A DNA stretch of 64,000 bases. Source: an uncultured Nitrospiraceae bacterium (GTDB lineage: Bacteria > Nitrospirota > UBA9217). The first letter of the stretch is position 1. Each line of letters opens with the position of its first letter. Positions 1-64,000 of the stretch are shown here, piece by piece. The translations under genes and the position numbers were made by a program. Under the pieces are notes generated by a model. That model was not told the origin of the DNA. It saw only the letters and a list, made by a program, of their open reading frames with translations, and did not search any database. The DNA is taken from positions 691,723 to 755,722 of the forward strand of contig CAYUSP010000003.1 of NCBI GenBank assembly GCA_964447405.1, in the 5' to 3' direction.

Positions 1-251
1 TCCGGCGACGATCGTTTTCCGTAAAAGACCGCTTCCTTCATGGAAGGATTGTAATAGGCGTTCGTGATGTCGTCGGACAGCTTCGCAAGCAGTGATCTCG
101 CCAGGTCGGTCCGGTCCCTCTTCAGTTCCGCCTGCTCCACATTCCTGCCCGCAGTCGAGAAACTCGTATAGATCACTGTGACAATGATGGCGAGGATCGC
201 AGTCGCCAGCAGTACTTCGAGCAACGTAAATCCCTTGAAACCGAGAGGCAT
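1..251 (-). CDS. gspJ: Type II secretion minor pseudopilin (GspJ-like), N-terminal part only; the gene continues beyond the left edge
   Basis: My own translation from the ATG at 251 gives MPLGFKGFTLLEVLLATAILAIIVTVIYTSF..., a prepilin leader, G/FTLLE cleavage-methylation motif and hydrophobic helix. It follows gspI in the operon order. Confidence 0.6.
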   Translation of the reverse strand, partial: MPLGFKGFTLLEVLLATAILAIIVTVIYTSFSTAGRNVEQAELKRDRTDLARSLLAKLSDDITNAYYNPSMKEAVFYGKRSSP

Positions 252-300
252 GAAGCGTAAGGGGAAATCAGAGCACCTACAGGATTGATTACTGTTCTCC

Positions 301-332
301 ACCCCTGGCCCCTGGCCCCTGACCCCTGACCC
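301..332 (-). repeat. G-run tract on the mRNA-sense strand: GGGTCAGGGGTCAGGGGCCAGGGGCCAGGGG (5 G-runs, 3-nt loops)
   Basis: Read directly from the sequence. It lies between the gspI stop (337) and the gspJ start (251). Confidence 0.9.
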
Positions 333-336
333 TTTG

Positions 337-684
337 CTACTCATACCCCACCAGCTCTACCATTTCCTGCCGGTCCCCCTCTTTCCAGAGAACAGCAATG
401 CGCACCTCCATGATCTGGGTAAGGGGAGTGGGTGAAATCACCTTCTTCCATAGATACTCTTTGAACTCCACTTCGGGGAACTCCCCCTCATCCTCCGCAG
501 GAAGGCGCGGCCGCTTTACGATCGTGTCCGTCATCACCCGCTTCGCAAGAAGCGTGGCCGTGGTGATCCGCTCTGCTGCCAGGACGTTCTGCATGCTCCT
601 GTTTTTGAGCCCCAGCAGTGAGACCAGTACAAACGCCATGATCGAAACGGCCATCATCACTTCGAGAAGGGTGAAACCTTTCAT
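337..684 (-). CDS. gspI: Type II secretion minor pseudopilin GspI
   Basis: ORF 337..771 trimmed to the ATG at 684: MKGFTLLEVMMAVSIMAFVLVSLLG is a prepilin motif. Its ~115-aa size and operon position fit GspI. Confidence 0.75.
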   Translation of the reverse strand: MKGFTLLEVMMAVSIMAFVLVSLLGLKNRSMQNVLAAERITTATLLAKRVMTDTIVKRPRLPAEDEGEFPEVEFKEYLWKKVISPTPLTQIMEVRIAVLWKEGDRQEMVELVGYE

Positions 685-727
685 TCCTTGAGGGAAGGAT
701 TGAAATCCGGCCCGGAGACTCGGTTCT

Positions 728-759
728 CCCCATGCCCCATGACCCCTGCCCCATGACCC
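728..759 (-). repeat. G-run tract on the mRNA-sense strand: GGGTCATGGGGCAGGGGTCATGGGGCATGGGG (5 G-runs)
   Basis: Read directly from the sequence. It lies between the gspH stop (768) and the gspI start (684). Confidence 0.9.
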
Positions 760-767
760 TTGATCCA

Positions 768-1304
768 TCATCGCTCCTCTATCCGTCCTTCGCGGAGCTC
801 CGTATCCCCTGTCAGCGGCCTCACGATCAGGGTGAAAATCTTTTCATCCGCGTCCTTCAGGTAAATAAAGGTCTTCTCCACCCAGCCGTCCGGTGTGAAC
901 TGGATATAATGTTCATCGGAGTGGCTGCCCGCCCGCACATCGCTGAAAGCGGTCTGGCCGGAAAGGATTCCTTCGCTCCCCATCTCGGAGTGATATTTTC
1001 TGAACTCCACAGCCTGCTCTCCAGCCAGGCTGAGAACCTCGGCCCAATAGTGTCCGTTGGGAATATCGAACCTTAGGCGGAACACCGCTTTTTTTGCCTG
1101 TGCCTCGTCCCGCAGAAACCGTATGGTGCCAGTCAAGTGGCGCGCGCTCTGCTTGAGGTTTGCTTCTCCCATGTCCCCGAGGCGGGAGATCACGAGCGAA
1201 AGCATCACTCCCAATACGACAATAACAACCGCAAGTTCTACGAGTGTGAATCCGCGGGGGCTGTTCCGTAACCCGTGATCCCTGACCCCTGACCCTTGAC
1301 CCAT
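768..1304 (-). CDS. gspH: Type II secretion minor pseudopilin GspH
   Basis: 178-aa ORF with ...SPRGFTLVELAVVIVVLGVMLSLV, a prepilin cleavage motif. There is no alternative in-frame start between 1304 and the GFTLVE motif, so the G-rich repeat encodes part of an 18-aa leader. Confidence 0.75.
   Translation of the reverse strand: MGQGSGVRDHGLRNSPRGFTLVELAVVIVVLGVMLSLVISRLGDMGEANLKQSARHLTGTIRFLRDEAQAKKAVFRLRFDIPNGHYWAEVLSLAGEQAVEFRKYHSEMGSEGILSGQTAFSDVRAGSHSDEHYIQFTPDGWVEKTFIYLKDADEKIFTLIVRPLTGDTELREGRIEER
1272..1302 (-). repeat. G-run tract on the mRNA-sense strand: GGGTCAAGGGTCAGGGGTCAGGGATCACGGG (5 G-runs)
   Basis: Read directly from the sequence. It overlaps the gspH start codon and its first codons. 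Confidence 0.9.
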
Positions 1305-1310
1305 GGCAAG

Positions 1311-1751
1311 CTACTCTATCTTCCAGCTCTGGATATCGGCATTCTTGCCCTCGCCGCCCGGCTCGTTGTCAGCGCCGTAGGAGATGATTTCATATTCTCT
1401 GCCTTCGCTTCCCGGCGATAGATACACGTAGTCCTTGTCCCACGGGTCCTTGGGAATGCGCGCCGGCTTCAGATAGCCGCCCTCGCGCCACTTCGGCGGG
1501 ACGCGGCCTGTTTCCGGCTTCCTGATCAGGGCGTCAAACCCCTGCTCCGTGGAAGGATACGATCCATTGTCGAGTTTGTAAGCATCCAACGCGCTTTCCA
1601 GCGACCGGATCTGCACTTTTGCCGTCCCGATCTTCGCCTTTTCCTCCTGCCCCAGAATGCGGGGAAGGACCAGTCCCGCAAGCAGACCGAGGATAATGAT
1701 CACCACCATGATCTCGATGAGGGTGAAACCCTTTTGATTTCTTGTCTTCAT
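1311..1751 (-). CDS. gspG: Type II secretion major pseudopilin GspG
   Basis: ORF trimmed to the ATG at 1751, preceded by AAAGGAGA. MKTRNQKGFTLIEIMVVIIILGLLAGLVLPR plus ...DPWDKDYVYLSPG...ISYGADNEPGGEG is typical of GspG. Confidence 0.9.
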   Translation of the reverse strand: MKTRNQKGFTLIEIMVVIIILGLLAGLVLPRILGQEEKAKIGTAKVQIRSLESALDAYKLDNGSYPSTEQGFDALIRKPETGRVPPKWREGGYLKPARIPKDPWDKDYVYLSPGSEGREYEIISYGADNEPGGEGKNADIQSWKIE

Positions 1752-1841
1752 ACCGAGTCTCCTTTTACCACCTGACAATATCCGGTTTTCCTTGCCCCCT
1801 GACCCTTGCTCCTTGACCCTGATTTCCAAACCCTGCCGTTA

Positions 1842-3062
1842 TCATCTCAGCCCCGAGCTCATCTCAAGCATAGGCAGCATGATGGCGATGACAATGAAAC
1901 CGATGATCAGGCCCATCACCAGGATGATCACCGGTTCCAGGAGCGCCAGAAACCCGGTGATGCGCGTCTCCACGGTGCGGTCGAACGAATCCGAGATCTT
2001 GAGTAGCATTTTTTCGAGTTCACCGCTCTTCTCGCCCACGGCAACCATCTGCACGACCACGGGCGGGAACAGGCCGCTCCTGCGCAGCGGGTCCGCGATG
2101 GGCTCGCCTTCACGTACGTTGTCGCGGGCCTTCTGGACCGCATTCGCCAGCACGGTATTCCCCACTACATTTCTGACAATATCAAGGGCAGTCAGCGTAG
2201 GAACTCCGCTCTGGAGCAGCGTGCCCAGTGTCCGCGTGAACCGGGATACCGTGATCATGCGGATAAGCCCGCCGAACACGGGAATACGCAGCAGCCAGGC
2301 GTCAACGGCCTCTCTTCCCGCTTGCGTGCCGATATATCTCCGGAAATAGAATATCCCCAGGCCAAGCGCCAGCAGGATCGCCCACCAGTAAGAGGAGAGC
2401 AGCCGCACGATCCCAAGCAGCATGAGCGTCACGAACGGAAGCTGCTGTTTCGTGTTCTCGAACATGCCCACGACGCGCGGCATTACAAAGCTGAACACGA
2501 AGAACAGCATGCCTGCGCCGATGATCGTCATGAACGCGGGATAGGCAAGGGCCGCTGTGATCCTGCCGCGGAACCGCACCTGCTCGTCCAGAAAATCCGC
2601 CAACCGGTCAAGGGTTATCTCAAGAGTCCCGCTCGCTTCACCAGCCGAGACCATGTTGACATAGAGCGGCGAAAAGACCTGCGGATTATCCTTGAGTGCA
2701 TCCGCAAGCGATGCGCCTTCGCGTACCCTGTCGCGCACCGCGGAGAGCGCGGCCTTCAGGGCCTCGGTCTCCTCCTGGTCCACCAGCACGGTCAGAGCAT
2801 CCATCAGGGGGAGCCCCGATGACAACAGTGTCGCAAGCTGCCGCGTGGAGGTGGCCAGGTCGCCGAGACGCACCTTTCGCCTGAACACGGTGGTTGATGC
2901 CCCCCTGCGGGCAGCCTGGGCAGCGTCCCCTTCGCGGATCTCAAGAACGATGATGCCGTCTTTCTTGAGCTTCGTCCGGACGGTCTTGAGGCTTTCCCCG
3001 TCCTGGGCACCGGATATCTTCTTTCCCTGGCTGGTAACGCCTTTGTATTCGTAGACCGGCAT
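1842..3062 (-). CDS. gspF: Type II secretion inner-membrane platform protein GspF
   Basis: 406 aa. The MPVYEYKG... start and duplicated T2SSF-type domains with TM helices are typical GspF/PilC features. Confidence 0.9.
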   Translation of the reverse strand: MPVYEYKGVTSQGKKISGAQDGESLKTVRTKLKKDGIIVLEIREGDAAQAARRGASTTVFRRKVRLGDLATSTRQLATLLSSGLPLMDALTVLVDQEETEALKAALSAVRDRVREGASLADALKDNPQVFSPLYVNMVSAGEASGTLEITLDRLADFLDEQVRFRGRITAALAYPAFMTIIGAGMLFFVFSFVMPRVVGMFENTKQQLPFVTLMLLGIVRLLSSYWWAILLALGLGIFYFRRYIGTQAGREAVDAWLLRIPVFGGLIRMITVSRFTRTLGTLLQSGVPTLTALDIVRNVVGNTVLANAVQKARDNVREGEPIADPLRRSGLFPPVVVQMVAVGEKSGELEKMLLKISDSFDRTVETRITGFLALLEPVIILVMGLIIGFIVIAIMLPMLEMSSGLR

Positions 3063-3086
3063 GGTTTTAATTCAGTTGGGGGTCGC

Positions 3087-3157
3087 GAGTTCGTAGTTCG
3101 GAGATAAAGACCGAAACTGCGATTCTCACTTCCATCTCCGAACTCCAAACTCCGAAC
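3087..3157. repeat. Intercistronic hairpin element: arms GAGTTCGTAGTTCGGAGAT / ATCTCCGAACTCCAAACTCCGAAC, 28-nt loop
   Basis: The inner 11 bp (AGTTCGGAGAT/ATCTCCGAACT) pair perfectly. The arms are tandem repeats of an (A)GTTCGGA-like unit. The element starts 5 nt after the gspE stop. Confidence 0.8.
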
Positions 3158-3162
3158 TTACC

Positions 3163-4848
3163 TCACGTTTCCTTCTGCGTCACCCTCACTACTTCGTCAA
3201 CTGACGTGATGCCGGCGAGGATCTTTTCTGCGCCGTCCTGGCGGAGCGAACGCATGCCTTTTTCCATAGCCAGGGCCTTGATCATGGAAGCATCCGAGTT
3301 CTTCATAATCATCTGGCGCATCTCGTCATCCACCGTCAGGAGCTCATAGATCGCGCTCCTGCCAAAATAGCCGGTGTGGAAGCAGGCTTCGCACCCTTTT
3401 GCCCGATACACGGTGATGCCCGCGGCTCCTGTCCTGATCTCGAGTTCCGCGATCTCGCCGGCGGTCATCTGGTATGGCTCACGGCACTCTTTGCACAGCA
3501 CGCGCACGAGCCTCTGCGCAAGGATCCCCATAACCGACGAGGAAATAAGAAACGGTTCGATCTTCATATCAATCAACCGGGTCACCGCACCGGCGGAATC
3601 ATTCGTATGCAGCGTGGAGAACACCAGGTGTCCGGTGAGCGCGGCCTGGATCGCAATCTCAGCGGTCTCGGAGTCCCGGATCTCGCCCACAAGGATCACG
3701 TCCGGATCCTGACGCAAAACCGAACGGAGCCCCGCGGCAAAGGTGAGATGGATCTTGGCGTTCACCTGGATCTGCCCGATGCCCTTGAGCTGGTACTCGA
3801 CCGGGTCTTCGATGGTGATGATGTTCTTGTCCGGAGAGTTGATCTTCGAGAGCGCCGCGTACAGCGTGGTAGTCTTGCCGCTGCCAGTCGGGCCGGTAAC
3901 GAGAACAATGCCGTGGGGTCGCTCGATCATCGCATTGAACCTGGTAAGGGTATCCCCGGTGAATCCGATCTGATCGAGAGGCAGCAGGGCGCTTTCGCGG
4001 TACAGGAGGCGGAGCACGAGCCGCTCGCCGAACGCGGTGGGAACAATCGAGACACGGATGTCCACATCCTTGCCACCGATCTTGATGCGCATGCCGCCGT
4101 CCTGCGGCAGCCGCCGTTCTGCGATGTTCAGATCGGCCATGATCTTGACGCGCGAAGCGATGCTGGCCTGAAACCGCTTCTGGATCGTGAGAATGTTGTA
4201 CAGGATGCCGTCTATGCGGAACCGCGCGATCATCTCTTTTTCGAAGGGCTCGATGTGAATGTCGCTCGCGCGCTCGCGGATGGCCTGGGACAGGAGCGAA
4301 TTCACCAGCCTGATGATCGGAGCGTCGTCGGTGGCCTCCAGCAGGTCCGCGGGCTCATCGAGCTCCACCGCGAGAAAGGACAGGTCATCCTCCTCCATTT
4401 CCTGGACCGTATCCTCGGCGCGGTTCATGTCCTCGCTGTGAAGGCGGTTGATGGTGTCCAGGATCAGTTCGGACGGGGCAAGCACCAGCGATATATCGGC
4501 GTTGAAAAGGGCCCGGAGATCATCAAGCGTGGCGAGGACAAGCGGTTCGGATGTGGCGGCAACGACCGAGCCGTTCTCCCTGCGGAGCGGGACGGCGATC
4601 GCTTTTTTTGCGTAGGTGATGGGAACCTTGAGGGCCAGCTCGCGGTCGATTTCCCCGAGCTCGCCCTGGAACGGAAGGCGGAGCTGGGCGCCGAGCGCCT
4701 TCAGCACATCGGCCTCCGTCACAAAGTTTAACCGGACCAGCAGCGTACCGATCCGTCCGCCGCGCTTTTTCTGGAGTTCGAGCGCCTTTTTCAGCCGCTC
4801 CGGCGAAAGCCCGGACTCAACAAGTATCTCGCCGAGCAGGCGTCTCAC
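3163..4848 (-). CDS. gspE: Type II secretion ATPase GspE
   Basis: 561 aa. It has an N-terminal T2SE_N-type domain, a Walker A motif (GPTGSGKTTT), and a tetracysteine motif (CKEC...CEAC). Confidence 0.92.
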   Translation of the reverse strand: MRRLLGEILVESGLSPERLKKALELQKKRGGRIGTLLVRLNFVTEADVLKALGAQLRLPFQGELGEIDRELALKVPITYAKKAIAVPLRRENGSVVAATSEPLVLATLDDLRALFNADISLVLAPSELILDTINRLHSEDMNRAEDTVQEMEEDDLSFLAVELDEPADLLEATDDAPIIRLVNSLLSQAIRERASDIHIEPFEKEMIARFRIDGILYNILTIQKRFQASIASRVKIMADLNIAERRLPQDGGMRIKIGGKDVDIRVSIVPTAFGERLVLRLLYRESALLPLDQIGFTGDTLTRFNAMIERPHGIVLVTGPTGSGKTTTLYAALSKINSPDKNIITIEDPVEYQLKGIGQIQVNAKIHLTFAAGLRSVLRQDPDVILVGEIRDSETAEIAIQAALTGHLVFSTLHTNDSAGAVTRLIDMKIEPFLISSSVMGILAQRLVRVLCKECREPYQMTAGEIAELEIRTGAAGITVYRAKGCEACFHTGYFGRSAIYELLTVDDEMRQMIMKNSDASMIKALAMEKGMRSLRQDGAEKILAGITSVDEVVRVTQKET

Positions 4849-6710
4849 CGGGCGCCCTCGGCGGGTCGGCTCGACTCAGGAGTGACCGTCGTCGCGGCGG
4901 GTGCTGACTGCTGTTGGCCAGCAGCCGGCTCCTGCCCAGCCCCTGACTGTTCGCCGGTTGTAGGTTTTTTCTCGTGCGCGCCCGGGAGGCCCCGGTCCTT
5001 TTTGTCAATACGGTATTCCTTGCGGAACTCATCCAGGGATTCGTTCTTGTGCCTCGTAAGTTCGCCGGCCTCGGCGTCTCCCTTGATCACGTAGGGCGTA
5101 ATGAAAATCATGAGGTTCGTCTTCTCGATCTTGGTCGTCTTGTATTTAAAGAACCATCCCAGGATCGGGATATCGCCCAGCAGCGGCACCTTCACGGTTG
5201 ACGCTGTCGCATTGTCCCTGATCAGCCCGCCGATCACCATGGTTTCCTTGTCTTTCACTACGACGGTGGTGCTTGCCGAACGCTTGCTCGTACTCGGGCC
5301 CACCAGGTTCGGATTCAATCCGGCAGTCGCGATCACGTTGGATATCTCAAGGTTCAGCTCGAGCTTGACGTTGTCCTCCGAGGTGATCTGCGGCGTCAGT
5401 TCCATGGTCAGGCCGACGTCCTTTCGATCGATGGCGGTCAGGATGGAGCCGGCCGTTGCCGGAGTCTGGGTTTGACTGCCGATGAACGGCACATTCTCGC
5501 CGACCATGATCTTGGCCTTTTGATTGTCCGTGGTAAGGATGTTCGGCGTGGACAGCACATTCACGTCGCCGTCAGTCTGCACCGCGCGAAGGAGCGCGCC
5601 GATGTTCATGTACTCCACACCTTTAAAAGAGAAGGTACCCTTGACCGCTCCCACGGCCAGGCCATTGAAGCCCGCGAATGCGGCAGGTCCGCTGACCGTC
5701 GCGTTGGCGATGCCGCCGAAGTTCGTCCCGCCCACGGCATTCGTGCTGCTGTCGCTCAGTTGATTGACAGCGCGGAACTCGAATCCGAGTTCCCGCTGCT
5801 TTGCCAGACCCATCTCGATGATCGCTGCTTCGACATAGACCTGGCGGCGGCGAATATCAAGTTTCTGGATCACGTCCTTCATGATCTCGAAATCGCCTGG
5901 CGATGCGACAATAATCAGCGAGTTCGTTGTCTTGTCCGCAGTGATGGTGACCGCGCCTTCGAGGATCGTGGACGGTCCCGCGGGCTGCGCCGCTCCTCCC
6001 GCCGGCGGCACCGGCAGCCTGGAGACAAGCGCCTGCATCAGTTTAGCGATGTCCTCGGCGTTTGCGTTCCTCAAATAGTAGACGTTAATCTTGCCTTTCC
6101 CTTCGGGCGCCGCCACGTCCATGGCATGGATCAGGCTTTCGATCTTCCTGATGTTATGCACGGAGTCGGTAATGATGACGGAGTTCGTGGTGGGATAGGC
6201 GATCAGCGTGCCGTCTTTGGTAACGAGGGGGGAAATCGTTCGCACGATCTCCTGCGGATTGACGAAACTCATGCGGATGAGCTTGGTTACGTACCCCTCC
6301 CCGTTCATGCTGCCATCCTGCATCACCTTGAGCCCGCTCTGCCTGGCCGAGGCCGCGGGAATGATGCGGATCACCGCTCCGTCCTCAATGGCTGTAAACC
6401 CCTTGATTTCGAGCGCCGAAAGGAACACCTGGTATGCCTCGTCGGGTGAGATCTTCGTCGGCGTCATGAGCGTGATCTTGCCCACCACGCGTTCATCCAG
6501 GATGAAGTTCCTGCGCGTAAGCTCGCTCATCACTTTGATGAGGGCGTTGATGTCGATGTTGGTGAAGTTCAGGGTGATGTAATCCTCGCCGGATCTTGCC
6601 TTCTGAAGATCGGCCTGATCGGGCGGGGCAACGGGCTTCTTCTCTTCAGCGTTAGCCGCGGATATGCCCATGAGCCCCATGAGAAGCAGCAGGGCCGCTG
6701 TTCTTTTCAC
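4845..6710 (-). CDS. gspD: Type II secretion secretin GspD
   Basis: 621 aa. Signal peptide MKRTAALLLLMGLMGISAANA, N-domains and a secretin C-domain (VPLLGDIPILGWFF). It has a low-complexity Gln/Ala/Pro-rich tail. There is a 4-nt overlap with gspE. Confidence 0.92.
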   Translation of the reverse strand: MKRTAALLLLMGLMGISAANAEEKKPVAPPDQADLQKARSGEDYITLNFTNIDINALIKVMSELTRRNFILDERVVGKITLMTPTKISPDEAYQVFLSALEIKGFTAIEDGAVIRIIPAASARQSGLKVMQDGSMNGEGYVTKLIRMSFVNPQEIVRTISPLVTKDGTLIAYPTTNSVIITDSVHNIRKIESLIHAMDVAAPEGKGKINVYYLRNANAEDIAKLMQALVSRLPVPPAGGAAQPAGPSTILEGAVTITADKTTNSLIIVASPGDFEIMKDVIQKLDIRRRQVYVEAAIIEMGLAKQRELGFEFRAVNQLSDSSTNAVGGTNFGGIANATVSGPAAFAGFNGLAVGAVKGTFSFKGVEYMNIGALLRAVQTDGDVNVLSTPNILTTDNQKAKIMVGENVPFIGSQTQTPATAGSILTAIDRKDVGLTMELTPQITSEDNVKLELNLEISNVIATAGLNPNLVGPSTSKRSASTTVVVKDKETMVIGGLIRDNATASTVKVPLLGDIPILGWFFKYKTTKIEKTNLMIFITPYVIKGDAEAGELTRHKNESLDEFRKEYRIDKKDRGLPGAHEKKPTTGEQSGAGQEPAAGQQQSAPAATTVTPESSRPAEGAR

Positions 6711-6748
6711 TCGTCGCCTCCGTGATTTGAATTGTACAGGAAAATACG

Positions 6749-6829
6749 AACCGGAGAATCGGGGAATGGGGGCCTCGGAAAGGTTCTCGGGCCAATATTC
6801 CGTAGCTCCCGTTCCCCGGTTCCCCGGTT
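6749..6829. repeat. Intercistronic hairpin element: arms AACCGGAGAATCGGGGAATGGG / CCCGTTCCCCGGTTCCCCGGTT, ~37-nt loop
   Basis: 19 of 22 positions are complementary. The arms are tandem CCGGGGAA-like units. The element starts 6 nt after the gspC stop and lies before the gspD start. Confidence 0.8.
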
Positions 6830-6835
6830 TATGTG

Positions 6836-7660
6836 TTAGCGTATCTCGTAGTTCAGCGTCTGGCGCTGACCGCCGCGGATGAGGTCAATGGAGATGTACC
6901 GCTCGTTCCTGAGTCCCTGGTAAAGCTGGAAGAACTTGGAGGGATCGTCAACATCCTGCGAATTGACCCGCTGGATCACATCATTGTTCTGGATCCCGAT
7001 CTTCTCATAGATGCTGCCCGGCACGATCTCGCTGATCTTGAACCCCACGGTCTTTCCCTGCTCCATATGGGGCAGCGCACGCGCCTGCGTCAGTATCTGG
7101 CTCATGTTTTCCGTGCTCGCGATCATTTCTTTCTGGTCCACCATCCATTTGCCATCGGAGAGCTTTTTTACACCGTTTACGCCCGGCTTTGGGATGGAGA
7201 CGATCTTGGTGTCGTCGATGATCTGGATGTCGACGGTCCCGCCATCCGCTTTCTGGAGCGTGACCTTGTCGCGGATAACCTTTATGATCTGCGAACCATC
7301 AGGCAGCTTCTGGCGCGTCCGGTAAAAAGCCTGGCCCGTGCTGTCCTCAAGCACTGCGCCGGAAAAATTCGCGCCCTCCACCGTCCCGATGAGCTTGTAG
7401 GTGGTGGCTTCGATTGCTGTCGCTCCCCCGGAAGGCCCTTTTCCATCACCGAAGATCCCGCGTTCAAGGATGGAGGAATAATCGGAGAGCTCGCGCTTCG
7501 GCTCGATCGCTGGCCGTTCACGGTCCAAGGGAGCCGCGTACTTCGGAGCAGCATCAAGGCTCCTGCCGATCATCGCATCCACCGTATCAGCAAGAAAATA
7601 AGCTGAAAACGTGAGAAGAGCAATGAGAACAAGCGTATACAGTGTTTTTTCTTCTTTCAC
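6836..7660 (-). CDS. gspC: GspC-like type II secretion protein (N-terminal TM helix, C-terminal PDZ domain)
   Basis: 274 aa with a GTG start, TM segment LYTLVLIALLTFSAYFL and a PDZ-like C-terminus (GFKISEIVPGSIYEKIGIQNNDVIQRVN). It sits immediately upstream of gspD. Confidence 0.7.
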   Translation of the reverse strand: MKEEKTLYTLVLIALLTFSAYFLADTVDAMIGRSLDAAPKYAAPLDRERPAIEPKRELSDYSSILERGIFGDGKGPSGGATAIEATTYKLIGTVEGANFSGAVLEDSTGQAFYRTRQKLPDGSQIIKVIRDKVTLQKADGGTVDIQIIDDTKIVSIPKPGVNGVKKLSDGKWMVDQKEMIASTENMSQILTQARALPHMEQGKTVGFKISEIVPGSIYEKIGIQNNDVIQRVNSQDVDDPSKFFQLYQGLRNERYISIDLIRGGQRQTLNYEIR

Positions 7661-7702
7661 GACAGAAATGCCCCCCTAATGCTTCTTACCTCGTCATAAA
7701 AA

Positions 7703-7743
7703 ATTATACTCTCTGGCGGGTTTCTTGTCAATTGTTAACAATT
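7703..7743 (-). promoter_or_regulatory. Consensus sigma-70 promoter (TTGACA-17-TATAAT) for the gsp operon, with an overlapping 14-bp palindrome AATTGTTAACAATT
   Basis: On the minus strand, -35 is at 7726-7731 and -10 at 7703-7708, with a 17-nt spacer. The palindrome (7730-7743) overlaps the -35 box. The -10 box is ~45 nt upstream of the gspC start. Confidence 0.6.
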
Positions 7744-7815
7744 TGAGAGTAAAAGGTTTTTCCCTGTCCTGGCCGCTTCTGCAATGCTTTCCGAACAGCC
7801 GTCCGGTTCAATCGA

Positions 7816-8499
7816 TCATGCAATGAAGAACCCCTGGTAAAACCGCTCTGCCCGCTCACGGTAGCCGGGAAATATCCGTTCCGAGTCAATGGCAACGTCG
7901 GAAACATCGATGCCCTTCTCGTTCTTCAGCCATTCCTGCACCATGGCAGGAGTGACCTCGATGTGGAATTGGAGCGCATACACCCTGTCACGAAACAGGA
8001 AAGCCTGGTTCTGATAGAGCTCCGAAGATGCGAGGCATACAGCTCCAGCAGGAAGATCGAACGTGTCGCCATGCCATTGGAAGACCTGGGCACGGTCCCG
8101 GCCTGGTATCGTGAGAGCGGACATACCGGGATCTTTCAATCCGTCGCGCGTCAGTTCAACTTCGGACCATCCAATCTCCTTGCGAGAGCCGGGATAGACA
8201 CGGCTGCCGAGCACATGTGCGATCATCTGCGCACCAAGGCAGATTCCGAGTACATGCTTGTCCATTTTTATGGCCCGATCAATCAGCAGTGCCTCGTGTA
8301 CGAGATGGGGATAGGTAAGCATTTCGTACACCGCCATGGGTCCGCCCATGACCAGAAAATGGGAAAATTGATCGGGATCGGGGACATCATCGCCCGCGCT
8401 GAGATCAACGACCGCAAAGGGTATCCCGCGCGCAAGCAAATGCTCCGCGATCGTACCCGGCCCTTCACTGAAGATGTTCTTGATGATGAGAACCCGCAT
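7816..8499 (-). CDS. Class I glutamine amidotransferase-like protein (GMP synthase GATase-domain type)
   Basis: 227 aa. The GICLGAQ nucleophile elbow and ...QFHIE motif are typical of the type-1 GATase family. Confidence 0.75.
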   Translation of the reverse strand: MRVLIIKNIFSEGPGTIAEHLLARGIPFAVVDLSAGDDVPDPDQFSHFLVMGGPMAVYEMLTYPHLVHEALLIDRAIKMDKHVLGICLGAQMIAHVLGSRVYPGSRKEIGWSEVELTRDGLKDPGMSALTIPGRDRAQVFQWHGDTFDLPAGAVCLASSELYQNQAFLFRDRVYALQFHIEVTPAMVQEWLKNEKGIDVSDVAIDSERIFPGYRERAERFYQGFFIA

Positions 8500-8508
8500 A
8501 AAGCGCGA

Positions 8509-8676
8509 TCATCCCTTCTTTGAAAAAAATATGAATGCCATAGTAGGCCGCTTGGAGGACACGGAGGTCACAAACTGGATGCTCTCGAACACGCATCCCT
8601 TCGCCGTCCATTCGTTCAGGGTCCGTTCGATCTCTTCATCGGTCACCGTGCTGATTTCAACGACTTTATAGGACAT
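8509..8676 (-). CDS. Small hypothetical protein (55 aa), possibly DUF4177-like
   Basis: My own translation: MSYKVVEISTVTDEEIERTLNEWTAKGCVFESIQFVTSVSSKRPTMAFIFFSKKG. It is below the ORF-track cutoff. The ATG lies exactly 7 nt after a TATAAT box, and the gene is immediately upstream of the GATase gene. Confidence 0.45.
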   Translation of the reverse strand: MSYKVVEISTVTDEEIERTLNEWTAKGCVFESIQFVTSVSSKRPTMAFIFFSKKG

Positions 8677-8682
8677 GCCCGG

Positions 8683-8711
8683 ATTATAGACAAGGCGGGA
8701 TTATTTTTCAA
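8683..8711 (-). promoter_or_regulatory. Sigma-70-type promoter TTGAAA-17-TATAAT positioned for a leaderless transcript of the 55-aa ORF/GATase unit
   Basis: On the minus strand, -35 is at 8706-8711 and -10 at 8683-8688. The A of the ATG (8676) is 7 nt downstream of the -10 box. Confidence 0.5.
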
Positions 8712-8741
8712 TGATTATCGAAAAAAGCGCTTACTTTCCTG

Positions 8742-8770
8742 TTGCTAATCAGCATGAGACTCACTATAAT
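8742..8770 (+). promoter_or_regulatory. Sigma-70-type promoter TTGCTA-17-TATAAT positioned for a leaderless namZ-like transcript
   Basis: -35 is at 8742-8747 and -10 at 8765-8770. The A of the ATG at 8777 is 7 nt downstream of the -10 box. Confidence 0.5.
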
Positions 8771-8776
8771 TCGCCC

Positions 8777-9961
8777 ATGCTGGCCGACAAAAACGTTCTC
8801 TCTGGACTGGATCTCATTGACAAACAGTGGCCCCGGGACCTCAAAGGCGCGCGTGTCGGGCTCGTCGTGCATCCCGCTTCCGTGAACCGCAACCTGCAGC
8901 ACGCGGTCACAATATGCATGAGGTCGAAGCGCTTCGAGCTCACTACGCTCTTCGGCCCGCAACACGGGATCCTCGGGCAGACCCAGGACAATATGATCGA
9001 ATGGGAGGGTTTCAAAGACCAGTCCACCGGCCTCCCTGTTTACAGTTTATACGGTAAATTCCGCAAACCTCGCCCTGAGATGTTGGCGAACATTGATGTT
9101 CTGGTGGTCGACCTTCAGGATGTGGGGAGCAAATATTATACGTTCATCTGGACATTGGAACTCTGCATGCAAGCGTGCAGGAGCGCGGGCAAGGCCGTGA
9201 TTGTCCTGGACCGGCCCAATCCGATAAATGGGCAGAGCGTTGAAGGGCCGCTCCTGAATCCCGAATACGCGTCCTTTGTCGGGCTTCGTCCCCTTCCCAT
9301 CCGCCACGGCATGACCATCGGAGAGATCGGATCCTATCTCAGAAACACATTCCATGCCGGGCTGGACTACCGTGTCATCGCCATGCAGGGATGGAAGCGC
9401 GGCATGTGGTTTGAACAGACAAAACTGCCCTGGGTAATGCCCTCACCTAACATGCCGACACCCGATACGGCTCTGGTCTATCCCGGCATGTGCCTGTTCG
9501 AGGCCACGAACATCTCGGAAGGCAGGGGTACCACGCGGCCCTTCGAGATCTTCGGTGCACCGTTCATCATTGCCGAGGCTATTGTGGACGTTCTCAAAGA
9601 ATTCAAGCTGCCTGGCGTGATCTTCCGCCCCCTCTCGTTCCAGCCCACGTTCCAGAAACACGCGAACGCACTCTGCAACGGCGCTCAGATCCATGTAACG
9701 AACCGTGACAGGTTCAAACCATTCAAGACCGGAGTAGCGATCCTGAAAGCCATCCACAATACGTATCCCCGCGACTTCAAGTGGAACCAGCCTCCCTATG
9801 AATATGAAGAAGTGAACCTTCCTATCGACATCCTGGCGGGAAGCGATCGGCTGCGCAAGGACGTCGAATCATGGAAGGACATTGATGATATGGAAGCGTG
9901 GTGGAAGGAAGAAGCGAAGGCGTTTGAAAAAACAAGGAAGCAATTCTTGCTCTATAAATAG
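8777..9961 (+). CDS. namZ: DUF1343 family protein, NamZ-like exo-beta-N-acetylmuramidase candidate
   Basis: ORF 8711..9961 trimmed to the ATG at 8777. MLADKNVLSGLDLI...ARVGLVVHPASV...VVDLQDVGSKYYTF...LDRPNPING...GLRPLPIRHGMTIGE is the DUF1343/YbbC pattern. Confidence 0.75.
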   Translation: MLADKNVLSGLDLIDKQWPRDLKGARVGLVVHPASVNRNLQHAVTICMRSKRFELTTLFGPQHGILGQTQDNMIEWEGFKDQSTGLPVYSLYGKFRKPRPEMLANIDVLVVDLQDVGSKYYTFIWTLELCMQACRSAGKAVIVLDRPNPINGQSVEGPLLNPEYASFVGLRPLPIRHGMTIGEIGSYLRNTFHAGLDYRVIAMQGWKRGMWFEQTKLPWVMPSPNMPTPDTALVYPGMCLFEATNISEGRGTTRPFEIFGAPFIIAEAIVDVLKEFKLPGVIFRPLSFQPTFQKHANALCNGAQIHVTNRDRFKPFKTGVAILKAIHNTYPRDFKWNQPPYEYEEVNLPIDILAGSDRLRKDVESWKDIDDMEAWWKEEAKAFEKTRKQFLLYK

Positions 9962-9970
9962 AACCATTTC

Positions 9971-10103
9971 ACCGCAGAGGACGCAGAGGGGAAGCATGGC
10001 GAGGAAGGCAACGGCGGGCAAGGCATTAAGCTTTGTTTAAAAACCAGAAATAATTTTGAATTAAGATTTCCTTGGAGTTGATTTCCTCTGCTTCCTCTGC
10101 GGT
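9971..10103. repeat. Cargo-less hairpin element with the same terminal inverted repeats as the GxxExxY cassette
   Basis: The left arm ACCGCAGAGGACGCAGAGG (9971-9989) is identical to 12360-12378. The right arm CCTCTGCTTCCTCTGCGGT (10085-10103) matches the exact complement at 18 of 19 positions. The 95-nt interior is AT-rich and has no ORF. Confidence 0.85.
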
Positions 10104-10114
10104 AACAATTATTT

Positions 10115-12091
10115 ATGCCTGAATTCAATCTCAACATTTTCCTCCCCGCAGCTGGCCTCGGTGAACGGCTCAGACCGATCACGAACCACATTCCCAAACC
10201 GCTCCTTCCGATACTCGGCAAGCCAATCATCGAAGGCATTCTCGATAAACTCACTCTTGTCTGCAACGGCAGCATAGGGATTAACCTCCACTACAAGCCG
10301 GATATGCTACGCGAATGGGCTGTACGATCTACCTGGGCTGACCGCATATCATTCTTTCCCGAGGACCCGATCCTCGGGACCGGCGGCGCGCTTAAGAACG
10401 CGGAGTCATTTCTCTCCAGCAGGAACTTCATCGTCCACAACTCAGACATCCTCCTTGATATCAACTTCACCCGCCTGATCGAAGAGCACCTCTCTTCAGG
10501 TAATATCGCCACACTTGTATGCCACCGTTTGCCGGAGCTTGCCAACGTCGTGATCGATACACACGGCCAGGTCCTGGATGTAGAAAACCCGGGAGCATCA
10601 AAACCGGACGCATCGACCACTGCGGACAAGGTCGCCTATACCGGCGTCGCAATCTACTCACCGGACATATTGCAGTTTCTGCCATCCGGCGTTTCACATG
10701 CCACGGTCGCGTGGATAGCCGCGTCCAAGGCTGGTTTTCGAGTGCGCGCCTGGGATGTCACCGGCTCGTACTGGAACGACGTGGGAAATCCAGTGACCTA
10801 TGCACGAGGTGTACTGGACGCCCTGCGTGAAAACGGGGAAATGGTGCATGTCTCCCCTGCGGCACGATGCGGGAACATCCTGAGCGACGGTTATCTGGTG
10901 CTCGAGTCAAACGGGGAAGTACAGGACAGCTCCCGGCTCAGGAATTGTATTGTGATGCCCGGGGCAAACGTTTCCGGCAGTCATGCGGACTGCATTCTCG
11001 GTCCGGACTACGCGGTCGCACTTACGGAATCCGACATGCAGCCGTCGGTCCATGCGGCGGAAAAGAAACGCGTATTGCTGAACGATCCGCTTTTCTCGTC
11101 GCACTTTGGGATTCACGCCATGAGCAACTGCACAGCTGCAACTCCCAACTCGCCATTCTGGTCCGACGCAATCCTGATAGGACTCGGCGGCTCGGATAGG
11201 CGCTATTTCCGCGTACGGAACAATGGTAAGACCGCGGTCCTCATGGAGTGCCGGCAGGATGATCCGGACTATGATCGCCATTTGATTTACACCAGGTTCT
11301 TTAAAGAACATACCGTGCCCGTGCCTGAGCTCATTGCATCAGACACTGAGGGCAAACGTGCCCTGTTCGAGGACCTCGGAGACACATCGTTGTACTCATA
11401 CCTGAAGCTTCCGCACGCGGCTTATGCAGTCGAGGAAGTCTATCGGAAGGTGCTCGACATCCTGGTGCAGCTCCACACCAGGGTCACGAATCATGTATAC
11501 GGGTGCCCGACACTCAGTGCGCGAGTATTCGACTATGATCATTTACGGTGGGAAACAGGTTATTTTATGGAGCGGCTCGTCACCGGACTGAAAGATATCG
11601 CGGCGTTTGATCGGGCGGCACTGGACAACGAATTCCACCGGCTTGCGGAGCGGACAGCTGCGTTGCCCAAAAGCGTGATCCACCGGGATTTTCAATGCCA
11701 GAATATCATGATCACGGATGGAGACATGCCGCGCGTAATCGATTTCCAGGGCGCACGCATGGCGCCGCCAGGTTATGATGTCGCATCCATGCTGTGGGAC
11801 CCGTACCACCGGCTGGATGAAGGCGTCCGGGAGCGCCTTATTGGTTATTATGTGGCGGAAATGAAGAAATGTTCGGAAAATTTCGATGAGCAGGCTTTTT
11901 TGAACAGCCTGATCCCCTGCCGGCTTCAGAGACATATGCAGGCTTTGGGTGCATTTGGATTTTTGTCTGTGGTCAAGGGGAAAAAATATTTCCGCAAGCA
12001 CATACCCGAGGCAATGCGACTGTTGAAAGAGGAGACTATCCTGGTCAAGGAAGAATTTCCGACGCTGGCATTGCTCGCGTCAACACTCTGA
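10115..12091 (+). CDS. Fused sugar-1-phosphate nucleotidyltransferase (MurU-like) and aminoglycoside-phosphotransferase-fold sugar kinase (AmgK-like)
   Basis: A single 658-aa ORF. The N-terminus has LPAAGLGERLRPITNHIPKPLLPI (the NTP-transferase G-x-G-x-R motif). The C-terminus has HRDFQCQNIMI...VIDFQGARMAPPGYDVASML (APH/AmgK-type catalytic loop). Confidence 0.65.
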   Translation: MPEFNLNIFLPAAGLGERLRPITNHIPKPLLPILGKPIIEGILDKLTLVCNGSIGINLHYKPDMLREWAVRSTWADRISFFPEDPILGTGGALKNAESFLSSRNFIVHNSDILLDINFTRLIEEHLSSGNIATLVCHRLPELANVVIDTHGQVLDVENPGASKPDASTTADKVAYTGVAIYSPDILQFLPSGVSHATVAWIAASKAGFRVRAWDVTGSYWNDVGNPVTYARGVLDALRENGEMVHVSPAARCGNILSDGYLVLESNGEVQDSSRLRNCIVMPGANVSGSHADCILGPDYAVALTESDMQPSVHAAEKKRVLLNDPLFSSHFGIHAMSNCTAATPNSPFWSDAILIGLGGSDRRYFRVRNNGKTAVLMECRQDDPDYDRHLIYTRFFKEHTVPVPELIASDTEGKRALFEDLGDTSLYSYLKLPHAAYAVEEVYRKVLDILVQLHTRVTNHVYGCPTLSARVFDYDHLRWETGYFMERLVTGLKDIAAFDRAALDNEFHRLAERTAALPKSVIHRDFQCQNIMITDGDMPRVIDFQGARMAPPGYDVASMLWDPYHRLDEGVRERLIGYYVAEMKKCSENFDEQAFLNSLIPCRLQRHMQALGAFGFLSVVKGKKYFRKHIPEAMRLLKEETILVKEEFPTLALLASTL

Positions 12092-12334
12092 TACAATCGG
12101 CTGTGCGCCTCTATCCCTCATTGCTTTCTCCACTGCCGTGATTTGCTCGTTAAGCAACTTGCACTCTTCCTCGTATTCCGTGGTCAAATTCTGCGCTTTT
12201 TCGGCGCCGATGTGCACCGAGGTCTTCACGAAGGTGAATGAGTGCATGTCCTGCAGGTCGCACAGGTTATCCTTCAACCGCTTGAGCTCGGCTTTGAGTT
12301 CGTCGAAGGACATATCGTTATAATTCTTTGTCAT
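12080..12334 (-). CDS. Small hypothetical coiled-coil protein (84 aa)
   Basis: ORF trimmed to the ATG at 12334 (MTKNYNDMSFDELKAELKRLKDNL...). I recognise no family. It is AT-richer than its neighbours. Confidence 0.4.
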   Translation of the reverse strand: MTKNYNDMSFDELKAELKRLKDNLCDLQDMHSFTFVKTSVHIGAEKAQNLTTEYEEECKLLNEQITAVEKAMRDRGAQPIVSEC

Positions 12335-12359
12335 AACACAAACCTCAAAACCTTTTTTT

Positions 12360-12845
12360 ACCGCAGAGGACGCAGAGGAAGTCAAACCCGCTGGCCTATA
12401 ATCCGTTGGCGACTCTCTTAATGCCATCTTTCAAATGAACAACATTGAAGTTTATTAATAGCCCAAGCTTTTTATTGCTTAATTTCAGGTATGAAAGAAT
12501 TTGTGCTTCATGAATCGGCAATATTTTCTCAACTGCCTTCAATTCAACGATAACACAATTGTCAAGCATAAGGTCTATTCTATATCCGGCATCGATCTTC
12601 AAGCCATCATACAGGATCGGCAAGGCCATTTGAGAAAGCACGGTTAATCCGAGCTTTCGTAGTTCATGCAGCAAACATGCTTCATACGCGCTTTCCAGCA
12701 AACCAGGACCCAAAGCTGAATGAACTTTCATTGCAGCTTCAATAATCTTACCACTAACCCCATTTATATCCATTTATTCCAGACCTCCTGTCTATCCTGC
12801 CAGTTTTTGACCTCCTCGCCTCTCACCCTCTGCGTCCTCTGCGGT
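12360..12845 (-). mobile_element. Hairpin-bounded cassette carrying a GxxExxY gene (perfect 19-bp terminal inverted repeats)
   Basis: ACCGCAGAGGACGCAGAGG at 12360-12378 is the exact reverse complement of 12827-12845. The interior is AT-rich. The element begins 6 nt after the cca stop. Confidence 0.7.
12396..12773 (-). CDS. GxxExxY family protein (PD-(D/E)XK-like small protein)
   Basis: 125 aa. It has the motif G-L-L-E-S-A-Y in ...HSALGPGLLESAYEACLLHEL, a typical ...DLMLDNCVIVELKA... core, and an AGGAGG RBS 8 nt upstream. Confidence 0.85.
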   Translation of the reverse strand: MDINGVSGKIIEAAMKVHSALGPGLLESAYEACLLHELRKLGLTVLSQMALPILYDGLKIDAGYRIDLMLDNCVIVELKAVEKILPIHEAQILSYLKLSNKKLGLLINFNVVHLKDGIKRVANGL

Positions 12846-12851
12846 GAAAGA

Positions 12852-14270
12852 TTATCTGAATCTCTCCAGATACACCAGCGCCTCCTGCCTGGTCGCGATA
12901 ACTCCCTCTGCCTGCTTCTCCTTAATCTCCTCCAGAATCTCGCGAAACCGCGGACCCGGTGTAAGTCCAATCCCGATGAGGTCCTCACCCCTTATCAGTG
13001 GTTTCTCTTCGACCTTCAGGAATTTTGAAAAGTAGAATTCCAGGACCGCAGCCATGGTCTTCGAGGTGTCCGTAAACTTTTCCCTGGGCATGATCTCGAA
13101 TGTAGCGCGCGCGTCCGCCTGGGCAAGGAGCAGACTCTCCGGCACAGACTCTCCGAGATCGCGGCAGTAGCGGTACATGGCGTTTCTTCCCGGACCGCCT
13201 GGAGCGGAAAGATTAAACAGCCTCATGTGCTGTTTGATGACCCGGGTGACCGCTTTTTCCGTGTCTTTCGAGAGCTTCAATCGCCGGCAAATGCCCGCCG
13301 CCTTGTCCGCGCCCAGATTGTCGTGTCCATGGAACCGGACATGGCCGTCCGCATTCGTGAACGTCTCGGGCTTTGCATTATCATGGATAAGACAGGCGAA
13401 TCTGAGCGCTGCCTTTCTCGTGACCTGGTGTTCGAGCAGCTCATCGAGGTGCGCCAGTATAGCAGCTGCATGCTCTGGTGGAAGTGACTGCAGATCATCC
13501 AGTACCGCATCGATATACCCCGCTGTTTTTATGGAATGGGTCAGGACATCATGGACATGGTACCTGCCGGGAGCAAAGCCGCGGAGCGTTTCGAGTTCCG
13601 GCAGAAGCGGCGCGAGAAGACCAAGTGAATCCAGGAGCGTGAGATGCTGTTCAGCATTCCGTTCGGCAAGGATGATAAAGAGCTCATCCCGAACGCGTTC
13701 TGGAGCTGGCCGCGATATCAGGCTTGCGCGCTGCCGGATGTGCTCCGCAGTCGATGCCTCGATCGTACATCCCAACGCAGCAGCAAATCGCACTGCGCGC
13801 AAAAGACGAAGAGGGTCCTCATCCAGAACCTCCGGACTTGTCACGCGAATGACCCTGTTCTCCGCATCCTTTTTACCATGAAAGAGATCGATCAGTCCTG
13901 CAAGAGACTGATCACGCATGAACTCCCGCAGGTCAAGCGCCATGGCATTGATGGTGAAATCCCGACGGCCAAGATCGGCCTGCAGGTCAGGACCTTCGAA
14001 GTTCGTAAAATCGAACTGAAAGGAGCCATCGTTCTCATACTTCATGACGCGCGTTATCTTTCGATCTTCGTCCAGGAAAAAAAAACTGCCCTGAATCAGA
14101 TCAGCGAACGTGCGCGCCACAGCCTCCGAGCCTTCAGGCATGAGCAGGTCTATGTCCTTGAGGTCCTGTTTGCCTATCAGGAGGTCGCGGATAGCTCCGC
14201 CGACGAGATAGATGGGTTGGGGAGTTAATGAAAGCAGCTTGGCAAGATATTTCGAAGCGAGAGCATCCAT
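12852..14270 (-). CDS. cca: CCA-adding tRNA nucleotidyltransferase / poly(A) polymerase family with an HD domain
   Basis: 472 aa with YLVGGAIRDLLIG...DIDL...RRDFTINAMA (the Pol-beta nucleotidyltransferase head) and HDNAKP/HGHD (HD domain). Confidence 0.8.
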   Translation of the reverse strand: MDALASKYLAKLLSLTPQPIYLVGGAIRDLLIGKQDLKDIDLLMPEGSEAVARTFADLIQGSFFFLDEDRKITRVMKYENDGSFQFDFTNFEGPDLQADLGRRDFTINAMALDLREFMRDQSLAGLIDLFHGKKDAENRVIRVTSPEVLDEDPLRLLRAVRFAAALGCTIEASTAEHIRQRASLISRPAPERVRDELFIILAERNAEQHLTLLDSLGLLAPLLPELETLRGFAPGRYHVHDVLTHSIKTAGYIDAVLDDLQSLPPEHAAAILAHLDELLEHQVTRKAALRFACLIHDNAKPETFTNADGHVRFHGHDNLGADKAAGICRRLKLSKDTEKAVTRVIKQHMRLFNLSAPGGPGRNAMYRYCRDLGESVPESLLLAQADARATFEIMPREKFTDTSKTMAAVLEFYFSKFLKVEEKPLIRGEDLIGIGLTPGPRFREILEEIKEKQAEGVIATRQEALVYLERFR

Positions 14271-14329
14271 GGCTGATACTTATGTATAGCAGAAAAACGC
14301 ATCACTTTCAGCGCAGCATTTCTGTCAGA

Positions 14330-15025
14330 TCATTCCCCGGTCGTTGCTTCCTGAGGTTCCTCACCCGTGATCTGCCTGATGTCCTTCAGCCGTTTTTTCC
14401 TGTCTTCCCGCACAACATACCAGTCATGAATGAGCGTCTCGATCAGGCCGATCAGGAGCTTTTCCTCGCCGGAGTCGGTGTCCTGAATTGCGGCCCCCTC
14501 ACTCTCCATCCGAGCTCCGATCATGCCGCTCCTGCGCACAGACTCGATGGCCTCCCAGGTGAGCGGGTCCACCGTGCCCTTGACCTGGCGGAATTCGTCA
14601 TTGAGACTGCCGGGTTGGACCTGCCAGAAATCACGAAGCATTGCGGAGAGGCAGCGCCGCGACAGGGCTGCAGCCACTTTGGGGCTGAACTCGGCGGCAA
14701 AACAAGCTTCCTGATAATCTTCGAGAATATTATGCGGAAGGGTTGTAGGAAAAGACCGGGCTCGTGAAGGCGGAATGAGCGGCCAGGTCTTGATGTGCTT
14801 ACCCGTGTAAGACCGGTGGTGGCCCGATGTCTCAAGGGTGTGCAGCGAAGCATTCAGGGAGAACCGGCGGCATTTCGGATTGGGGCAAACCACATACTTC
14901 ACCACCAGGCGGCGCGGTCCGTCTGCGTTTTCCCCGGTGAGATCAGCAAAGCTTACCTGACGGTCCGCATCGGACACGGTCTGGTCCGTGCCACAGAACG
15001 CGCAATTCCAGAAATATTCACCCAT
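14330..15025 (-). CDS. DUF4145 domain protein with an N-terminal zinc-ribbon
   Basis: ORF trimmed to the ATG at 15025, preceded by GGGAGGGA. It has CAFCG...CPNPKC cysteine pairs followed by ...ILEDYQEACFAAEFSPKVAAALSRRCLSAMLRD, which is DUF4145-like. Confidence 0.6.
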   Translation of the reverse strand: MGEYFWNCAFCGTDQTVSDADRQVSFADLTGENADGPRRLVVKYVVCPNPKCRRFSLNASLHTLETSGHHRSYTGKHIKTWPLIPPSRARSFPTTLPHNILEDYQEACFAAEFSPKVAAALSRRCLSAMLRDFWQVQPGSLNDEFRQVKGTVDPLTWEAIESVRRSGMIGARMESEGAAIQDTDSGEEKLLIGLIETLIHDWYVVREDRKKRLKDIRQITGEEPQEATTGE

Positions 15026-15051
15026 GGCTTCCCTCCCTGATATGCATTCCC

Positions 15052-16134
15052 TTACTCCGCGAGCAGTGCCCGCAGATGCTGTTCCTCCCATTCCCTGGTG
15101 ACTACAACCTCGCCTATCTTAGTCGGCAGAACGAATTTAACTTTTCCCCCTTCTGCCTTTTTGTCGATCTGCATCGTTTCCATGAGTTCCGTCACGGACG
15201 GTTTTCGGCTGAGTGAAGACAGACTGGCCGGCAGTCCAAAGGAGGTGACGAGTTTTTCCACTCGCCCGGGGACCGACGAATCGCAGAAACCCGCTTTATG
15301 AGCAAGCCGCGACGCATAGACCATGCCGATGGCCGCAGCATGGCCATGGCGCATGGTGTAGTTCTCCGCAGTTTCAATCGCATGCCCCACGGTGTGGCCA
15401 AAGTTCAGGACCGCACGAAGCCCGCCCTCGCGCTCATCCCTGCTCACAACGTCTGCTTTGATCTCGCAGGACCGGCTGATGATATGGTTCAGTGCGTCAG
15501 CATCCAGCGAGAGGATCCTGTCGCGGTTTTGTTCGAGATATACGAAGAAGGCGCTGTCCCGGATCACTCCGTACTTGATCACTTCGGCCATTCCCGAGAG
15601 CAGCTCCTCGCGGGGAAGGGTCTTCAGCACTTCGAGGTCCATCAGCACTTTTTGTGGCTGATAAAATGCGCCGATCATGTTCTTGCCCATGCTATGGTTC
15701 ACGCCGGTTTTGCCGCCCACGCTGCTGTCCACCATGGCGAGGAGCGATGTGGGGACCTGAATAAATGGCACGCCGCGCATGAAGGTCGCGGCTGCGAAGC
15801 CGGTGAGATCGCCTATCACTCCGCCGCCCAAAGCTACGAGCGCGGAATTTCTGTCGAAGCTGTTGATCAGGAGCGCAGTGTAGATGGCATTCGCCCAATC
15901 AAGGTTCTTGTACTGCTCCCCGTCCGGCACCTCGATGGACATGACCGTGAATCCCGCGTTTTTAAGGCTGTCCGCGGCGCGTTTGCCGTACAGGCCCTTG
16001 ACCAGGGGATTCGTAACCAGGGCCATCTTTCTGCCGAGGCCCAGACCCTGCAGGCGGGCGCCGATATTGTCCAAGCTTGAACCGATCTCGATGTCATAGC
16101 TCCGGTCGCCGAGGTTGACACTAACAGTATGCAT
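15052..16134 (-). CDS. aroB: 3-dehydroquinate synthase
   Basis: 360 aa with GGGVIGDLTGFAAATFMRGVPFIQVPTSLLAMVDSSVGGKTG and the HxxGH motifs typical of AroB. Confidence 0.92.
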   Translation of the reverse strand: MHTVSVNLGDRSYDIEIGSSLDNIGARLQGLGLGRKMALVTNPLVKGLYGKRAADSLKNAGFTVMSIEVPDGEQYKNLDWANAIYTALLINSFDRNSALVALGGGVIGDLTGFAAATFMRGVPFIQVPTSLLAMVDSSVGGKTGVNHSMGKNMIGAFYQPQKVLMDLEVLKTLPREELLSGMAEVIKYGVIRDSAFFVYLEQNRDRILSLDADALNHIISRSCEIKADVVSRDEREGGLRAVLNFGHTVGHAIETAENYTMRHGHAAAIGMVYASRLAHKAGFCDSSVPGRVEKLVTSFGLPASLSSLSRKPSVTELMETMQIDKKAEGGKVKFVLPTKIGEVVVTREWEEQHLRALLAE

Positions 16135-16636
16135 ATTTAATTCTCTCTTTGATCTCTTGAATAACGTCCACCACGGACTTTTGGGACGTGTCGATGATCA
16201 CATCTGCCTGTGCGTAGAATTTTTCCCGGCTGTCGAGGAGTTCCTTGATGCGGGCCTTGGGATCAGGGGTCTGAAGCAGGGGGCGATGGGTTTCATGCTT
16301 GATCCGCTCGTAGATAACTTCGGGCCGGGCTGACAGGCAAACGACAAAGCCAGCCTTCCTGAATGCCTGCCGGTTCGTTTCCCGTATCACCGCGCCGCCG
16401 CCCGTGGACACTACCTGGCCTTCCTTCTCCATGACCTCATGAATGATCTTTTCTTCGATATCACGAAAATAGGGTTCACCGTGTGTTGAAAAAATCGAGC
16501 TAATGGTCATCCGCTGGTCTGCTTCAATGAGGAGGTCAGTGTCAACGAACTCATAACCCAGATCCTTTGCAAGCCGGGTGCCTACGCTGGTCTTGCCCAC
16601 GCCCATGAAACCAGTGAGAATGATATTATTGAACAT
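16121..16636 (-). CDS. aroK: Shikimate kinase
   Basis: 171 aa with the P-loop GFMGVGKTSVG and a ...STGGGAV... motif. It lies between aroC and aroB. Confidence 0.9.
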   Translation of the reverse strand: MFNNIILTGFMGVGKTSVGTRLAKDLGYEFVDTDLLIEADQRMTISSIFSTHGEPYFRDIEEKIIHEVMEKEGQVVSTGGGAVIRETNRQAFRKAGFVVCLSARPEVIYERIKHETHRPLLQTPDPKARIKELLDSREKFYAQADVIIDTSQKSVVDVIQEIKERIKYAYC

Positions 16637-16689
16637 ACTATTGATAAGAGGGAAACGTCGGTGAAGGATTCTATCTTACTTCTATCTTC

Positions 16690-17877
16690 TTACCTCTTCG
16701 CCTGCTCCTCTTCCCTCTCCATGCGAGCGTTCAGCTGTTTGTTGAACATATGATAGTTGCGTTTCATTTCCTCGATGCTGTCGCCGCCGAACTTGTCGAT
16801 CATGGCCGCTGCGATCTCGAAGGCAACCACTGCTTCCGCCACTACTCCTGCCGCGGGCACGGCGCAGACATCGGAGCGGTGCACGCTTGCCTTGAACGGC
16901 GTCTTGCTTACCAGATCAACGGAACGGAGCGGCTTCATCAGTGTGGGGATCGGCTTCATTGCCGCCCGAAGCGTTATGATCTCACCGTTGCTGATGCCGC
17001 CCTCGATCCCGCCCGCCAGATTGGTCTTGCGATAGAAACCGTCCTTCTTGTTCCACAATATCTCATCATGTACCTGGGATCCGGGCTTGTTGGCTGCACC
17101 GAATCCCGCACCGACCTCTACTCCCTTGATGGCCTGAATGCTCATGAGTGCGGCGGCAAGCCTGCTGTCGAGCTTCCGGTCCCAGTGCACGTGGCTGCCA
17201 AGTCCCATGGGCACACCGGTGATAAGCACCTCGAACACGCCACCCAGCGAGTCACCGGCCGCCCGTGCTTCATCGATCCGGCGCATCATGCGCTTCTCGG
17301 CCTCATGGTCAGCGCACCGCAGCTCCGATGCTTCCGCTTTTTTCCTGGTCTCTGCTGGTGCCATGGGTACCTTGGCATGGACATTCCCTATCGACAGCAC
17401 GTGGCTTATAACATCGATCCCAAATTCCTCAAGCAGCCTTTTTGCCACGGCACCTACAGCGACCCGCATGGCGGTCTCGCGTGCGCTCGACCTCTCCAGA
17501 ACGTTTCTTATGTCCGTGAATCCGTACTTCATGGCGCCGGCAAGGTCCGCATGGCCGGGACGGGGGCGGGTCACGGGGTCAGCAGAATTCAGGAACATGG
17601 GATCTGGTGACATCTTGTCGCGCCAGTTCTCCCAGTCCTTGTTGCGGACCATGAGGCCAAGAGGGCTGCCGAGCGTCTTTCCCCAGCGGACACCGGTGTA
17701 GATCTTGACCGTATCCTTTTCGATCTTCATCCGGTCACCGCGTCCGTATCCACCCTGCCTTCGGGCAAGATCACTATCTATATCCGTGACTCGTATCAGA
17801 AGGCCCGCTGGCAAGCCCTCAATAATGCCCATGAGCAGCTCGCCGTGCGATTCCCCAGCAGTCAGATAACGCAGCAT
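16690..17877 (-). CDS. aroC: Chorismate synthase
   Basis: 395 aa. The [12 protein letters not shown] start and the RPGHAD and GRSSARETA-like motifs fit AroC. Confidence 0.92.
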
Positions 17878-18105
17878 AAATTATCCCCCCTCCACAAATG
17901 GAACACTTACAGTTCAGCTTTGTTAAAGAAAAATAGCGAAAAAACCCGTAAAATCGCGCTCATCATAGCAAATTTGCAGTAGAAGTGCAATCAAAAGTAT
18001 GGTACTATTCAGCGTATTTTTTGGGTTTTTGGGGGTTTTTTCGCAATAAATTGACCTTCAAAAAATATATCCCATTACAACCGCACTCACGTTAGGATCA
18101 ATATC

Positions 18106-18549
18106 ATGGACTATAGACAGGGAACGTATGGAAGGGTTTTTATTCTCAAATTTGACGATAAAGACGATCTCCTTAAAGAAATCAAGCAATTAGCTGGTAA
18201 AGAAAAAATCCGGGCTGGTACGATAATGCTTCTGGGCGGCATGCGCTCATGCGGTGTCGTCTCCGGTCCCAGGGAACCGGTGATACCACCAGAACCAGTG
18301 TGGTTCAACTTCAATGATGGCAGAGAAGTTCTTGGCTTCGGCACGCTGTTCTGGCAGGAGAATGAGCCAATTATCCATCTGCACGGTGCAATAGGCCGCG
18401 GAAGCGAGACCGTGACCGGATGTATTCGCAAGGACTCACGCGTGTATCTGGTCGTGGAAGCAGTGATCACCGAGATCCTCGGCATAGAAGCCCGCAAAGC
18501 CACGGATGCAAATTCCGGTCTGGTAATGCTGCAATTGGGAAAATCATGA
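18106..18549 (+). CDS. PPC (DUF296) domain protein
   Basis: 147 aa. ...GRVFILKFDDKDDLLKEI...IMLLGGMRS...IHLHGAIG... is the pattern of the plants-and-prokaryotes-conserved domain. Confidence 0.6.
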   Translation: MDYRQGTYGRVFILKFDDKDDLLKEIKQLAGKEKIRAGTIMLLGGMRSCGVVSGPREPVIPPEPVWFNFNDGREVLGFGTLFWQENEPIIHLHGAIGRGSETVTGCIRKDSRVYLVVEAVITEILGIEARKATDANSGLVMLQLGKS

Positions 18550-18583
18550 GTAGTCATCCGCATCGCTTCAAGGGGCGTCAGCC

Positions 18584-19309
18584 ATGATCGCCCTGCTCTG
18601 TTCAGTCAACGCTGAAGCGGATATTCTTCTGCCGCTCATAGATGTTTCCCGATCCTCCGCAATAGGTTCCAAAATGATCGTTGAGGGGACGGTGTCTGAC
18701 CAGCAGGTGCTGCTGTGCGTGGGAGGAATGGGCAAGGTTAATGCGGGACACGCGGCAACGCTGCTGCTCGACCGGTTCGATCCGGAGGTTATCATCAGTT
18801 TCGGGATCGGGGGTGCATACCCCTCGTCAGGCGCACGCATCGGGGATATCGCCCTCGCGCAGGAAGAGATCGCCGGCGATGAAGGGGTACTGACCCTGGA
18901 CGGATTCAAGGATACGGAGTATATCGGTATTCCGCTCCTGAAAACAGCATCTGCAGTCATCTATACAACGTATCCCGCGCCAACAGCCTTGCTGAAGCAG
19001 GCGCTTCACTCATTAGTTTCCCGTCCGCATGAGGGCAATATTCATGTGGGAAAATTCGTCACCTTATCCACCTGCACCGGCACTGCATCCCGGGCCCGGG
19101 AGCTTGAAGAGCGCCATCACGGGCTCTGCGAGAACATGGAGGGAGCGGCCGTGGCCCAGGTTGCGATGCTGCATAACCTGCCGTGGCTTGAGGTGCGGGG
19201 CATATCGAACATGGTCGAGGACCGAGATCCGAAGAAATGGGACATTTCACGCGCCACGGCGGCCGTACAGAACGCGGTCCTTACCATGCTCGCCGGATGG
19301 CGGTTATGA
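18584..19309 (+). CDS. mqnB: Futalosine hydrolase (nucleosidase family)
   Basis: 241 aa with a PNP_UDP-type fold: GGMGKVNAGHAA...SFGIGGAY...CENMEGAAVAQV...RGISNMVEDRD. It is translationally coupled to mqnD. Confidence 0.75.
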   Translation: MIALLCSVNAEADILLPLIDVSRSSAIGSKMIVEGTVSDQQVLLCVGGMGKVNAGHAATLLLDRFDPEVIISFGIGGAYPSSGARIGDIALAQEEIAGDEGVLTLDGFKDTEYIGIPLLKTASAVIYTTYPAPTALLKQALHSLVSRPHEGNIHVGKFVTLSTCTGTASRARELEERHHGLCENMEGAAVAQVAMLHNLPWLEVRGISNMVEDRDPKKWDISRATAAVQNAVLTMLAGWRL

Positions 19310-20145
19310 CTGCCGTGCTCACGATAGGCTACTCGCCCTGTCCTAACGATACCTATATTTTCTACGCTCTCACCCACGGCAAAGTAAGGATTCCGAATAT
19401 CGCCTTCCGTGAACAACTTGATGACGTCGAGACGCTGAACCGCATGGCACTCGAGGGTACGCTCGACATCACCAAGATTTCCTACCACGCCCTCGGCCAT
19501 CTGCGCGAGCAATACGCCCTGCTCCGGTCCGGCAGCGCGCTTGGCCGGGGATGCGGCCCGCTCGTGGTTACAAAACCGGGAACAACGCTGGATTTGGTCA
19601 GGAAAGGTTTGATCGCCATTCCCGGCGAACTCACGACAGCCCATCTTCTCCTTCGTCTCTTCGATCCCCAGATCACGAATCTAAAGGTGATGGCCTTCGA
19701 CCGCATCATGGACGCGGTAGCGCACGGGGAAGTTTTGGCCGGGCTTATCATCCACGAGAGTCGATTCACCTATCCATTGTACAAACTCGAAAAACTTATC
19801 GACCTCGGTGAATGGTGGGAGCGGTTCTCCAACCTACCGATCCCCCTGGGCGGCATCCTGGGCAGGCGTGCGCTCGGCAAAGATGTTTTACTTCGGGTGG
19901 AAGCCGGCATCCGGGAAAGCCTGCATTATGCGAATTCACACCCCGATGAGGTGCTGTCCTATTGTAAACAGCACAGCCAGGAGATGGATGAATCCGTGAT
20001 GAAGGACCACATAGACCTGTATGTGAATGACTTCTCACTTGACCTGGGAAAGGATGGCATGGCTGCGGTGCGGAGGCTTTTTGATGAAGCCGAGGCGCGG
20101 GGAATCTTTCCCCGTTCGGACATGCCGTTGCTTGCTGGGGAGTGA
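19306..20145 (+). CDS. mqnD: 1,4-dihydroxy-6-naphthoate synthase
   Basis: ORF trimmed to the ATG at 19306, which forms an ATGA overlap with the mqnB stop. TIGYSPCPNDTYIFYAL...DDVETLN...DITKISYHA...SGSALGRGCGPLVV is the MqnD signature. Confidence 0.8.
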   Translation: MTAVLTIGYSPCPNDTYIFYALTHGKVRIPNIAFREQLDDVETLNRMALEGTLDITKISYHALGHLREQYALLRSGSALGRGCGPLVVTKPGTTLDLVRKGLIAIPGELTTAHLLLRLFDPQITNLKVMAFDRIMDAVAHGEVLAGLIIHESRFTYPLYKLEKLIDLGEWWERFSNLPIPLGGILGRRALGKDVLLRVEAGIRESLHYANSHPDEVLSYCKQHSQEMDESVMKDHIDLYVNDFSLDLGKDGMAAVRRLFDEAEARGIFPRSDMPLLAGE

Positions 20146-20246
20146 ATTTATTATGCAGGGACGCTGATGAGTATGCTATACTTTTTTCACGTTGACAGAC
20201 CGCGGAATTGCGCGATCAAACACTAAGAAGATTCGAGGGAGGCGCT

Positions 20247-20807
20247 ATGGTTGGCTGGATACTGCTTGCTGTGCTTGGCCTGGTCATTATCTGGATCATC
20301 GTGATCTATAATGGGCTCGTATCGTTACGGAACGAGGTGCAGAATGCGTGGAAGCAGATCGATGTGCAGTTGAAACGCAGGCATGATCTGATCCCGAACC
20401 TGGTGGCAGCTGTGAAAGGCGCGCTGGAATTCGAACAGGACACCCTCGAAAAAGTGATTTCAGCCCGGGCAAAGGCCGTTTCCGCGGGATCTGCCGCATC
20501 CAAAGCCGACGCTGAGAACATGCTGACCCAGGCCATCGGAAAGCTCTTTGCCGTGATGGAGAACTACCCCGCGCTCAAAAGCAACGAAAACGTCCTGCGT
20601 CTCCAGGAGGAGTTGACCTCAACCGAGAACAGGATTTCCTTCGCGCGACAGTTGTATAATGACCTCGTTGCTAATTACCGGACCAGGCTCCAGGTCTTCC
20701 CGAACAATATCATTTCGTCAATGTTCAACTTTCAGACCGAGGAATATTTTTCAGCCGAGGAGCAGGCCAAGGCCACACCGGCTGTGAATCTGAGCATAAG
20801 GAAATAG
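20247..20807 (+). CDS. lemA: LemA family protein
   Basis: ORF trimmed to the ATG at 20247, preceded by GGGAGG. It has an N-terminal TM helix and YNGLV.LRN.V..AW.QIDVQLKRRHDLIPNLV, the LemA pattern. Confidence 0.85.
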   Translation: MVGWILLAVLGLVIIWIIVIYNGLVSLRNEVQNAWKQIDVQLKRRHDLIPNLVAAVKGALEFEQDTLEKVISARAKAVSAGSAASKADAENMLTQAIGKLFAVMENYPALKSNENVLRLQEELTSTENRISFARQLYNDLVANYRTRLQVFPNNIISSMFNFQTEEYFSAEEQAKATPAVNLSIRK

Positions 20808-20810
20808 AAC

Positions 20811-20921
20811 GGACAGAAGTAAGAAGACAGACTGAACCAATATACCGCACGCTTGTATACCTTGTCTATTGTCTGACTTCTCTCTTCTGTCCTCTGTCTT
20901 CTGTCCTCTGTCTTCTGACCC
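20811..20921. repeat. Cargo-less hairpin element related to the four-helix-bundle cassette, plus tandem CTCTGTCTTCTGTC units
   Basis: The left arm GGACAGAAGTAAGAAGACAGAC (20811-20832) pairs with GTCTGACTTCTCTCTTCTGTCC (20871-20892) at 19 of 22 positions. Its first 16 nt are identical to 29288-29303. It starts 3 nt after the lemA stop. Confidence 0.8.
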
Positions 20922-20926
20922 TCACC

Positions 20927-22561
20927 ATGCCCCTTACCTTTATTGACATAGAACGGCAGAAGAGCTGGCGCATAGGAATCTTTTTCCTCGTTCTCCTCGC
21001 GTTGTACCTCGTGATAGCGGCTCTCTTTGTAACCGCCTTTTTCCCCATTCCCTGGCATGGCGCGCTGCAGTTCTGGTTGATTGTCGGACTGGCTGCGCTG
21101 TTCATTGCAGGGATTCACTTCTGGTTCTCCGCATATGACACGGTCAGGACGGTAATACAAGGCCTCGAAGGCCAGCCGCCCGATCCTCAGGACGACGTGC
21201 ATACGATGTTCCTGAACATCATACAGGAGATCCAGGTCGTGACCGGGAGCAAACGGAAGATTCAGTGCACCGTGATTCCCTCATTCTCCCTGAATGCGCT
21301 GGCGGTTGCGGATCTCAGGGGCGAGGCTGCGATAGGAATCACGGAAGGTCTGCTGTCGCGCCTTACCCGGCCCCAGCTCGAAGCGGTCATCGCGCATGAA
21401 GCGCACCACATCCTTTCAGGGGATTGCCTGGAAGCCACCGTAGCTGCAAGCCTGTTCGGCACGTATGTATCTGCCATTGAAAAAATGAGCGCGACGTCAC
21501 AGGGCCGGGCCTTTGCGTCGCCCACGCTCCTGCTGGCCTGGCTGCTGATGAAACTGAGCCAGCTCCTGAACATGTTCATTTCTCGCGAGCGCGAGTACCG
21601 GGCCGACGCCGCAGCTGTACGCATGACCAGAAACCCCATCGCGCTCGCAGAGACACTCTATATGCTGTCGCGAAGCTGGCGGGGCGCTGGTTTTATCGGC
21701 AGCGGATACGAAATGCTCTGTATCGTGAATCCCCGATCAGCGTTCATGGACGAAACCGAAGGATTCTGGGCCGACCTGCTGTCCACGCATCCTCCGCTCC
21801 GGAAAAGGATGGACATTCTGCTTTCCATGGCGCATGCGAACATCGCTGAATTGGATGCCCGTTCAGCGGGGGCAGCAGATCACAAGCCGACAAAGGTGGA
21901 ACTTCGATACTATGCCATGAATCCCCAGCAAAAGTGGCAGGGGCCGTTCACGCCGGCAGAACTCGGCGAACTGCTGTGGTTGTCGCCCCTTACCTGGGTC
22001 ACGCAGGGCAAGAATCATCCCGTGGACCGCGCTTCGAAAGAGCCTTCCCTCAACGCCATTTTCATGGCTAAACTTGCCTCGCAGGAGCGGCCTCTTTCGG
22101 ATTTTTCCTGCCCTGCCTGCAGCCAGCAGCTCGTTATAAGTTCTTATGAAGGCACTCAGATCTATCAATGCAGATTTTGTTCCGGCATTCTGGTGGATAT
22201 GATGAAAATACCCCGGATCATCGCTCGAACAAGCCGGGAGCGTCTGTGCTCGGAGAGGATCGTATCTCTTGCCAAGGCAGTCGCTTCGGCAAATCAAATG
22301 AAAGTTACGCTTCAGAAACACGCTGCGGGTGGGCATAAGGCGGTTGCGCTTCTGCCGTGCCCGAAATGCGGCAATCCCATGTTCAGGTGCTTTTACAGCC
22401 AGGCCCACCTGATTGAAATAGACCGCTGCAGTTTCTGCAGCCTCACATGGTTCGAGCAGGACGAGCTCGAAATGCTGCAATGCATGATAGAGCACAGGTT
22501 GATGCCGGATGTCACCGGGCAGGAACAGATTACTCTGCCAACTGCTGAAGCATGGATTTAA
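20927..22561 (+). CDS. M48 family zinc metallopeptidase with a C-terminal GYF_2-like domain and two zinc-ribbons
   Basis: 544 aa. It has N-terminal TM helices and HEAHHIL (HExxH). YYAMNPQQKWQGPFTPAEL is GYF_2-like. CPACS...CRFCSG and CPKCG...CSFCSLTWFEQDELE are zf-TFIIB-type ribbons. Confidence 0.75.
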   Translation: MPLTFIDIERQKSWRIGIFFLVLLALYLVIAALFVTAFFPIPWHGALQFWLIVGLAALFIAGIHFWFSAYDTVRTVIQGLEGQPPDPQDDVHTMFLNIIQEIQVVTGSKRKIQCTVIPSFSLNALAVADLRGEAAIGITEGLLSRLTRPQLEAVIAHEAHHILSGDCLEATVAASLFGTYVSAIEKMSATSQGRAFASPTLLLAWLLMKLSQLLNMFISREREYRADAAAVRMTRNPIALAETLYMLSRSWRGAGFIGSGYEMLCIVNPRSAFMDETEGFWADLLSTHPPLRKRMDILLSMAHANIAELDARSAGAADHKPTKVELRYYAMNPQQKWQGPFTPAELGELLWLSPLTWVTQGKNHPVDRASKEPSLNAIFMAKLASQERPLSDFSCPACSQQLVISSYEGTQIYQCRFCSGILVDMMKIPRIIARTSRERLCSERIVSLAKAVASANQMKVTLQKHAAGGHKAVALLPCPKCGNPMFRCFYSQAHLIEIDRCSFCSLTWFEQDELEMLQCMIEHRLMPDVTGQEQITLPTAEAWI

Positions 22562-22576
22562 AGGACGCGAACATAC

Positions 22577-23251
22577 ATGATCACGATTAAGTTATTTGCG
22601 AATCTGAAGGACAAGGCAGGAAAGAGCGAGCTGCATATAGCTGCACAACAACTCACCCTATCAGACCTTATTGAGCGGATTGCCCGGGAGCATCCCGCCC
22701 TGTCCGAAATGCTATCCTGCGGCAGGATCATTGTATCTATCAATCAGGAGCTCGCGGGCAGGGATGCACTGATCAAGGATGGCGATGAAGTTGCGCTTAT
22801 GCCGCCGTTCTCGGGAGGTGGTCCGTCAGCGGGCGTAGTCCGAATACAGAAAGAGCCTTTTTCCATAGAAGAGGAAACAACTCGGCTGAAAACCTCATCA
22901 GCGTCCATCGGAGCGATTGTGGCATTCCTCGGGACTACCCGCGATATATCCAGGAATAAAAAGGTATCCCAGCTGGAGTTCGAACACTATCCCGGCATGG
23001 CGGAAAAAATGCTTCTCGAGTTGAGAGAGCGGGCGATCAGGGATTATAGGATACTCGATGCGACGATCATACACCGCACCGGCATCATACCCGCGGGCGA
23101 CGACATCGTCCTCGTCCTCGTCGCGGCCGGGCACCGCGACGAAGCATTTGCAGCATGCCGCTTCTGCATTGATGAACTAAAGAGAACTGCGCCTATCTGG
23201 AAAAAAGAGACCACGCCGGAAGGCGAGGTGTGGGTGGAGGAACATCCATGA
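22577..23251 (+). CDS. Fused MoaD-MoaE molybdopterin synthase (small and large subunits in one ORF)
   Basis: 224 aa. The N-terminal ~81 aa form a ThiS/MoaD-type fold ending ...ALMPPFSGG. This is followed by a MoaE-like region (IGAIVAFLGTTRD...EHYPGMAEK...LVLVAAGHRDEAFAACRFCIDELKRTAPIWKKE). Confidence 0.8.
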   Translation: MITIKLFANLKDKAGKSELHIAAQQLTLSDLIERIAREHPALSEMLSCGRIIVSINQELAGRDALIKDGDEVALMPPFSGGGPSAGVVRIQKEPFSIEEETTRLKTSSASIGAIVAFLGTTRDISRNKKVSQLEFEHYPGMAEKMLLELRERAIRDYRILDATIIHRTGIIPAGDDIVLVLVAAGHRDEAFAACRFCIDELKRTAPIWKKETTPEGEVWVEEHP

Positions 23252-23372
23252 GGCAGAGGTTAGAAGATTGATGACAGGCAAACCCAATAAAGCTCTTTGG
23301 TTCAGACTGCTATCTTTAATCTCTTGTTAGTCTGTCTTCTGACAGTCTGTTCTTATCGTCTTTTGTGCTCAA

Positions 23373-23792
23373 TTATTTCTTCGCTACTTTTTTCCCGTCC
23401 CGGAGGAAGACAACGCAGGTTGTGCAGTCCGCGTCCTGCCGGCATCGGGTGGTTTCCCAGCAGGGTTTGCTCTTGTTCGTGAATGCCGTGCAGATTACCC
23501 GACGATCGTCCGGGCAGTCCCGTATCTCCCAGCAAGGTGCGTAATCAAGTAGTTTCTTGATCCCTTCAATGCTGATTTTCTTCGCATGGATCAGTTCACG
23601 GATACATCGCAGCCACTTAATATCATTTTCCGTATAGAGCCGGTTCCTGCGCTCCCGTGTCGGAAGAATGAGGCCGTGCTTTTCATAGAGGCGCAGCGTC
23701 TGTGCCGTCGTCCCGACGAGTTTGGCTGCAATACCCATGGTATAGAGCGGAGCATCCTTGTCTTTCATTGCATCGAGGCTTTCTGGTGCCAT
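23373..23792 (-). CDS. MerR family transcriptional regulator with a Cys-rich C-terminal domain
   Basis: 139 aa. The HTH is YTMGIAAKLVGTTAQTLRLYEKHGLILP. The C-terminal 45 aa contain 7 Cys, including two CWE motifs (CWEIRDCP...ICT...PCWETTRCRQDADCTTC). Confidence 0.75.
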   Translation of the reverse strand: MAPESLDAMKDKDAPLYTMGIAAKLVGTTAQTLRLYEKHGLILPTRERRNRLYTENDIKWLRCIRELIHAKKISIEGIKKLLDYAPCWEIRDCPDDRRVICTAFTNKSKPCWETTRCRQDADCTTCVVFLRDGKKVAKK

Positions 23793-23818
23793 ATGTTTTT
23801 TCTGTTCCCTTCGGATTT

Positions 23819-24535
23819 TTACCGTGGAATAAGGATTGTCATTTTATCCAGAATCAGCAGCACGCCCATGATGATCAGGATGATGCCGCTGGTGATCTTG
23901 ACTGCCTTGAAATGTTTTTTTAACACATTGAATGACGAAAGGAAGGCGCTGATGGCGATGGCCGAAAGGATGAATGGTACGCCAAGACCGAGCGAATAAA
24001 ACATGAGCAGTGTCATCCCGCTTCCCAGCGTATCGCTCGTCACGGCAAGAGCAAGGACCGATCCCAGAAAAGGCCCGGTGCATGGCGTCCAACCTGCTCC
24101 GAAGATCATACCGACGACAACCGTACCCAAATAACCTGCGGGCCGCGATTTAAGACTGAGCTTTGCTTCCTGCTGCAAAAATGGGATGTTGACGACATCC
24201 ATCACAAATACACCCATGATAATAACCAGCACTCCTCCCACAATACGAATGACATCGAGGTGCTGCGAAAGTATGCTGCCCGCAAGGCTCGCCGTGGCGC
24301 CGAGGAGCACGAAAATGATCGAGAACCCCGCCACGAATGCCAGTGAATGGAGCAGGGTAATGCTCATGTTCTTCCGGCGCGTCTCCCTGCTGACCAACTC
24401 GTCGTAACTGATCCCGGTTATATAGGAAACGTAGGAGGGGATAAGCGGCAGAATGCAGGGAGAAGCAAAAGAAATAATCCCCATGACGAGTGAGTAAAGC
24501 AGGACATACGGCGTCAAACCATGCGAAAGGTCCAT
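23819..24535 (-). CDS. ccdA: Cytochrome c biogenesis thiol-disulfide transporter CcdA (DsbD transmembrane-domain family)
   Basis: ORF trimmed to the ATG at 24535. It has multiple TM helices, with ...FASPCILPLIPSYVSYITG... and ...AGWTPCTGPFLGSVL... as the conserved Cys motifs. Confidence 0.8.
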   Translation of the reverse strand: MDLSHGLTPYVLLYSLVMGIISFASPCILPLIPSYVSYITGISYDELVSRETRRKNMSITLLHSLAFVAGFSIIFVLLGATASLAGSILSQHLDVIRIVGGVLVIIMGVFVMDVVNIPFLQQEAKLSLKSRPAGYLGTVVVGMIFGAGWTPCTGPFLGSVLALAVTSDTLGSGMTLLMFYSLGLGVPFILSAIAISAFLSSFNVLKKHFKAVKITSGIILIIMGVLLILDKMTILIPR

Positions 24536-24729
24536 GCAGGATAATCTCCCTTTAAAAACAGCAATGCATAATACCAAAGCAGGTCAAATTTAGTCAAGCA
24601 ATACTTTTGTTATTCTCGGGTTGATGTGTTCTAAAGTTCAGACTATGCCGGGTTTTTCGCTTGATATTTCTCTGTTGCCGGCACACTCGTTCCGCACGCC
24701 ATTCCCACAGACACACGGCATTTTTTTTA

Positions 24730-24758
24730 TTGACAAAGAATGGCAAGTTCACTATTCT
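24730..24758 (+). promoter_or_regulatory. Candidate sigma-70 promoter TTGACA-17-TATTCT with an upstream T-tract
   Basis: -35 is at 24730-24735 and -10 at 24753-24758. It lies ~50 nt upstream of the ATG at 24807, which has an AGGAGG RBS. Confidence 0.45.
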
Positions 24759-24806
24759 TCAGCTCGAATCAATCGCAGCAATTCTGTGCATAGGAGGATC
24801 AATTCG

Positions 24807-25433
24807 ATGTACATCGATCAACCGATACGACAGTTTATGGACAAACTGGCCAGCAAATCTCCCGAACCTGGAGGCGGCAGCGTAGCAGCGCTTACCGGAT
24901 CGCTCGGTGCGGCACTGGTAAGCATGGTCTCGAATCTCACCCTCGGTAAGGAAAAATACAAGGACGTTCAGCCTCAGATCGAACAGTTGCTCAAGGAATC
25001 GGAAAAACTGCGAACAGAAATGCAGGACCTCATCCAGAAGGACACCGAAGTATATGGCGCTCTTTCCGAAGTTTACAAGATGCCAAAGAATACTGATGCG
25101 GAAAAAGCTGCGCGCACTGCAAAGATGCAGGTGGCGTTGAAAAATGCCTGCCAGGTTCCCTTTGACATCGGGATGAAATCACTGGAAGTGGCGAAACTCG
25201 CCCGTCGCGCTGCCGATATCGGGAATGTTGGCGCGGTCAGCGACGCGGGCGTGGCCGTGCTGCTCGCCCAGGCCTGTGCGCAGAGTGCCGCGCTCAATGT
25301 CAAGATCAACGTGAACAGCATCAAGGATGATGCATACAACCAAGACACCTGGACACGCATGCAGGATGTGCTCGGCCAGGTTGCGGCTCTGGAAAAATCA
25401 GTGATGGAAACGACGTATAAGAAAATGGGCTAA
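24807..25433 (+). CDS. Cyclodeaminase/cyclohydrolase family protein (FTCD C-terminal / FchA-like methenyl-THF cyclohydrolase candidate)
   Basis: ORF trimmed to the ATG at 24807. ...FMDKLASKSPEPGGGSVAALTGSLGAALVSMVSNLTLGKEKY... is the family hallmark. Confidence 0.7.
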   Translation: MYIDQPIRQFMDKLASKSPEPGGGSVAALTGSLGAALVSMVSNLTLGKEKYKDVQPQIEQLLKESEKLRTEMQDLIQKDTEVYGALSEVYKMPKNTDAEKAARTAKMQVALKNACQVPFDIGMKSLEVAKLARRAADIGNVGAVSDAGVAVLLAQACAQSAALNVKINVNSIKDDAYNQDTWTRMQDVLGQVAALEKSVMETTYKKMG

Positions 25434-25439
25434 AATATT

Positions 25440-25547
25440 GGGTCATGTAGCATGGGTCAAGCAGCAAGGATCCAAGAGCGGGCGGTAACGATCTTGTTTG
25501 ATGGTTCTCCCCATGCTACTTGCTACAGTGCTTTTGCTACTTGACCC
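25440..25547. repeat. Hairpin element with arms built from GGGTCA(A/T)G(T/C)AGCA units
   Basis: GGGTCATGTAGCATGGGTCAAGCAGCAAGG (25440-25469) faces CCATGCTACTTGCTACAGTGCTTTTGCTACTTGACCC (25511-25547). The outer 14 bp pair at 13 of 14 positions. It starts 6 nt after the upstream stop. Confidence 0.7.
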
Positions 25548-25570
25548 TCTTCGACGAAGGAGAAGAACAC

Positions 25571-26422
25571 ATGTCAGCTAAACTATTAACCGGCAAAGAA
25601 GTTGCTCAGAAGATGGACCAGGATATCCAGAAGGATGTCCAGGAGCTCAAGACGAAGGGTTGCAATCCAGCGCTCAGGATCATGATCGTGGGCGATGCGG
25701 AAGATTCGATCTTTTACGCGAACAGCGCAAAAAAGATGGCGGAAAAGAACGGCATTGCCTGTGAAATAGAGCAGGTTGCCGGAACTACAAGTCAGGCAGA
25801 CTTTGTCAGCACGCTTAAACAGCGGAACGCGGACAAGAACATTCACGGTATCATCGTCATGCGGCCGTTCCCAAAACAGATCAGCGAAGATGTTGTAAAA
25901 CACATTCTCGCTCCGGAAAAAGATATTGACTGCTTCAATCCAGTGAACGCCGGCAAGATCATGGCCGGCGATATGACCGGCTTCCCGCCGGCAACCCCCC
26001 AGGCAGTCATGGAAATCCTGAAATTCTATCAGATCCCCATGAGCGGCAAGGAAGCGGTGGTCATCGGCCGCTCCATGGTTGTGGGCAAGCCTATGTCCAT
26101 GCTGCTGTTGGGTGAGAACGCGACAGTCACCGTATGCCACTCAAAAACGCAGGACCTTCCTGGCGTTTGCCGCAGAGCAGACATTCTTGTTGCAGCAATC
26201 GGCAAGGCAAAGATGATCACAAAGGACTATATCAAGCAGGGCGCCACGGTCATGGATGTGGGAATTAATCCGGAAGGTGATAAGTTCGTGGGTGATGTGG
26301 ACACCGAACCGGCAAAGGATGTTGCCGGAGCTATAACTCCGGTCCCCGGTGGTGTGGGCACGGTCACGACGCGTGTGCTGCTCAAGCATGTCGTTAAAGC
26401 AGCGAAACTGCAGAACCCATAA
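25571..26422 (+). CDS. folD: Bifunctional methylene-THF dehydrogenase / methenyl-THF cyclohydrolase
   Basis: ORF trimmed to the ATG at 25571, preceded by GAAGGAGAA. ...LTGKEVA...VGDAEDS..Y...GIIVMRPFP...NPVN.G...PATP.AVMEIL...VVIGRS.VVGKP...PGGVGTVTT is the FolD pattern. Confidence 0.9.
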   Translation: MSAKLLTGKEVAQKMDQDIQKDVQELKTKGCNPALRIMIVGDAEDSIFYANSAKKMAEKNGIACEIEQVAGTTSQADFVSTLKQRNADKNIHGIIVMRPFPKQISEDVVKHILAPEKDIDCFNPVNAGKIMAGDMTGFPPATPQAVMEILKFYQIPMSGKEAVVIGRSMVVGKPMSMLLLGENATVTVCHSKTQDLPGVCRRADILVAAIGKAKMITKDYIKQGATVMDVGINPEGDKFVGDVDTEPAKDVAGAITPVPGGVGTVTTRVLLKHVVKAAKLQNP

Positions 26423-26576
26423 CGAGAGATCAATGGTTTTGGCAAGAACCAAGGACAAAATAGCAGAGCAAAGCAGAAATTCAGGTTTGAAAGCTGCATA
26501 GTACGTCGAACTTATACCTGTTACCGCCATTCCGGTGAAGAGCGGAATCCGGATTCACCGTTACATCGCATAACAT

Positions 26577-26619
26577 AAAAAACCCCCGGGAGATTGCTCC
26601 CCCGGGGGTTTGTTTTTGC
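26577..26619. terminator. Bidirectional rho-independent terminator between folD (+) and the porin gene (-)
   Basis: GC-rich stem AACCCCCGGGAG/CTCCCCCGGGGGTT with a 4-nt loop. It is flanked by AAAAA upstream and TTTGTTTTT downstream, so either strand reads as a U-tract terminator. Confidence 0.75.
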
Positions 26620-26653
26620 TTCCGTATCAGCACAATTACTGTGCGAACACGAT

Positions 26654-27952
26654 TTAGAACGCCATGGTAAGCACGCCCTGGATGTTGGTTGAAGCATCCT
26701 TGCCCAGACCTGCGCCCGGGATAAGATGGCCGACAACCCAGTTCCAGGTCACGCCATCAGCAAGCTTCCAGTTCGCCTTGAGGTCGATTTCGTTTCCGAG
26801 CTCGGAAGTATCTGCACCACCAACTTCCTTCTTGTTCGCGACCTTTTCCGTGGCCTGCAGAATCCAGATATCGCCGCCAATGCTCAGGTTCTTTGTAGCT
26901 GCGAACATGGCGCCTGCATTAAGCGCTGTGGTACCGCAGAAGCCCTGGTTCTTCGCGCCGCATGCACCAGCGACCAAGAATTCATAGACCAGCGTGTAGT
27001 GAACATCCTTGTCAAGGAAGGTGACCATTTGATTGAAGTCAGGTGAGGTCGAATTGCGCTTGACGCCGGAACCGCGGGCTACGGTAAAGTTCACCGTGAG
27101 AGCATCCATCGGCACTTTGCCTTCGATTACGATCTGGTTGCCCTTGAGTTTTGCCGAGGTGGTAGCACCCTTTGCTGTGCCAGACTGCATGTCAAGTTCA
27201 GCCTTGAGATCGATCGGGCCGACTTTGCCGCCAAAATGCAAGCCGACGTTCGTGGCTTTCGTGTCATAACCGGCTGTATTGAATCCAAAGCCATTTCGAC
27301 GGTCATTCGCCTGTAAGATGTTGATACCGGCTGTGGCATCACCAAACTTGTTGGTGGCAACGAGCACATAGGCATCAATGTCATCGCTGGCATTGATCGC
27401 TCCCTCGGAGATCTTCACATCCACTACGCCAAGATGGAGTCCGCCGAAATCAGCATAGGCTACTAAGGCATCGGAACCATACTTGTTGGAACGAATGAAC
27501 CAAGCATTGCTGAGCTGAAGGAACATATGACCAGCCTTGAAAAAGACTGGCGTTCCCGGGATCGGGGTCAGGAGCCATGCTTCGCGAAGCTTGATGCGGC
27601 TTGCGGGACCAGTGGTGGCAACGTAATTGCCAGCTGTATTCGTGCCACCGGTCACTACCGTCGTGGTTCCCTGCTCTGCTTCATATCTGCCGAATGTGTC
27701 CCAGTCGTTCTCGATCGTCACTTTAGCCTTGGCATCGCCTGCCTTGGCATTAATGTCAATGCGAACTCTCTCCTGCGTGCTAACGTCTCTTGTGGCGCTC
27801 GTGTCAGCTGTTGCATCACTAAAATCCAGGTTGTTGAAATTCTTGCTTCTCAAAAATACCTGCCCGCCTATGGTAACATCCGCGGCCAGGGCCACCGTAC
27901 TGATCATAACCATCGCCAGTGCCAACAGTACTACGAAATACTTCTTCATCAT
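26654..27952 (-). CDS. Porin-like outer-membrane beta-barrel protein
   Basis: 432 aa. It has signal peptide MMKKYFVVLLALAMVMISTVALA, alternating beta-strand-like composition rich in G/T/N/A, and a C-terminal ...GVLTMAF (terminal Phe). Confidence 0.65.
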   Translation of the reverse strand: MMKKYFVVLLALAMVMISTVALAADVTIGGQVFLRSKNFNNLDFSDATADTSATRDVSTQERVRIDINAKAGDAKAKVTIENDWDTFGRYEAEQGTTTVVTGGTNTAGNYVATTGPASRIKLREAWLLTPIPGTPVFFKAGHMFLQLSNAWFIRSNKYGSDALVAYADFGGLHLGVVDVKISEGAINASDDIDAYVLVATNKFGDATAGINILQANDRRNGFGFNTAGYDTKATNVGLHFGGKVGPIDLKAELDMQSGTAKGATTSAKLKGNQIVIEGKVPMDALTVNFTVARGSGVKRNSTSPDFNQMVTFLDKDVHYTLVYEFLVAGACGAKNQGFCGTTALNAGAMFAATKNLSIGGDIWILQATEKVANKKEVGGADTSELGNEIDLKANWKLADGVTWNWVVGHLIPGAGLGKDASTNIQGVLTMAF

Positions 27953-28665
27953 TCATCCTCCCTTAACATTGATTTTGCCCCGAATTGCTCCGGAACACAA
28001 GGTAACCTCTTTTTTATCTACAACTCAAAATGATGCCGATGCATTATTGCGGTTTATTGGGACAGCACCCCCCCTTTCATCTTTGTATCAAAATTTTGAA
28101 CAAACGAAGGATAGAGACTCAAGTCCACATAGTGAGCTGATGTGCATTTCAAATTTTACTGCATTTCTTGTATTTTTTTTGCGGAATCCCTTGCTGCTGC
28201 TTTTGGGACAACTGATGTATTGCTCAACGCGAACACGTTGGCAATGGTGATATGTAGGTCTGTCAGTGGTTATCATTGATTGATAATTTCATACGAATCT
28301 GCCACTAGCACAAACAACTACAAACAACGAAATGTGAAAACCGGGGAAGACAAAACACGTGATGCAAGCATTCAATGAGCATTTGGAAGCAATTGAAGTA
28401 GGGCAAATATAACAAAGTCGCATAGTCAAGTCAAGACTTTTCTACCTCATTGAAATGGGAATAAAACATGATCAGTTGCAGATTACCGAAACTATAAACT
28501 CGCTGACTTGCTGACGTAGAAAAGATTGCCCGCGCATATAACACCATTCATTCATGAAACAGGTCCCAAAAAGTCTGACGTACCTCAGCTGCGATTTGAT
28601 CAATCAGTCGGACCTGTGGCTAACCAGTCGCCGCCAATTCCCGGGATCATCATTTCAGTTTCCCC

Positions 28666-29313
28666 TTGCCATCACAAATAACTCATGCTATAACGCTCGT
28701 CATGTCAACCTCTCCCTCCTTAGAAGAACAGATAACGATGGCGGGCCTCACATACGGACGCCGCCACGACATCGCATACCGCTCCGGCATGGTGCTCCAG
28801 GTATGCGGTGCTGCCTTGCTCGCTGTGCTGTATCCGCTCGACAGCCCGTTCTATACCATAGGCATCATGCTGTTCGAAGCCGGCGTACTGCTTTCTGCAA
28901 TCTATCTTCTCGTTTGGATGCGCCCGGTCAAGAAGATAATAGTCGGGTCGGTGATCGCAGGGCTCGTTCTTCAAGTAGTCGGTGCCTTCGCGGCCCCGGA
29001 ACAATATGCGGGTCTGGTTCTGCTCTCAGGAATCGGGCTCGTCTGCGCTGGAGCGGCTGGGATGGTCGGCAATGAGGCGTTTTGCTTTGGATACCGTGAA
29101 GGCTGGGTGCTTATGCTGGCTGGATTTCCCGTGATGGTCCTGGCAAATCTGCTGCTCAGAGAGAACCGCATTTTCAATTCGCTGGGTTTCTCCGTTATTT
29201 TTTTACTGCTGCTTTCACTTACAGGCAAGAAGCTAAGGCAGAAATTGCTTTCTTTACCCTCTACAAGCGTTTGCGGGGTGTCGGAGAGGACAGAAGTAAG
29301 AAGTAAGAAGTAA
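28666..29313 (+). CDS. Hypothetical multi-pass membrane protein (possibly DUF2301-like)
   Basis: It has 5-6 predicted TM helices and a ...GNEAFCFGYREGW... motif. The start is uncertain (alternative ATGs at codons 13 and 25). The last ~9 codons and the stop lie inside the repeat arm of the downstream cassette. Confidence 0.5.
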   Translation: MPSQITHAITLVMSTSPSLEEQITMAGLTYGRRHDIAYRSGMVLQVCGAALLAVLYPLDSPFYTIGIMLFEAGVLLSAIYLLVWMRPVKKIIVGSVIAGLVLQVVGAFAAPEQYAGLVLLSGIGLVCAGAAGMVGNEAFCFGYREGWVLMLAGFPVMVLANLLLRENRIFNSLGFSVIFLLLLSLTGKKLRQKLLSLPSTSVCGVSERTEVRSKK

Positions 29314-29736
29314 GAGAACTACCAAATATAATTCGTCCAACATGAAAAAACATAACTTCAGAAATCTAAAAATCTACCAACGAGCCATAGCATTCGCTGT
29401 GGATATTTACCAGATCAGCAGGAGTTTTCCGCAGGATGAAATTTATGGGCTGACAAGTCAGATACGACGGGCCGCAACTTCAATCCCCCTTAATATTGCC
29501 GAAGGCAGTGGCAGCACATCAGGAAAAGAGTTTAGGCGATTTCTTGAAATTGCTTTACGTTCTGATTATGAGGTATTGGCCTGTCTGGAAATATCATTAC
29601 GATTGAATTACTGCAATCATGCGGTTTTTGAAAAACTGACTCAGGAAGCAAACGAAATAGCATCCATGATAGCTGGATTCTCAAAAAGCCTATAATCTTA
29701 CTTCTTACGTCTTATCTCCTTTTTCTTTCTTCTGTC
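29288..29736 (+). mobile_element. Hairpin-bounded cassette carrying a four-helix-bundle (23S rRNA IVS-type) gene
   Basis: The left arm is GGACAGAAGTAAGAAGTAAGAAGTAAGA (29288-29315). The right arm is TCTTACTTCTTAC...CTTCTGTC (29696-29736). The inner 13 bp and outer 8 bp are complementary. The cargo is AT-rich. The stop codons of both flanking convergent genes fall in the arms. Confidence 0.65.
29342..29695 (+). CDS. Four helix bundle protein (23S rRNA-intervening-sequence protein family)
   Basis: 117 aa. ...LKIYQRAIAFAVDIYQISRSFPQDEIYGLTSQIRRAATSIPLNIAEGSGSTSGKEFRRFLEIALRS..E is the canonical pattern of this family. Confidence 0.85.
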   Translation: MKKHNFRNLKIYQRAIAFAVDIYQISRSFPQDEIYGLTSQIRRAATSIPLNIAEGSGSTSGKEFRRFLEIALRSDYEVLACLEISLRLNYCNHAVFEKLTQEANEIASMIAGFSKSL

Positions 29737-31141
29737 ACTTAAAATCTTCCTTTTTCAAACCATACCGCGCCATCTTTTCATGGAAGTTCTTGATATTGAT
29801 CCCCGCATGACCAGCCGCTTTGGTCATGTTTCCGGCATACATTTTGAGAAGCTGGGTAAAATATTCTGTTTCAAACTGCGCAACGACCTCAGTTTTGATC
29901 ATCCGAAAAGGCGGGATATCGCCTCCTCCGGGGAATGACGCGGTGAACTTTCCTGTTCCTCCCGGACGTTTCAAGTCAAGACGGCTGAGGGTGTCGCCCT
30001 TTTCCATGATCACTGCGCGTTCGATAAGATTCTCCAGTTCGCGCACGTTTCCGGGATAGGAATACCGCAGCAACGCAGTGAGCGCATCCGGTGATATAGA
30101 AGTAATCGTTTTCTGGTTTTTTTCGCAATATTTCCTGAGAAAAAATGAGGCTAAAAGCGGGACATCGTCCATCCGGTCCCGCAATGCGGGCAATTTGATC
30201 GGAACAACATTCAGCCGGTAAAAAAGGTCCTCGCGAAACAACCGTTCACCCATAGCGCGATGAAGATCCTTGTGCGTGGCGGCAATGACCCGTACATCGA
30301 CTTTTACGGGATGATTACCTCCCACGCGTTCGAACTCACGCTCCTGCAGTACGCGCAGGAGCTTCATCTGGACCGGCATGGACATTTCCCCGATCTCGTC
30401 GAGGAACAGCGTACCACCATCCGCCATCTCGAATCTACCGATGCGCTGCCGGATCGCACCGGTAAACGATCCCTTCTCGTGTCCAAACAGTTCACTTTCC
30501 AGGAGGGTCTCGGGAAGGGCTGAACAGCTCACAACGACGAATGGGCGGTCCTTTCTTCTGCTGTTATAGTGGATCGACCGGGCTATGAGCTCTTTGCCTG
30601 TGCCGCTCTCTCCGTGGATCAGCACAGTTGCATCGGTCTCGGCCACTGTACGGATGAGCTGAAATATCCCCTGCATGTGCGGATTTCTTCCCAAAAGATT
30701 GCCAAACTGATAACGCTCCTCCACCTCATGCCTGAGATTTTCCACCTCCCGGAAAAGCCTCCTGCGTTCAACAGCATTTTTTACCTGTTGGCTCAGATCC
30801 TCATATTGTATCGGTTTGGTTAAAAAGCTGTAGGCGCCCTCCTTCATTGCCTTGACAGCCATCTCTATCGTCCCGTAAGCGGTCACGACGATCACCGGAA
30901 TGTCAGTCCTGCCCGGCCCCGGGAAGGCTCCCTTGCGAAGCTTCTCGAGCAGGTCCATACCCGTGATCATCGGCATCTGCTGGTCCACGATAATGACATC
31001 GAAATCGCGGCTCTCAAGGCATCTCAATGCCGAAACGCCGTCTTCCGCCGTCTCTACTTCATAGCCTTCCCTTCTGAGGTTGGCAGACATGACCAGAAGG
31101 ATGTCGGGCTCATCGTCGACTATTAAGAGGGAGCCTTTCAT
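29735..31141 (-). CDS. Sigma-54-dependent response regulator (REC, AAA+ and Fis-type HTH domains; NtrC family)
   Basis: 468 aa. The REC domain has LLIVDDEPD...DVIIVDQQMP. It also has Walker A GESGTGKE, the sigma-54 contact ESELFGHEKGSFTGA, and a C-terminal HTH. Confidence 0.9.
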   Translation of the reverse strand: MKGSLLIVDDEPDILLVMSANLRREGYEVETAEDGVSALRCLESRDFDVIIVDQQMPMITGMDLLEKLRKGAFPGPGRTDIPVIVVTAYGTIEMAVKAMKEGAYSFLTKPIQYEDLSQQVKNAVERRRLFREVENLRHEVEERYQFGNLLGRNPHMQGIFQLIRTVAETDATVLIHGESGTGKELIARSIHYNSRRKDRPFVVVSCSALPETLLESELFGHEKGSFTGAIRQRIGRFEMADGGTLFLDEIGEMSMPVQMKLLRVLQEREFERVGGNHPVKVDVRVIAATHKDLHRAMGERLFREDLFYRLNVVPIKLPALRDRMDDVPLLASFFLRKYCEKNQKTITSISPDALTALLRYSYPGNVRELENLIERAVIMEKGDTLSRLDLKRPGGTGKFTASFPGGGDIPPFRMIKTEVVAQFETEYFTQLLKMYAGNMTKAAGHAGINIKNFHEKMARYGLKKEDFK

Positions 31142-32850
31142 AGGGGGGGGGTCTGATTGAGGACCGTGGAATATGGCTTGTCCGAATGTACTGCTTCTCC
31201 ATGTGCTCCGGGTGCACTGCTCTGCATGCCGGAACAGCAGCGTATAGGAAGCCTCACCAGGATCCGGGTGCCGCCGGACGAGGGTTGATCGATGACGATC
31301 TCACCCTCATGGCTCTTCAAGACCCTCTGGACGATGGTCAGGCCAAGCCCCGTACCTCTGACTTTGGTCGTATAAAAGGACTGGAAGACGCGCTCCCGAT
31401 CCTGCTCGGGAATTCCCGGGCCCGAATCCTGGATGCGAATTTCGACTGCCGGCCGATCCATTGCCTGCGCCGTGGAAACCCGCAGCGTCCCACCCCCGGG
31501 CATTGCTTCCGCGGCATTGCGCAGCAGATTGTGCAGCGCCTGTTCTATCTGCAGCTCATCCGCCTGCAAATGCGGAAGCCCCGGATCAAGGTCGCGCACC
31601 AGCTCGATCTTCTGGGTGCGGAGCTGCTCACCAAGAGCATCAAGCGCCTGATCAAGCACGGTATTGACCTGAAGCGTCGTGAGATTCATGCGGATCGGTT
31701 TGGAAACATAGAGGAGGTCGGAGGCCACCTGGTTAACGCGGACAGCCTGCCGTTTGATCAAGCTCGTGAACTTTTGCAGTGTTTCATCGTTTGCATATTC
31801 CGTGGACAGAAAATGCGCCGCTCCAGTGATCGCGTTCAACGGATTTCTCACTTCGTGGGCCACACGGGCGGCCATCTCTCCCAGCTCTGCGAGGCGGCGC
31901 GACTGTTCGAGCCGCTCTGCGAGCCGGACCTTTTCGGTCACGTCCTTGATGTATTCGACCACCTGAACGACCCGGTTGCCCCGGTCCAGCAGAGGAAACG
32001 AGCTGATCTCGACGACCCGGTCCTCGGCCACGCCGGCGTTTCGGGGGAGTCTCTTCGTGGTCGATGCCGGCAATCCCGTGCGAAACGTCTCCTCGGCAGG
32101 GCAGTCATTGCAGACCGTGGTCCCGAAGGAGCAGGCTTCATGGCACCGCTCGCCGGGTGTGATGCTCCGGGCGAGCAGCGACGTCATTGACTTATTCGCG
32201 GCGGTTATCCTGAAATCACTGTTAATGACCTGGATGCCGTCCGTGATGCCGTCGAACATGGCCACCAGTCTCTTGCGAGCATCGGAGATCTGGTCCTCCA
32301 TCTCCTTTTTTCGCGTAATATCCTCAAGCATGATCACCACGCCGTTTCCGACGGACCAGGCCATTTTGCCGAGGGGATAAACGCTGTAGCTCATGGTCTT
32401 TCGGGGGCCGTGCTTCGACAGCAGATCATATTCGAGGTCAATGGCGGCACCTGCGGCCCAGACCGCATCGGACAAACGCTCCCATAGTGCTCGGAGCGCA
32501 TGGTCATCGAATCCCATGATCTTGCCTATTTCCGCCATATGCTTGCCAACCACCATCACGCGCGGCAAGCCGAATAATTTTTCCGCCGCGGCATTAAAGA
32601 TCCTGATGCCGCCTTCTCCGTCAAGCGAGATGATGCCGGTGGTCACACTGTCGAGCAGGCCTCCCATGTGCAGAAGGAGTTCGTTGTTCCAGCCGGGTGC
32701 AGCCGGGATCGCGGCTCCGGAACGCGCGGGTTGACCGGCCCCACCTCCGAAAGGATCGTTGCCAAGAGGTGTCTTTTTTTCGGTTCGCATGAATGGAAAT
32801 CGCGATTTACTGGTGGGAAGTTTCCTTGTCATGTTTATCCGTCTTGTCAC
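31138..32850 (-). CDS. PAS-domain sensor histidine kinase (cytoplasmic; one PAS carries a 4-Cys motif)
   Basis: It has two PAS-like regions, HisKA (AHEVRNPLNAI) and HATPase_c (DSGPGIP...GTGLGL). The GTG start at 32850 overlaps the upstream gene by 44 nt, so ATG 32832 or 32790 may be the true start. Confidence 0.85.
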   Translation of the reverse strand: MTRRINMTRKLPTSKSRFPFMRTEKKTPLGNDPFGGGAGQPARSGAAIPAAPGWNNELLLHMGGLLDSVTTGIISLDGEGGIRIFNAAAEKLFGLPRVMVVGKHMAEIGKIMGFDDHALRALWERLSDAVWAAGAAIDLEYDLLSKHGPRKTMSYSVYPLGKMAWSVGNGVVIMLEDITRKKEMEDQISDARKRLVAMFDGITDGIQVINSDFRITAANKSMTSLLARSITPGERCHEACSFGTTVCNDCPAEETFRTGLPASTTKRLPRNAGVAEDRVVEISSFPLLDRGNRVVQVVEYIKDVTEKVRLAERLEQSRRLAELGEMAARVAHEVRNPLNAITGAAHFLSTEYANDETLQKFTSLIKRQAVRVNQVASDLLYVSKPIRMNLTTLQVNTVLDQALDALGEQLRTQKIELVRDLDPGLPHLQADELQIEQALHNLLRNAAEAMPGGGTLRVSTAQAMDRPAVEIRIQDSGPGIPEQDRERVFQSFYTTKVRGTGLGLTIVQRVLKSHEGEIVIDQPSSGGTRILVRLPIRCCSGMQSSAPGAHGEAVHSDKPYSTVLNQTPPL

Positions 32851-34357
32851 TGCCCGTCGAGTACTGATGGTAGGAATGCATGCCCAGCTTCAGCAGCCCC
32901 TTCTCGATCAGTTTCCTCGCGGAGTCGGCAACAACAGGATCGAACTGGCCGCCCGACTCCCGCTTGAGTTCAACGAACACTTCCTGGCTCGAAATAGTGC
33001 CGCGATAAGGCCGTTCGGAGATCATGGCATCGATCGTATCGGCAACATTGAGGATCCTCGCAGCGAGGGCGATCGCCTCCCCGGCAAGGCCGCGCGGGTA
33101 CCCCTTCCCGTCATACCGCTCATGATGCTGATAGATCGCATTGATGATAAACGCTGAGAAGCCTATCGGCTCAAGGATCCTGATCCCGTGTGCCGGGTGA
33201 TCCTTCATGATGTCGAATTCTTCCCTGCTGAGCCGTTCCGGTTTGCTGATGATCAATTCGCTGATCCCGATCTTGCCCACATCATGCAGGATGGCGGCGA
33301 TATGGACCTCTTCCAGCTGCGAGGGGCTCATGCCGATGTCCCGCGCGATGGCCACTGCGTATTTCGCAACATTAGTGGAGTGCCACCGCGTGTAGGGATC
33401 CTTCGCTTCCACAGCAGCCACAAGCGCCTGCACGGTGCGGAAATAATTCTCCCGCAGGTTCTCATAAAGAGCGGCGTTTTCCATGGCGGTCACCACCTGG
33501 CTGGACAGGATGAGGACGATCTGGAGGTCGCTCTCCGTGAACGATGGCCCGGAGAGCTTGCTGACGTTCAGTACGCCGAACAGTTTGTTCTTTCCCATGA
33601 GCGGGACCGACATGGAGGAGGCCGGCATGTTCTCCCGGTTAAGGGCGCTCATGACGTCCGCGTCAGGATGCTTGCCGGCCGAGATGATCAGCGGCTTCCG
33701 GTGCTTGAGTACCAGGCCGGACACTCCCTCTCCTTCATGGCGCCTGGCCTTGAGCGCGAGGTCCGTGGAAAGACCGTGGGATGCCCGGATCAGCAGCGTG
33801 CCGCTCGCCTCATCGATCAGCATGAGCGAAACACGGTCCACATGGAATTCCTGCACCAGCACCTCGGTGATGATCTTGAAGAGATGGGCGAGATCGATCT
33901 CGGTGACCAGAAGCTTGCTGATCTCGAACAGGGGAATGAGCGCCTTCAGCCTGATGTTCTCCTTTTGAAGCCGGCTGCGCTTGACTGCGCGGTCGACCGC
34001 TCCCAGCAATTCTTCCTGGGTGAATGGCTTGAGCACGAAACCATCCACGCCGCGCATCAGGGACTCGATCGCCGTGTCAAGGGTGCCATGGCCGGTGATG
34101 AAGATGGTCACGATGTCCAGCTTCATGACCTTGACCCGCTCGAACAGCTCGAGTCCGTCAATGCCCGGCATTCTGATGTCGGTAATCAGCAGGTCCGTAG
34201 CCGCATTCGCAAGCTCATCCAGCGCCGCAGCACCGTTCGATACCGTGGAAACCTGGTACCCCTCGGCCTCAAGGATCAGTTTACAAAGATCTCTGATTGC
34301 ATCTTCATCGTCAACGACAAGGATTTTCTCTCCTGCCATGCAATAACTCCTGTCCAA
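32807..34357 (-). CDS. Response regulator with REC, GAF and HD-GYP domains (putative c-di-GMP phosphodiesterase)
   Basis: 516 aa. It has a REC domain (ILVVDDEDA...LLITDIRMPGIDG), a central GAF-like region, and HDVGK...HHERYDGKGYPRGL (HD-GYP). Confidence 0.85.
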   Translation of the reverse strand: MDRSYCMAGEKILVVDDEDAIRDLCKLILEAEGYQVSTVSNGAAALDELANAATDLLITDIRMPGIDGLELFERVKVMKLDIVTIFITGHGTLDTAIESLMRGVDGFVLKPFTQEELLGAVDRAVKRSRLQKENIRLKALIPLFEISKLLVTEIDLAHLFKIITEVLVQEFHVDRVSLMLIDEASGTLLIRASHGLSTDLALKARRHEGEGVSGLVLKHRKPLIISAGKHPDADVMSALNRENMPASSMSVPLMGKNKLFGVLNVSKLSGPSFTESDLQIVLILSSQVVTAMENAALYENLRENYFRTVQALVAAVEAKDPYTRWHSTNVAKYAVAIARDIGMSPSQLEEVHIAAILHDVGKIGISELIISKPERLSREEFDIMKDHPAHGIRILEPIGFSAFIINAIYQHHERYDGKGYPRGLAGEAIALAARILNVADTIDAMISERPYRGTISSQEVFVELKRESGGQFDPVVADSARKLIEKGLLKLGMHSYHQYSTGSDKTDKHDKETSHQ

Positions 34358-34502
34358 TAATCCATTGAGTCTATCGAGTCGGGCGGGTCCATGAAGTCAC
34401 TGACACCCTTGACGTCTTAATTGCATGGCATCATGCCCTGCGCTCCTGCCTCGGACTCCCGGGTATTGCCGCTCTCTTACACAACGATCTCGAGGAACTC
34501 TC

Positions 34503-35942
34503 CTACACCGGCAGAATCACCCGAAAAGTGGAACCCTCGCCAACCTTGCTTTCAACTTCAAGCCTGCCGCCGTGATTCTGAACGATCATATAGCTGATGG
34601 AGAGCCCGAGACCGGTCCCGTCTCCATCGGCACGCGTCATGAAAAAAGGATCGAAAATCCTGTCAAGCTGCTCTTCGGGGATGCCGGTGCCTGTATCGAT
34701 GAACTCCACGGTGATATGCTCCTTCCCGGTAAAGTCCGCTGACAGCCGGCTCGTAATCAGCAGGGACCCTCCCTGCGGCATGGCGACAAATGCGTTGCTG
34801 ATGAGATTCACAAATACCTGTTTCATTTCGTCGCTGTCCATCGCCACAAGCGGCAGCCCGGCGGGACAGCTGGTGGTGATCTCTACGTTGCTGATCCGAG
34901 CCTGACCCTTGATCAGCGAAATGGTGTCCTGCACGACGCCGCAGAGGTCGGTTTTGACAAGCTGCGGAGGTTTCCGCCGGGAGAAGTCAAGCAGGCTCTT
35001 CAGAATCTCCCGGGCGCGCAGTGTTTCACGTTCTATGGTCTTTAAGTACGCTTTTTTATCTTCGGGTATGTCGTCCGCCTTCAGCAGCAGCCCGGTATAG
35101 CCCAGCACGCCGGTCAGGGGATTGTTGACTTCATAGGCGATATTAGTAGCCATCTCGCCAATCGCAGCCAGTTTTGCGCTTTGCACCAGCTGCCGCTGTG
35201 AGCGGTGAAGGTTTTGGGTCATCGCATTGAAGGCTTCGCCAAGTTCCTTGAATTCGCTTCCCTGGTCATCGCTGATCTCCACGCGCTGCTGCAAGTCGCC
35301 CCGTGCTATGAGTCGGATCGCAACGAGCAGTTTGCTGAGGCGACGTTCCAGACTATCCGCAAGGTACCATGCAATGATCACCGCAAGAAAGAATCCGAGC
35401 AAGAGGGTGAAATACAGGACGGTCCTGATCTCACGGATGGTGGTAAGGGTATCCTGGGTCTTTTGCTGCAGCCGCACATTTGCGGTAAAGGCCATACCCT
35501 GCGTCATGGTAATGAGTTCCTGCCCCAGTTCATGGGCACGTCGCTCGAACGAGGCGATTCGGGCGGGATTCGCGGACGCCGTTACCAGCCGGCTGATGGC
35601 TGCCTTGTAATCGCCGGCCATATCATGCATGCCCAGCAGACCCTGGGCAAGCTCTGGAGCATGATGACAGCCGAGACAGGAGTCCATAACGTTGTCAAGT
35701 TCCTGGACCTGTGCGATCAGCACGTCCACATCGCCGCCCCTCCGGGTCCTGTTCATATAGATATGGGATTGTACCTGCTGCAGATGGATGATAAGGCTTT
35801 CCCGCAGAATCTCGACCTGATGCAGCTGGATCAGTTTGTCCATGCGCTGCGTCGTCTTGGTGATATAGATCGCGGCGATCACGCTCCCGGTCAGGAAGAT
35901 CGCGATCAGCATGCCAAAGCCAATAAGGATTCTTTTTTTCAT
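34503..35942 (-). CDS. Membrane sensor histidine kinase with a periplasmic CXXCH (c-heme-binding) motif, HAMP, HisKA and HATPase domains
   Basis: 479 aa. TM1 spans residues 5-27 and TM2 ~175-195. CLGCH is at residues 89-93 (nt 35664-35678), between the two TMs. HAMP follows, then YEVNNPLTGV and the ATPase motifs. Confidence 0.85.
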   Translation of the reverse strand: MKKRILIGFGMLIAIFLTGSVIAAIYITKTTQRMDKLIQLHQVEILRESLIIHLQQVQSHIYMNRTRRGGDVDVLIAQVQELDNVMDSCLGCHHAPELAQGLLGMHDMAGDYKAAISRLVTASANPARIASFERRAHELGQELITMTQGMAFTANVRLQQKTQDTLTTIREIRTVLYFTLLLGFFLAVIIAWYLADSLERRLSKLLVAIRLIARGDLQQRVEISDDQGSEFKELGEAFNAMTQNLHRSQRQLVQSAKLAAIGEMATNIAYEVNNPLTGVLGYTGLLLKADDIPEDKKAYLKTIERETLRAREILKSLLDFSRRKPPQLVKTDLCGVVQDTISLIKGQARISNVEITTSCPAGLPLVAMDSDEMKQVFVNLISNAFVAMPQGGSLLITSRLSADFTGKEHITVEFIDTGTGIPEEQLDRIFDPFFMTRADGDGTGLGLSISYMIVQNHGGRLEVESKVGEGSTFRVILPV

Positions 35943-35955
35943 GGTATCATGCCGC

Positions 35956-36879
35956 TCATTCGTTCCGATAGTGATATGTTTTCAGATTGATGCCGACTTG
36001 CGATGTGATCTTGTAGAGATATTCAAAGTCCTTGTCGCTCGTCTCGATGAATCCGCGGGCACCGAATCGGCGAAGCGCGTCCCGCCCTTCTTCGTTCTTC
36101 TCCATCTCGACAAGCACCTTGACGAGCGCCTTTTTAATATCAGGATCGAGGTCACTGCGGACCGCCAAACAGTTCTGGGGTACAACGCCCGAGGCCCCAA
36201 TGATCATGAGCTCCTTCTCGATCCGGGGATTCTCCGACATCAACTGGTCGTAGATGGTATTCTTCGCGGCTCCTATGTCCGCTTCCTTGTTCAGCACCGC
36301 CAAAATCGCGGCATCATGGCTGCCGGCGAAAAAGGTCTCCCCCAGATAGGAATGAGGGTCAACAATGCCTTTCTCCCGGAAATACGCGAGCGGAAAGATA
36401 TATCCGGCGGTTGTGGCTCGCTCCACGAAAACAAAACGCTTCCCCTTCATGGAGGACTCACTGCGAATACCGCTGTCCTTGCGGACAAAGATGTACCCGT
36501 GATAAGTGGAAGTCCCGTCCATATTGACCGGCCGCGCGAGCGGTTCCACACCCAGCTGGCTGTGAGCCAGGCCATAGGTGAAACTGCCAAAAAACGCGCC
36601 GTCCATTTTTTCCGCAACAAACCGCTCAATAATGTTTCCGTAGCGGCTCAGACTGGTGAAGTTGACCGTCATGCCTATCCGGTCGGACAGATATTTTCGC
36701 AGGACCATGTAGCGTTCCCGCTGCCGAAATACATTCTGCTCGGGAATCAGCCCGATGAGAAGCTCCTGCTGCCCCAGCGTTTTCTTCTGTTCCGGGGGCG
36801 CTTTTTTATTCTCGCATGCCCCGAACGCGAGGGACACCGCTACCAGGAGGATTGTTGTCATGCGTTTATACGGTGCCAT
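35956..36879 (-). CDS. PhnD-like periplasmic substrate-binding protein (phosphonate/phosphate ABC-type SBP fold), no transporter genes adjacent
   Basis: ORF 35956..37197 trimmed to the ATG at 36879, preceded by GGGGAGA. It has a lipoprotein-like signal (ILLVAVSLAFGAC) and ...LLIGLIPEQN...GAFFGSFTYGLAH..., which is PhnD-like. Confidence 0.65.
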   Translation of the reverse strand: MAPYKRMTTILLVAVSLAFGACENKKAPPEQKKTLGQQELLIGLIPEQNVFRQRERYMVLRKYLSDRIGMTVNFTSLSRYGNIIERFVAEKMDGAFFGSFTYGLAHSQLGVEPLARPVNMDGTSTYHGYIFVRKDSGIRSESSMKGKRFVFVERATTAGYIFPLAYFREKGIVDPHSYLGETFFAGSHDAAILAVLNKEADIGAAKNTIYDQLMSENPRIEKELMIIGASGVVPQNCLAVRSDLDPDIKKALVKVLVEMEKNEEGRDALRRFGARGFIETSDKDFEYLYKITSQVGINLKTYHYRNE

Positions 36880-36898
36880 AAGTCTCCCCTCGCCGGCC

Positions 36899-38995
36899 TT
36901 ATACCGCCGCCAGCTTATACAGAGGAAGGACCACCCGGAACGTGGTTCCCTGCCCCTGCTCGCTCTGAACCTCGATGCTGCCGCCATGATTTTGCACGAT
37001 GCGATAGCTGATAGAGAGCCCCAGCCCTGTACCGTCTCCTTTCTCCTTGGTGGAGAAGAACGGCTCAAATATTTTATTCTTGTGCTCTGCCGCAATTCCC
37101 ACACCGGAGTCCCGGATAACAACGAAACATTCCTGCTCGGACGCGATATCGACGTTGATCGCGATAACTCCTCCGTGCGGCATGGCCTGGAGCGCATTGT
37201 TCAGGATATTAATGAACACCTGCTTCATTTCATTATGATCCATGTTGACGATCACCGGCGATTCAGGATAGTCCTCCTGAATCCTGACGGACGCCTGCTC
37301 GGCAATACCCTGCAGCAGCGCCACGGTCTCCCGGAGCGGCTGGGTCAGATCCCCCGGCTGCATCCATGACGGCCGCTGACGCGCGAAGTCGAGCAGATTG
37401 CGGATGATCTTGCGCACCCTGAGCGTCTCCTGCTCCATCAGCCCGAGAATCCGCTTCGGCTCATCCGGCAGGTCAAGTGTCTTGATCAAGTGGGTCGTAT
37501 ACCCAAGCACGCTCGTCAGCGGATTGTTGATCTCGTGAGCAACATTCGCCGAGAGCTCGCCGATGGCCACCATCCTCGTGGAATGGAGGAGCTGTTCCTG
37601 AGTGGCATGGAGCTCGCTCATTTTCCCCTTCAGGTCGGAATAGAGAGAGGCATTCTGCAGAGCTGCGGCAGCAAGGCTCGAAAACACGGTGAATAGCCTG
37701 AGATCATGTTTGTCGAAGTTCGTTCCGCCCTTTTTGTTGACTGCGGTGATCAACCCCGTCATAGTATTCGCTGACCACAGCGGGATGGTCATGATGCTCC
37801 TGAAGCCGAGCGATTTCATGGAGGTACTGTCGAGTCTGAAGTCAGCCAGGGCATCGGGAATCAGGAGCGGCGTGCCATAGCTTACCAGCCAGTTGTATAT
37901 GCCCCCCGCCTCGACCGGCATCTCCAGCCCCCGGATAACATGCGATCGGGAGCCGTATACTCCCAGATATTTGAGCATGCGGTCGGACCGGTCAACCACG
38001 GAAATGGCGATCGTATCGGCCCTTACGAGGTCCTCCGCTCTTGCAGCGATCTTGACCAGCAGCGCCTCCTGGTCAAGGCTTTCCATAAGGTCAAGGCCGG
38101 CGGTATGCAGCAGAAAGAGGTCCCGGTTCCCGCGAGATAGACTGGTATCGCGGGTCCGGAGCGTCAGCGCCATCTGGTTGAACGTGTGGCCGAGTTTGCT
38201 GATCTCATCAGATCCCTTGACAGGGAAAGGAGTATCCCAATCCTGCTGGCTCAACCGGTCGGCTGCCTTGCTGAGCTGAAGGATGGGCCGCGTAATGCTG
38301 ATCGCGATGATCTGGCTGAATGCCAAGCCGACCAGCAGGATCCCGATCAGCGCAACCGCGGATTTTGTTATAAATCCCGAGAATTTCTGCTCAAACCGTT
38401 GACTGGAGATGCCCGCCCGGACATACCCCACTCGGTCGGCTCCCGACATGACCGGAAGCGTAAGATCATACACGCCGTCTGCCTTGATGCGGAACACGGG
38501 TTCCGTGATGCCGCCGTCGGAATCGCAGTGAAGCGTGGTATCCTCGCGGTCCTGCAGGTTGCTGCCGGGCCTTGTATAAAAGGAGGCGCCGCTACTTAAA
38601 TATACCTCCGCGGCCGTACTGGCGATGAGCATTTTACATGCATGATTGTACACCATCAGATACCGCAGGGAATTGCCGGAATGGGACTCATCATCGGCCG
38701 CAAAAGGGGGGGCTATCTTCCGATAAATCTCGAGCAGGTTCCCTGTGGTAATATCATCAGCGGTAAGCGCCGCTATTTCTCGGGCCACATACAAAGCCCT
38801 GTCCCTGATCTCGGCATCCAGGGTCCTTTTCGCCTCCCGAAAATAGAACGCACCCACCAGCGAGGCAACCAGGATAAGAGCTACTGTCATAAAAAAAGAC
38901 ACTCTGCATCCGATGCTGCCCCACCACCAGAAGAGAGCCCTGCGCAATCTATCCGATATAACTGAGTTTTCCCCGATTGAATGCGTCTTGGCCAT
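36899..38995 (-). CDS. Membrane sensor histidine kinase (periplasmic domain, HAMP, GAF, HisKA and HATPase)
   Basis: 698 aa. It has two TM helices flanking a ~150-aa periplasmic region, HAMP (ITRPILQLSKAADRL...), a GAF-like region, AHEINNPLTSV and the ATPase motifs. Confidence 0.85.
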   Translation of the reverse strand: MAKTHSIGENSVISDRLRRALFWWWGSIGCRVSFFMTVALILVASLVGAFYFREAKRTLDAEIRDRALYVAREIAALTADDITTGNLLEIYRKIAPPFAADDESHSGNSLRYLMVYNHACKMLIASTAAEVYLSSGASFYTRPGSNLQDREDTTLHCDSDGGITEPVFRIKADGVYDLTLPVMSGADRVGYVRAGISSQRFEQKFSGFITKSAVALIGILLVGLAFSQIIAISITRPILQLSKAADRLSQQDWDTPFPVKGSDEISKLGHTFNQMALTLRTRDTSLSRGNRDLFLLHTAGLDLMESLDQEALLVKIAARAEDLVRADTIAISVVDRSDRMLKYLGVYGSRSHVIRGLEMPVEAGGIYNWLVSYGTPLLIPDALADFRLDSTSMKSLGFRSIMTIPLWSANTMTGLITAVNKKGGTNFDKHDLRLFTVFSSLAAAALQNASLYSDLKGKMSELHATQEQLLHSTRMVAIGELSANVAHEINNPLTSVLGYTTHLIKTLDLPDEPKRILGLMEQETLRVRKIIRNLLDFARQRPSWMQPGDLTQPLRETVALLQGIAEQASVRIQEDYPESPVIVNMDHNEMKQVFINILNNALQAMPHGGVIAINVDIASEQECFVVIRDSGVGIAAEHKNKIFEPFFSTKEKGDGTGLGLSISYRIVQNHGGSIEVQSEQGQGTTFRVVLPLYKLAAV

Positions 38996-39222
38996 AGGAA
39001 GCAGGAGAGTACAACTGGGTCATAGTAACATAAAAGCACAGAGGTGTAAATCCATTTAAAGACAACCGGACGACTACGAACAACAGCTTTTGTAAAGGCG
39101 GGCGTCAACGGATACTCCTGCAGTTCCTTGAGCAGAACTTCAGAAATAGCCTTGCGGACAATGGATATTCTGCGTTGCGGACGAAATACTTATGCCCCCG
39201 CAGGACGGGAAACAGCCGCGTA

Positions 39223-40029
39223 TCACTTCACCAACTCCCCATACTCTCCGGGTCGGCGCTTTTTCAAAAAGCCCCAGGTCTGCACAGCTGCTTCCCGTTC
39301 AGCAAGATCGATATCAGCCAGTACGATCGCTTCCTTGCCTCCGGCAAGATCGGAAACCGTCTCCCCCCAGGGGTCCGCGCAGAAACTCCGCCCGTAAAAG
39401 GACAGCTCCCCCTCTTTCCCCACGCGATTCACCCGGAACACGAATATGTTGTTGGTGAACGCGTTCGAGGAGACCGCACGTTCCCAAAGGGTATGGGTAT
39501 TGATCGATGCCGCGGTGGGCGCAAACACAATTTCCGCGCCCCTGAGCGCAAGGACGCGGCTGGCCTCGGGGAACAGGTTGTCCCAGCAGATCTGGACGCC
39601 GATCCTGCCCTGCGATGTCTCGTATACGGGCAGGCCTGCGTCGCCGGGCGAGAAATAGAATTGTTCACGGTATTGAGGCAGATCGGGGATGTGCAGTTTT
39701 CGGTAGGTCCCGAGATGTTTTCCGCAATCGAAGACTGCGGCGCTGTTGTAATATTTCCCGCTGGCTGATTCGAAGAATGGGACGATGATCACGGTCCCGG
39801 TCTTTTGCGAAGTATGCTGGAACCGGCCCAATGTCTCACCCAGGGGATTGATCGCCCAGGAGAAGAGGGTCTTGTCCTCCTGTTTCGGGAACCAGCGAGT
39901 GAGGAAAAGTTCGGGATAGCAGATAATCCTCGCTCCTCTCTCGGCAGCCACTTCCGCCATCTCAAGAGCGCGCTGGATGTTCCGTTCGGTTTCCGGACCG
40001 GCGCTTATCTGTATGCCCGCGATTCGCAT
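39223..40029 (-). CDS. Carbon-nitrogen hydrolase (nitrilase superfamily) protein
   Basis: 268 aa. The Glu-Lys-Cys triad contexts are present: CYPELF, YRKLHIP and GVQICWD. Confidence 0.8.
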   Translation of the reverse strand: MRIAGIQISAGPETERNIQRALEMAEVAAERGARIICYPELFLTRWFPKQEDKTLFSWAINPLGETLGRFQHTSQKTGTVIIVPFFESASGKYYNSAAVFDCGKHLGTYRKLHIPDLPQYREQFYFSPGDAGLPVYETSQGRIGVQICWDNLFPEASRVLALRGAEIVFAPTAASINTHTLWERAVSSNAFTNNIFVFRVNRVGKEGELSFYGRSFCADPWGETVSDLAGGKEAIVLADIDLAEREAAVQTWGFLKKRRPGEYGELVK

Positions 40030-40149
40030 GGTGTGCAGTCAACAACGAAGGATGCGTATGATCGCGGTTATTATTCCACCTGCCCCGTATTCACGGTTCC
40101 ACTGATAGGCTCCGGGTACAGGCTCCGCGATCCTTAATCCGCACTCAAA

Positions 40150-42786
40150 TTACTTCCCATGGCACTTTTTGTACTTCTTCCCGCTTCCGCAGGGGCAGGG
40201 ATCGTTCCGTCCCACTTTGGCTCCCGCGTGCACCGGCTGGGGGACCGAGGCTGCCGCTTCGCCGGCCCCGACGAACGTGAGATTGGCGATCTGGCGCTTC
40301 TGCTTCCGTTCGATCTCCTCGCCCTGGTCTTTGGCTGCGGCCTTGATCCGGAAGAGGTTCTCGACGGTGGTCTCGACGATGCGGAGCTTCATTTCCTCGA
40401 ACATTTCGAAGCCTTCTTTTTTATATTCGATGAGCGGGTCCTTCTGTCCGTATCCCCGGAGTCCGATGCCTTCCTTGAGGTGGTCCATGGCAAGCAGGTG
40501 GTCCTTCCACTGGTAGTCCACGGCCTGCAGCATGAAGACCTTTTCGAGGTGGCGCATGAGTTCTGGACCGGCCTGCTGCTCCTTCTCGTCATAGCTTTGC
40601 TTCAGGGCCTGCCACAATTTTTCGCGGAACTCATCGCGGGACAGGTTCTGCGGATCGATGGTGCCCATGCGGTAGGAAAACTTCGCGGCCAGCACATCGG
40701 TGAGGCCGGTGATATCCCAGGCTTCGGAATAGGCGTCTTCGGGGCAGTAGAACCCGAGCATGCCGTCGAGCATTTCCTCGGCAAGGCCGAGCATCTCATC
40801 TTTCAGATCCGTGCCGGAAAGGATCTGGCGGCGCTGTTCGTAGATCACCTTCCTCTGCTGGTTCATGACATCGTCGTACTCGAGGATGTGCTTCCGCATC
40901 TCAAAGTTGTGCGCTTCGACCTTCTTTTGCGCATTCTCAATGGCGCGCGACACCATGCGGTGTTCGATCGGCATATCCTCTTCCATGCCCAGTTTGCCCA
41001 TGAGCCCCGAGATGCGGTCCGATCCGAATATCCTGAGCAGGTCATCCTCAAGCGAAAGATAAAACCGCGACGAACCGGGGTCGCCCTGCCGGCCCGAACG
41101 GCCGCGAAGCTGGTTGTCGATCCGCCGCGCCTCATGCCGTTCCGTGCCGAGGATATGGAGCCCGCCTGCGGCGATCACTTTTTCCTTTTCAACGGCGCAA
41201 AGCTCCCTGAACTGGGCCAGCGTCTTGTCCCATTCCTCAGAGGTATATTCCTTGCCTTTGAGCGCCTGGCGCGTGAGCCCTTCGGGATTGCCTCCCAGCA
41301 CGATGTCCGTGCCGCGGCCTGCCATGTTCGTGGCGATCGTAACAGCTGCATGCCGGCCTGCCTGGGCCACGATCTCGGCCTCCATCTCGTGGTACTTGGC
41401 ATTCAGCACCGAGTGCCGGATGCCCTTCTTTTTTAGCAAGGCAGCCAGGGTCTCGGATTTGACGATGGATATGGTGCCCACGAGGACCGGCTGGCCGTTC
41501 TTGTGCAGTTCCTCGATTTCCCTGATGGCAGCCAGGAACTTGCCCTGCTCGGTCTTGTAAATGTAGTCGGCGCTGTCCTTGCGCACCATGGGGCGGTGCG
41601 TGGGAATGACCAGCACATCAAGATTGTAAATCTTCCCGAACTCCGCGGCCTCGGTCTCCGCTGTTCCGGTCATGCCCGCGAGCTTGGCATAGAGGCGGAA
41701 GTAATTCTGGAACGTGATCGAGGCAAGCGTCTGGTTCTCGTTCTCGATCTTGACGCCTTCCTTTGCCTCGATGGCCTGGTGCAGGCCGTCGCTCCAGCGC
41801 CTGCCGGGCATGAGCCTGCCGGTGAACTCGTCCACGATCATAACCTGATCGTCCTTGACCACGTAGTCCACATCGCGGCTGAACAACGCATGGGCCTTGA
41901 GCGCCTGATGCACATGATGCACGAGGTCCACGTTGGCGGGGTCGTACAGGTTCCCGGCGCCGAGCATTTTTTCGACCTTGATGTTTCCATCTTCGGTCAG
42001 GGCCGCAGTCTTGGTCTTTTCCTCGATCGTATAGTCCGTGTTCTTCTGCAGGCTCGGGATGATCCGGTTTATCTTGTAGTATTTGTCCGTGGAATCTTCC
42101 GTGGGTCCGGAGATGATCAGCGGGGTCCTGGCCTCATCGATCAGGATCGAGTCCACCTCGTCGACAATGGCGAAATTGAGCTCGCGCTGGACGTAATCAG
42201 CAAGATCGAACTTCATGTTGTCGCGAAGGTAATCGAATCCGAACTCGTTGTTTGTGCCGTAGGTCACGTCCGCGGCGTAAGCCTGCTGCCGCTGCTCGTC
42301 GGTAAGGCCGTGCACGATCACGCCGACCGTGAGACCCAGGAACGAATACACGGGCCCCATCCACTGAGCATCGCGGCGGGCGAGATAGTCGTTCACGGTC
42401 ACCACGTGAACGCCCTTTCCTGAGAGGCTGTTCAGGTACACGGGAAGCGTCGCAACCAGGGTCTTGCCTTCACCGGTCTTCATCTCAGAGATCTTGCCCT
42501 GGTGCAGGACGATGCCGCCGATGAGCTGCACATCAAAGTGGCGCATGCCCAGGGTCCGCTTGGACGCCTCGCGCACGACCGCGAACGCCTCGGGAAGCAT
42601 GTCGTCCAGCGTCTCACCGTCTTCGAGCCGCTTCCTGAACTCATCAGTTTTGGCCCGCAGCTCGGCGTCGGAAAGCCGGGCAATTCCGTCCTCCTGCGCA
42701 TTAGTCGCGTCCACCAGATGCTGAATGCGCTTTAATTCCCGCTCATTCGCGGTGCCGAACATTTTTTTCAGGATCGATCCGATCAT
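40150..42786 (-). CDS. secA: Preprotein translocase ATPase SecA
   Basis: 878 aa. It has ...[14 protein letters not shown]... (Walker A), [19 protein letters not shown], and a C-terminal zinc finger [15 protein letters not shown]. Confidence 0.95.
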
Positions 42787-42828
42787 CTAACAGTTCTCCA
42801 GCACAGCATGGTCATATGACAGCGGCTC

Positions 42829-42856
42829 ATATTATCATTTTTCGCACGGATTTCAA
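42829..42856 (-). promoter_or_regulatory. Candidate sigma-70 promoter TTGAAA-16-TAATAT upstream of secA
   Basis: On the minus strand, -35 is at 42851-42856 and -10 at 42829-42834, ~40 nt upstream of the secA ATG. Confidence 0.3.
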
Positions 42857-43064
42857 GTAAATAATCCGTTTGACCGCGTTGTTTGGCCCTTGTCTCTCGC
42901 CGCTTGATGTCGAATGTCAGACCGTACCAAGCAGTACACCGAAGGGACTCCACCTGCACCATCGGGATCAAGGGAGCAGAATCCCGTCCGTTCACTCCAT
43001 GAAGGTACCGCTCACTGCGGGTTATGCCAGTGTCAATACCATTATAGACATTGCAGGACCCGTC

Positions 43065-43093
43065 TTGACATCGTGCGCTTCATGAGATATGGT
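43065..43093 (+). promoter_or_regulatory. Candidate sigma-70 promoter TTGACA-17-TATGGT upstream of katG
   Basis: -35 is at 43065-43070 and -10 at 43088-43093. This implies a ~220-nt 5' UTR before the katG ATG. Confidence 0.4.
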
Positions 43094-43124
43094 TAGCTAT
43101 ATTTCGGATCCATTCCAGATATGA

Positions 43125-45518
<2,394 letters not shown>

Positions 45519-45601
45519 TAGAGTCAGAGCGAAGGCCTGTCACGGATTACCTGCGGTGTGATCAAGTAATACCGGCATAAGTTGTTTTCGATGCATGATC
45601 A

Positions 45602-45638
45602 GGTCCTATCATCGAGCGGATGATGGGACCTTTTTATT
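45602..45638 (+). terminator. Rho-independent terminator after katG
   Basis: The stem GGTCCTATCATC/GATGATGGGACC (one G-U pair) has a 5-nt loop and is followed by TTTTTATT. Confidence 0.8.
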
Positions 45639-45652
45639 CTGGAGATCTAACC

Positions 45653-46702
45653 ATGAGCATGATCATCGAACTTGCAGAGAACGGCCGCCTGCCGGATGCG
45701 CTAATCCGCGCCGGTATCCGGACGCTCAATCGGCAGCGACTTCGTGAAGAGCAGCGCGGCGGCATCGAGGCGCTCCGCGAGCACCAGCGCCAGTTCATCG
45801 CAATGCTGCGCTAGAGCCCCATCGCAGTCCTGACCGAGGCTGCGAACGAACAGCACTACGAGGTCCCGCCGGAGTTCTTCCTCCTCGCACTGGGGAAGAA
45901 CCGCAAGTACAGCTGCTGCTATTATCCGACTGGGATGGAGAGCCTGAACGAGGCAGAGGAGAGGATGCTCGCGCTCACCTGCGAGCGAGCGCAGCTCTCC
46001 GATGGCATGGACATCCTGGAGCTCGGCTGCGGATGGGGTTCCCTCACGCTCTGGATGGCGGAGCAGTATCCAAAGAGTCGGATCACGGCCGTGTCGAACT
46101 CCAATCCCCAACGGGAGTTCATCACAGCACTCTGCCGTGACAGGGGCATCGGGAACGTCCTGGTGGTCACGGCGGACATGAACAATTTCTGCACTGAGAA
46201 TCGCTTCGACAACGTCGTGTCGGTCGAGATGTTCGAGCACATGCGGAACTATGAACTGCTGCTCCGAAAGGTCGCTTCCTGGATGCGGCCCGGCGCAAAG
46301 CTCTTCGTCCACATCTTCTGCCACAAGGAATATGCCTACCTGTTCGAGGACGAGGGCGAGGACAACTGGATGGGGAGGCATTTTTTCAGTGGCGGCATCA
46401 TGCCATCCGACGACCTGCTGCTCTATTTCCAGGATGATGTCGCCATTGAGAACCACTGGCGCGTGGACGGGACCCACTATGAGAGGACCGCGAACCACTG
46501 GCTGCAGAACATGGACGCGCGGAAGGAAGCAGTCATGCCGGTCCTGGAGCGGACCTACGGGATGCAGGACGCCGCCCTATGGTTCCAGCGATGGAGGCTC
46601 TTCTTCATGGCCTGCGCCGAGCTGTGGGGGTTCCGCGATGGCCAGGAATGGTGGGTGGCGCACTATTTATTCAGAAAACGATCGGTCAGACAACCATCCT
46701 AA
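45653..46702 (+). pseudogene. Cyclopropane-fatty-acyl-phospholipid synthase-like SAM methyltransferase interrupted by a single in-frame TAG (codon 54)
   Basis: ORFs 45620..45814 and 45935..46702 are in the same frame. Reading through the TAG at 45812-45814 gives ...[28 protein letters not shown]...[10 protein letters not shown]..., a continuous CFA-synthase-family sequence. The ATG at 45653 has a GGAGAT RBS. Confidence 0.65.
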
Positions 46703-46782
46703 CAAAGGAGTCTTCCAGGTCCAGAAGGCTTCGGTGATCGATGGTTTCGTCCGCCAAGAGCGGAGGGACCAAGGCGAAGGGG

Positions 46783-47631
46783 CTATTGCAAAGTCCGCAG
46801 ATAGGAGATCACCGCCGCCAGATCAGCGGGTGTCAGCTTGCTGGTGGCATTTGTGACGACCTCTTCCATGGCCTTGTTGGCCACGTCGCCGTCCGGCAGT
46901 ATTCCGGTCTTCAAATACTTCGCCAGATCCTGATCGCTCCATTTTTTCAGCCGTGATGACGTCAGGTCAGGAACCTTCTTGCCGTCCGGGCCAATACCGC
47001 CTTTGAGATAGCTCTTCTTCTTGGGAGCACCAGCCAGGTTGCGAGGCGTATGACATTCGCCGCAATGCCCCACCGCCTGGACCAGATAGGCCCCGCGGTC
47101 GACAGATCCCGAACGCACGTGATCCGGAACGAACGGCCCGGGCGTGAAGAACAGCCACTGCCAGCCCCGGAGAGGGAAACGCATCCCGAAGAGCGGCCCG
47201 AGGTCATGCGGCCGGCTTGCGAGCTTGTCCGGTTTGAGTGAGCGCAGATAGGACCACAGGTCCTTCAGGTCGCTGTCACTGATCCCCGTGAATGAAGGAT
47301 ACGGGAATGCCGGGAAGTAGATCGCTCCATCGGGACGGACGCCATGGCGCATGGAACGGATGAAGTCGGATTCGCTCCAGCGACCGATTCCCCTATCGTT
47401 GTCCGGAGTGATATTCGGTCCGAAGAACGTGCCAAAGGGGGTCTTGAGCGCGCGTCCGCCTGCATAGGGTATAGCGCCTTCCCGGTCCTCGGTGTGGCAT
47501 CCCGCGCAATTGGCAATGCTTGCCAGATAGGCGCCCCGCTTCACATCCTCAACCGTTCCCGCCAGGCCATTCGATCCGGTCAGCAGCAGAACGAACAATC
47601 CGATAGCGACTGTCTGTTTCCTGTTTCCCAT
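46783..47631 (-). CDS. Dihaem c-type cytochrome (secreted)
   Basis: ORF trimmed to the ATG at 47631. It has a signal peptide and two CXXCH motifs (CAGCH, CGECH) in class-I cytochrome c-like contexts. Confidence 0.8.
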   Translation of the reverse strand: MGNRKQTVAIGLFVLLLTGSNGLAGTVEDVKRGAYLASIANCAGCHTEDREGAIPYAGGRALKTPFGTFFGPNITPDNDRGIGRWSESDFIRSMRHGVRPDGAIYFPAFPYPSFTGISDSDLKDLWSYLRSLKPDKLASRPHDLGPLFGMRFPLRGWQWLFFTPGPFVPDHVRSGSVDRGAYLVQAVGHCGECHTPRNLAGAPKKKSYLKGGIGPDGKKVPDLTSSRLKKWSDQDLAKYLKTGILPDGDVANKAMEEVVTNATSKLTPADLAAVISYLRTLQ

Positions 47632-47647
47632 ATCCACTCCATCCTGT

Positions 47648-47680
47648 GACAAAGAAGACCCCGCCCATCAGGGCGGGGCC
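47648..47680 (-). terminator. Rho-independent terminator after the cytochrome c' gene
   Basis: The minus strand reads GGCCCCGCCC-TGAT-GGGCGGGGTC followed by TTCTTTGT. Confidence 0.7.
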
Positions 47681-47700
47681 GTACCAAGCCATCAATGTCC

Positions 47701-48162
47701 CTACTGTTTCTTTTCACGGAAATTGTCGTGGCACCCGCCGCAGGTCTTGCCGAGTGCGCCGATAGCACCCTTTGTGGCGGCCTCGTCCTTACCTTTGGAT
47801 GCGGCGACCAGCTTGGCCACGGCTGCCTGCGTCTCATCCGTTGCCGCCTTAAACTTCGCCGTGTCGGAAAAGACCGCGGGGAGCGAGGCGGATTTTTCCT
47901 TTGCCGTGGCGGCATCAAAGCCGTCCCAGGGCATCTTGGCAAGCACTTCCAGGTACCCGGCATTGCGCGCGACGGTCTCCGCGTTGAAGGGGGCTTCGCC
48001 TTTCGCCATTGCGACAAGCGGGCCAAAATACTTCCCCTGCAGCGTCATGGCTGCCTGACGCTGCTTGACAAGCACCTCGGGTTTCATCTGTGAGAACGCC
48101 GTGACCGCAAGACCAGCAAACACCGCCATTGTTACGACCGAAACGAGCACCATCTTCTTCAT
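47701..48162 (-). CDS. Cytochrome c' / class II cytochrome c (four-helix bundle, C-terminal haem site)
   Basis: 153 aa. It has a signal peptide, helical composition, and a single CGGCH 10 residues from the C-terminus. Confidence 0.8.
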   Translation of the reverse strand: MKKMVLVSVVTMAVFAGLAVTAFSQMKPEVLVKQRQAAMTLQGKYFGPLVAMAKGEAPFNAETVARNAGYLEVLAKMPWDGFDAATAKEKSASLPAVFSDTAKFKAATDETQAAVAKLVAASKGKDEAATKGAIGALGKTCGGCHDNFREKKQ

Positions 48163-48413
48163 TACACACCTCCGTTGTTGGAATTACCCTGTCAGAACCG
48201 TAGCCAGGGTGTTTGATTAGATATCAAAATATACCATATTTCGAACCAGTCGGCATCCGCTTGATCGGCTCCGGATGGTCGCAAGAACTCTCCGGCTGAC
48301 AAGAGAAGATGCCAGGTTGAGCAGGAATGGTGTGCGGTGCACTACCTCTTTACGCAATGCTGACGGTTCTCTCTGATTCGTGCCATACAGTGCAGCATAT
48401 AGGTTTTTTTCTT

Positions 48414-48809
48414 CTAGAAACCGCCCATCCTCGACGCCAGCAGCGGGCAGAGCGCCATGATGGCCATGCCCAGCCCCAGCAGGTTCCCCTTCCTGATGTC
48501 AAAGTCATCCAGGATGGTCTCCCAGCGCATCTTCAGGATGAACCGGCCCACCACGACATCGAACAGCCCCATGAAGAGGGACAATGATATCCCGAGGACC
48601 AGCAACCCCCCGTCGGCCCTGATGTGCAAGAACGGCACATAGTAGTAGCAGATGAGCAGACAAAGGGCCAGCGCAGGCAGCAGCGATATCCGCTTCGCAT
48701 TCATCACTCCGACCCGCTTGTTCAGAAAGATCGTTCTGGCGATCCCGTTCAGCATTTCCGAGGCGGCGACAAGAATGAATAAACCGATTACGTGCAGGAT
48801 GAAGGTCAT
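48414..48809 (-). CDS. Hypothetical membrane protein (4 TM helices)
   Basis: ORF trimmed to the ATG at 48809, preceded by GGAAGGAA. It has hydrophobic helices, and I recognise no family. Confidence 0.5.
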   Translation of the reverse strand: MTFILHVIGLFILVAASEMLNGIARTIFLNKRVGVMNAKRISLLPALALCLLICYYYVPFLHIRADGGLLVLGISLSLFMGLFDVVVGRFILKMRWETILDDFDIRKGNLLGLGMAIMALCPLLASRMGGF

Positions 48810-48854
48810 GCGATCATTTCCTTCCGAAATAATCGAGCCAGAGGGCATCAAAGG

Positions 48855-49466
48855 TCAGGATGTTCGTGGCTTGTAACCAAGAATGGCCCAGAGCACCCAG
48901 AGCGACAGGTTCATGCCAAGGCCCAGATAGCCGTTATAGAGCGCGACGATCGTGGATGCGGCGTACACCACCATGCCGTACCGGTAGGCAATCGAGATCT
49001 TCCGCACATGGGCCGCCGAGATGCCGTGCTGCAGCAGGTCTCCGCGTACCATGCACTGCCAAATGAGATTGTAGCCGATGCTGATGAAGATGAAGGTCCC
49101 GCAATAGAATGCGGCGGCCGCGTTCAGCGCCCTGCCGTCGAGGTATTCGGCGAGCAGCGATGTGGGAAAGGGTACGAAACTGATCAGGAGCAGCAGGAAA
49201 CCGTTTGCATACAAGAAACCTGGATTGGTCCGCCGAACCATGTTGAACAAGCCATGGTGGTTGATCCACATGATCAGGATGGCAAAGAAGCTGAGCAGAA
49301 AGGCAAGGAACGACGGCCAGAGGCCGATGAGCGCCCCGGCAAGTTCCGCCGGTGAACTGTCGTGCGACATTTTTGGCACCTTGATCTCGAGGATCAAAAG
49401 CGTGATAGCGATGGCGAACACGCCGTCGCTGAAAGCTTCGACCCTGCCTGTTTCCTTTTCTTGCAT
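48855..49466 (-). CDS. TMEM175/DUF1211 family potassium channel-like protein
   Basis: ORF trimmed to the ATG at 49466. RVEAFSDGVFAIAITLLILEI is the RxxxFSD signature helix, and the protein has six TM segments. Confidence 0.75.
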   Translation of the reverse strand: MQEKETGRVEAFSDGVFAIAITLLILEIKVPKMSHDSSPAELAGALIGLWPSFLAFLLSFFAILIMWINHHGLFNMVRRTNPGFLYANGFLLLLISFVPFPTSLLAEYLDGRALNAAAAFYCGTFIFISIGYNLIWQCMVRGDLLQHGISAAHVRKISIAYRYGMVVYAASTIVALYNGYLGLGMNLSLWVLWAILGYKPRTS

Positions 49467-49546
49467 GGGATCCTCTCTTGTGATTAGCATCGTCCGTCGG
49501 TTCGTGACCCTATAAGTTCGGCAGCGACGGCCCGCCCCCGCAGGCG

Positions 49547-50038
49547 TCATTTCACGGGGACGAGGACGATATCGAACGTCCCTTTCCGGCTCCCCTCTTC
49601 GCGATACTGCTGCGTCATCAGGATATCGAATCCCGGGGCCGAGACCCGGAGATGAATGTGCGGCGGCCTGCCCGAGTACGGCGGCGGGACATGGCTCTCA
49701 AACCGGTATGCGCCTTTCCCGTCGGCAATGACCGTTGCGCGATAGGCGTCGCCATATCCGCCGTCCGGCCCGGCAAGCCACAGTTCGATGACCGCACCTT
49801 TGATCGGAGCGCAGTCCTTCGCCGAGCGGACCATGCCCTCGAGGACATACCCTTTCCCCACGCTTGCGCGCACCGGCGAGCCAGGCTCGTAATACGGACC
49901 GAGAGCATCGGGTTCCGTCGGCCTACAGGAGCCCGCATTCGCATCGAGCTGCAAGAGCAGCAGGAGTACGGCCGACAGAAAGGGCCGTAAGCCACGTCTT
50001 CTCATGGCATCCTCGGCATTGCCCGGTGTTGTCTTCAT
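49547..50038 (-). CDS. Secreted intradiol ring-cleavage dioxygenase-like protein
   Basis: It has a signal peptide, then ...GPYYEPGSP...G.VIELW.A...G.Y...RF.S..P.PY.GRPPHIH..V, a dioxygenase beta-sandwich pattern. An alternative start is at 50005. Confidence 0.65.
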   Translation of the reverse strand: MKTTPGNAEDAMRRRGLRPFLSAVLLLLLQLDANAGSCRPTEPDALGPYYEPGSPVRASVGKGYVLEGMVRSAKDCAPIKGAVIELWLAGPDGGYGDAYRATVIADGKGAYRFESHVPPPYSGRPPHIHLRVSAPGFDILMTQQYREEGSRKGTFDIVLVPVK

Positions 50039-50056
50039 GCTCGATCCTGTGACGAA

Positions 50057-50524
50057 TCATTTCTTTCCGAACTTCTCTTTCCAGATGACATCCGCCTTCT
50101 TGATGTGGCCGGGAATGTCCCTGCTCCATTTCCCATATGCCTCCTGGCTGCAGTTCAGGTACAGCTTCCCGTCCACGATCTTCCAGACCTCCGGGTCCGT
50201 TATCGCCAGCCGGGACTCGGTCATAGCCCAGGCACAATACCCGTCATACTGAGGGGCGTACTTCTCCGGACTTGCCGCGAACAGGTCCCGGTTCTCCTTG
50301 GTCGAGAAATGCCAGGTCATATCATGCCAGGGGAATGTGAATGACCCGCTGCCTTTCATTGCCTTGCCGGCTTTGAAATAAGCCACGGCGTCATATCCCT
50401 TGATCGCAACCTCATTCTGCGGCGACGCCGAAGCAGGAGAGCCTCCCAATCGGATAAGCAGCAGGAAGAGACCAGCGATGAACATCAAATACCCATAAGT
50501 CGTTCTTCTTGATCTCATATGCAT
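50057..50524 (-). CDS. YHS domain-containing protein (secreted)
   Basis: It has a signal peptide, then ...AIKGYDAVAYF...G....F...W.FS..ENRDLF...PEKYAPQYDGYCAWAM..., a YHS-type pattern. Confidence 0.65.
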   Translation of the reverse strand: MHMRSRRTTYGYLMFIAGLFLLLIRLGGSPASASPQNEVAIKGYDAVAYFKAGKAMKGSGSFTFPWHDMTWHFSTKENRDLFAASPEKYAPQYDGYCAWAMTESRLAITDPEVWKIVDGKLYLNCSQEAYGKWSRDIPGHIKKADVIWKEKFGKK

Positions 50525-50581
50525 GCACCTCCCTCATATTATTATCGATGAGCCACCCCTCTTCTCATTTTATCATTTTTT

Positions 50582-50803
50582 TCACTGGGCCCCGTGCCTG
50601 GCTACCGCAGCCTTCACCCGGCGCAGGAGCCTGCGGGCCCAGATGAACTCCGTCCCAAGGACAGCGAGACCGATTGGTATCACCACGACCGCAGGCCCGG
50701 GGAGAACGATCATCGCCACTCCGGCCAGAAGGATCGTCGCACCTACTACGAGAACGATCAGCCTCCGGGCATGCCTCACCGCTCTGTTCAGGACATCATT
50801 CAT
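50582..50803 (-). CDS. PGPGW domain small membrane protein
   Basis: ORF trimmed to the ATG at 50803. ...VVGATILLAGVAMIVLPGPAVVVIPIGLAVLGTEFIWARRLL... is the PGPGW-type two-TM pattern. Confidence 0.55.
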   Translation of the reverse strand: MNDVLNRAVRHARRLIVLVVGATILLAGVAMIVLPGPAVVVIPIGLAVLGTEFIWARRLLRRVKAAVARHGAQ

Positions 50804-50894
50804 GGCATCGCCGCCATATCCCCGTCCAGAGCATGCCCTGCACAAGAACAGCTCGCAGTTTGCCCGGACCATTGGATGCGACTGCTGGAAACAC

Positions 50895-51293
50895 TTACTT
50901 CTCTCTCCGGTAACAGTATCTTGCAGCCGCAAGCGCCAGGATGATGGCCGCAATGCCCACCAGCGTCATGCCCGCGAGCTCCTTCACATCCAGGGTAATG
51001 ACCTTGCGCGCGATGGCGATCATGGCCACGGTCAGGACCACCTCGAAGTGCACTACATTATCCTTGAGATAGGCCTTGATCGTCTCGAGCAGCTCCACGC
51101 CGATCAACACCAGCAAAAACAGCCCGAAGATGTCCAGCAGCTCATCGATCTCGAGCAGGAGGACCGGCGGAGTGATGATGTCCTTGATGATGATCCATCC
51201 CAGCTCGATGGTCGCCAGCAGAACGACGACGGCCATCAATATGACCAGCGTGGCCGTTACCGCCTTTTCGAACTTCTTCAGCAGATCAAGCAT
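50895..51293 (-). CDS. PsiE-like (phosphate-starvation-inducible E family) membrane protein
   Basis: ORF trimmed to the ATG at 51293, preceded by AGGAGG. It has four TM helices with ...LLVLIGVELLETIK.Y.......VVLTVAMIAIARKVI... Confidence 0.55.
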   Translation of the reverse strand: MLDLLKKFEKAVTATLVILMAVVVLLATIELGWIIIKDIITPPVLLLEIDELLDIFGLFLLVLIGVELLETIKAYLKDNVVHFEVVLTVAMIAIARKVITLDVKELAGMTLVGIAAIILALAAARYCYRREK

Positions 51294-53979
51294 GTTCCCT
51301 CCTTCGGCGCAGCCATTTGTCGATCTCGACGACAAAAACGACGGTAAGTGAAAGCAGACATACCCGGCCCCACTCCTGAACCGTGAGCGGCTCGGTCTTG
51401 AAGACCCACTGCAGCGCCGGCACGTAGATGAACGCGAGCTGCGCCAGGACAGACGCTGCGATGGCGAAGAGCAGCAGCGGATTGCTCAGCAGGCCGATCC
51501 GGAACACCGACAGCGTCTCGGACCGGCTGTTCCAGGTCTGGAAGAACTGGAAGAAAACCATGGTGGTCACGGCGATGGTCCGCGCCTGCTCGAGGTGCTC
51601 GCCGATGGCGAGGGCGTGGTGGAAGCTGTACACGACGCCGGCGGCGATGAGCGCTCCGACCAGCACGGTGCGCTGCACCAGCACGGCAGACATCACTCCC
51701 TCCTTCGGGTCACGCGGCGGCCGCAGGACGACGCCCGGCTCACCCGGCTCGAAGGTGAGCGCCAGCACCTGGAGCCCGTTCGTCACGAGGTTGATCCAGA
51801 GCAGCTGCGACGGCGTGTACGGCATGGGAAGCCCCAGCGCGATCGTGCCGATGATCGACAGGATCGCGGCGACGCCCGTAGGGATCAGGAAGAAGACGAC
51901 CTTCCGTATGTTGTCGAACACGATCCGGCCTTCCTCGACCGCCGCGAAGATCGTGGCGAAGTTGTCGTCAATGATTACCATGTCCGACGCCTCCTTGGCA
52001 ACATCCGTTCCGGTACGGCCCATGGCGATCCCGATATGCGCGGCCTTGAGCGCCGGCGCGTCGTTCACGCCGTCTCCCGTCATGGCCACGATCTCGCCGT
52101 GCCGGATGAGCTGCCGGGCGATGCGCAGCTTGTGGTGCGGCGCCACGCGGGCAAAGATCGACACGGTCCTGACCTTCTCGAACAGCTCGTCGTCGCCCAT
52201 CTCCTCGAGCTCCCTGCCCGTGAGCGCTGCACCGGTGCCGTCCCCGATGCCGATCATCCTCCCGATGGCGCCGGCGGTGGTGGCGTGGTCGCCGGTGATC
52301 ATGACAACGCGGATGCCCGCCTTCCGGCAGCCCTTCACCGCGTCCATAGCCTCGGGCCGCGGTGGATCGATCATGCCCTGGAGACCCGTAAGCGTGAGAT
52401 CACCCTCCACGTGCCCGTGCGTGAGCTCTTCGAGGTCCGGCGGCGCCTCCTTGTAGGCCATGGCCAGGACACGCATGCCCTCGGACGCGAACCGATGCGC
52501 TGCGTTGAGGAGCTCCTTCGCCCGGAGCGCACCGGTCAGGTGGCAGGACGTGCAGAGGTCGATGACACGCTCGGGGCCGCCCTTGACGAAGATGTACTTC
52601 CTGCCGTCGTGTCGGTGCAGCGTCGCCATGTAGCCCCGGTCGGACTCGAAAGGCACCATCGAGACGAGCGGCCAGTCCCGCTTCTCGTCCTCGGGGCGGA
52701 GGCCCGCCTTCATGGCAGAGACGATGAGCGCCCCCTCGGTCGGGTCGCCGTCGACGCGGTACGTGCCGTCCTCCTCGTAGACCTCTGATTCGTTGCAGAG
52801 CAGGCCGATCCGCAGGTTCAGGAACAGGTCCTTTCGTTCCTGCTCCGTGATGGGAAGCCACCCGTGCAGGACCTCGCCGCCAGGGTCATACCCGGTCCCG
52901 GTCACTTCGAAGACGTGCTGGCCGTCGTGGACCACCTTGACGGTCATCTCGTTCTTCGTGAGCGTGCCGGTCTTGTCGGTGCAGATGACGGTCGTGCTGC
53001 CAAGGGTCTCGACAGCCGGCAGCTTCCGGACGATGGCGTTCCGGCGCGCCATGTTCCGGACGCCCAGGGCGAGCGCGATGGTCAGCACCGCCGGAAGGCC
53101 CTCGGGGATGGTGGCGACGGCCGCGGCCACGGCAGTCATGAACATGTCCTTGACCGTTTCGCCGACCAGCAACCCGATGCCGAAGAGAAGGCACGATGCC
53201 GACAGTACCACGTACCCGATCATGGCCGAGAAGCGGTGGAACTTCTGCTGCAGCGGCGCCGGTGCTGTTTCCGCTTCCCGAATCTCGCGGGCGATGCTGC
53301 CGAGGACGGAGCGCGCGCCCGTGGCGACCACGACGCCGCGGCCGCGGCCGTTCACGACGACCGTGCCCAGGAAGGCCATGTTCCGCTGGTCCCCGGGCGG
53401 CAGGTTCGGTTCGGCAATGGCTGACACGGTCTTCTGCGCGGGCAGCGACTCGCCGGTCAGCATGGACTCGTCGGTCTTGAGCTCCAGCGCCTTCACGAGC
53501 CGGATGTCCGCCGGCACCTTGACGCCCGAGGCGAGCAGGACGATGTCGCCTGGCACCAGTTCCGCACTGTCGATCTCGTGCTCCCTGCCGTCCCTGACCA
53601 CCCGCGCCTTCGGCACCACCAGCTTCTTGAGTGCCCGGACGCTCTCCTCGGCCCGGTATTCCTGGAAGAAGCCGATCGCCGCGTTCAGGACCACGACCGT
53701 CAGAATGACGCCCGAGTCCACGACCTCCTCGAGCAGGGCGGTCACCACAGCGGCGATGAGAAGGATGTAGATCAAGGGGCTCGTGAACTGACCCGCAAGG
53801 ATCCGGAGCTTGCTGATCCGGTCCTCCTCACCGAGGCGGTTCAGGCCGTGCTCGATCAGCCGTTCGTGGACCTTTGACGACGACAGTCCCTGGTCCGACG
53901 TCGCGAGAGCATGCAGCACATCACTGCTTTCCTGCTGATAAGGCCGAAGATCGGATCGTTCAGGTGTCGTTGGTGACAT
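51286..53979 (-). CDS. P-type cation-transporting ATPase (type IIA/IIB-like, Ca2+/Mg2+ class)
   Basis: ORF trimmed to the ATG at 53979, preceded by GGGAGAC. It has a Cation_ATPase_N-type start, TGES, CTDKTGTLT, MITGDH, and GDGVNDAPALK. Confidence 0.9.
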   Translation of the reverse strand: MSPTTPERSDLRPYQQESSDVLHALATSDQGLSSSKVHERLIEHGLNRLGEEDRISKLRILAGQFTSPLIYILLIAAVVTALLEEVVDSGVILTVVVLNAAIGFFQEYRAEESVRALKKLVVPKARVVRDGREHEIDSAELVPGDIVLLASGVKVPADIRLVKALELKTDESMLTGESLPAQKTVSAIAEPNLPPGDQRNMAFLGTVVVNGRGRGVVVATGARSVLGSIAREIREAETAPAPLQQKFHRFSAMIGYVVLSASCLLFGIGLLVGETVKDMFMTAVAAAVATIPEGLPAVLTIALALGVRNMARRNAIVRKLPAVETLGSTTVICTDKTGTLTKNEMTVKVVHDGQHVFEVTGTGYDPGGEVLHGWLPITEQERKDLFLNLRIGLLCNESEVYEEDGTYRVDGDPTEGALIVSAMKAGLRPEDEKRDWPLVSMVPFESDRGYMATLHRHDGRKYIFVKGGPERVIDLCTSCHLTGALRAKELLNAAHRFASEGMRVLAMAYKEAPPDLEELTHGHVEGDLTLTGLQGMIDPPRPEAMDAVKGCRKAGIRVVMITGDHATTAGAIGRMIGIGDGTGAALTGRELEEMGDDELFEKVRTVSIFARVAPHHKLRIARQLIRHGEIVAMTGDGVNDAPALKAAHIGIAMGRTGTDVAKEASDMVIIDDNFATIFAAVEEGRIVFDNIRKVVFFLIPTGVAAILSIIGTIALGLPMPYTPSQLLWINLVTNGLQVLALTFEPGEPGVVLRPPRDPKEGVMSAVLVQRTVLVGALIAAGVVYSFHHALAIGEHLEQARTIAVTTMVFFQFFQTWNSRSETLSVFRIGLLSNPLLLFAIAASVLAQLAFIYVPALQWVFKTEPLTVQEWGRVCLLSLTVVFVVEIDKWLRRRREHA

Positions 53980-54032
53980 GGCGTCTCCCGTGGTGCAGCT
54001 GCGGAGCAAAGCACATACGTTAGCAAGTAGCG

Positions 54033-54782
54033 TTAAAAGCGTATCTCCATACCTGCCACTGCATAGTGAAACAGCGAGAATGTATATACTTCGCTATTGT
54101 CGGCACCGCCTTCCAGCACGCGGTAGCCGGCAAAGAATCTGGTCGAGCCGCTGACGTCATACATCATCGCGAAAAATACGTCCTCGGCCCTGCCTTGTGT
54201 CGAGCCGAGCGCGTCGCCGGCAACGCGGAACGTCCAGGGCTTCGTGAACCGCCAGTCAATAAGGAAATTGATCAGCGGTACGAAGCCGGTGTTCTTTTTC
54301 TCGGCCCGCAGGCCGCCCCCCTCGACCGTGATCGCCGCATCACGGACCTTGGCAGTCAATCCCACCCAGGTGTCGAGATCATCGCGAGTGACGAGATTCC
54401 TGCGCCAGGTAAAGCGATAGGAGTCGAAGCGGAATGTGGCGTCAAGGTCCGTTCCTGCCGGGAAGGTCTTTCCGGCAAAGCGGATATCCCGGTCCAAACG
54501 GCCGTGGGAACTCAAGCTGAGCGGAGAAACGACGACACCGAAGTAATCGCGCATATCACGAATGTACCCGGCTTCCAGCCGCCCGGTGAATTTGGTGTCG
54601 GTCTTAAGGTCGTCAGAGAACGAAAACCGCGTCCCGGTATCTCCCGGGATGCGGACATCATTCTTACTCGTAAATACTTCCGCAGCCTGCAGATTGAATA
54701 CATATTCCGCAGCCACCGGATCCGGCAGGCAGAGGAACCCGGTCAGAGTGATTAACAGACCTGCAATCCGTGCATTGATCAT
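54033..54782 (-). CDS. Outer-membrane beta-barrel protein, function unknown
   Basis: ORF trimmed to the ATG at 54782, preceded by AAGGAG. It has a signal peptide, an alternating beta pattern, and ends ...AVAGMEIRF. Confidence 0.55.
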   Translation of the reverse strand: MINARIAGLLITLTGFLCLPDPVAAEYVFNLQAAEVFTSKNDVRIPGDTGTRFSFSDDLKTDTKFTGRLEAGYIRDMRDYFGVVVSPLSLSSHGRLDRDIRFAGKTFPAGTDLDATFRFDSYRFTWRRNLVTRDDLDTWVGLTAKVRDAAITVEGGGLRAEKKNTGFVPLINFLIDWRFTKPWTFRVAGDALGSTQGRAEDVFFAMMYDVSGSTRFFAGYRVLEGGADNSEVYTFSLFHYAVAGMEIRF

Positions 54783-55069
54783 GGCGGACTCCTTTTTTTC
54801 TTCTCGATAAATGCTCGGTCCCAACACAGAGGAACCGAACAATATGTTTCTCAAACGCGCCAAGCGCCCGCTGCAATTACTGCACACGAAGACCTGGCAA
54901 CGCGTTCTTTTAATTGATCGACTGGCGGCCTTTGCGGACGCGCCCGGGAACCGCTTAGCTTGCTACGGTCGCAAGGCGAGACACGTCCCCCGTTTTCGCA
55001 CTGCTGTTTACTTAATTATATATGAGAATGGCGTTTCGGGAGAATGAAACCGCATATCCCGCTGCCCGT

Positions 55070-56236
55070 CTATGAGGCTCTAAGCGCCTCGACGATTTTC
55101 ATGCGGCTGGCGCGGAAGGCCGGCAGCACACCGCCCACCAAGCCCATGATCAGCGAGAAGATGAGCGACTGCACGACGATTTCCGGGGTGAGGCTGAAGG
55201 AGAATGCCAGCTCCGAAAAGGTCTGCCAGTTCACGGTCGAGATGGTGAAGAGCTGCAGAAACGACGAAATGAAAATCCCCGCAAGCCCGCCGACGAGGCC
55301 CAGCAGAAGGGACTCCACGAGGAACACGACCATGATGCTCCTCCTTCGAAACCCGAGTGCACGGAGCGTGCCGATCTCGGCGGTGCGGTTGGCCACGGCC
55401 GCGTACATGGTGATCATGGCGCCGATGACTGCGCCGAGGGAGAAGATGATCGTAAGCGTCATTCCCATGATGCTCAGAAAGGTTGCCATCATCTCGGACT
55501 GGTCGCTGTAGAATTGCTTTTCGCGTTTCGCTTCCAGAGTAAGACGCGGGTCCGTTTCGATCCGTTCCTTCAATGTTGGAAAGGCCGAGGCATCCCTCAA
55601 CCGGAAGAGCACTGATGAGTACACCGGTCTGCGAAATGCCTGCATAAGCTGGTCCGAGTCCCCCCAGATCTCGGAGCTGAAGCCCGTGGTGCCCGCGTCA
55701 AAGGTCCCGACCACGGTCCAGTCGCGCATGCCGAACCGAAGCGTCTCGCCGATACCGCCGCCCTTGAAACGCTTTGCCACGCTCTGGCCCGCGATCACCT
55801 CCAAGGATCCCGGCCTGGGCATATGCCCGTCAACCAGTTTCACCTGCGGCCGCAGCGCGAGCGATGCATCGGTGATGCCGCGGATAACCACATTCGACGG
55901 CTTGTCCGTGCCCCGCTTGGGCAGGGAAATGAGCACCACGATCTCCTTGGCCAGGAGCTGCCTGCCGTCAATGCCAACGGCGATCTCGGGCTGGGACTCG
56001 ACCACAGCGGCCTGGCTGCGGTCCACGCCGCTCTGGACCTCGGTCTGCGAAGCCTTGCGGATCACGACCACATTGTCCAACGATCCGGTCTGGACCAGCG
56101 TCTGCCTGAGCCCGGTCGCCAGCATCAAGGTTGCGGCAAACACGAAGACCACAAGCGCCATGCCCGAAGCGGTCAGCACCGTGGTGAGACGGCGGGTCCA
56201 GAGGTTCCGGAAGCTGTAGGAGAAAGGAATGGCCAT
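55070..56236 (-). CDS. ABC transporter permease, FtsX/MacB-type (second of two)
   Basis: 388 aa. It has an N-terminal TM helix, a large periplasmic MacB_PCD-like domain, and a C-terminal FtsX 3-TM bundle (...EIGTLRALGFRRRSI...). Confidence 0.85.
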   Translation of the reverse strand: MAIPFSYSFRNLWTRRLTTVLTASGMALVVFVFAATLMLATGLRQTLVQTGSLDNVVVIRKASQTEVQSGVDRSQAAVVESQPEIAVGIDGRQLLAKEIVVLISLPKRGTDKPSNVVIRGITDASLALRPQVKLVDGHMPRPGSLEVIAGQSVAKRFKGGGIGETLRFGMRDWTVVGTFDAGTTGFSSEIWGDSDQLMQAFRRPVYSSVLFRLRDASAFPTLKERIETDPRLTLEAKREKQFYSDQSEMMATFLSIMGMTLTIIFSLGAVIGAMITMYAAVANRTAEIGTLRALGFRRRSIMVVFLVESLLLGLVGGLAGIFISSFLQLFTISTVNWQTFSELAFSFSLTPEIVVQSLIFSLIMGLVGGVLPAFRASRMKIVEALRAS

Positions 56237-56264
56237 AGTTAGCGTATGAGACTAAAGATTAAAA

Positions 56265-56464
56265 AATCTTTGACACGGAAGGAGCGGATGAAAAGCGGAT
56301 ATTGGCAGATAACGCCTAAATAGGTCCGTATCCCTCAGTGTTAAGCACGTCATTCTTTTAATGTTAACAGCTTCGTTCTAGAAGCGAGGATGAACCTCGG
56401 ATTGCGATTGTTAAAATCCGCCCTTATCCGGATTTCTGATCCGCCGTGATCCGTGTCAAAGATT
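56265..56464. repeat. 200-bp element bounded by a perfect 15-bp inverted repeat AATCTTTGACACGGA / TCCGTGTCAAAGATT, inserted between the two permease genes
   Basis: The arms are at 56265-56279 and 56450-56464. The sub-terminal GCGGAT-rich imperfect repeats also pair. The interior is AT-rich and has no ORF. It begins 10 nt after the upstream permease stop. Confidence 0.8.
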
Positions 56465-56474
56465 CGACCGTGTC

Positions 56475-57632
56475 TTACACTATTCTCCTCAATCCGTCAG
56501 CGATCCTGATCGTTGCGCCGCGCCAGGTCGGGAAGACTCCTGCCACAGCACCGACGATAAATGCTGCAAGGAAATCAAGATAGATGGTCTCCGGTGTGAG
56601 ACGGAACACAGGGAAGAACGCGCCCAGTTTTTGGCCGATCCACTCTGCCGCCGGGAAACTGAGCGCCACGCCCACTACCCCGCCGGCCATGGCAATAACC
56701 AGCGACTCGCCGAAGACCACGCCTGCAACATGCCAGCCGCCGAAGCCCAGGGTCTTCAGGGTGGCGTATTCGGCAATGCGTTCCCGGGCTGTCATGGCCA
56801 TGGTGTTCGCCGCGACGACCATGATGATCACGATGACCACATAGGAGACCAGCCGGATAGCGACCACGATGGCCTCGGTCATGGACACAAAGCTCATCTG
56901 GAACGACCGTTCCGTCTCGGTTAGCGTCTCGGCAAGTGAGTTCTTGAACATGCCATCTACATAAAGCGATACTTCAGCAGCCAGGTCCGGGCTGGTTAGC
57001 CCCAGAACATAGAATCCGACCTGGTCCGCCCGCTGCGGCGCGGTTTTCCGAACCGACTCGTTTAGATAGTCCCAGTGAAAGAAGAATTGCGAGGTGTCGG
57101 TGATGCGTTCCGCACCCCGGTAAATGCCGCGCACCACGAACTCCCACTGGCCGGGAAAGATGGTGCCGCGCAGGGTCACGATGTCCCCGCCCTTCCAGCC
57201 GAAGCGCTCTGCCGTGCTCTTGCCCACGACGCAGCCTTTTCGGTCTACAAGGAAGGCCTTCCTTTCCTCGGCAGTGAGCACGTATTCCGGGTAAAGATCC
57301 AGGTAGGTCTTCGGCTCCACCGCAAAATTAGGGAAGAAGTTCTTCTCGTCGATATAGACCCCGCCGAACCAATTCCCCGAGGAAACCGTAGTAACGCCGG
57401 GAACCTGGCGGATCTTTTCCAGATATGAGGCAGGCAGGAGGAAAATCAGGGAGATGGCGTTCCTCGTCACGAGACGGGAGGCGGAGGAGGATTCCACGCC
57501 AAGGTACCACGCGGCAACAAGGGTTCGCAGGAGCCCGAAGGCCAGCACGGCAATGGCGACGCCGACAATGGTAAGCGTTGACCTGAGCTTGTGGCGGAAG
57601 GCGTTCCGGATGATGAGCTTAAGCACGAACAT
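56475..57632 (-). CDS. ABC transporter permease, FtsX/MacB-type (first of two)
   Basis: 385 aa with the same architecture as 55070..56236 (...[15 protein letters not shown]...). Confidence 0.85.
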
Positions 57633-58314
57633 CGTTCATCACGCCCTTCTCAAGGTGCCGGACCAGATGGGCCTTTTCCGCGGCCCGGGGATCATGGGTC
57701 ACCATGATGATTGTTTTGTTGAACTCCTTGTTGAGGCGAGTCATGAGTCCGAGCACATCCTCTGCCGAGACGCGATCCAGGTCTCCCGTGGGTTCGTCGG
57801 CAACAAGGATCGTCGGGTCCGTGACCACGGCGCGGGCGATCGCCACTCGCTGCTGCTGTCCGCCCGAGAGCTGGGAGGGGTAATGGTCCATGCGGTCCTG
57901 GAGGTTCACGACTGCAAGAGCCATCTCCACATGTTCGCGCCGCTCCTTCCGGGTAAGCCGGGTCAGCAGAAGCGGCAGTTCCACGTTCTCATAGGCGGTG
58001 AGCACCGGCATGAGGTTGTAGAACTGGAAGATGAAGCCGACATTGATGGCGCGCCACCCGGCAAGGTCTGTTTCGGAAAGGGTCGAAATGTCCACGCCGC
58101 CGATGATGACCGAACCGCTGTCCGCCTTGTCGATGCCCGCAAGGATGTTCAGGAGAGTGCTCTTGCCGGATCCGGATGGCCCCATGAGCGCCAGGAATTC
58201 ACCGTCGCAGATCTCGAACGTGATGTTCTCGAGCACGGGTACCGTCTGGGACCCACGCTGGTAGGATTTATTGAGGTCCTTGACAGTGACGATGTTTTGG
58301 GGGCAGCGGTCCAC
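57619..58314 (-). CDS. ABC transporter ATP-binding protein (MacB/LolD-type)
   Basis: 231 aa with [24 protein letters not shown] and [11 protein letters not shown]. Its GTG start overlaps the upstream TAG stop by 1 nt. Confidence 0.9.
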
Positions 58315-59483
58315 TATTTTTCTTTCCGCGTGACAGTCGAACCGTTCTTGAGCTTTTTCGGGGGATTCAGCACGACCTTGTCGCCCGGCATCAGGCCGCT
58401 GGCAACTTCGATTCCGTCGCCAATCTTTCCGCCGAGCGTTACCGTCGTCTCTTTGGCCTTGTCATCCTTTACCACGAACACAAGCTGCCGCCCGTTCCGG
58501 GAAACGAGGGCTGCCGGGTTCACCGCGGTCTTGGGCGCCTCCTCATTGCCAATAACAGCGCGTTCGAGGAAGGCTACGCGGGCGCTCATCTCGGGTAGGA
58601 CGCGCGGATCGACCTCCAGGAAGCGCACCTTGACCATAATCGATGCCTTGCTCCGATCGGCGGTCGGAACGATCATATGCACAACGCCGCGGAAGCGGTT
58701 GTCCGGCAGGGCATCGAGCTGGATCTCGCAAGGCTGGTCTTTCTTCACCTTGGAAAGGTTCGATTCTGAAACATCCACCTCGACCTGGAGCGAGGTCATA
58801 TCCGCGATGGTCACGACCGAAGCCTTGGCATTTGCCGCGGCTCCCAGGGGCGTAACGATGTCGCCCACATCGGCGTTCTTTGTCAGCACAACAGCGTCAA
58901 ATGGCGCCCGGATCAAGGTATACTCAACGGCGACCTGCGCCGACCGGAGAGCCGCCTCCGCGCCAGCCACCGCGGCCTGAGACCGTTTCAGGCGCGTATC
59001 AGCAACTTCAAGCTCGGACTGCGCCACATATCCCTTTTCCCGCAGTTCCTTCATGCGGCCGAAGTGCTGCTGCGCGTCGGCCAATTCGGCTTTTGCGCTG
59101 CTCACGCCCGCAACAGCCTGATCGCTTGCTGCCAGCACATCCTTGTTCTCCAGCCGGGCAATGACCGCTCCTGCACGGACCTTGCTCCCCTCCTCCACGC
59201 CGAGCCATTCCATGCGGCCAGTAGTCTTGGATGCCACGGCAGCCTTACGCTGGGCTACGATATATCCACTTGCGTTCAGAAGGGTGAAAGATTGGGAAGG
59301 GAAGACGCGGGAAACAACCGAGGTCTCAACTTCAAGAGTCGGGTTGCCTGCGATCACTACAACAGCGGACACGGCAACGGCGGCACCCAGAGCGATCAGG
59401 CCCCACCGCGGGATCTTCTGTTTTCGCTGGAAGTTCGCACCGGATTTATCAAGCTTGAGTTTTGACAAGTCGGTGTTCGTCAC
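58314..59483 (-). CDS. Efflux transporter periplasmic adaptor (HlyD/MacA family)
   Basis: 389 aa. It has an N-terminal TM helix, a lipoyl/barrel-sandwich region, a coiled-coil hairpin (AELADAQQHFGRMKEL...) and beta-barrel segments. Confidence 0.85.
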   Translation of the reverse strand: MTNTDLSKLKLDKSGANFQRKQKIPRWGLIALGAAVAVSAVVVIAGNPTLEVETSVVSRVFPSQSFTLLNASGYIVAQRKAAVASKTTGRMEWLGVEEGSKVRAGAVIARLENKDVLAASDQAVAGVSSAKAELADAQQHFGRMKELREKGYVAQSELEVADTRLKRSQAAVAGAEAALRSAQVAVEYTLIRAPFDAVVLTKNADVGDIVTPLGAAANAKASVVTIADMTSLQVEVDVSESNLSKVKKDQPCEIQLDALPDNRFRGVVHMIVPTADRSKASIMVKVRFLEVDPRVLPEMSARVAFLERAVIGNEEAPKTAVNPAALVSRNGRQLVFVVKDDKAKETTVTLGGKIGDGIEVASGLMPGDKVVLNPPKKLKNGSTVTRKEK

Positions 59484-59608
59484 GCGTGCTCCCTCGCTGT
59501 GCGATCGACTATCATATGCCCCTCATGCCCGTACGCGCGGATGTTTTCCTGCTTGCAGTACAGGCGATCCCACTTGCGGACTGAGGAATGCGATCACAGG
59601 ATATGCTG

Positions 59609-59812
59609 CTAGCCGCGGACCCGCTTGATCGTACCGTTATTGAGGAGCTGGTGAAACTGGGAAAGCAGTGCTTCTTCTTCCTTGTCGATGTGGCCGTCTT
59701 TATTCGCGTGCTCCATGATCTGGTTATATTCGTCAGGAGTGATCTCGAGATCACTGATGGCATGATTAATAAGCTCCTTCAGCCCGGTCGCGGATTTGCT
59801 CGGTTTTTCCAT
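59609..59812 (-). CDS. Small hypothetical acidic protein (67 aa)
   Basis: It has a strong promoter (next feature) and a GGGAGA RBS. I recognise no family. Confidence 0.5.
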   Translation of the reverse strand: MEKPSKSATGLKELINHAISDLEITPDEYNQIMEHANKDGHIDKEEEALLSQFHQLLNNGTIKRVRG

Positions 59813-59856
59813 GGTTGTTCTCCCTTTTGCATGTGGATTTGTTGTTGAGTTGTCGT

Positions 59857-59885
59857 AGTATACCGATGAGCCCCGTTCCTGTCAA
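59857..59885 (-). promoter_or_regulatory. Near-consensus sigma-70 promoter TTGACA-17-TATACT
   Basis: On the minus strand, -35 is at 59880-59885 and -10 at 59857-59862, ~45 nt upstream of the ATG at 59812. Confidence 0.55.
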
Positions 59886-59971
59886 CATCACGCTAACGTT
59901 CGGGAAATTGCTGCAGTTGCTTGACATGGTCTGATTCATTTGCCACGGAAATGATACACGAATTTAATTCG

Positions 59972-60715
59972 TTATCGATTTTCCGTTCCTTTGCCGGTAT
60001 ACGCAGCATAATGCAGGTCGGTCGTGTTCTTATAGCCGCGATAGAACTTTTTTGCTATGACATTCAAGAGCGGGTCGGTCAGGCCGTTTAAAAAAGCGTA
60101 ATCAACATTGTCGGCGATGTGGTGTCGCGCGTGGTGTCGTTTGGACAGAAAAACGCCGCTCCTGTTTATCACCCGAGTAATCCCTGAATCCGGAACGTGG
60201 CAGCAGTAATGAGTAACCTCCGCAAAAGAGGATACTATCCCTATATACGCCAGGGTCCAGGAAAGAAAAGGAGGGAGAATTGCGCTCTCGATCAATAAGG
60301 CTGCTGCCAGGAGATATCCCACAAGCCAGATCTTTGATCCTGATTCATTGAAGTAAACTACCGGAAGGGTTTTTTCTTTATACAGCGGGGTTCTATGGTG
60401 CAAATGGAAGGCGGCGATCAACGGCCCAACCGGAGAATCGTAGTTGCCATTATTGTCCATGTACATATGGACCAGGCCGTTGAGGAAGTCAGCTGCCAGA
60501 TAGGCCGTGAAAAACGAGAGAACCTGCAATGGCGCTCCCAGGGAAAGAGGAAGAACCAGATACAGAACTAAAAGCTGCAACGAGACAACGAGGATGGACA
60601 CTACTTTGCCGATCCCGGTATAAATGCTTTTTTGTTCATATAATTCCATGGCAGCATTAAACTGTTGCTGTTTAAGGGTCAGTACCTGGTCGTCTATCAT
60701 GGCAAGCCCTTTCAT
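59972..60715 (-). CDS. His-box membrane desaturase-like protein, candidate CarF/TMEM189 (Kua) family lipid desaturase
   Basis: It has multiple TM helices and histidine clusters (VHMYMD, FHLHHR, THYCCH, RHHARHH), and is ~250 aa. The start is uncertain (TTG 60742, ATG 60715 or ATG 60700). It looks AT-richer than its neighbours by eye. Confidence 0.5.
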   Translation of the reverse strand: MKGLAMIDDQVLTLKQQQFNAAMELYEQKSIYTGIGKVVSILVVSLQLLVLYLVLPLSLGAPLQVLSFFTAYLAADFLNGLVHMYMDNNGNYDSPVGPLIAAFHLHHRTPLYKEKTLPVVYFNESGSKIWLVGYLLAAALLIESAILPPFLSWTLAYIGIVSSFAEVTHYCCHVPDSGITRVINRSGVFLSKRHHARHHIADNVDYAFLNGLTDPLLNVIAKKFYRGYKNTTDLHYAAYTGKGTENR

Positions 60716-60753
60716 GATCGCATCACGTGATACTCGTGTCAATGCATGTTACC

Positions 60754-61728
60754 CTAGTCCATCGGGTATTGCTGAAAGAATTGCCATATGATCTGCGTTG
60801 CATCAAAGCCTTTCAGCGGATGATCTTCCGGAAGCGCTTTCATAAAGGGCCCTCCGGGCCACTCGTGTCCCCAGTTGAACACGCGGACGGTCCGCACCTC
60901 GTTCCCGTTGTTGGCATCTTTCCATGATTCTTCTACAACCATCCCGTTAAACGCGTCCTTCCAAACCGGGCCTGCAGCAGACTTGTTGGAAGCGATCCAG
61001 AAATCCTTTGCATGGGAAACCGGCCGATACTCCCGAGCGCTTTTGCGGTCGAGGGGTTTCCCCCCTTCATAGGGGACCGTCTTGTCCGCATCCCCATGCA
61101 TGATCAGGAACGGGACCGGACGCTCCGGTGCCGGCAGAGGCCACTCCAATGCGTCCTGCGACACCCTGCTGTTGATGGCGCCGGCAACCGAGGCTGCAGC
61201 TGCCAGCAAGGATGATCGTTCCGCTGCAAACCGGTAGGTCATCATGCCCCCATTCGAAAAACCCATCATGTAGATACGGCGCTTGTCGATAGCGTACTGT
61301 TTGCCAATCCCCTTGATGGCAGCCTCTATGAAGGCCACATCGTTCCAATTATCTTCAACAGCTTTGCCGCAGCAATGCCCTGCGTTCCAGTGCTGCAAAA
61401 ATCCCAGGATGCCTATGCCCTCGGGGTACATCACGATGAAGCCATCGCGATCAGCGAGCTGACTCCATCCCGACCATTTCTCCATTTCCCGTGCAGTGCT
61501 GAACGCGCCGTGCAGAACCACGACGAGAGGATAGGAACGGGAACTAGTGTACCCCGGGGGAATATGCAGCAAATAGCGACGATCATTGTTACCTGTCCGC
61601 AGAGAGAGATCATCCCCGAATGTACCGGGATCCATAGTTACGCTCCTGGTTCCTGGATAAGCGCAACCAATAAGCACGCAGATAAGCAAAATCCAGATCT
61701 GCTGGTAATGACTGAACAGAGAGGTCAT
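60754..61728 (-). CDS. Secreted alpha/beta-hydrolase esterase, PHB-depolymerase/LpqC family (lipoprotein)
   Basis: It has a lipobox (LLICVLIGC), then YPLVVVLHG...DGFIVMYPEG...WNAGHCCG...MMGFSNGGMM (nucleophile elbow GFSNG). Confidence 0.7.
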   Translation of the reverse strand: MTSLFSHYQQIWILLICVLIGCAYPGTRSVTMDPGTFGDDLSLRTGNNDRRYLLHIPPGYTSSRSYPLVVVLHGAFSTAREMEKWSGWSQLADRDGFIVMYPEGIGILGFLQHWNAGHCCGKAVEDNWNDVAFIEAAIKGIGKQYAIDKRRIYMMGFSNGGMMTYRFAAERSSLLAAAASVAGAINSRVSQDALEWPLPAPERPVPFLIMHGDADKTVPYEGGKPLDRKSAREYRPVSHAKDFWIASNKSAAGPVWKDAFNGMVVEESWKDANNGNEVRTVRVFNWGHEWPGGPFMKALPEDHPLKGFDATQIIWQFFQQYPMD

Positions 61729-62243
61729 GGTTTGACTTGCTTTACAAATCTCCCCTTATACGTGGCGCGGCCGTCGCATTTTTCGAAGATGAACTGGCAG
61801 ATCCTGGTGCCGGGATACAGAGCCAGCGGCGCATAGCCCAGGTTCACGATCTCCAGGACCTGATGGTTGGAGATGCCGGGATGCATGAAACCGGCGGTCA
61901 CGTGGACTGCAAGGCCGAAGCGCGCGAACCTGCTCCGGCCTTCGAGCCGGCCGGAGATGGTATCAGCAAGAGTGATCTTTTCCTTCGTGATGCCCAGGAC
62001 CATCTCACCGGGCTTGATCACGATGAAACTGCCATCCTTGACATGGACCGCCTTGGTGATGTCCTGAAAATCAGAATCGTTCTTAACGTGATACACTTTT
62101 GATTTTTTCTTGAAGATCCTGAAATCATTTCCGAGCGTAAGGTCGATGGAACCCGGCCCGATCTGCGTTTTGTCGAGCGGCTCGATCTTGATCAATTCAC
62201 TTTTTAATGCTTTCGCGATTTCCTTGCCGATCAGCACACTCAT
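61725..62243 (-). CDS. dcd: dCTP deaminase family protein
   Basis: 172 aa with ...IGPGSIDLTLGN.F..F... and ...GRLEGRSRFARFGLAVHVTAGFMHPG..., a dUTPase-fold Dcd pattern. Confidence 0.75.
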   Translation of the reverse strand: MSVLIGKEIAKALKSELIKIEPLDKTQIGPGSIDLTLGNDFRIFKKKSKVYHVKNDSDFQDITKAVHVKDGSFIVIKPGEMVLGITKEKITLADTISGRLEGRSRFARFGLAVHVTAGFMHPGISNHQVLEIVNLGYAPLALYPGTRICQFIFEKCDGRATYKGRFVKQVKP

Positions 62244-62270
62244 GATATCCCAGCCTTTCCACTATTTATT

Positions 62271-63023
62271 TTATACTGATATCGGTCGGATATCATGCAC
62301 ATCTATCTTCACCAGCACCGGTCCCGGTATGGGCGTGTTGCCCACGAGCAGCGGGAGTGCCCGACGCCGTGTCGGGGCTTTGATCCTGCCGAAGGTCCGA
62401 TAGTCTTCGCACAGATGCGCGGCGTGCGCCCATCCGCCAACGACTTCGGCAGTATAATCCAGCCTGCGAAGAAGGAGCTGATCATCAAAATAGAATATCT
62501 GCTTTGTGGAATGCACGGGGACGTCATCGGGGAAAGTGGCCTGGATCCGCGAAAGCCCTGACAATGCGCCCGGCAAGGGATCGAGAATTTCCGTTACGAC
62601 CCCTTTACGTGCCAGCAGGAATGGAATGGCAAGGTAACCCCAGGTGGCATAGCCTGCAAAGTAGATGAAGTCCAGGTCGTCCCAGTAAAATAGCCTGCGG
62701 AGCCCCTTGAACGCGTCTCGTGGGTTCTCCCTTCGCGAGAGTACCACGCCGTTGCTGTCAACGATCCGGACCTCTTTGATTCCGATGAGTTCGGCAGTCT
62801 GCCCCGGCTTCGGATAATCCAGAAAAGAAAACCTCGGCTCACGGATCGATGCCCTCATGAGAACCCGCTTCAGAACAGGCCGCTGCTTCGCGGTAAACAG
62901 GAAACCGCTTGCTGATATTTCCGCTTCCAGCGCTTCAAGACTGTTCCAGTACTCCAATCCGCCGTGCACTTCTATAATCTCTTTCACGATCTGTTTCGGG
63001 TCCTTCTCGATCATCGCGAGCAT
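62271..63023 (-). CDS. Hypothetical protein (250 aa)
   Basis: It is a long ORF with codon usage like its neighbours. I recognise no family. Confidence 0.5.
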   Translation of the reverse strand: MLAMIEKDPKQIVKEIIEVHGGLEYWNSLEALEAEISASGFLFTAKQRPVLKRVLMRASIREPRFSFLDYPKPGQTAELIGIKEVRIVDSNGVVLSRRENPRDAFKGLRRLFYWDDLDFIYFAGYATWGYLAIPFLLARKGVVTEILDPLPGALSGLSRIQATFPDDVPVHSTKQIFYFDDQLLLRRLDYTAEVVGGWAHAAHLCEDYRTFGRIKAPTRRRALPLLVGNTPIPGPVLVKIDVHDIRPISV

Positions 63024-63043
63024 CCCTTCTCTGTACTTCTCGA

Positions 63044-63232
63044 CTACTCATCAATATCAGTGCTCTTTTGGAAAACCTGTGTATTCACGTTGCCGGACGC
63101 CGGCCCCCCGCATTCGGGGATGTAACAGGTAACATCCACATATTCGCACTTTTCCTTGCACGAGGGGCAGATTTCCGGAGGCCTGTCATCGGTTAGTGTA
63201 TAACCGCACTTGTTGCATTTCCATGTCGTCAT
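63044..63232 (-). CDS. Rubredoxin-like zinc-ribbon protein (62 aa)
   Basis: ORF trimmed to the ATG at 63232, preceded by AAGGAG. MTTWKCNKCGY...PPEICPSCKEKCEY has two CxxC knuckles. Confidence 0.6.
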   Translation of the reverse strand: MTTWKCNKCGYTLTDDRPPEICPSCKEKCEYVDVTCYIPECGGPASGNVNTQVFQKSTDIDE

Positions 63233-63306
63233 GTCAATCTCCTTTTTACAGGCAAACACACTGGTTTCGCACACGCTGTTCGCAGTCAATCCCGCTGACC
63301 GAAATG

Positions 63307-63786
63307 TCAGACGGCCTTTCGCGAAGATCGCGTTTTGGCTTTGGAAATCCCGGAAGGCCGGAGTTTTTTCCGCTGTGTTGTCTTCGGCGCATGCCAATTG
63401 TACGGGATGGGCTGAAGCATGCTCACGCGGTTGCCCTCAGAATCAATGAATGAGACATACGGTCCTACGCCGGGTATCTCCATGGGCTCGCCCAGTACTT
63501 TACCCCCCGCCTTAATCACTTTCTTTATTGATTTCCTGATATCGTCAACAGCAATAACGATAGAGGGATACTGCGCGGGCCAATCCGGTTTATTCTGGTA
63601 AAAGCCCCCGTTGATCGCGCCAGGCTTTTTGGGGCCGCTCTCGCCGGTTTCCGTGGTAGTTGCAACAACGTAATTGCCCATCTCCTTGCCAAGCATCTTT
63701 GTTTGCCAACCGAATGTTGATTTATAAAACTTCGCCATGCGCGTTCGATTGTCGTAGGGCATCTCAAAATGAACGACAGGGTCCAT
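63307..63786 (-). CDS. VOC (glyoxalase/bleomycin-resistance fold) family protein
   Basis: 159 aa. MDPVVHFEMPYDN..R...FY...FGW......MG.Y........G...INGG......P....IVIAVDDI......I.AGG is typical of this small VOC subgroup. Confidence 0.7.
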   Translation of the reverse strand: MDPVVHFEMPYDNRTRMAKFYKSTFGWQTKMLGKEMGNYVVATTTETGESGPKKPGAINGGFYQNKPDWPAQYPSIVIAVDDIRKSIKKVIKAGGKVLGEPMEIPGVGPYVSFIDSEGNRVSMLQPIPYNWHAPKTTQRKKLRPSGISKAKTRSSRKAV

Positions 63787-63865
63787 ATCATATCCTCCTT
63801 AAGCACGAGTTGAGTGCAGCTACTATGCAGCATTATTGTTCCGATGTTCCGGTGATTGTCCCCTT

Positions 63866-63903
63866 ATGCAAAAAGGCAGGATCCATCGCGGACCCTGCCT
63901 TTG
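63866..63903 (-). terminator. Rho-independent terminator after the partial gene at the right edge
   Basis: The minus strand reads AAGGCAGGGTCC-GCGAT-GGATCCTGCCTT followed by TTTTGC. Confidence 0.7.
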
Positions 63904-63923
63904 GTGAATCATTCCCTTTGGTA

Positions 63924-64000
63924 TCAGTCGCACGAAGTCAGCGTCGTTGGATTGATCACATACCAGACATCTTTCACGCCCTGTCCATTCGTATCGCCAG
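63924..64000 (-). CDS. C-terminal 24 codons of an unidentified gene extending beyond the right edge
   Basis: My own translation: ...GDTNGQGVKDVWYVINPTTLTSCD*, with the stop at 63924-63926, followed by a terminator. Confidence 0.35.
   Translation of the reverse strand, partial: GDTNGQGVKDVWYVINPTTLTSCD

Follow-up and report, generated by a model that had tools for sequence, protein, structure and literature searches.

Why should hairpins whose arms look unrelated in sequence all begin beside a stop codon, and what kind of element would they be? This question is raised by a 64-kb stretch of DNA from an uncultured Nitrospiraceae bacterium (hereafter the window, meaning the whole stretch analysed), in which a first-pass annotation had described eight hairpins starting within 10 nt of a stop codon and a degenerate ninth copy. 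Arms and arrays were called with TRF, gene identities were checked with Pfam, and fold energies were compared with those of shuffles. In the window, about 15 small hairpin or repeat elements lie directly after stop codons. All nine hairpins are present where they had been placed, with arms of 7–9-nt tandem repeats that start 0–10 nt from a stop, and there are six further members, one of which (17928–18047) breaks the stop rule. The elements that enclose no gene are the following.

301–332, minus strand: unpaired array of CAGGGGT (mRNA strand, 4.6 copies), 4 nt past the stop of the pseudopilin-like gene 337–684.
728–768, minus strand: unpaired CATGGGG/CAGGGGT array that begins at the stop of the pseudopilin-like gene 768–1304.
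1271–1302, minus strand: GGGTCAG-like heptamer array, 8 nt past the stop of gene 1311–1751 and within the opening ~11 codons of gene 768–1304, a putative prepilin leader.
1790–1836, minus strand: degenerate AGGGTCA-like array, 5 nt past the gspF stop and ahead of the Shine-Dalgarno site of the gene that follows.
3087–3158, no strand assigned: gspE/gspF hairpin with arms of (AGTTCGG)3 and its complement (19 nt, 89%) and a 28-nt loop; gspE stop at 3163–3165, nearest arm edge 3158; fold −36.8 kcal/mol, z −3.1 versus shuffles.
6749–6829, no strand assigned: gspC/gspD hairpin with arms of (ACCGGGGA)n and its complement; gspC stop at 6836, arm edge 6829; fold −51.5 kcal/mol, z −4.1 versus shuffles.
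9971–10103, no strand assigned: hairpin without a gene, from the CGCAGAGGN nonamer family, in the spacer that separates namZ (end 9961) from the NTP_transferase/APH gene, arms 19 nt (95%), 11 nt ahead of the next ATG; fold z −5.6 versus shuffles.
16669–16689, minus strand: short unpaired array of GAAGATA, GAAGTAA and GATAGAA that starts right after the aroC stop.
17928–18047, no strand assigned: the exception, a hairpin of A5–6C3/T5–6G3 units in a divergent spacer, 50–58 nt from both start codons; fold z −4.1.
20811–20917, no strand assigned: heptamer-family (GACAGAA/GTAAGAA) hairpin with no gene, separating lemA (end 20807) from the M48 peptidase gene, with extra TCTGTCY units that reach 9 nt before the ATG; fold z −4.3 versus shuffles.
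23252–23350, no strand assigned: degenerate copy of the GACAGAA/GTAAGAA family in the convergent moaDE/merR spacer (moaDE end 23251); fold not above shuffles (z −1.1).
25440–25543, no strand assigned: weak GGGTCAT/GTAGCAT-family hairpin in the spacer from the FTCD_C gene (end 25433) to folD, arms 28 nt (71%), arm edge 25440; fold not above shuffles (z −1.5).
40033–40145, no strand assigned: uncertain degenerate member with TGCGGAT, TAAGGAT and CGCGGAG units that fills the spacer after gene 40150–42786; fold not above shuffles (z −0.5).
56265–56465, no strand assigned: long hairpin between two FtsX/MacB permease genes, with CGGAT-rich arms, the least regular among the listed hairpins by TRF; permease stop at 56475, arm edge 56464/5; fold −83.4 kcal/mol, z −6.2 versus shuffles.

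The gaps re-measured at gspC (6 nt), namZ (9 nt), lemA (3 nt), and the cyclohydrolase-like FTCD_C gene (6 nt) agree with those first given, as do the 9–10 nt at the permease hairpin, the 0 nt at the degenerate moaDE copy, the membrane-gene stop inside an arm array, and the 6 nt at cca, which applies to the arm core (12845) and shrinks to 2 nt for the extended arm (12849). The gspE element was likewise borne out, but its gap is 4 nt rather than 5 nt. In a wider census of the window, 14 of 15 elements lie no more than 10 nt from a stop (8/8 for the listed set), whereas an insertion point drawn at random from the non-coding DNA of the window, with the elements removed, does so with p = 0.086 per element. 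The generalisation that all hairpins are stop-proximal holds for these 14 but not for 17928–18047, which is near no stop. In co-directional spacers, the elements lie nearer to the stop than to the start in 10 of 11 cases, and unpaired arrays are also found at stops (301–332, 728–768, 1271–1302, 1790–1836, and 16669–16689). Much of the proximity arises because the elements occupy tiny operon junctions, which measure −4 to 15 nt when empty. In other phyla, a stop lies no more than 10 nt away from 10 of the 82 gene-less CGCAGAGGN copies, against an expected 5.9% (p = 0.02), which is a weak enrichment; a targeted insertion mechanism at stops is possible. The positional rule is real but not new, because the elements belong to a widespread and partly described class.

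Lying 3′ of stop codons, the elements could be taken for ordinary intrinsic (rho-independent) terminators, and a T6 run follows the permease hairpin and TATTTT the gspC hairpin. However, most of them sit between genes of one operon (gspE-F, gspC-D, lemA-M48, and the permease pair), their loops span 28–450 nt, the stems of the gene-less copies reach 20–40 bp, and most have no T-run, the permease element being the only one with T6. A terminator scan of the window called none of the elements, yet it found three classic sites with a GC stem and a T-run elsewhere (26580–26611, 45601–45631, and 47657–47680). Because of the operon-internal sites, the large loops, and the general lack of a T-run, the elements are not canonical terminators, in line with the first-pass annotation, and the terminator explanation is barely credible.

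Two elements enclose a small gene.

12353–12849, minus strand: GxxExxY cassette with CGCAGAGGN arms at 12356–12378 and 12827–12849 (23 nt, 96%) around a GxxExxY/PDDEXK_3 gene at 12396–12773 (minus strand; PF13366 1e-42, TIGR04256), 2–6 nt past the cca stop (12852) and in the same orientation as cca.
29289–29736, plus strand: IVP cassette composed of a (GAAGTAA)n array (29289–29315), a 23S_rRNA_IVP gene at 29342–29695 (plus strand), and a (TCTTACT)n array; the TAA of the DUF2301-like membrane gene (29311–29313) lies inside the first array, and the second extends to the stop of a convergent sigma-54 activator gene.

The gene at 29342–29695, which codes for a four-helix-bundle protein, matches PF05635 (1e-37), TIGR02436, and PDB 2gsc (1.6e-14). 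The small genes noticed earlier in two loops were thus identified as coding for a GxxExxY/PDDEXK_3 protein and a 23S_rRNA_IVP (S23p, Avd-like) protein. The cassette arms are 19–27 nt long (12356/12827 and 29289/29710), the two genes score low under a codon model trained on the window, and the 28–30 kb stretch has a low GC content. Several arm families are common within the window, namely GCAGAGGAC (two occurrences), GACAGAA/GTAAGAA (three to four), GGGTCAG/T (five), and TGCGGAT-like units (two), and identical 16–19-nt arm sequences with flanking similarity occur at separate window loci. The alignment of the namZ hairpin with the GxxExxY cassette (12353–12849) runs ~20 nt past the arms, and that of the lemA hairpin with the IVP cassette extends past the arms into the loop ends. 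Copies that share arms, with or without a gene, are also related outside the arms, which bears out the full/empty pairs described earlier; judged from these alignments, the gene-less hairpins look like deletion derivatives of gene-bearing cassettes.

The same associations are found in unrelated bacteria, where CGCAGAGGN arms surround GxxExxY genes, GACAGAR arms surround IVP genes, and the first array of the cassette abuts or contains the upstream stop. The heptamers around IVP genes there are of the same family, and the first array lies 0–5 nt from the upstream stop or over it; the contexts include DUF2130/cas10, cas1/cas2, PPIase, and selA/selB, the last with arms that touch both TGA and ATG. 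CGCAGAGGN arms also flank GxxExxY genes that were collected with no regard to the repeat, their sources being one bin of Nitrospirota, one of Binatia, and a further metagenome genome; in one of them the upstream stop falls within the TTTAACC end of the element. At every co-directional junction (7 of 7), the cassette ORF points the same way as the host operon, in a small sample of cassettes in which some contexts (two cas1/cas2 loci) may share ancestry. The same repeat units occur across phyla with conserved end motifs. The arm sequences are hence not all unrelated, as had been claimed, but fall into families recurring within the window and across phyla, and "shared architecture without shared sequence" was overstated, since recurrent arm families travel with particular cassette genes across phyla.

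These recurrences bear on the proposal that the elements arose by local replication slippage and template switching at gene ends, the inverted copy being made by strand switching, with neither function nor mobility. Slippage would accommodate the unpaired arrays, the different units that one junction carries in different relatives, the confinement of arrays to spacers, because coding DNA cannot retain periods of 7 and 8, and the copy number that varies between strains in the Coxiella intervening sequence (IVS; PMC4990558) and differs between loci L150 and L153. However, the arm identity and flanking similarity at separate loci, the cross-phylum units with their end motifs, the association of units with particular genes, and a polarity in which the purine-rich arm comes first in 49 cases versus 8 are none of them expected from independent local slippage, which seems improbable. 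A DNA-level role, as binding sites for an IHF/HU-type nucleoid protein or a global regulator that recognises tandem repeats on both strands, was proposed by Aklujkar et al. (2009; PMC2700814) for what is, in the parts of that report drawn on here, the same architecture, and protein-binding arrays are typically tandem direct repeats. However, at least six unrelated units share one architecture within 64 kb, so as many binding proteins would be needed, and periods of 7–9 bp fail to keep one helix face. The sites also lie in transcribed operon junctions, not promoters (repeat-armed sites in 31/205 co-directional, 11/35 convergent, and 2/28 divergent spacers), and the purine-first polarity and the enclosed genes are left unexplained; we regard this role as very improbable.

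Orthologous junctions in relatives are either empty (−4 to 15 nt) or hold other repeat families. At the permease junction, relative L121 has an empty site with an overlapping TGATG, and a 7-nt spacer and −4 overlaps are also seen among the orthologous junctions. The FTCD-folD junction holds the GGGTCAT/GTAGCAT family both in the window and in relative L137 (5897–6030). The lemA-M48 junction is filled in almost every relative, with different repeat units, which counts against a cassette origin: one tiny site would have had to receive many separate arrivals, or both arms would have had to change quickly and in concert. The empty and differently filled junctions show gain, loss, and turnover of elements, and to that extent the earlier argument from full/empty pairs to mobility stands, but no mobility event was seen: no target-site duplication flanks any of eight elements, and neither strain-level presence/absence polymorphism nor a transposase was seen for the elements. 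We infer, rather than observe, the function and mobility of the elements.

REP elements that stabilise upstream cistrons are established, for example at malE-malF, and the window elements might similarly be host-beneficial RNA elements kept by selection, shielding the upstream cistron from 3′ exonucleases, marking RNA processing sites, or adjusting the expression of neighbouring genes, or alternatively, in the case of the G-rich arrays, forming G-quadruplexes. Stable stems at operon junctions are consistent with this, as are the family common to the window and L137 at FTCD-folD and the greater stability of the sense strand over the antisense strand in 20/30 cases, a difference that falls short of significance (p = 0.21). 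A G-quadruplex role has been proposed for REP elements and for the Xanthomonas heptamer repeats, which, in the passages of the Xanthomonas report used here, are transcribed and mostly position-conserved between two species (PMC4692102). At least four runs of G3 are present in the GGGTCAG arrays (301–332, 728–768) and ACCGGGGA but not in the GAAGTAA, AGTTCGG, GCAGAGGAC, and CGGAT arms. Against selection by the host, orthologous junctions are empty or filled with unrelated units, the stems of the L122–L127 clade have decayed with little covariation and almost no compensatory change, and two specific, compositionally foreign small genes are tied to the repeats across phyla, which is unexpected for a host regulator. 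The "strong selection for stop-proximal stems" suggested earlier is not supported by that decay, seen in one clade, or by the folding comparison, and we consider a host-beneficial role unlikely.

Taken together, these results make it fairly likely that the elements are palindromic cassettes of a widespread class, or the gene-less remains of such cassettes, built like 23S rRNA intervening sequences; they are probably selfish and related to those sequences. The interpretation given in the first-pass annotation is overall partly supported. A full cassette would consist, in order, of a purine-rich tandem array of 7–9-nt units, a small gene for either an IVP/S23p four-helix-bundle protein or a GxxExxY PD-(D/E)XK protein, and a complementary pyrimidine-rich array. 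Once transcribed, the two arrays would form a stem at least 20 bp long, which gives the cassette the same build as the intervening sequences that RNase III removes from 23S rRNA. The host site would be a very short operon spacer between the stop of one gene and the start or stop of the next, so placed that the cassette is co-transcribed with host genes; when the inner gene is lost, a bare hairpin would remain and slowly decay. Because the next gene needs its ribosome-binding site close to the start, the element would be pushed to the stop side. A stem that starts within the footprint of the terminating ribosome would presumably be opened at each termination, and the opened stem may expose a purine-rich, Shine-Dalgarno-like arm and so permit translation of the cassette or the next gene. 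The shortage of Shine-Dalgarno motifs in the downstream genes does not reach significance.

More tentatively, IVP/S23p and GxxExxY genes with inverted tandem-repeat arms could form one pan-bacterial class of selfish cassettes that home past stops and have rRNA as their best-known landing site. Such cassettes would target the few nucleotides just past a stop codon, at times bringing their own stop, and ride the host operon transcript; the terminating ribosome would open the stem base, so that the cassette gene and the downstream host gene are translated, and the stem would join stop and start as a bacterial analogue of termination-dependent ribosome shunting. If this is true, thousands of bare repeat-armed hairpins and stop-proximal arrays across Geobacter, Xanthomonas, cyanobacteria, Planctomycetes, and Acidobacteria are cassette remains.

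Several known systems resemble the window elements. REP, BIME, and REPIN sequences are extragenic palindromic repeats at gene 3′ ends, often near stops, whose pairs form larger hairpins and whose cognate gene is flanked by its own repeats. Liang, Rudd and Deutscher reportedly found in 2015 that REPs within ~15 nt of a stop affect terminating ribosomes. However, REP arms are short imperfect palindromes, whereas the window arms are tandem direct repeats and not palindromic, and the REP gene is a RAYT Y1 (IS200/IS605-like) transposase, whereas the window genes are IVP and GxxExxY; no RAYT was seen in the 64-kb window. As in MITEs, gene-less elements have the inverted-repeat ends of a gene-bearing parent, with alignment past the arms, but the eight elements examined lack the flanking target-site duplication. 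The STRR heptamers and TAACTGA repeats of cyanobacteria, Beggiatoaceae, and Bacteroidetes are also tandem heptamers in intergenic spacers, but most form direct arrays immediately ahead of start codons, with one unit per lineage and rare inverted pairs (MacGregor, 2015; PMC4679880).

Two reports anticipate the position and the pairing: stop-proximal heptamers were published in 2015 for Xanthomonas and Nostoc, and paired tandem-repeat sites in 2009 for Geobacter. In the parts of Rehm et al. (2015; PMC4692102) drawn on here, the G-rich heptamers of Xanthomonas (GGGAATC) and Nostoc (GGGGAYT) show a strong bias to positions very near or over a stop, are rare in coding DNA and divergent spacers, and form 70–75 inverted "convergent" pairs per Xanthomonas genome. 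The window likewise has tandem heptamers between aligned ORFs, near or over stops and often in inverted pairs. These parts describe one unit per genome, read as a G-quadruplex former, and draw no link to cassette genes or IVS, whereas the window holds many units, several of them not G-rich, together in 64 kb. The class 1–3 sites of Geobacter metallireducens, as given in the portions of Aklujkar et al. (2009; PMC2700814) considered, consist of two sets of 3–5 tandem 7–9-mers, one on each strand and with varying distance between the sets, as seen between proB and proA, and the window shows the same pairs in intergenic DNA. Class 3 (MTYCTGA) matches the CCAGGAG/TCAGAAG hairpins of loci L135 and L138, and class 2 (TCTCCGTS) resembles the CGCAGAGGN nonamer family. 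The Geobacter host is of a related lineage, the closest matches of the window being Desulfuromonadaceae and Trichlorobacter bins. Those portions read the sites as IHF/HU DNA sites and make no mention of RNA folding, stop proximity, or cassette genes.

Like the window elements, the 23S rRNA intervening sequences of Coxiella burnetii, Leptospira, and Xanthomonas relatives have terminal inverted repeats that form a long stem and a PF05635 loop ORF; this likeness in the S23p/PF05635 ORF concerns one window element (29342–29695). In the Coxiella IVS, RNase III cuts a stem of 28 bp, an S23p ORF is present, and the 5′ arm is made up of tandem GACAGAT/GACAGAA heptamers of variable number (PMC4990558), the unit family of the window arms at 20811 and 29289 and of loci L150, L157, and L161–L163. 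Excision by RNase III is shown for IVS, and the window elements appear compatible with it in stem length. They differ in that IVS sit in a 23S helix (9, 25, or 45), whereas the window elements sit in mRNA spacers at stops (Rfam found no rRNA in the window, and all elements lie between protein genes), and in that the window build also occurs with a second cassette gene, GxxExxY, and with several more repeat families.

All nine elements of the first-pass annotation, next to the gspE, gspC, namZ, cca, lemA, FTCD_C, membrane protein and permease genes and, as a degenerate ninth copy, moaDE, were recovered in place by inverted-repeat searches, TRF and reading of the sequence. The gap between the stop codon and the nearest arm is 0–10 nt for every one of them, and our re-measured values deviate by no more than 1 nt from the initial ones. 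Pfam searches upheld the names of the flanking genes: T2SS E, F, C and D, NamZ, a CCA-type nucleotidyltransferase, LemA, an M48 peptidase, MoaD-MoaE, an FTCD_C protein, FolD, a DUF2301-like membrane protein, and two FtsX/MacB permeases. TRF confirmed that the arms are built of tandem repeats, with a period of 7, 8 or 9. Against shuffled sequence, five of the listed hairpins fold far more stably (z −3.1 to −6.2), and two, those at moaDE and FTCD, do not (z −1.1 and −1.5, respectively). The arms had also been described as unrelated, which does not hold for all of them, as units recur within the window: GCAGAGGAC twice, GACAGAA/GTAAGAA three to four times, GGGTCAG/T five times, and TGCGGAT-like units twice. 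The wider census of the window added the following features.

301–332, 728–768, 1271–1302 and 1790–1836: unpaired G-rich heptamer arrays (TRF), after the stops of consecutive pseudopilin-like genes and gspF
16669–16689: short GAAGTAA-type array after aroC
17928–18047: repeat-armed hairpin (z −4.1) between divergent genes, 50–58 nt from both start codons
40033–40145: interval filled by a degenerate TGCGGAT-type element

The elements do lie close to stop codons, and the statistical support within this window is strong: an insertion point drawn at random from its non-coding DNA (elements removed) has a probability of 0.086 of lying no more than 10 nt from a stop, a distance kept by all 8 listed elements and by 14 of 15 in the wider census. 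The hairpin at 17928–18047 is a clear exception to the rule. In 10 of 11 cases within co-directional spacers of the window, the element lies nearer to the stop than to the start codon. We also examined 281 kb, comprising the window and 29 syntenic relatives, in which arrays occupy 31/205 co-directional, 11/35 convergent, and 2/28 divergent spacers. In roughly 70% of the co-directional cases, as judged by eye from an RNAfold-anchored table, no more than about 10 nt separate the stop from the start of the hairpin, and the remaining co-directional hairpins occupy approximately central positions in longer spacers. Array-based stop distances are misleading because TRF alone often finds one arm only, and an inverted-repeat screen by Smith-Waterman alignment against shuffles proved overly conservative; the RNAfold-anchored table was better than either, yet it still required reading by eye. 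Stop-to-stop ORFs were useless as a gene proxy in GC-rich loci, and per-locus codon models, which are rough, were used instead. In tiny operon junctions, the elements prefer the stop side.

Several observations concern individual sites. If the ATG at 1302–1304 is the true start, the GGGTCAG-type array at 1271–1302 lies in the 5′ end of a pseudopilin-like gene (codons 1 to ~11), which would place the repeat inside the cleaved prepilin leader. The (GAAGTAA)3 arm at 29292–29315 carries TAA in all three frames within 21 nt, so that any ORF entering it is stopped at once; one of these TAA triplets is the current stop of the membrane protein gene. The 785-nt, low-GC spacer between divergent genes at 27953–28737 is without a called gene and holds small TRF repeats at 28310–28328 and 28498–28515. 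An Rfam gathering scan of the 64-kb window matched no family.

A reading of the elements as canonical terminators was ruled out, since a consensus terminator scan called none of them; the same scan found three classic sites with a GC stem and a T-run (26580–26611, 45601–45631, and 47657–47680). A T6 run follows the permease element only, and most elements lie inside operons, with stems of 20–40 bp and loops of 28–450 nt. The initial view that they are not terminators and are probably mobile and REP-like is partly right: the scan agrees with its first part, and orthologous junctions show turnover between relatives (see below). No target-site duplications were visible at eight elements.

Two of the elements enclose a gene between their arms and are referred to as cassettes.

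12353–12849, minus strand: cassette with a gene at 12396–12773 encoding a GxxExxY/PDDEXK_3 protein (PF13366, TIGR04256)
29289–29736, plus strand: cassette with a gene at 29342–29695 encoding a 23S_rRNA_IVP “four helix bundle” protein, IVP (PF05635, TIGR02436)

Both genes score low under a codon model trained on the window; GC content is 55% for the window and 46% for the IVP stretch. The solved structure closest to the IVP protein is the pentameric Xanthomonas XCC0516, and a PDB sequence search with the GxxExxY protein returned no match. Each of the two families is very large and numbers thousands of close homologues, most of which lie on short contigs. A viral-contig scan with the IVP alignment found no relatives, and PADLOC gave no significant match for either protein. 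A protein identical to the window GxxExxY protein (P0121) is recorded on a 760-kb NCBI contig, and an exact-match look-up of the window lemA and IVP proteins returned no record. An 84-aa ORF (12080–12334, minus strand), located immediately beyond the left arm of the GxxExxY cassette and on the strand of the cassette gene, had no Pfam or NCBIfam match; it is also called on a metagenome contig that shares 18.7 kb identical to the window.

Comparison of orthologous junctions showed that the elements turn over between relatives. At the permease junction, the two genes overlap as TGATG in a Desulfuromonadaceae genome bin (L121) that is syntenic with the window at 72–75% nucleotide identity; the window has a 238-nt spacer. 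The lemA-M48 spacer is 7 nt in one relative (L142), and nearly all others carry repeat-armed hairpins there with differing units (GGGTCAG, CCAGGAG, TGCGGA, GACAGAC, and others), all beginning 0–6 nt past the stop. At the M48-moaDE junction, no element is present in the window, where the spacer is 15 nt, or in six relatives, where the genes overlap (−4 or −6); other relatives have nonamer hairpins or a 552-nt insert there. The loop ends of the lemA hairpin align with the leader and stop region of the IVP cassette, and the alignment of the namZ hairpin with the GxxExxY cassette extends about 20 nt past the arms; sequence comparison supports an origin of the gene-less copies by loss of the inner gene. 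The relatives contain further structures. A palindromic family, GTCATTCCCG...CGGGAATGAC, in which each arm forms its own hairpin, occupies similar junctions (L146, 830–1383; L133, 1864–2059; L139, 4596–4799); the L133 and L139 copies are gene-less, and the L146 loop holds an ORF starting MTSKQYYIYIM..., which may be GIY-YIG-like. The CCAGGAG-armed hairpins at the lemA-M48 junction of L135 (251–509) and L138 (1727–1928) have a second, unrelated perfect palindrome, GGATCGAAGCTCCCTGCAGC...GCTGCAGGGAGCTTC, nested in their loops. In L136, a 14-copy CTTCTGC array of 99 nt (5858–5956), far longer than any array of the window, overlaps an annotated gene end.

The same cassettes were found in unrelated bacteria, at IVP loci picked by protein identity and GxxExxY loci picked without reference to any repeat.

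L150, 1381–2028: IVP cassette at a DUF2130/cas10 junction, upstream of cas10/csm1
L157, 1353–1923, and L163, 1099–1644: IVP cassettes at cas1/cas2 junctions
L161: IVP cassette at a selA/selB junction
L162: IVP cassette after a PPIase gene
L165, 972–1450: GxxExxY cassette between restriction-modification methyltransferase and ResIII helicase genes
L169, 982–1524: GxxExxY cassette between DUF1156 and DUF499 genes

In all five IVP loci, a purine-rich heptamer array (units including GACAGAG, GGCAGAG, GACAACA, and GATAACA) starts 0–5 nt past, or over, the upstream stop, and a complementary array lies 3′ of the IVP gene; in L161, the arms adjoin both the selA TGA and the selB ATG. The GxxExxY genes of L164 (Nitrospirota), L165, and L169 (Binatia) have CGCAGAGGN nonamer arms on both flanks. 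The TAA of the upstream methyltransferase gene lies within the TTTAACC end of the L165 element, and the end of the upstream ORF falls within an arm in L169. The cassette ORF has the orientation of the host operon in 7/7 co-directional junctions (one-sided p about 0.008), a small sample in which the cas1-cas2 loci L157 and L163 may have common ancestry. The architecture thus recurs with two specific genes, IVP and GxxExxY. Defence operons are a recurrent setting of these cassettes outside the window (L150, L157, L163, L165, and L169).

The arms of the GxxExxY cassette belong to a pan-bacterial nonamer family whose exact 16-mer GCAGAGGACGCAGAGG occurs at at least 120 loci; since about 280 chance occurrences of any 16-mer are expected in the searched collection (our own arithmetic), it is the shared flanks and nearby complementary arms that make these matches meaningful. 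The matches listed come from Cyanobacteria, Planctomycetota, Acidobacteriota, Verrucomicrobiota, Chloroflexota, Proteobacteria, Nitrospirota, and others, and most of them have the wider context TTnACC-GCAGAGGnCGCAGAGG. Among the nonamer-family matches listed, the purine-rich arm is first in 49 and second in 8, the latter being mostly junctions of two adjacent elements. The idea that this order follows transcription was dropped on logic: a perfect inverted repeat reads alike on both strands, so purine-first is a property of the element and not an orientation. Of the 82 intergenic copies among the matches listed, only 10 have one of their ends no more than 10 nt from a stop (p = 0.02 against a null of 5.9%, with rough gene calls); hence, the strict rule applies to cassettes and to the operon junctions of this lineage, not to every gene-less copy. 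Imperfect array boundaries blur the end-motif logo of the family, in which stop triplets peak only weakly at −5.

We infer that the elements represent selfish cassettes together with the remnants of such cassettes. The stem formed in the transcript would render an insertion nearly harmless, and stop proximity would follow from the junction geometry and from the need to spare the ribosome-binding site of the next gene; possibly, a terminating ribosome would also be required to open the base of the stem. Gaps of 0–10 nt fall inside the downstream footprint of the ribosome. Tests for a function at the RNA level were weak or negative: in 20/30 cases, the sense strand is the more stably folded of the two (p = 0.21), and Shine-Dalgarno depletion was not significant (motif absent in 8/10 downstream genes vs 28/51 other genes). 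Strong selection for stop-proximal stems, as proposed at first, was not upheld: stems are decayed in the L122–L127 clade of relatives (consensus energy about −8 kcal/mol), and compensatory change or covariation is essentially absent (two orthologous sets, L122–L127 clade).

The IVP and GxxExxY families and the abundant 7–9-nt intergenic repeats of many phyla have no known function, and the spread of rRNA intervening sequences (IVSs) has been a puzzle since about 1990. If all are one kind of element, these three puzzles merge into one testable system, in which the RNA stem, the partner protein of each repeat family, and the landing position would all be defined, the last being at stop codons within operons, cas1-cas2 and selA-selB among them. 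In practice, the elements break metagenome assemblies, lengthen or shorten ORF calls at gene ends, and could change how the genes of an operon are coupled.

Elements of this kind, and their bias toward the stop side, have been published before. One paper reports 24, 21, and 8 pairs of 3–5 tandem 7–9-mers on opposite strands in Geobacter metallireducens, taken there for IHF/HU sites (Aklujkar et al., 2009, PMC2700814). GGGAATC (Xanthomonas) and GGGGAYT (Nostoc) repeats occupy spacers between aligned ORFs and avoid divergent ones, according to another (Rehm et al., 2015, PMC4692102), so the positional rule has been published for one family. Our literature search found no paper joining these two repeat sets with the Coxiella IVS, and the part worth pursuing is the link to IVP/GxxExxY cassettes and rRNA IVSs. 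The elements are kin to the latter. In the Coxiella 23S IVS, RNase III cuts a 28-bp stem formed by the terminal repeats, the loop contains an S23p ORF, and the 5′ arm consists of AGAAGA followed by three tandem GACAGAT and one GACAGAA, with a strain-variable copy number (Warrier et al., 2016, PMC4990558). Its S23p ORF belongs to the same Pfam family as the window IVP gene, and its heptamers are of the unit family that forms the window arms at 20811 and 29289.

Follow-up and report, generated by a model that had tools for sequence, protein, structure and literature searches.

A NamZ-family gene paired with a MurU/AmgK-like fusion gene in an uncultured Nitrospiraceae bacterium: a candidate operon for peptidoglycan amino-sugar salvage

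The analysed window, a stretch of 64,000 nucleotides from an uncultured Nitrospiraceae bacterium, carries on its + strand a gene for a NamZ-family (GH171/DUF1343) protein (8777..9961), followed after an intergenic spacer (9962..10114) by an ORF of 658 amino acids (10115..12091), in which an N-terminal nucleotidyltransferase domain is joined to a C-terminal kinase domain. Both ORFs are present as described in a first-pass annotation of this DNA, and their domain-family matches are far above chance. The component families are known; the two-gene arrangement with the fused enzyme is undescribed.

The NamZ-like reading frame is open from 8711 to 9961 (416 aa), and a start at 8777, corresponding to Met23, yields a protein of 394 aa. 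The latter start is plausible, because alignments with homologs begin no earlier than about residue 24-32. In a Pfam test for PF07075 and PF20732, the protein matched NamZ_N with 276.5 bits (E=1.4e-82, gathering threshold 26.9) and NamZ_C with 195.4 bits (E=1.2e-57, gathering threshold 25). It belongs to the same two-domain family as B. subtilis NamZ (BsNamZ), T. forsythia NamZ1 and NamZ2 (TfNamZ1 and TfNamZ2) and the B. fragilis structures BF0371 and BF0379, of which BF0371 (4k05) is the nearest solved structure (E=6.7e-73). All characterised NamZ enzymes are secreted, and BsNamZ and TfNamZ1-3 all carry signal peptides, whereas neither a signal peptide nor a hydrophobic N-terminal segment was found in the protein encoded here, and its homologs begin at the catalytic domain. 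Where 4k05 and 4jja read 'PEHG', it reads 'GPQHG', with a glutamine in place of the glutamate, and this motif is invariant in every fusion-linked NamZ homolog. In the AlphaFold model (pLDDT 90.8), the glutamine, Gln62, comes right after strand beta2 (residues 54-60) and occupies the position of BsNamZ Glu92, a glutamate at the C-terminal tip of beta-strand 2, which is the sole proposed catalytic residue in the family and whose catalytic role is only putative. This atypical combination, no signal peptide and Gln for the proposed catalytic Glu, had been missed by the first-pass annotation. About 45 family-invariant residues are kept, including His63, several Asp and Glu residues and the arginine of 'GRGT'. 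Both Gln-type and Glu-type proteins keep Arg250, located in 'SEGRGT', without exception; it is probably the counterpart of BsNamZ Arg279, an arginine of the C-terminal domain that points into the cleft; this equivalence was derived from position arithmetic and the 4jja motif 'GRGTT', not from a direct alignment with BsNamZ.

Judged by these sequence features, the protein belongs to a distinct, cytoplasmic 'Gln-type' clade, which is monophyletic, has no characterised member and shows a remodelled loop with a one-residue insertion (Asn72) and a new conserved glutamate (Glu75). A signal-like N-terminus is missing from all 29 typed Gln-type representatives, of which 28 are without an extension and one has a non-signal extension. 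Characterised NamZ enzymes are specific for MurNAc that stands at the non-reducing end and whose lactyl carboxylate is free. Each of the three GH171 enzymes characterised so far acts on MurNAc termini, and specificity varies within the family, for example between TfNamZ1 and TfNamZ2.

The N-terminal domain of the fusion (aa 1-240, 10115..10834) is a sugar-1-phosphate nucleotidyltransferase domain that is MurU-like according to Pfam, NCBIfam and Foldseek. NTP_transferase of Pfam matches aa 12-231 (E=1.8e-17), and the G-x-G-x-R motif noticed earlier is present as G14-L-G16-E-R18, followed by P27-K-P. MurU is the top NCBIfam match with 83.6 bits, and by score the domain does not group with the mannose-1-P guanylyltransferases, of which one model reaches 73.7 bits. 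The equivalog cutoffs for MurU are missed (83.6 vs 250 bits for NF045761 and 64.2 vs 370 bits for NF045697), as are those for HddC (52 vs 300 bits) and mannose-1-P guanylyltransferase (73.7 vs 440 bits). Residues 6-224 align to PaMurU (8hhd), and Foldseek comparisons with MurU structures gave TM values of 0.73-0.75 at 24-27% identity. GMPP/ManC, HddC and the CugP-type UDP-glucose pyrophosphorylase have the same nucleotidyltransferase fold, and in sequence and fold the domain is nearly equidistant from HddC, GMPP, CugP and MurU.

In the base pocket, Asn57 and Glu83 of the fusion align with Asn52 and Glu79 of MurU and are invariant in 76/76 and 77/77 fusion homologs, respectively. Asn52 is the key UTP-holding residue of MurU and is paired with Glu79, while the same positions are taken by Ser53 and Glu80 in HddC and by Val and Gln in UDP-glucose pyrophosphorylases (PMC6981941). 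As the glutamate is common to HddC and MurU, it does not discriminate between them. The L4 base-pocket asparagine is found in MurU and in the structure of the UTP-using CugP (8x7s), whereas the GMPP-type 7whr has an alanine. An identity as HddC or GDP-mannose pyrophosphorylase is not supported, given the missed cutoffs and the asparagine at the position of HddC Ser53.

The C-terminal domain (aa 343-658, 11141..12091) is an AmgK-like kinase domain with an APH fold, as indicated by Pfam, NCBIfam, PDB and Foldseek comparisons. Pfam APH matches aa 354-581 (E=2.3e-26). The AmgK model of NCBIfam scores 90.3 bits over positions 32-320 of 324, compared with at most 23 bits for other kinase families, and no Choline_kinase or LicA match to the kinase half was found in Pfam or NCBIfam at E <=0.01; the domain thus groups with neither choline nor homoserine kinases. 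The AmgK equivalog cutoffs are missed as well (90.3 vs 550 bits for NF045759 and 56.4 vs 500 bits for NF045698). The only full-length PDB match, 3csv (E=1.9e-18, Foldseek TM 0.75), is itself best matched by the AmgK models (238 and 121 bits) and has the AmgK-type kinase motifs in common with the fusion. Over its whole length, the kinase domain resembles AmgK in sequence more than it does the other APH-fold kinase families. The AmgK-like catalytic loop recognised in the first-pass annotation reads H523-R-D-F-Q-C-Q-N530, followed by D543-F-Q-G-A-R. Among 77 homologs (37-100% identity), residues H523, D525 and N530 of the H-x-D-x4-N loop, D543 and Q545 of the D-x-Q metal site and G358-G-S of the Gly-rich loop are invariant, so that the APH-type catalytic motifs are intact, and the same holds for the motifs GGSDRRY.R, EDLGD, HRDFQxQN, DxQGAR and YD..S.LWDPY. 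Both active sites of the fusion are conserved in these homologs, with motifs that are invariant or nearly so.

The resemblance to AmgK and MurU suggested earlier therefore stands as far as the best curated families for the two halves and the MurU Asn/Glu pair are concerned; it does not extend to equivalog level, and the transferase is about as distant from its other relatives. The fusion is only ~23-27% identical to solved members. For calibration, the verified AmgK and MurU of Caulobacter are 30% and 37% identical, respectively, to the Pseudomonas enzymes.

Between the two domains lies a poorly modelled region (aa 241-342, 10835..11140), perhaps a linker, perhaps a left-handed beta-helix in degenerate form. 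The beta-helix extension considered earlier finds weak support in a partial alignment of the mannose-1-P guanylyltransferase profile, which reaches aa 289 and hence into this region, and in Foldseek alignments of the fusion across 320-350 columns with GMPP-type enzymes, which have a C-terminal beta-helix of their own. Against it speak the low AlphaFold confidence (pLDDT <50), the absence of a Pfam match in the region and its complete lack in a related fusion lineage, the Desulfobacterota-type fusion. In either case, the 'minimal' single-domain layout of MurU (~225 aa) does not apply, as the transferase is followed by this region of ~100 aa and the kinase.

The fusion family is large, uncharacterised and present in at least 597 species genomes, and the pairing with NamZ is conserved across Nitrospirota. 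In 58 of 81 genome loci, a NamZ gene upstream of the fusion shares its strand; five of the loci scored as lacking an upstream NamZ have no upstream DNA. In 51 loci NamZ lies directly upstream, and 21 of these pairs overlap by 1-32 nt, often by 4-8 nt. Apart from NamZ, no neighbour family was found in more than 10 of the related loci. No LPS or capsule context was seen in the window or in 80 related loci, and near the pair, in the window as in the related loci, there are no polysaccharide-synthesis, mannose-pathway or heptose-pathway genes and no transporter, NagZ, amidase, AnmK or MupP gene. A Desulfobacterota-type fusion, 27% identical and again best matched by MurU and AmgK in NCBIfam, is located 3.4-4.5 kb downstream of a Gln-type NamZ, and its gene directly follows and overlaps a gene for a PlsB-type glycerol-3-phosphate acyltransferase. 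A third fusion type directly adjoins NamZ in the metagenome loci L143 and L152. The pairing recurs with three divergent fusion lineages, including some outside Nitrospirota. Fusions without a neighbouring NamZ occur in Methylomirabilota, Binatia, Hydrogenedentota and Caldimicrobium, and among 30 metagenome loci of Gln-type NamZ with at least 5 kb of downstream DNA, a fusion is nearby in 7 and none in 23. Elsewhere, Gln-type NamZ occurs together with an MFS transporter, a YkuD L,D-transpeptidase and GlmS- and GlmM-like genes. By gene order, NamZ and the fusion form a conserved, often translationally coupled operon, which makes the functional link to NamZ much stronger than could be known when the single locus was first read.

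We lean, with some reserve, towards a two-gene cytoplasmic operon for the anabolic salvage of peptidoglycan amino sugars, which would convert MurNAc, and also GlcNAc, to UDP-sugars. A peptide-free wall fragment with MurNAc at the non-reducing end, e.g. MurNAc-GlcNAc, would enter the cytoplasm and be cut there by the signal-less Gln-type NamZ-family enzyme. In line with its family resemblance and conserved motifs, the AmgK-like domain would phosphorylate C1 of the MurNAc set free, probably acting on GlcNAc too, and the MurU-like domain of the same polypeptide would join the sugar-1-phosphate to UMP from UTP. The product UDP-MurNAc could then re-enter wall synthesis past MurA and MurB. This route builds on the observed domain architecture, intact catalytic motifs, family affinities and conserved gene pair, from which we infer the identity of the substrate, the choice of nucleotide and the cellular location. 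The release of MurNAc by the NamZ-like protein is putative, as this protein is predicted to stay in the cytoplasm and carries Gln in place of the Glu proposed to be catalytic; of the coupling between NamZ and MurNAc salvage proposed in the first-pass annotation, the gene pair has been strengthened, while the part assigned to the glycosidase has become less certain.

The proposed chemistry is that of the 'anabolic' AmgK/MurU shunt for MurNAc recycling, which operates in Pseudomonas putida and P. aeruginosa and has also been demonstrated in Caulobacter crescentus and Tannerella forsythia, with an APH-fold anomeric sugar kinase and then a sugar-1-phosphate nucleotidyltransferase acting in sequence. 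It differs in that both activities would reside in one polypeptide, transferase before kinase and ~100 aa between them, and in that MurNAc is apparently supplied, upstream of them, by a cytoplasmic NamZ-type glycosidase and not by the AnmK/MupP route. Single polypeptides that phosphorylate and then nucleotidylate a salvaged sugar or alcohol are generally known, namely Bacteroides FKP, an L-fucokinase/GDP-fucose pyrophosphorylase with a GHMP kinase, and fusions of LicC with the choline kinase LicA; these have kinases of another fold or family, and no sequence match to them was found in Pfam or NCBIfam.

Several observations speak against salvage of MurNAc. The scores for AmgK (90 vs 550 bits) and MurU (83.6 vs 250 bits) are far under the equivalog cutoffs, the extra region is absent from 'minimal' MurU, and the NamZ homolog has neither Glu92 nor a signal peptide, unlike every characterised member. 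None of the transporter or recycling genes searched for lies nearby, the PlsB-type overlap in Desulfobacterota hints at a lipid connection, and fusion and Gln-type NamZ each occur without the other. Moreover, the survey in the founding NamZ paper found NamZ mostly absent where AmgK and MurU occur, whereas here it is encoded together with AmgK/MurU-like functions. The same logic of glycosidase, anomeric kinase and nucleotidyltransferase might instead serve another sugar (GlcNAc, GalNAc, a hexose or a lineage-specific sugar) derived from another intracellular or imported glycan, with the NDP-sugar feeding polysaccharide or glycoconjugate synthesis and not peptidoglycan. The nearly equal transferase scores for HddC, GMPP, CugP-type UGPase and MurU, the GMPP-like extension, the remodelled catalytic loop of a clade without a characterised member, the differing specificities of TfNamZ1 and TfNamZ2 and the failure to reach any equivalog cutoff would all fit. 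We nevertheless regard another sugar as a tentative option, since AmgK-type proteins are the only clear relatives of the kinase, the pocket has the MurU-type Asn and not the Ser of HddC or the Ala of 7whr, MurNAc termini are the target of all three GH171 enzymes characterised, the invariant family Arg is consistent with carboxylate recognition, and polysaccharide-synthesis genes were not found nearby.

Gln stands in place of Glu in all of this monophyletic and exclusively cytoplasmic clade, alongside the one-residue insertion and conserved Glu75. This could also mean that Gln-type NamZ is a phosphorylase, converting MurNAc-beta-1,4-GlcNAc and phosphate to MurNAc-alpha-1-phosphate, which would be the substrate of the linked MurU-like domain and leave the kinase mainly for released GlcNAc. 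In inverting phosphorylases, the general base found in related hydrolases is missing, and phosphorylases are known among the GH3 NagZ-like enzymes. Such an enzyme would be the first phosphorylase in GH171 and would save one ATP per MurNAc, turning the AmgK/MurU shunt into a variant that spares ATP and giving an undescribed wall-sugar recycling route in Nitrospirota, Desulfobacterota and some other lineages. We consider this improbable: Glu92 has a putative role itself, Glu75 could replace it in a hydrolase, the other ~45 family-invariant residues are unaltered, and the full conservation of the kinase domain indicates that it is needed. Even less credence is given to a LicC/LicA-like pair, whose kinase would act on choline, ethanolamine or a comparable head-group and whose transferase would form a CDP-alcohol for membrane lipids or surface decoration, with an incidental or regulatory linkage to NamZ. 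LicC-LicA fusions of this general architecture exist, the PlsB-type overlap in Desulfobacterota-type loci would fit, and the JGI label for the kinase half is 'aminoglycoside/choline kinase family'; however, the PDB match to LicC (1jyk) is weak (E=9e-4) and limited to the N-terminal motif, choline-kinase matches are missing where AmgK reaches 90 bits, Nitrospirota have no PlsB neighbour and only NamZ is conserved there, and such a function would not account for the link to a glycosidase family. That the two genes lie side by side but do not serve a common pathway, as the unpaired fusions of several phyla and the many metagenome Gln-type NamZ genes without a nearby fusion might suggest, seems hardly credible, considering the same-strand adjacency, the overlapping pairs, the persistence of the pairing with three divergent lineages while all other neighbours change, and a chance, roughly estimated, of well under 1% of loci for finding a given gene within 10 kb.

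In relatives, the spacer between NamZ and the fusion ranges from -32 to +241 nt. No terminator-like site was found between the two genes here (9962-10114). A 19-nt repeat, present in four copies in the window with none expected, occurs in the spacer as an inverted pair (9971-9989 and 10085-10103), and a hairpin of -56.8 kcal/mol (z = -5.5) is predicted there. The inverted pair looks like a miniature inverted-repeat insertion.

The two genes of the module lie on the plus strand and are flanked by divergently oriented genes. The upstream ORF (8711..9961, 416 aa) encodes a NamZ homolog with both domains of the family (NamZ_N, 1.4e-82; NamZ_C, 1.2e-57), the nearest solved structure being BF0371 of B. 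fragilis (4k05, E=6.7e-73). The downstream ORF (10115..12091, 658 aa) joins an NTP_transferase domain (residues 12-231) to an APH domain (residues 354-581), and the domain matches thus bear out the NamZ-like gene beside a transferase-kinase fusion that the first-pass annotation had proposed. As homologs align with the NamZ homolog only from residue 24-32 onwards, the start at 8777 (Met23) chosen there appears reasonable. The beta-helix extension suggested in the same place fared less well. In the AlphaFold model of the fusion the N-terminal and kinase domains are confident, while residues about 240-346 are poorly defined and lack a Pfam match, which lends the extension little weight.

The two genes are separated by a spacer of 153 bp in the window genome. 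It contains two of the four copies of a 19-nt repeat, CCTCTGCGTCCTCTGCGGT, which occurs in the window as two inverted pairs (9971-9989 and 10085-10103, the latter copy with a T at position 8, and 12360-12378 and 12827-12845), with 0 copies expected by chance. The pair in the spacer encloses ~95 bp and forms a predicted hairpin of -56.8 kcal/mol (z = -5.5); the other encloses a 125-aa ORF of the PDDEXK_3 nuclease family on the minus strand (12396-12773). The repeats look like a small terminal-inverted-repeat element, present as one empty copy and one carrying the PDDEXK_3 gene, whose insertion would account for the length of the spacer. A promoter and terminator scan, with counts not above those of shuffled sequences, found no terminator-like site between the NamZ homolog and the fusion, and a search of leader and spacer for riboswitches and known RNAs returned only a spurious miRNA-hairpin match (E=0.57).

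Among the NCBIfam models, the kinase half scores best with AmgK (90 bits, model positions 32-320 of 324), and all other kinase families reach at most 23 bits; the choline-kinase affinity that the first-pass annotation had named as speaking against a sugar kinase is absent. Of the solved structures, 3csv alone (E=1.9e-18, Foldseek TM 0.75) is a full-length relative; it has the motifs S-RRY-R, EDLGD, HRDFxxQN, IDFQxA and YDxxSxLxD in common with the kinase half and itself gives its top scores to AmgK models. For the transferase half MurU is the best model with 83.6 bits, followed by mannose-1-P guanylyltransferase (73.7), archaeal GlmU-type (66.5) and HddC (52 bits). Sequence and fold scores against the PDB leave MurU, HddC, GMPP and CugP unseparated, lying within about 10 bits of each other and all at TM values of about 0.75; the only discriminating feature is the set of residues in the base pocket. 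P. putida MurU holds UTP via Asn52 and has Glu79, while HddC has Ser53/Glu80 and UDP-glucose pyrophosphorylases Val/Gln (PMC6981941). Asn57 and Glu83 of the fusion align to residues 52 and 79 of PaMurU. The position equivalent to Asn52 is also Asn in the structure of the UTP-using CugP (8x7s) and Ala in a GMPP-type structure (7whr).

Asn57, Glu83 and every catalytic residue of the kinase are invariant among 77 family members of 37-100% identity, so both halves should be active. Since every score lies far below the curated equivalog cutoffs, the fusion is to be regarded as an AmgK/MurU-like protein and not as a demonstrated ortholog. For comparison, the verified AmgK and MurU of Caulobacter share just 30% and 37% identity with their Pseudomonas counterparts.

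More than 1,400 close relatives of the fusion are found in the databases, named just 'phosphotransferase' or 'NDP-sugar pyrophosphorylase/aminoglycoside-choline kinase', and at least 597 species-level genomes contain it. The fusion-bearing genomes listed are mostly Nitrospirota, comprising Nitrospiria (including Nitrospira) and Thermodesulfovibrionia, with others from Methylomirabilota/Rokubacteria, Binatia, Hydrogenedentota and Caldimicrobium; the window genome is presumably Nitrospirota as well. A same-strand NamZ homolog lies upstream of the fusion in 58 of the 81 loci compared, and five of the NamZ-negative loci have no upstream DNA. NamZ is the immediate neighbour in 51 loci, and 21 of these pairs share 1-32 nt, usually 4 or 8, of overlapping sequence. 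No other family occurs beside the fusion in more than 10 of the 81 loci, the ten next-commonest neighbour clusters comprising secretion, CCA-enzyme, menaquinone and signalling genes. A role in LPS, capsule or other polysaccharide synthesis, which the first-pass annotation had weighed against salvage, finds no support in 20 further window genes or in the ten neighbour clusters, which together contain just type II secretion, shikimate, menaquinone and folate genes, the CCA enzyme and sensor kinases, and the remainder of the window contains no peptidoglycan, LPS or capsule genes. Around fusions lacking NamZ, the neighbours (GlgC, P-type ATPase, molybdopterin oxidoreductase, one SLT-type transglycosylase) form no pattern, and some of the adjacent ORFs are mis-called, high-GC ones. 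At one Nitrospirota locus, L023, a 408-aa protein directly 5' of the fusion (8772-9998) is not NamZ; by its sequence it looks like a GlgC-type glucose-1-phosphate adenylyltransferase and was grouped with the fusion via its NTP_transferase domain.

All characterised NamZ enzymes are secreted; the window homolog has no signal peptide. It also carries the motif 'GPQHG', as opposed to 'PEHG' in both Bacteroides structures, and this Gln is invariant across all fusion-linked NamZ homologs. The putative catalytic residue named in the founding NamZ paper is Glu92, which sits at the C-terminal tip of beta-strand 2; in a confident model of the window homolog (pLDDT 90.8) beta2 spans residues 54-60 and is directly followed by Gln62. 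A family search of 1.84 billion representatives gave 8,528 members, and 132 near-full-length neighbours include 100 Glu-type and 30 Gln-type proteins. A signal-like N-terminus is seen in 16 of the Glu-type proteins and missing in 84. The Gln-type proteins, none with a signal peptide, form a single neighbour-joining clade (30/30, purity 0.91) with an invariant inserted Asn72, a Met73 and a conserved Glu75. The clade keeps ~45 family-invariant residues, including His63, Asp112/115/145, Glu183/242/248, Arg250, which probably corresponds to Arg279 of BsNamZ, and Lys294. Retention of these residues, and a loop change that is both coordinated and conserved, make a dead enzyme unlikely; in our reading the Gln-type NamZ is active and its catalytic loop has been remodelled.

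Among Gln-type NamZ genes sampled outside Nitrospirota, the pairing recurs independently in three Desulfobacterota-type loci (L082, L083 and L085), in which NamZ is followed by a MamI-like gene, PlsB and a shorter NTP_transferase-APH fusion of 560-582 aa, with an RNase H gene also between NamZ and PlsB in L082 and L085. The Gln-type NamZ lies 3.4-4.5 kb upstream of this fusion, which is located directly 3' of the PlsB-type glycerol-3-phosphate acyltransferase gene, with a 4-nt overlap in L082 and L083. The shorter protein is just 27% identical to the window fusion and has no middle region, yet MurU (119 bits) and AmgK (67 bits) are once more the NCBIfam models that it matches best. Coupling of the shorter fusion to PlsB was also observed at L092, L096 and L136. 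Of 30 metagenomic Gln-type NamZ loci that extend at least 5 kb downstream, 7 contain a fusion; some of these are of a third type, which directly adjoins NamZ and has 35-38% identity to each of the other two. Elsewhere, Gln-type NamZ was seen in the company of an MFS transporter, of a YkuD L,D-transpeptidase, and of genes resembling GlmS and GlmM. The association of NamZ with the fusion is recurrent, not universal.

Combining a kinase and a sugar-1-phosphate nucleotidyltransferase in one chain, the fusion almost certainly converts a sugar via its 1-phosphate to an NDP-sugar. Owing to the AmgK and MurU affinities and the tight coupling to the NamZ family, all characterised members of which release MurNAc from non-reducing ends, cytoplasmic salvage of MurNAc, probably together with GlcNAc, to UDP-MurNAc is the best explanation, to which we give slightly better than even chances. 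A cytoplasmic NamZ-type enzyme would feed MurNAc to the fused AmgK-like/MurU-like protein, which would yield UDP-MurNAc. The main rival keeps this logic with a different sugar; we consider it rather unlikely but well worth weighing. A speculative and distinctly improbable variant is that the Gln-type NamZ has changed chemistry, such as phosphorolysis. A head-group pathway resembling LicC/LicA is suggested solely by the PlsB neighbour in Desulfobacterota, but the fusion carries no choline-kinase signal, and we regard this pathway as very improbable.

Knowledge of peptidoglycan sugar recycling comes almost wholly from Proteobacteria, Bacillota and Bacteroidota, and the Nitrospirota include environmentally important nitrite oxidisers. 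We found no description in the literature of a MurU-AmgK fusion occurring in nature, of a cytoplasmic NamZ of the Gln type, of an operon of the two or of wall recycling in Nitrospira; 'fusion' or 'fused', where checked, concerned a lacZ reporter, a His-tagged protein or an AmpD domain fusion. The component families and the proposed chemistry are known, and the fusion, the putative cytoplasmic variant glycosidase and their predicted coupling appear to be new. If MurNAc salvage is correct, Nitrospirota and several neighbouring phyla would own a compact anabolic MurNAc shunt, in which a cytoplasmic NamZ-type enzyme supplies a natural MurU-AmgK fusion. The founding NamZ survey found this combination largely mutually exclusive, reporting that bacteria with the AmgK/MurU route mostly lack NamZ. 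A large uncharacterised family, spread over at least 597 species genomes, would gain a function, as would a whole GH171 clade, and intrinsic fosfomycin tolerance would be predicted for fusion-bearing organisms. A single polypeptide converting MurNAc to UDP-MurNAc would be useful for metabolic labelling of the cell wall, which now needs two co-expressed genes. The Glu-to-Gln clade represents a natural experiment on the GH171 mechanism.

Just upstream of the module, a type II secretion gene set occupies 1-7660 on the minus strand, with a GspE-like ATPase (3163-4848), a secretin (4845-6710) and a GspC-like PDZ protein (6836-7660). The same genes are found beside the module at several related loci too, which reflects shared ancestry and not function. 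Divergent from NamZ, on the minus strand, is a gene for a class-I glutamine amidotransferase (7816-8499). Three ORFs lack a Pfam match: one of 253 aa between the CCA-adding enzyme and aroB (14330-15091, minus strand; E<=0.01) and, at E<=1e-5, one of 432 aa (26654-27952, minus strand) and one of 508 aa (57454-58980, plus strand).

Elsewhere in the family, NamZ is joined in three representatives to MobB, and in others to a sodium:solute symporter, a beta-lactamase-fold domain, Clp_N or a histidine phosphatase (representative proteins P0166, P0172, P0204, P0223, P0246, P0131 and P0211). The MobB fusion was unexpected; the fused domains are suggestive of links to import and the cell wall but not decisive. 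Two soil metagenome loci, L086 and L087, contain a conserved row of a gamma-glutamyl-hydrolase-like GATase (Peptidase_C26), an MFS transporter, an SDR, a Gln-type NamZ and a protein with an FmdE domain; a YkuD L,D-transpeptidase is encoded close by. The transporter has no AmpG match in NCBIfam and was rejected as an AmpG candidate. The row may be another cytoplasmic cluster for the processing of wall fragments.

What the first reader, a model, noticed from the sequence alone, without database searches (positions are those of the whole stretch)
9971..10103. Cargo-less twin of the GxxExxY cassette: same arms, no gene, same polarity relative to the host gene
Between the namZ-like stop and the murU/amgK-like start there is a 133-bp element. 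Its left arm (9971-9989) is identical (19 of 19) to the cassette arm at 12360-12378. Its right arm (10085-10103, CCTCTGCTTCCTCTGCGGT) differs from the perfect complement at one base.

The homology continues inward. The arm next to the upstream host gene is followed in both elements by a GGCGAGGA(A)GG..CAA motif. The distal arm is preceded by AA(G/A)TCAA. So the two elements have the same orientation relative to host transcription, even though they lie on opposite strands.

The 95-nt interior is AT-rich and has no ORF. This is the relationship expected between an element with cargo and a MITE-like derivative, or between an occupied and a vacant integration scaffold. It is direct evidence that these structures duplicate or move.
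Basis: seen in the sequence. Interest (0 to 1): 0.72.

Follow-up and report, generated by a model that had tools for sequence, protein, structure and literature searches.

The report
Gene-less hairpin copy of GxxExxY cassette
A 133-base hairpin wedged between two cell-wall-recycling genes has the same end sequences as a nearby small nuclease-gene cassette, and both belong to a family of insertions, not found described in the literature I could search, that occurs in many bacterial phyla.

Summary
Arms ACCGCAGAGGACGCAGAGG lie at 9971-9989 and 10085-10103 (18/19 complementary). They are identical to the arms of the GxxExxY cassette at 12360-12378 and 12827-12845, and there are no other matches in the window.

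The claimed inward homology is only a degenerate third copy of the arm's 9-nt unit and is statistically marginal.

The exact 19-mer occurs in at least 120 genome stretches from many phyla. Most are 58-234-nt gene-less hairpins at gene boundaries; few enclose a GxxExxY gene. GxxExxY genes sampled by protein alone, in at least five phyla, carry the same arm family and are always co-oriented with the flanking genes.

At the orthologous namZ-murU junction, relatives show overlapping genes, a plain 53-54-nt spacer, related hairpins, unrelated hairpins, or a full GxxExxY cassette.

The window element's interior is orthologous to the hairpins of two relatives. It is therefore old, not a fresh copy of its neighbour.

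A second pair in the window (the 23S-IVS-protein cassette at 29288-29714 and the gene-less hairpin at 20811-20918) repeats the pattern.

Best reading: a MITE/REPIN-like non-autonomous member of a GxxExxY-cassette element family, built like ORF-bearing rRNA intervening sequences. The mobility enzyme and RNase III processing are inferred, not shown.

The parts
9971..10103 (+). 133-bp gene-less palindromic element in the namZ-murU spacer
   Evidence: The RNA fold is -56.8 kcal/mol with z = -5.4. No Rfam family, promoter or terminator is found.
9967..9990 (+). Promoter-proximal arm with its flank, TTTCACCGCAGAGGACGCAGAGGG. It is 24/24 identical to the proximal arm of the GxxExxY cassette (reverse complement of 12826-12849).
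   Evidence: It matches the family consensus TT(C/A)ACCGCAGAGGACGCAGAGG.
10085..10103 (+). Distal arm CCTCTGCTTCCTCTGCGGT, 18/19 complementary to the proximal arm
9990..10084 (+). 95-nt interior. Its 5' part holds a degenerate third repeat unit (GGCGAGGAA). Its core, GTTTAAAAACCAGAAATAATTTTGA, is orthologous to the hairpins of L138 and L160.
8711..9961 (+). Upstream host gene namZ (exo-beta-N-acetylmuramidase family)
   Evidence: PF07075 1.4e-82, PF20732 1.2e-57.
10115..12091 (+). Downstream host gene, a MurU-like/AmgK-like fusion (NTP_transferase + APH)
12356..12849 (-). Full cassette: 23-nt inverted arms enclosing a GxxExxY gene, between the CCA-adding enzyme gene (12852-14270) and an 84-aa gene (12080-12334), all on the minus strand
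   Evidence: The MFE structure closes with the outer arms, -165.6 kcal/mol, z = -4.5. Orthologous cassettes occur in L160 and L223.
12396..12773 (-). GxxExxY protein gene (125 aa; PD-(D/E)XK, PF13366/TIGR04256)
29288..29714 (+). Second cassette type: GTAAGAA-unit inverted arms enclosing a 117-aa 23S-rRNA-intervening-sequence-protein gene (29342-29695)
   Evidence: (PF05635 1.2e-37).
20811..20918 (+). Gene-less twin of the second cassette. Its proximal arm shares the 16-mer GGACAGAAGTAAGAAG with 29288-29303. It fills the spacer between the + ORFs 20208-20807 and 20927-22561.
   Evidence: The fold is -37.4 kcal/mol, z = -4.5.

Best explanation
9971-10103 is a non-autonomous, gene-less member of a family of palindromic insertion elements. 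The family's terminal inverted repeats are runs of a 9-nt unit; the consensus is TT(C/A)ACC-GCAGAGGAC-GCAGAGGA-.... The gene-bearing members of the family are the promoter-less GxxExxY (small PD-(D/E)XK nuclease) cassettes, one of which lies 2.3 kb away.

Shown:
- These elements insert in the short spacers of co-directional gene pairs.
- Gene-bearing copies are always co-oriented with the host genes.
- The arm family and the gene occur together in several phyla.
- Gene-less copies greatly outnumber full ones.
- Orthologous junctions differ in presence, absence and type of element.

Inferred:
- The gene-less copies relate to the cassettes as MITEs or REPINs relate to their autonomous partners. 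They share only the ends and are probably acted on in trans, with the GxxExxY nuclease as the obvious candidate.
- In the operon transcript the arms form a stem of 19 bp or more. The stem loops the insert out and brings the namZ stop and the murU start to within about 20 nt of each other. It is a likely RNase III substrate, as in ORF-bearing 23S rRNA intervening sequences.

This particular copy is old, because its interior is shared with relatives. Its arms still match the family consensus and the neighbouring cassette exactly. That implies either arm-specific constraint or conversion.
For: Arms and chance:
-.

Family breadth:
They include cultured Nostoc, Calothrix, Cylindrospermum and Oscillochloris, plus MAGs labelled Acidobacteriota, Planctomycetota, Gemmatimonadota (Gemmatimonadaceae), Verrucomicrobia, Bacteroidia, Nitrospirota and several Proteobacteria. 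It also occurs in 12 viral contigs.
- 53 of 61 paired arm hits span 58-305 nt and 8 span 398-1516 nt; elements with two exact arms count twice. Among the long spans, only L026, L093 and L094 show a GxxExxY-like ORF inside.
- Arms lie inside long ORFs far less often than random positions do: 26% against 73%. Most of those cases sit at ORF ends.
- Partner arms that were not selected by the search give the consensus TT(c/a)ACCGCAGAGGACGCAGAGGA.

Arm-gene link in protein-based samples, free of arm selection:
- P0206 Binatia and P0228, both 74% aa identity, have TT(T/A)ACCGCAGAGGACGCAGAG arms.
- Bacteroides finegoldii has TTCACCACAGAGGACGCAGAGG. Bernardetia has CACAGAGA units. Sphingomonas has TTCACGCGAAGGCGCGAGGAC. 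Gemmatirosa has an AACCGCAGAGGACGCAGAGG hairpin next to the gene.
- Viral contig L217 has TTCACCACAAAGAAC units.
- The three 23S-IVS-protein cassettes use unrelated units.

Orientation:
- About 15 independent cassettes are co-oriented with the upstream gene and none is opposite.

Turnover at the orthologous junction:
- Distant relatives have overlapping genes.
- L136, L146 and L148 have a plain 53-54-nt spacer.
- L138, L140, L144, L160 and L162 have related hairpins.
- L151 has a full cassette.
- Other relatives have unrelated hairpins, a toxin-antitoxin pair or kb-size inserts.
- The cca junction shows the same variety.

Other:
- Sulfuricellaceae L030 and L069 carry multi-copy hairpins with the same interior.
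- A second twin pair lies in the window.
- Predicted folds.
- There is no U-tract terminator or promoter in the element.
Against: - No target-site duplication or exact empty site could be defined, because the flanks of relatives are too diverged.
- No transposase or recombinase lies within +-5-10 kb, and GxxExxY has never been shown to act on DNA or RNA.
- The 23S-IVS-protein cassette shows the same full/empty pairing although its cargo is not a nuclease. This weakens the idea that the cargo mobilises its own arms.
- Gene-less interiors carry no remnant of the gene, so derivation by internal deletion is not shown.
- The window copy is orthologous to hairpins in relatives, so no recent movement of this copy is documented.
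- Arm mismatches at the junction show no excess of G-U over A-C on the sense strand (17 against 25). The sense RNA is not the more stable strand (6 of 25). Selection on the RNA stem is therefore unsupported.
- Only 64 kb of the source genome was available, so copy number there is unknown.
Confidence: 0.58

Rival explanations
1. A selected cis-acting RNA hairpin of the namZ-murU operon. It would act as an RNase III processing site, an mRNA stabiliser, or a device that keeps stop and start close for translational coupling. It would be maintained in place, and the identity of its arms to the cassette would come from gene conversion or convergence on a favoured stem.
For: - The predicted stem is strong (z = -5.4).
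- It fills an intra-operon spacer exactly, with no terminator or promoter.
- A hairpin with an orthologous interior is retained at this junction in L138 and L160.
- Distant relatives have overlapping, presumably coupled genes.
- For this copy the sense strand folds 12 kcal/mol better than the antisense.
Against: - Close relatives manage with a plain 53-54-nt spacer, or with hairpins of unrelated sequence.
- Arms decay in L138 and L160.
- There is no G-U over A-C excess and no sense-strand stability bias across 18-25 junction hairpins.
- The same arm sequence occurs at hundreds of unrelated junctions in other phyla. This points to an inserted element rather than a locally evolved regulator.
Confidence: 0.2
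2. A vacant recombination scaffold. The hairpin would be an attachment site into which a circular GxxExxY gene can be integrated, or from which it can be deleted, by site-specific or direct-repeat recombination. In this it would resemble an integron attC or an empty cassette.
For: - At the same junction, L151 holds a gene between termini of the same TCTCGC type as the gene-less L138, L140, L144 and L160.
- L226/L227 have the order arm-ORF-arm-loop-arm, so recombination between the two direct arms would leave exactly a gene-less hairpin.
- In L218 and in Gemmatirosa the gene lies between complete hairpin modules.
- Nostoc L013 has 'inside-out' arm pairs that look like abutted ends.
Against: - No integrase lies in the neighbourhood.
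- On reading, the arms lack the attC core sites.
- In the window the arms flank the gene rather than follow it.
- The loop of the gene-less element is unrelated to the untranslated parts of the cassette.
Confidence: 0.12
3. A recent local copy: the 133-bp element was produced from the cassette 2.3 kb away, by duplication followed by loss of the gene, within this genome.
For: The proximal arms are identical over 24 nt and the distal arms nearly so. The two elements are close together.
Against: - The interior is orthologous to hairpins at the same junction in L138 and L160, whose NamZ is only 77-80% identical.
- It shows no similarity to the cassette beyond the repeat units.
Confidence: 0.05
4. 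Chance similarity of low-complexity sequence.
For: The arm is a tandem repeat of a purine-rich 9-mer, and the 19-mer is widespread.
Against: - The window holds 4 hits against 0.04 expected.
- By my own estimate, about 4 chance hits are expected for a 19-mer in 596 Gb on both strands. At least 120 were found, mostly as inverted pairs at gene boundaries.
Confidence: 0.01

Closest known systems
ORF-bearing intervening sequences of 23S rRNA (Leptospira, Coxiella burnetii)
   Same: - The architecture matches. The Coxiella IVS is a 428-444-nt insert bounded by terminal inverted repeats that form a 28-bp stem, with a small ORF of the PF05635 family in the loop (PMC4990558).
- The paper also describes a sporadic, horizontally spread distribution.
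- From my own knowledge, ORF-less IVS versions also exist, for example in Salmonella.
- The window's cassette at 29288-29714 carries a PF05635 gene.
- RNase III cuts the Coxiella stem in vitro.
   Different: - These elements sit in mRNA spacers between protein genes, not in 23S rRNA helices. The window has no rRNA and no rRNA landmark occurs in any fetched locus.
- The cargo of the studied family is a PD-(D/E)XK protein.
- The arms are tandem 7-9-nt units.
- RNase III cleavage is untested here.
REPIN-RAYT systems (REP doublets and REP-associated tyrosine transposases); comparison from my own knowledge
   Same: Many short hairpin-forming inverted doublets sit at gene boundaries, together with a rare gene flanked by the same repeats in inverted orientation.
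   Different: - The flanked gene is a PD-(D/E)XK protein, not a HUH/Y1 transposase.
- The repeats are tandem 9-mers without the REP GTAG motif.
- The same arm family is shared across phyla.
- A second cargo family, the IVS protein, shows the same arrangement.
Bacterial MITEs co-transcribed with genes, such as Neisseria Correia/NEMIS elements; comparison from my own knowledge
   Same: They are 100-150-bp non-coding elements with terminal inverted repeats, inserted next to genes and transcribed into mRNAs. Their stem is an RNase III substrate, and no cognate transposase is known.
   Different: The repeat sequence is different. No TA target duplication or IHF site is seen here. This family has gene-bearing members and a pan-phylum range.
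Integron gene cassettes and attC sites
   Same: Both involve promoter-less small genes co-oriented with upstream transcription, imperfect palindromes of 57-141 nt, and empty cassettes.
   Different: No integrase or attI is present. On reading there are no R'/R'' core sites. The arms flank the gene, and copies are dispersed singly in operon spacers rather than arranged in arrays.
Free-standing homing endonuclease genes between conserved genes (phage T4 seg/mob type; PD-(D/E)XK homing enzymes such as I-Ssp6803I); comparison from my own knowledge
   Same: A small nuclease-fold gene sits between conserved co-directional genes, with presence/absence polymorphism among relatives.
   Different: Homing genes do not need or carry conserved inverted-repeat ends, and they do not spawn gene-less hairpins. 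No cleavage activity is known for GxxExxY.

Membership tests
GxxExxY-cassette arm family (as delimited here) | Inverted arms built of the TT(C/A)ACC + GCAGAGGAN units | tested here: met
   The proximal arm matches the family consensus 19/19 and the distal arm 18/19. The same arms lie on the GxxExxY cassette 2.3 kb away and on cassettes in other phyla.
GxxExxY-cassette arm family (as delimited here) | Placement in a short spacer between co-directional genes | tested here: met
   The element lies 9 nt after the namZ stop and 11 nt before the murU start. Other copies are placed the same way.
MITE | Small, non-coding, with terminal inverted repeats | tested here: met
   133 bp, no contained ORF, 19-nt inverted repeats with 1 mismatch.
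MITE | Target-site duplication | tested here: inconclusive
   The flanks CATTTC/AACAAT show no direct repeat. Empty sites in relatives are too diverged to set the boundaries.
MITE | Multiple copies in one genome | tested here: inconclusive
   Two elements with these arms lie in the 64 kb available. Other genomes hold several copies, for example L030/L069 and three contigs of QHVI01. The rest of the source genome was not available.
MITE | Autonomous partner with the same ends encoding a transposase | tested here: inconclusive
   A partner with the same ends exists (12356-12849). Its product is a PD-(D/E)XK-fold protein of unknown activity, not a recognised transposase.
REPIN-RAYT | Flanked gene is a HUH/Y1 (IS200/IS605-like) transposase | tested here: not met
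   The flanked genes are PF13366 and PF05635.
23S rRNA intervening sequence | Inserted in a 23S rRNA helix | tested here: not met
   The element lies between protein genes. The window has no rRNA at Rfam gathering thresholds.
23S rRNA intervening sequence | Terminal inverted repeats forming a stem of about 20-28 bp around the insert | tested here: met
   The outer stems are 19 bp (133-bp element) and 23 bp (cassette) and are extended by imperfect pairs. The Coxiella stem is 28 bp.
23S rRNA intervening sequence | Excision by RNase III | not testable with these tools
   Only predicted folds are available. The G-U against A-C and strand-stability tests gave no support for selection at the RNA level.
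Integron cassette / attC | attC core sites, and an integrase or attI nearby | tested here: not met
   No GTTRRRY/RYYYAAC cores are seen at the arm ends on reading. No recombinase domain occurs among the 17 called genes of the 16-kb neighbourhood.
Intrinsic terminator | GC-rich stem followed by a U tract | tested here: not met
   The region has 0 terminator-like sites. The stem is followed by AACAATT.
Any Rfam RNA family | Match to a curated covariance model | tested here: not met
   The best hit is a plant miRNA model at 21 bits, against a gathering score of 150 (E = 1.5). Nothing in the window reaches a gathering threshold.

The most novel reading that the evidence does not exclude
These hairpins and cassettes would be the mRNA counterpart of rRNA intervening sequences. 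They would form a pan-bacterial class of promoter-less selfish cassettes carrying either a GxxExxY nuclease or a 23S-IVS protein. Sequence-conserved inverted repeats of tandem units bound them, and they colonise operon junctions. The stem would make the insertion phenotypically silent by looping it out of the transcript, or by having RNase III excise it. The cassettes would spawn gene-less hairpins that the GxxExxY nuclease recognises through the conserved arm units. That would be a REPIN-RAYT-like partnership built on a PD-(D/E)XK enzyme.
Probability: 0.3. Interest if true: 0.8.

Novelty: new variant of a known kind. Interest (0 to 1): 0.66.

Why it matters
GxxExxY (TIGR04256/PF13366) and the '23S rRNA intervening sequence protein' (PF05635) are very large families with no known function. 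For GxxExxY the homologue search hit its 8000-candidate limit.

How rRNA intervening sequences arise and spread has stayed unresolved since they were first described. PMC4990558 still lists transposon-remnant and mobile-element hypotheses.

The results give both families one concrete, testable context. Both genes are cargo of hairpin-bounded insertions that sit in operon spacers. For GxxExxY, the end sequence is conserved across phyla more tightly than the protein: 19/19 nt at 74% aa identity.

That makes two experiments direct: nuclease or binding assays on the arm units, and RNase III mapping in operon transcripts.

There is also a practical point. The arms are stop-free in all six frames, so gene callers extend ORFs into them. 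These repeats probably also break metagenome assemblies.

Tried and rejected
- **Rfam.** Permissive and gathering searches found nothing relevant.
- **Promoter and terminator scan.** None found.
- **Inward homology between the two elements.** Marginal on the 5' side and absent on the 3' side.
- **Deletion-derivative idea.** No gene-less interior, in the window or in five relatives, resembles the GxxExxY cassette core of the window or of L151.
- **RNA-level selection.** Sense against antisense stability was 6:19, and G-U against A-C mismatches in the arms were 17:25. Neither supports it.
- **Target-site duplication or exact empty site.** Not definable from the relatives.
- **Link to rRNA.** No universal 16S or 23S landmark occurs in any fetched locus.
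- **Anti-phage defence libraries.** Only faint Cas4 hits, E about 0.007.
- **Solved structures by sequence.** None.
- **Viral contigs for relatives of the two cargo proteins.** Only 5 and 1 loci.
- **Literature.** Almost nothing on GxxExxY, PF13366 or PF05635, and no paper holds the arm sequence.
- **First look-up of the NamZ protein.** It failed and succeeded only through the identical database entry.

Full report
**1. What is in the sequence**

The 19-mer ACCGCAGAGGACGCAGAGG occurs four times in the window and nowhere else at up to 3 mismatches:
- 9971-9989 (+)
- 10085-10103 (-, one mismatch)
- 12360-12378 (+)
- 12827-12845 (-)

The chance expectation is 0.04. Each arm is two copies of a 9-nt unit (GCAGAGGAC, GCAGAGG) behind ACC.

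The first pair bounds a 133-bp stretch. It fills the spacer between NamZ (8711-9961) and a MurU/AmgK-like fusion (10115-12091), with 9 and 11 nt to spare.

The second pair bounds a 125-aa GxxExxY gene (TIGR04256, 3.9e-44; PF13366). This cassette lies between a CCA-adding enzyme gene and an 84-aa gene, all on the minus strand.

The promoter-proximal arms of the two elements are identical over 24 nt, including the outside flank TTTC.

As RNA, the small element folds at -56.8 kcal/mol (z = -5.4). The cassette's minimum-energy fold is closed by its outer arms.

The element matches no Rfam family and contains no sigma-70-type promoter or intrinsic terminator.

**2. The claimed inward homology**

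The match GGCGAGGA(A)GG..CAA is marginal: score 11 against 7.7+-1.5 in shuffles, reached by 51/1000. The distal match is not significant.

Alignment with relatives shows that GGCGAGGAA lines up with a third GCAGAGGAA unit. The inward 'motif' is therefore a decayed repeat unit, not a separate shared sequence.

Polarity cannot be read from the arms themselves. An R-arm...Y-arm palindrome looks the same on both strands. It rests on the 24-nt identity of the proximal arm with its flank, which is modest evidence.

Polarity is clear for gene-bearing copies. About 15 independent cassettes are co-oriented with the upstream host gene and none is opposite.

**3. The arm is the signature of a very widespread family**

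By my own estimate, about 4 would be expected by chance. The hits include cultured cyanobacteria and Chloroflexi, plus MAGs labelled as many other phyla. It also occurs in 12 viral contigs.

In these hits the arm continues as further CGCAGAGG units of variable number.
- About half of the arm hits have an inverted partner downstream.
- 53 of the 61 paired hits span 58-305 nt and carry no gene. Eight are longer. Elements with two exact arms are counted twice.
- A GxxExxY gene was found next to an arm in only five loci: L007, L026, L085, L093 and L094.

Arms avoid coding sequence. 26% lie in stop-to-stop ORFs of 200 aa or more, against 73% of random positions, and most of those sit at ORF ends.

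Partner arms that the search did not select give the consensus TT(c/a)ACCGCAGAGGACGCAGAGGA. Variation is mostly A/G transitions.

However, the copies are structured elements at gene boundaries.

**4. The arm family is tied to the GxxExxY gene**

I sampled GxxExxY genes by protein similarity only.
- Homologues 74% identical in Binatia MAGs lie between a DUF1156 methylase and DUF499. A second homologue lies between the mod and res genes of a type III restriction system. Both have TT(T/A)ACCGCAGAGGACGCAGAG arms.
- Bacteroides finegoldii (radA | GxxExxY | FAD protein) has TTCACCACAGAGGACGCAGAGG.
- Bernardetia has CACAGAGA units.
- Sphingomonas (fabD | GxxExxY | fabG) has TTCACGCGAAGGCGCGAGGAC.
- In Gemmatirosa the gene is followed by a complete AACCGCAGAGGACGCAGAGG hairpin.
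- A viral contig has TTCACCACAAAGAAC units.

A distant 140-176-aa subgroup in AT-rich viral contigs has AT-rich arms.

The three cassettes that carry the 23S-IVS protein use unrelated units: GTAAGAA, GAAGGCT and CGTTACAC.

So arms and gene travel together. The arm is conserved more tightly (19/19) than the protein (74%). That argues for sequence-specific constraint on the arms, not merely pairing.

**5. The orthologous junction**

The source is a Nitrospirota genome. Relatives show the following states.
- More distant relatives have namZ and murU overlapping by 10-20 nt.
- In the closer clade the spacer takes many forms:
  - 53-54 nt without a hairpin (L136, L146, L148).
  - Hairpins of the GCAGAG type (L138, L140, L144, L160, L162).
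  - A full 468-nt GxxExxY cassette (L151; PF13366 1.7e-39).
  - Hairpins with unrelated tandem-unit arms.
  - A PhdYeFM-PIN pair.
  - Inserts of kb size.
- The cca junction behaves the same way.

This is presence/absence and replacement at fixed positions. It is the evidence for insertion that the single pair in the window cannot give.

The interior of the window element is significantly similar, in the same orientation, to the hairpins of L138 and L160: score 17-18 against 8.5+-1.5, reached by 0-2 of 500 shuffles. Their arms are of the decayed TCTCGCAGAG type.

The window copy is therefore old, yet its arms equal the family consensus and the neighbouring cassette. In L160 the hairpin and the cassette have different arms.

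Either the arms are under constraint in this lineage or they have been converted. I cannot tell which.

Gene-less interiors carry no trace of the gene. The relation between full and empty forms is therefore 'same ends only', as in many MITE-transposon pairs.

**6. Replication inside the window**

A second cassette, 29288-29714, encloses a PF05635 gene (1.2e-37). Its proximal arm begins with GGACAGAAGTAAGAAG.

Apart from one 2-mismatch match on the hairpin's own distal arm, that 16-mer occurs otherwise only at 20811. There it forms the proximal arm of a 108-nt gene-less hairpin that fills another spacer between co-directional ORFs.

Further tandem-unit hairpins lie at 3087-3152 and 56265-56464.

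**7. Mechanism**

Shown:
- The elements are insertions at operon spacers.
- Gene-bearing copies are co-oriented with the host genes.
- The arm family and the gene occur together in several phyla.
- Gene-less copies are in large excess.
- Elements turn over at orthologous sites.

Inferred:
- Gene-less copies depend on something that recognises the arms. The GxxExxY protein is the candidate.
  - It has the E...D...ExK signature of PD-(D/E)XK nucleases.
  - Its model matches restriction-endonuclease folds weakly.
- The same full/empty pairing for a non-nuclease cargo cautions against this.

The RNA-level reading is that the stem insulates the insert and is cut by RNase III. It rests on the analogy with the Coxiella IVS, which has a 28-bp stem, a PF05635 ORF in the loop and RNase III cuts in mid-stem.

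My two tests for RNA-level selection were negative. The palindromes look as if they are born perfect and then decay. That fits an origin at the DNA level.

**8. Comparison with known systems, and novelty**

The architecture is that of ORF-bearing rRNA intervening sequences, but the location is different. The population structure is that of REPIN-RAYT or MITE systems, but the enzyme class is different. The attC, terminator and Rfam tests all fail.

I found no paper describing these cassettes or the arm sequence. Subscription literature and database curators' notes were not searchable.

I rate the element a new variant of a known kind.

Noticed in passing
window 29288-29714 and 20811-20918: There is a second cassette/twin pair. 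A 117-aa 23S-rRNA-intervening-sequence-protein gene (PF05635) sits between GTAAGAA-unit inverted arms. A 108-nt gene-less hairpin has a proximal arm that shares the 16-mer GGACAGAAGTAAGAAG with it.
   Followed up: yes
window 56265-56464; L136 8455-8640: A 200-nt hairpin has arms AATCTTTGACACGGA / TCCGTGTCAAAGATT and internal GCGGAT-type repeats. A hairpin with the same TTTGACAC..GTGTCAAA ends occupies the cca junction of relative L136, where the window has the GxxExxY cassette.
   Followed up: partly
window 3087-3152 and 17933-18047: These are further hairpins. One has arms GAGTTCGTAGTTCGGAGAT / ATCTCCGAACTCCAAACTC, built of tandem GAGTTCG-like units. The other has arms ATAGCGAAAAAACCCGTAAAA / TTTTGGGGGTTTTTTCGCAAT.
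   Followed up: no
L134/L135 6298-6920; L139, L141, L195: The same namZ-murU junction holds a PhdYeFM antitoxin plus PIN toxin pair in one relative. Three others hold inserts of 1.4-3.4 kb. This spacer is a general landing site for mobile genes.
   Followed up: partly
L013 2580-2690 (Nostoc calcicola) and similar Nostocales loci L011, L018, L019, L032: 'Inside-out' arm pairs occur here: the pyrimidine arm comes first, then an 18-nt loop, then TCGAACCGCAGAGGACGCAGAGG. The ACC ends therefore face the loop, like abutted element ends. The sequence after the arm (GGAGAAATAAGAGTTT...) is conserved among Nostocales.
   Followed up: partly
L226/L227 1440-2030; L229 1460-1950; L237 1195-1623: GxxExxY cassettes sit inside defence and core operons: between a DUF1156 methylase and DUF499, between type III mod and res, and between fabD and fabG. 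L226/L227 have the order arm-ORF-arm-loop-arm, so recombination between the two direct arms would leave a gene-less hairpin.
   Followed up: partly
L218 500-1180: In a viral contig the GxxExxY gene lies between direct copies of a roughly 90-nt module. The module is itself an imperfect hairpin of CGCTGAT / CGCAGAT units, with one mismatch per unit. This arrangement is closer to an attC-like array than to simple flanking arms.
   Followed up: no
arms at 9971-9989, 12360-12378 and homologues (one search list): The GCAGAGGAC arms have no stop codon in any of the six frames. Database GxxExxY entries of 133-180 aa are likely ORF calls extended into the arms (seen in L094, L026 and L237). Many homologues sit on contigs of 0.5-5 kb, as expected if these repeats break assemblies.
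   Followed up: partly
L008 4274-6347; L030/L069: Several near-identical gene-less hairpins with the same interior occur within single MAGs: Lentisphaerae has three in 2 kb and Sulfuricellaceae has three on two contigs. The gene-less form therefore multiplies as a unit within genomes.
   Followed up: partly
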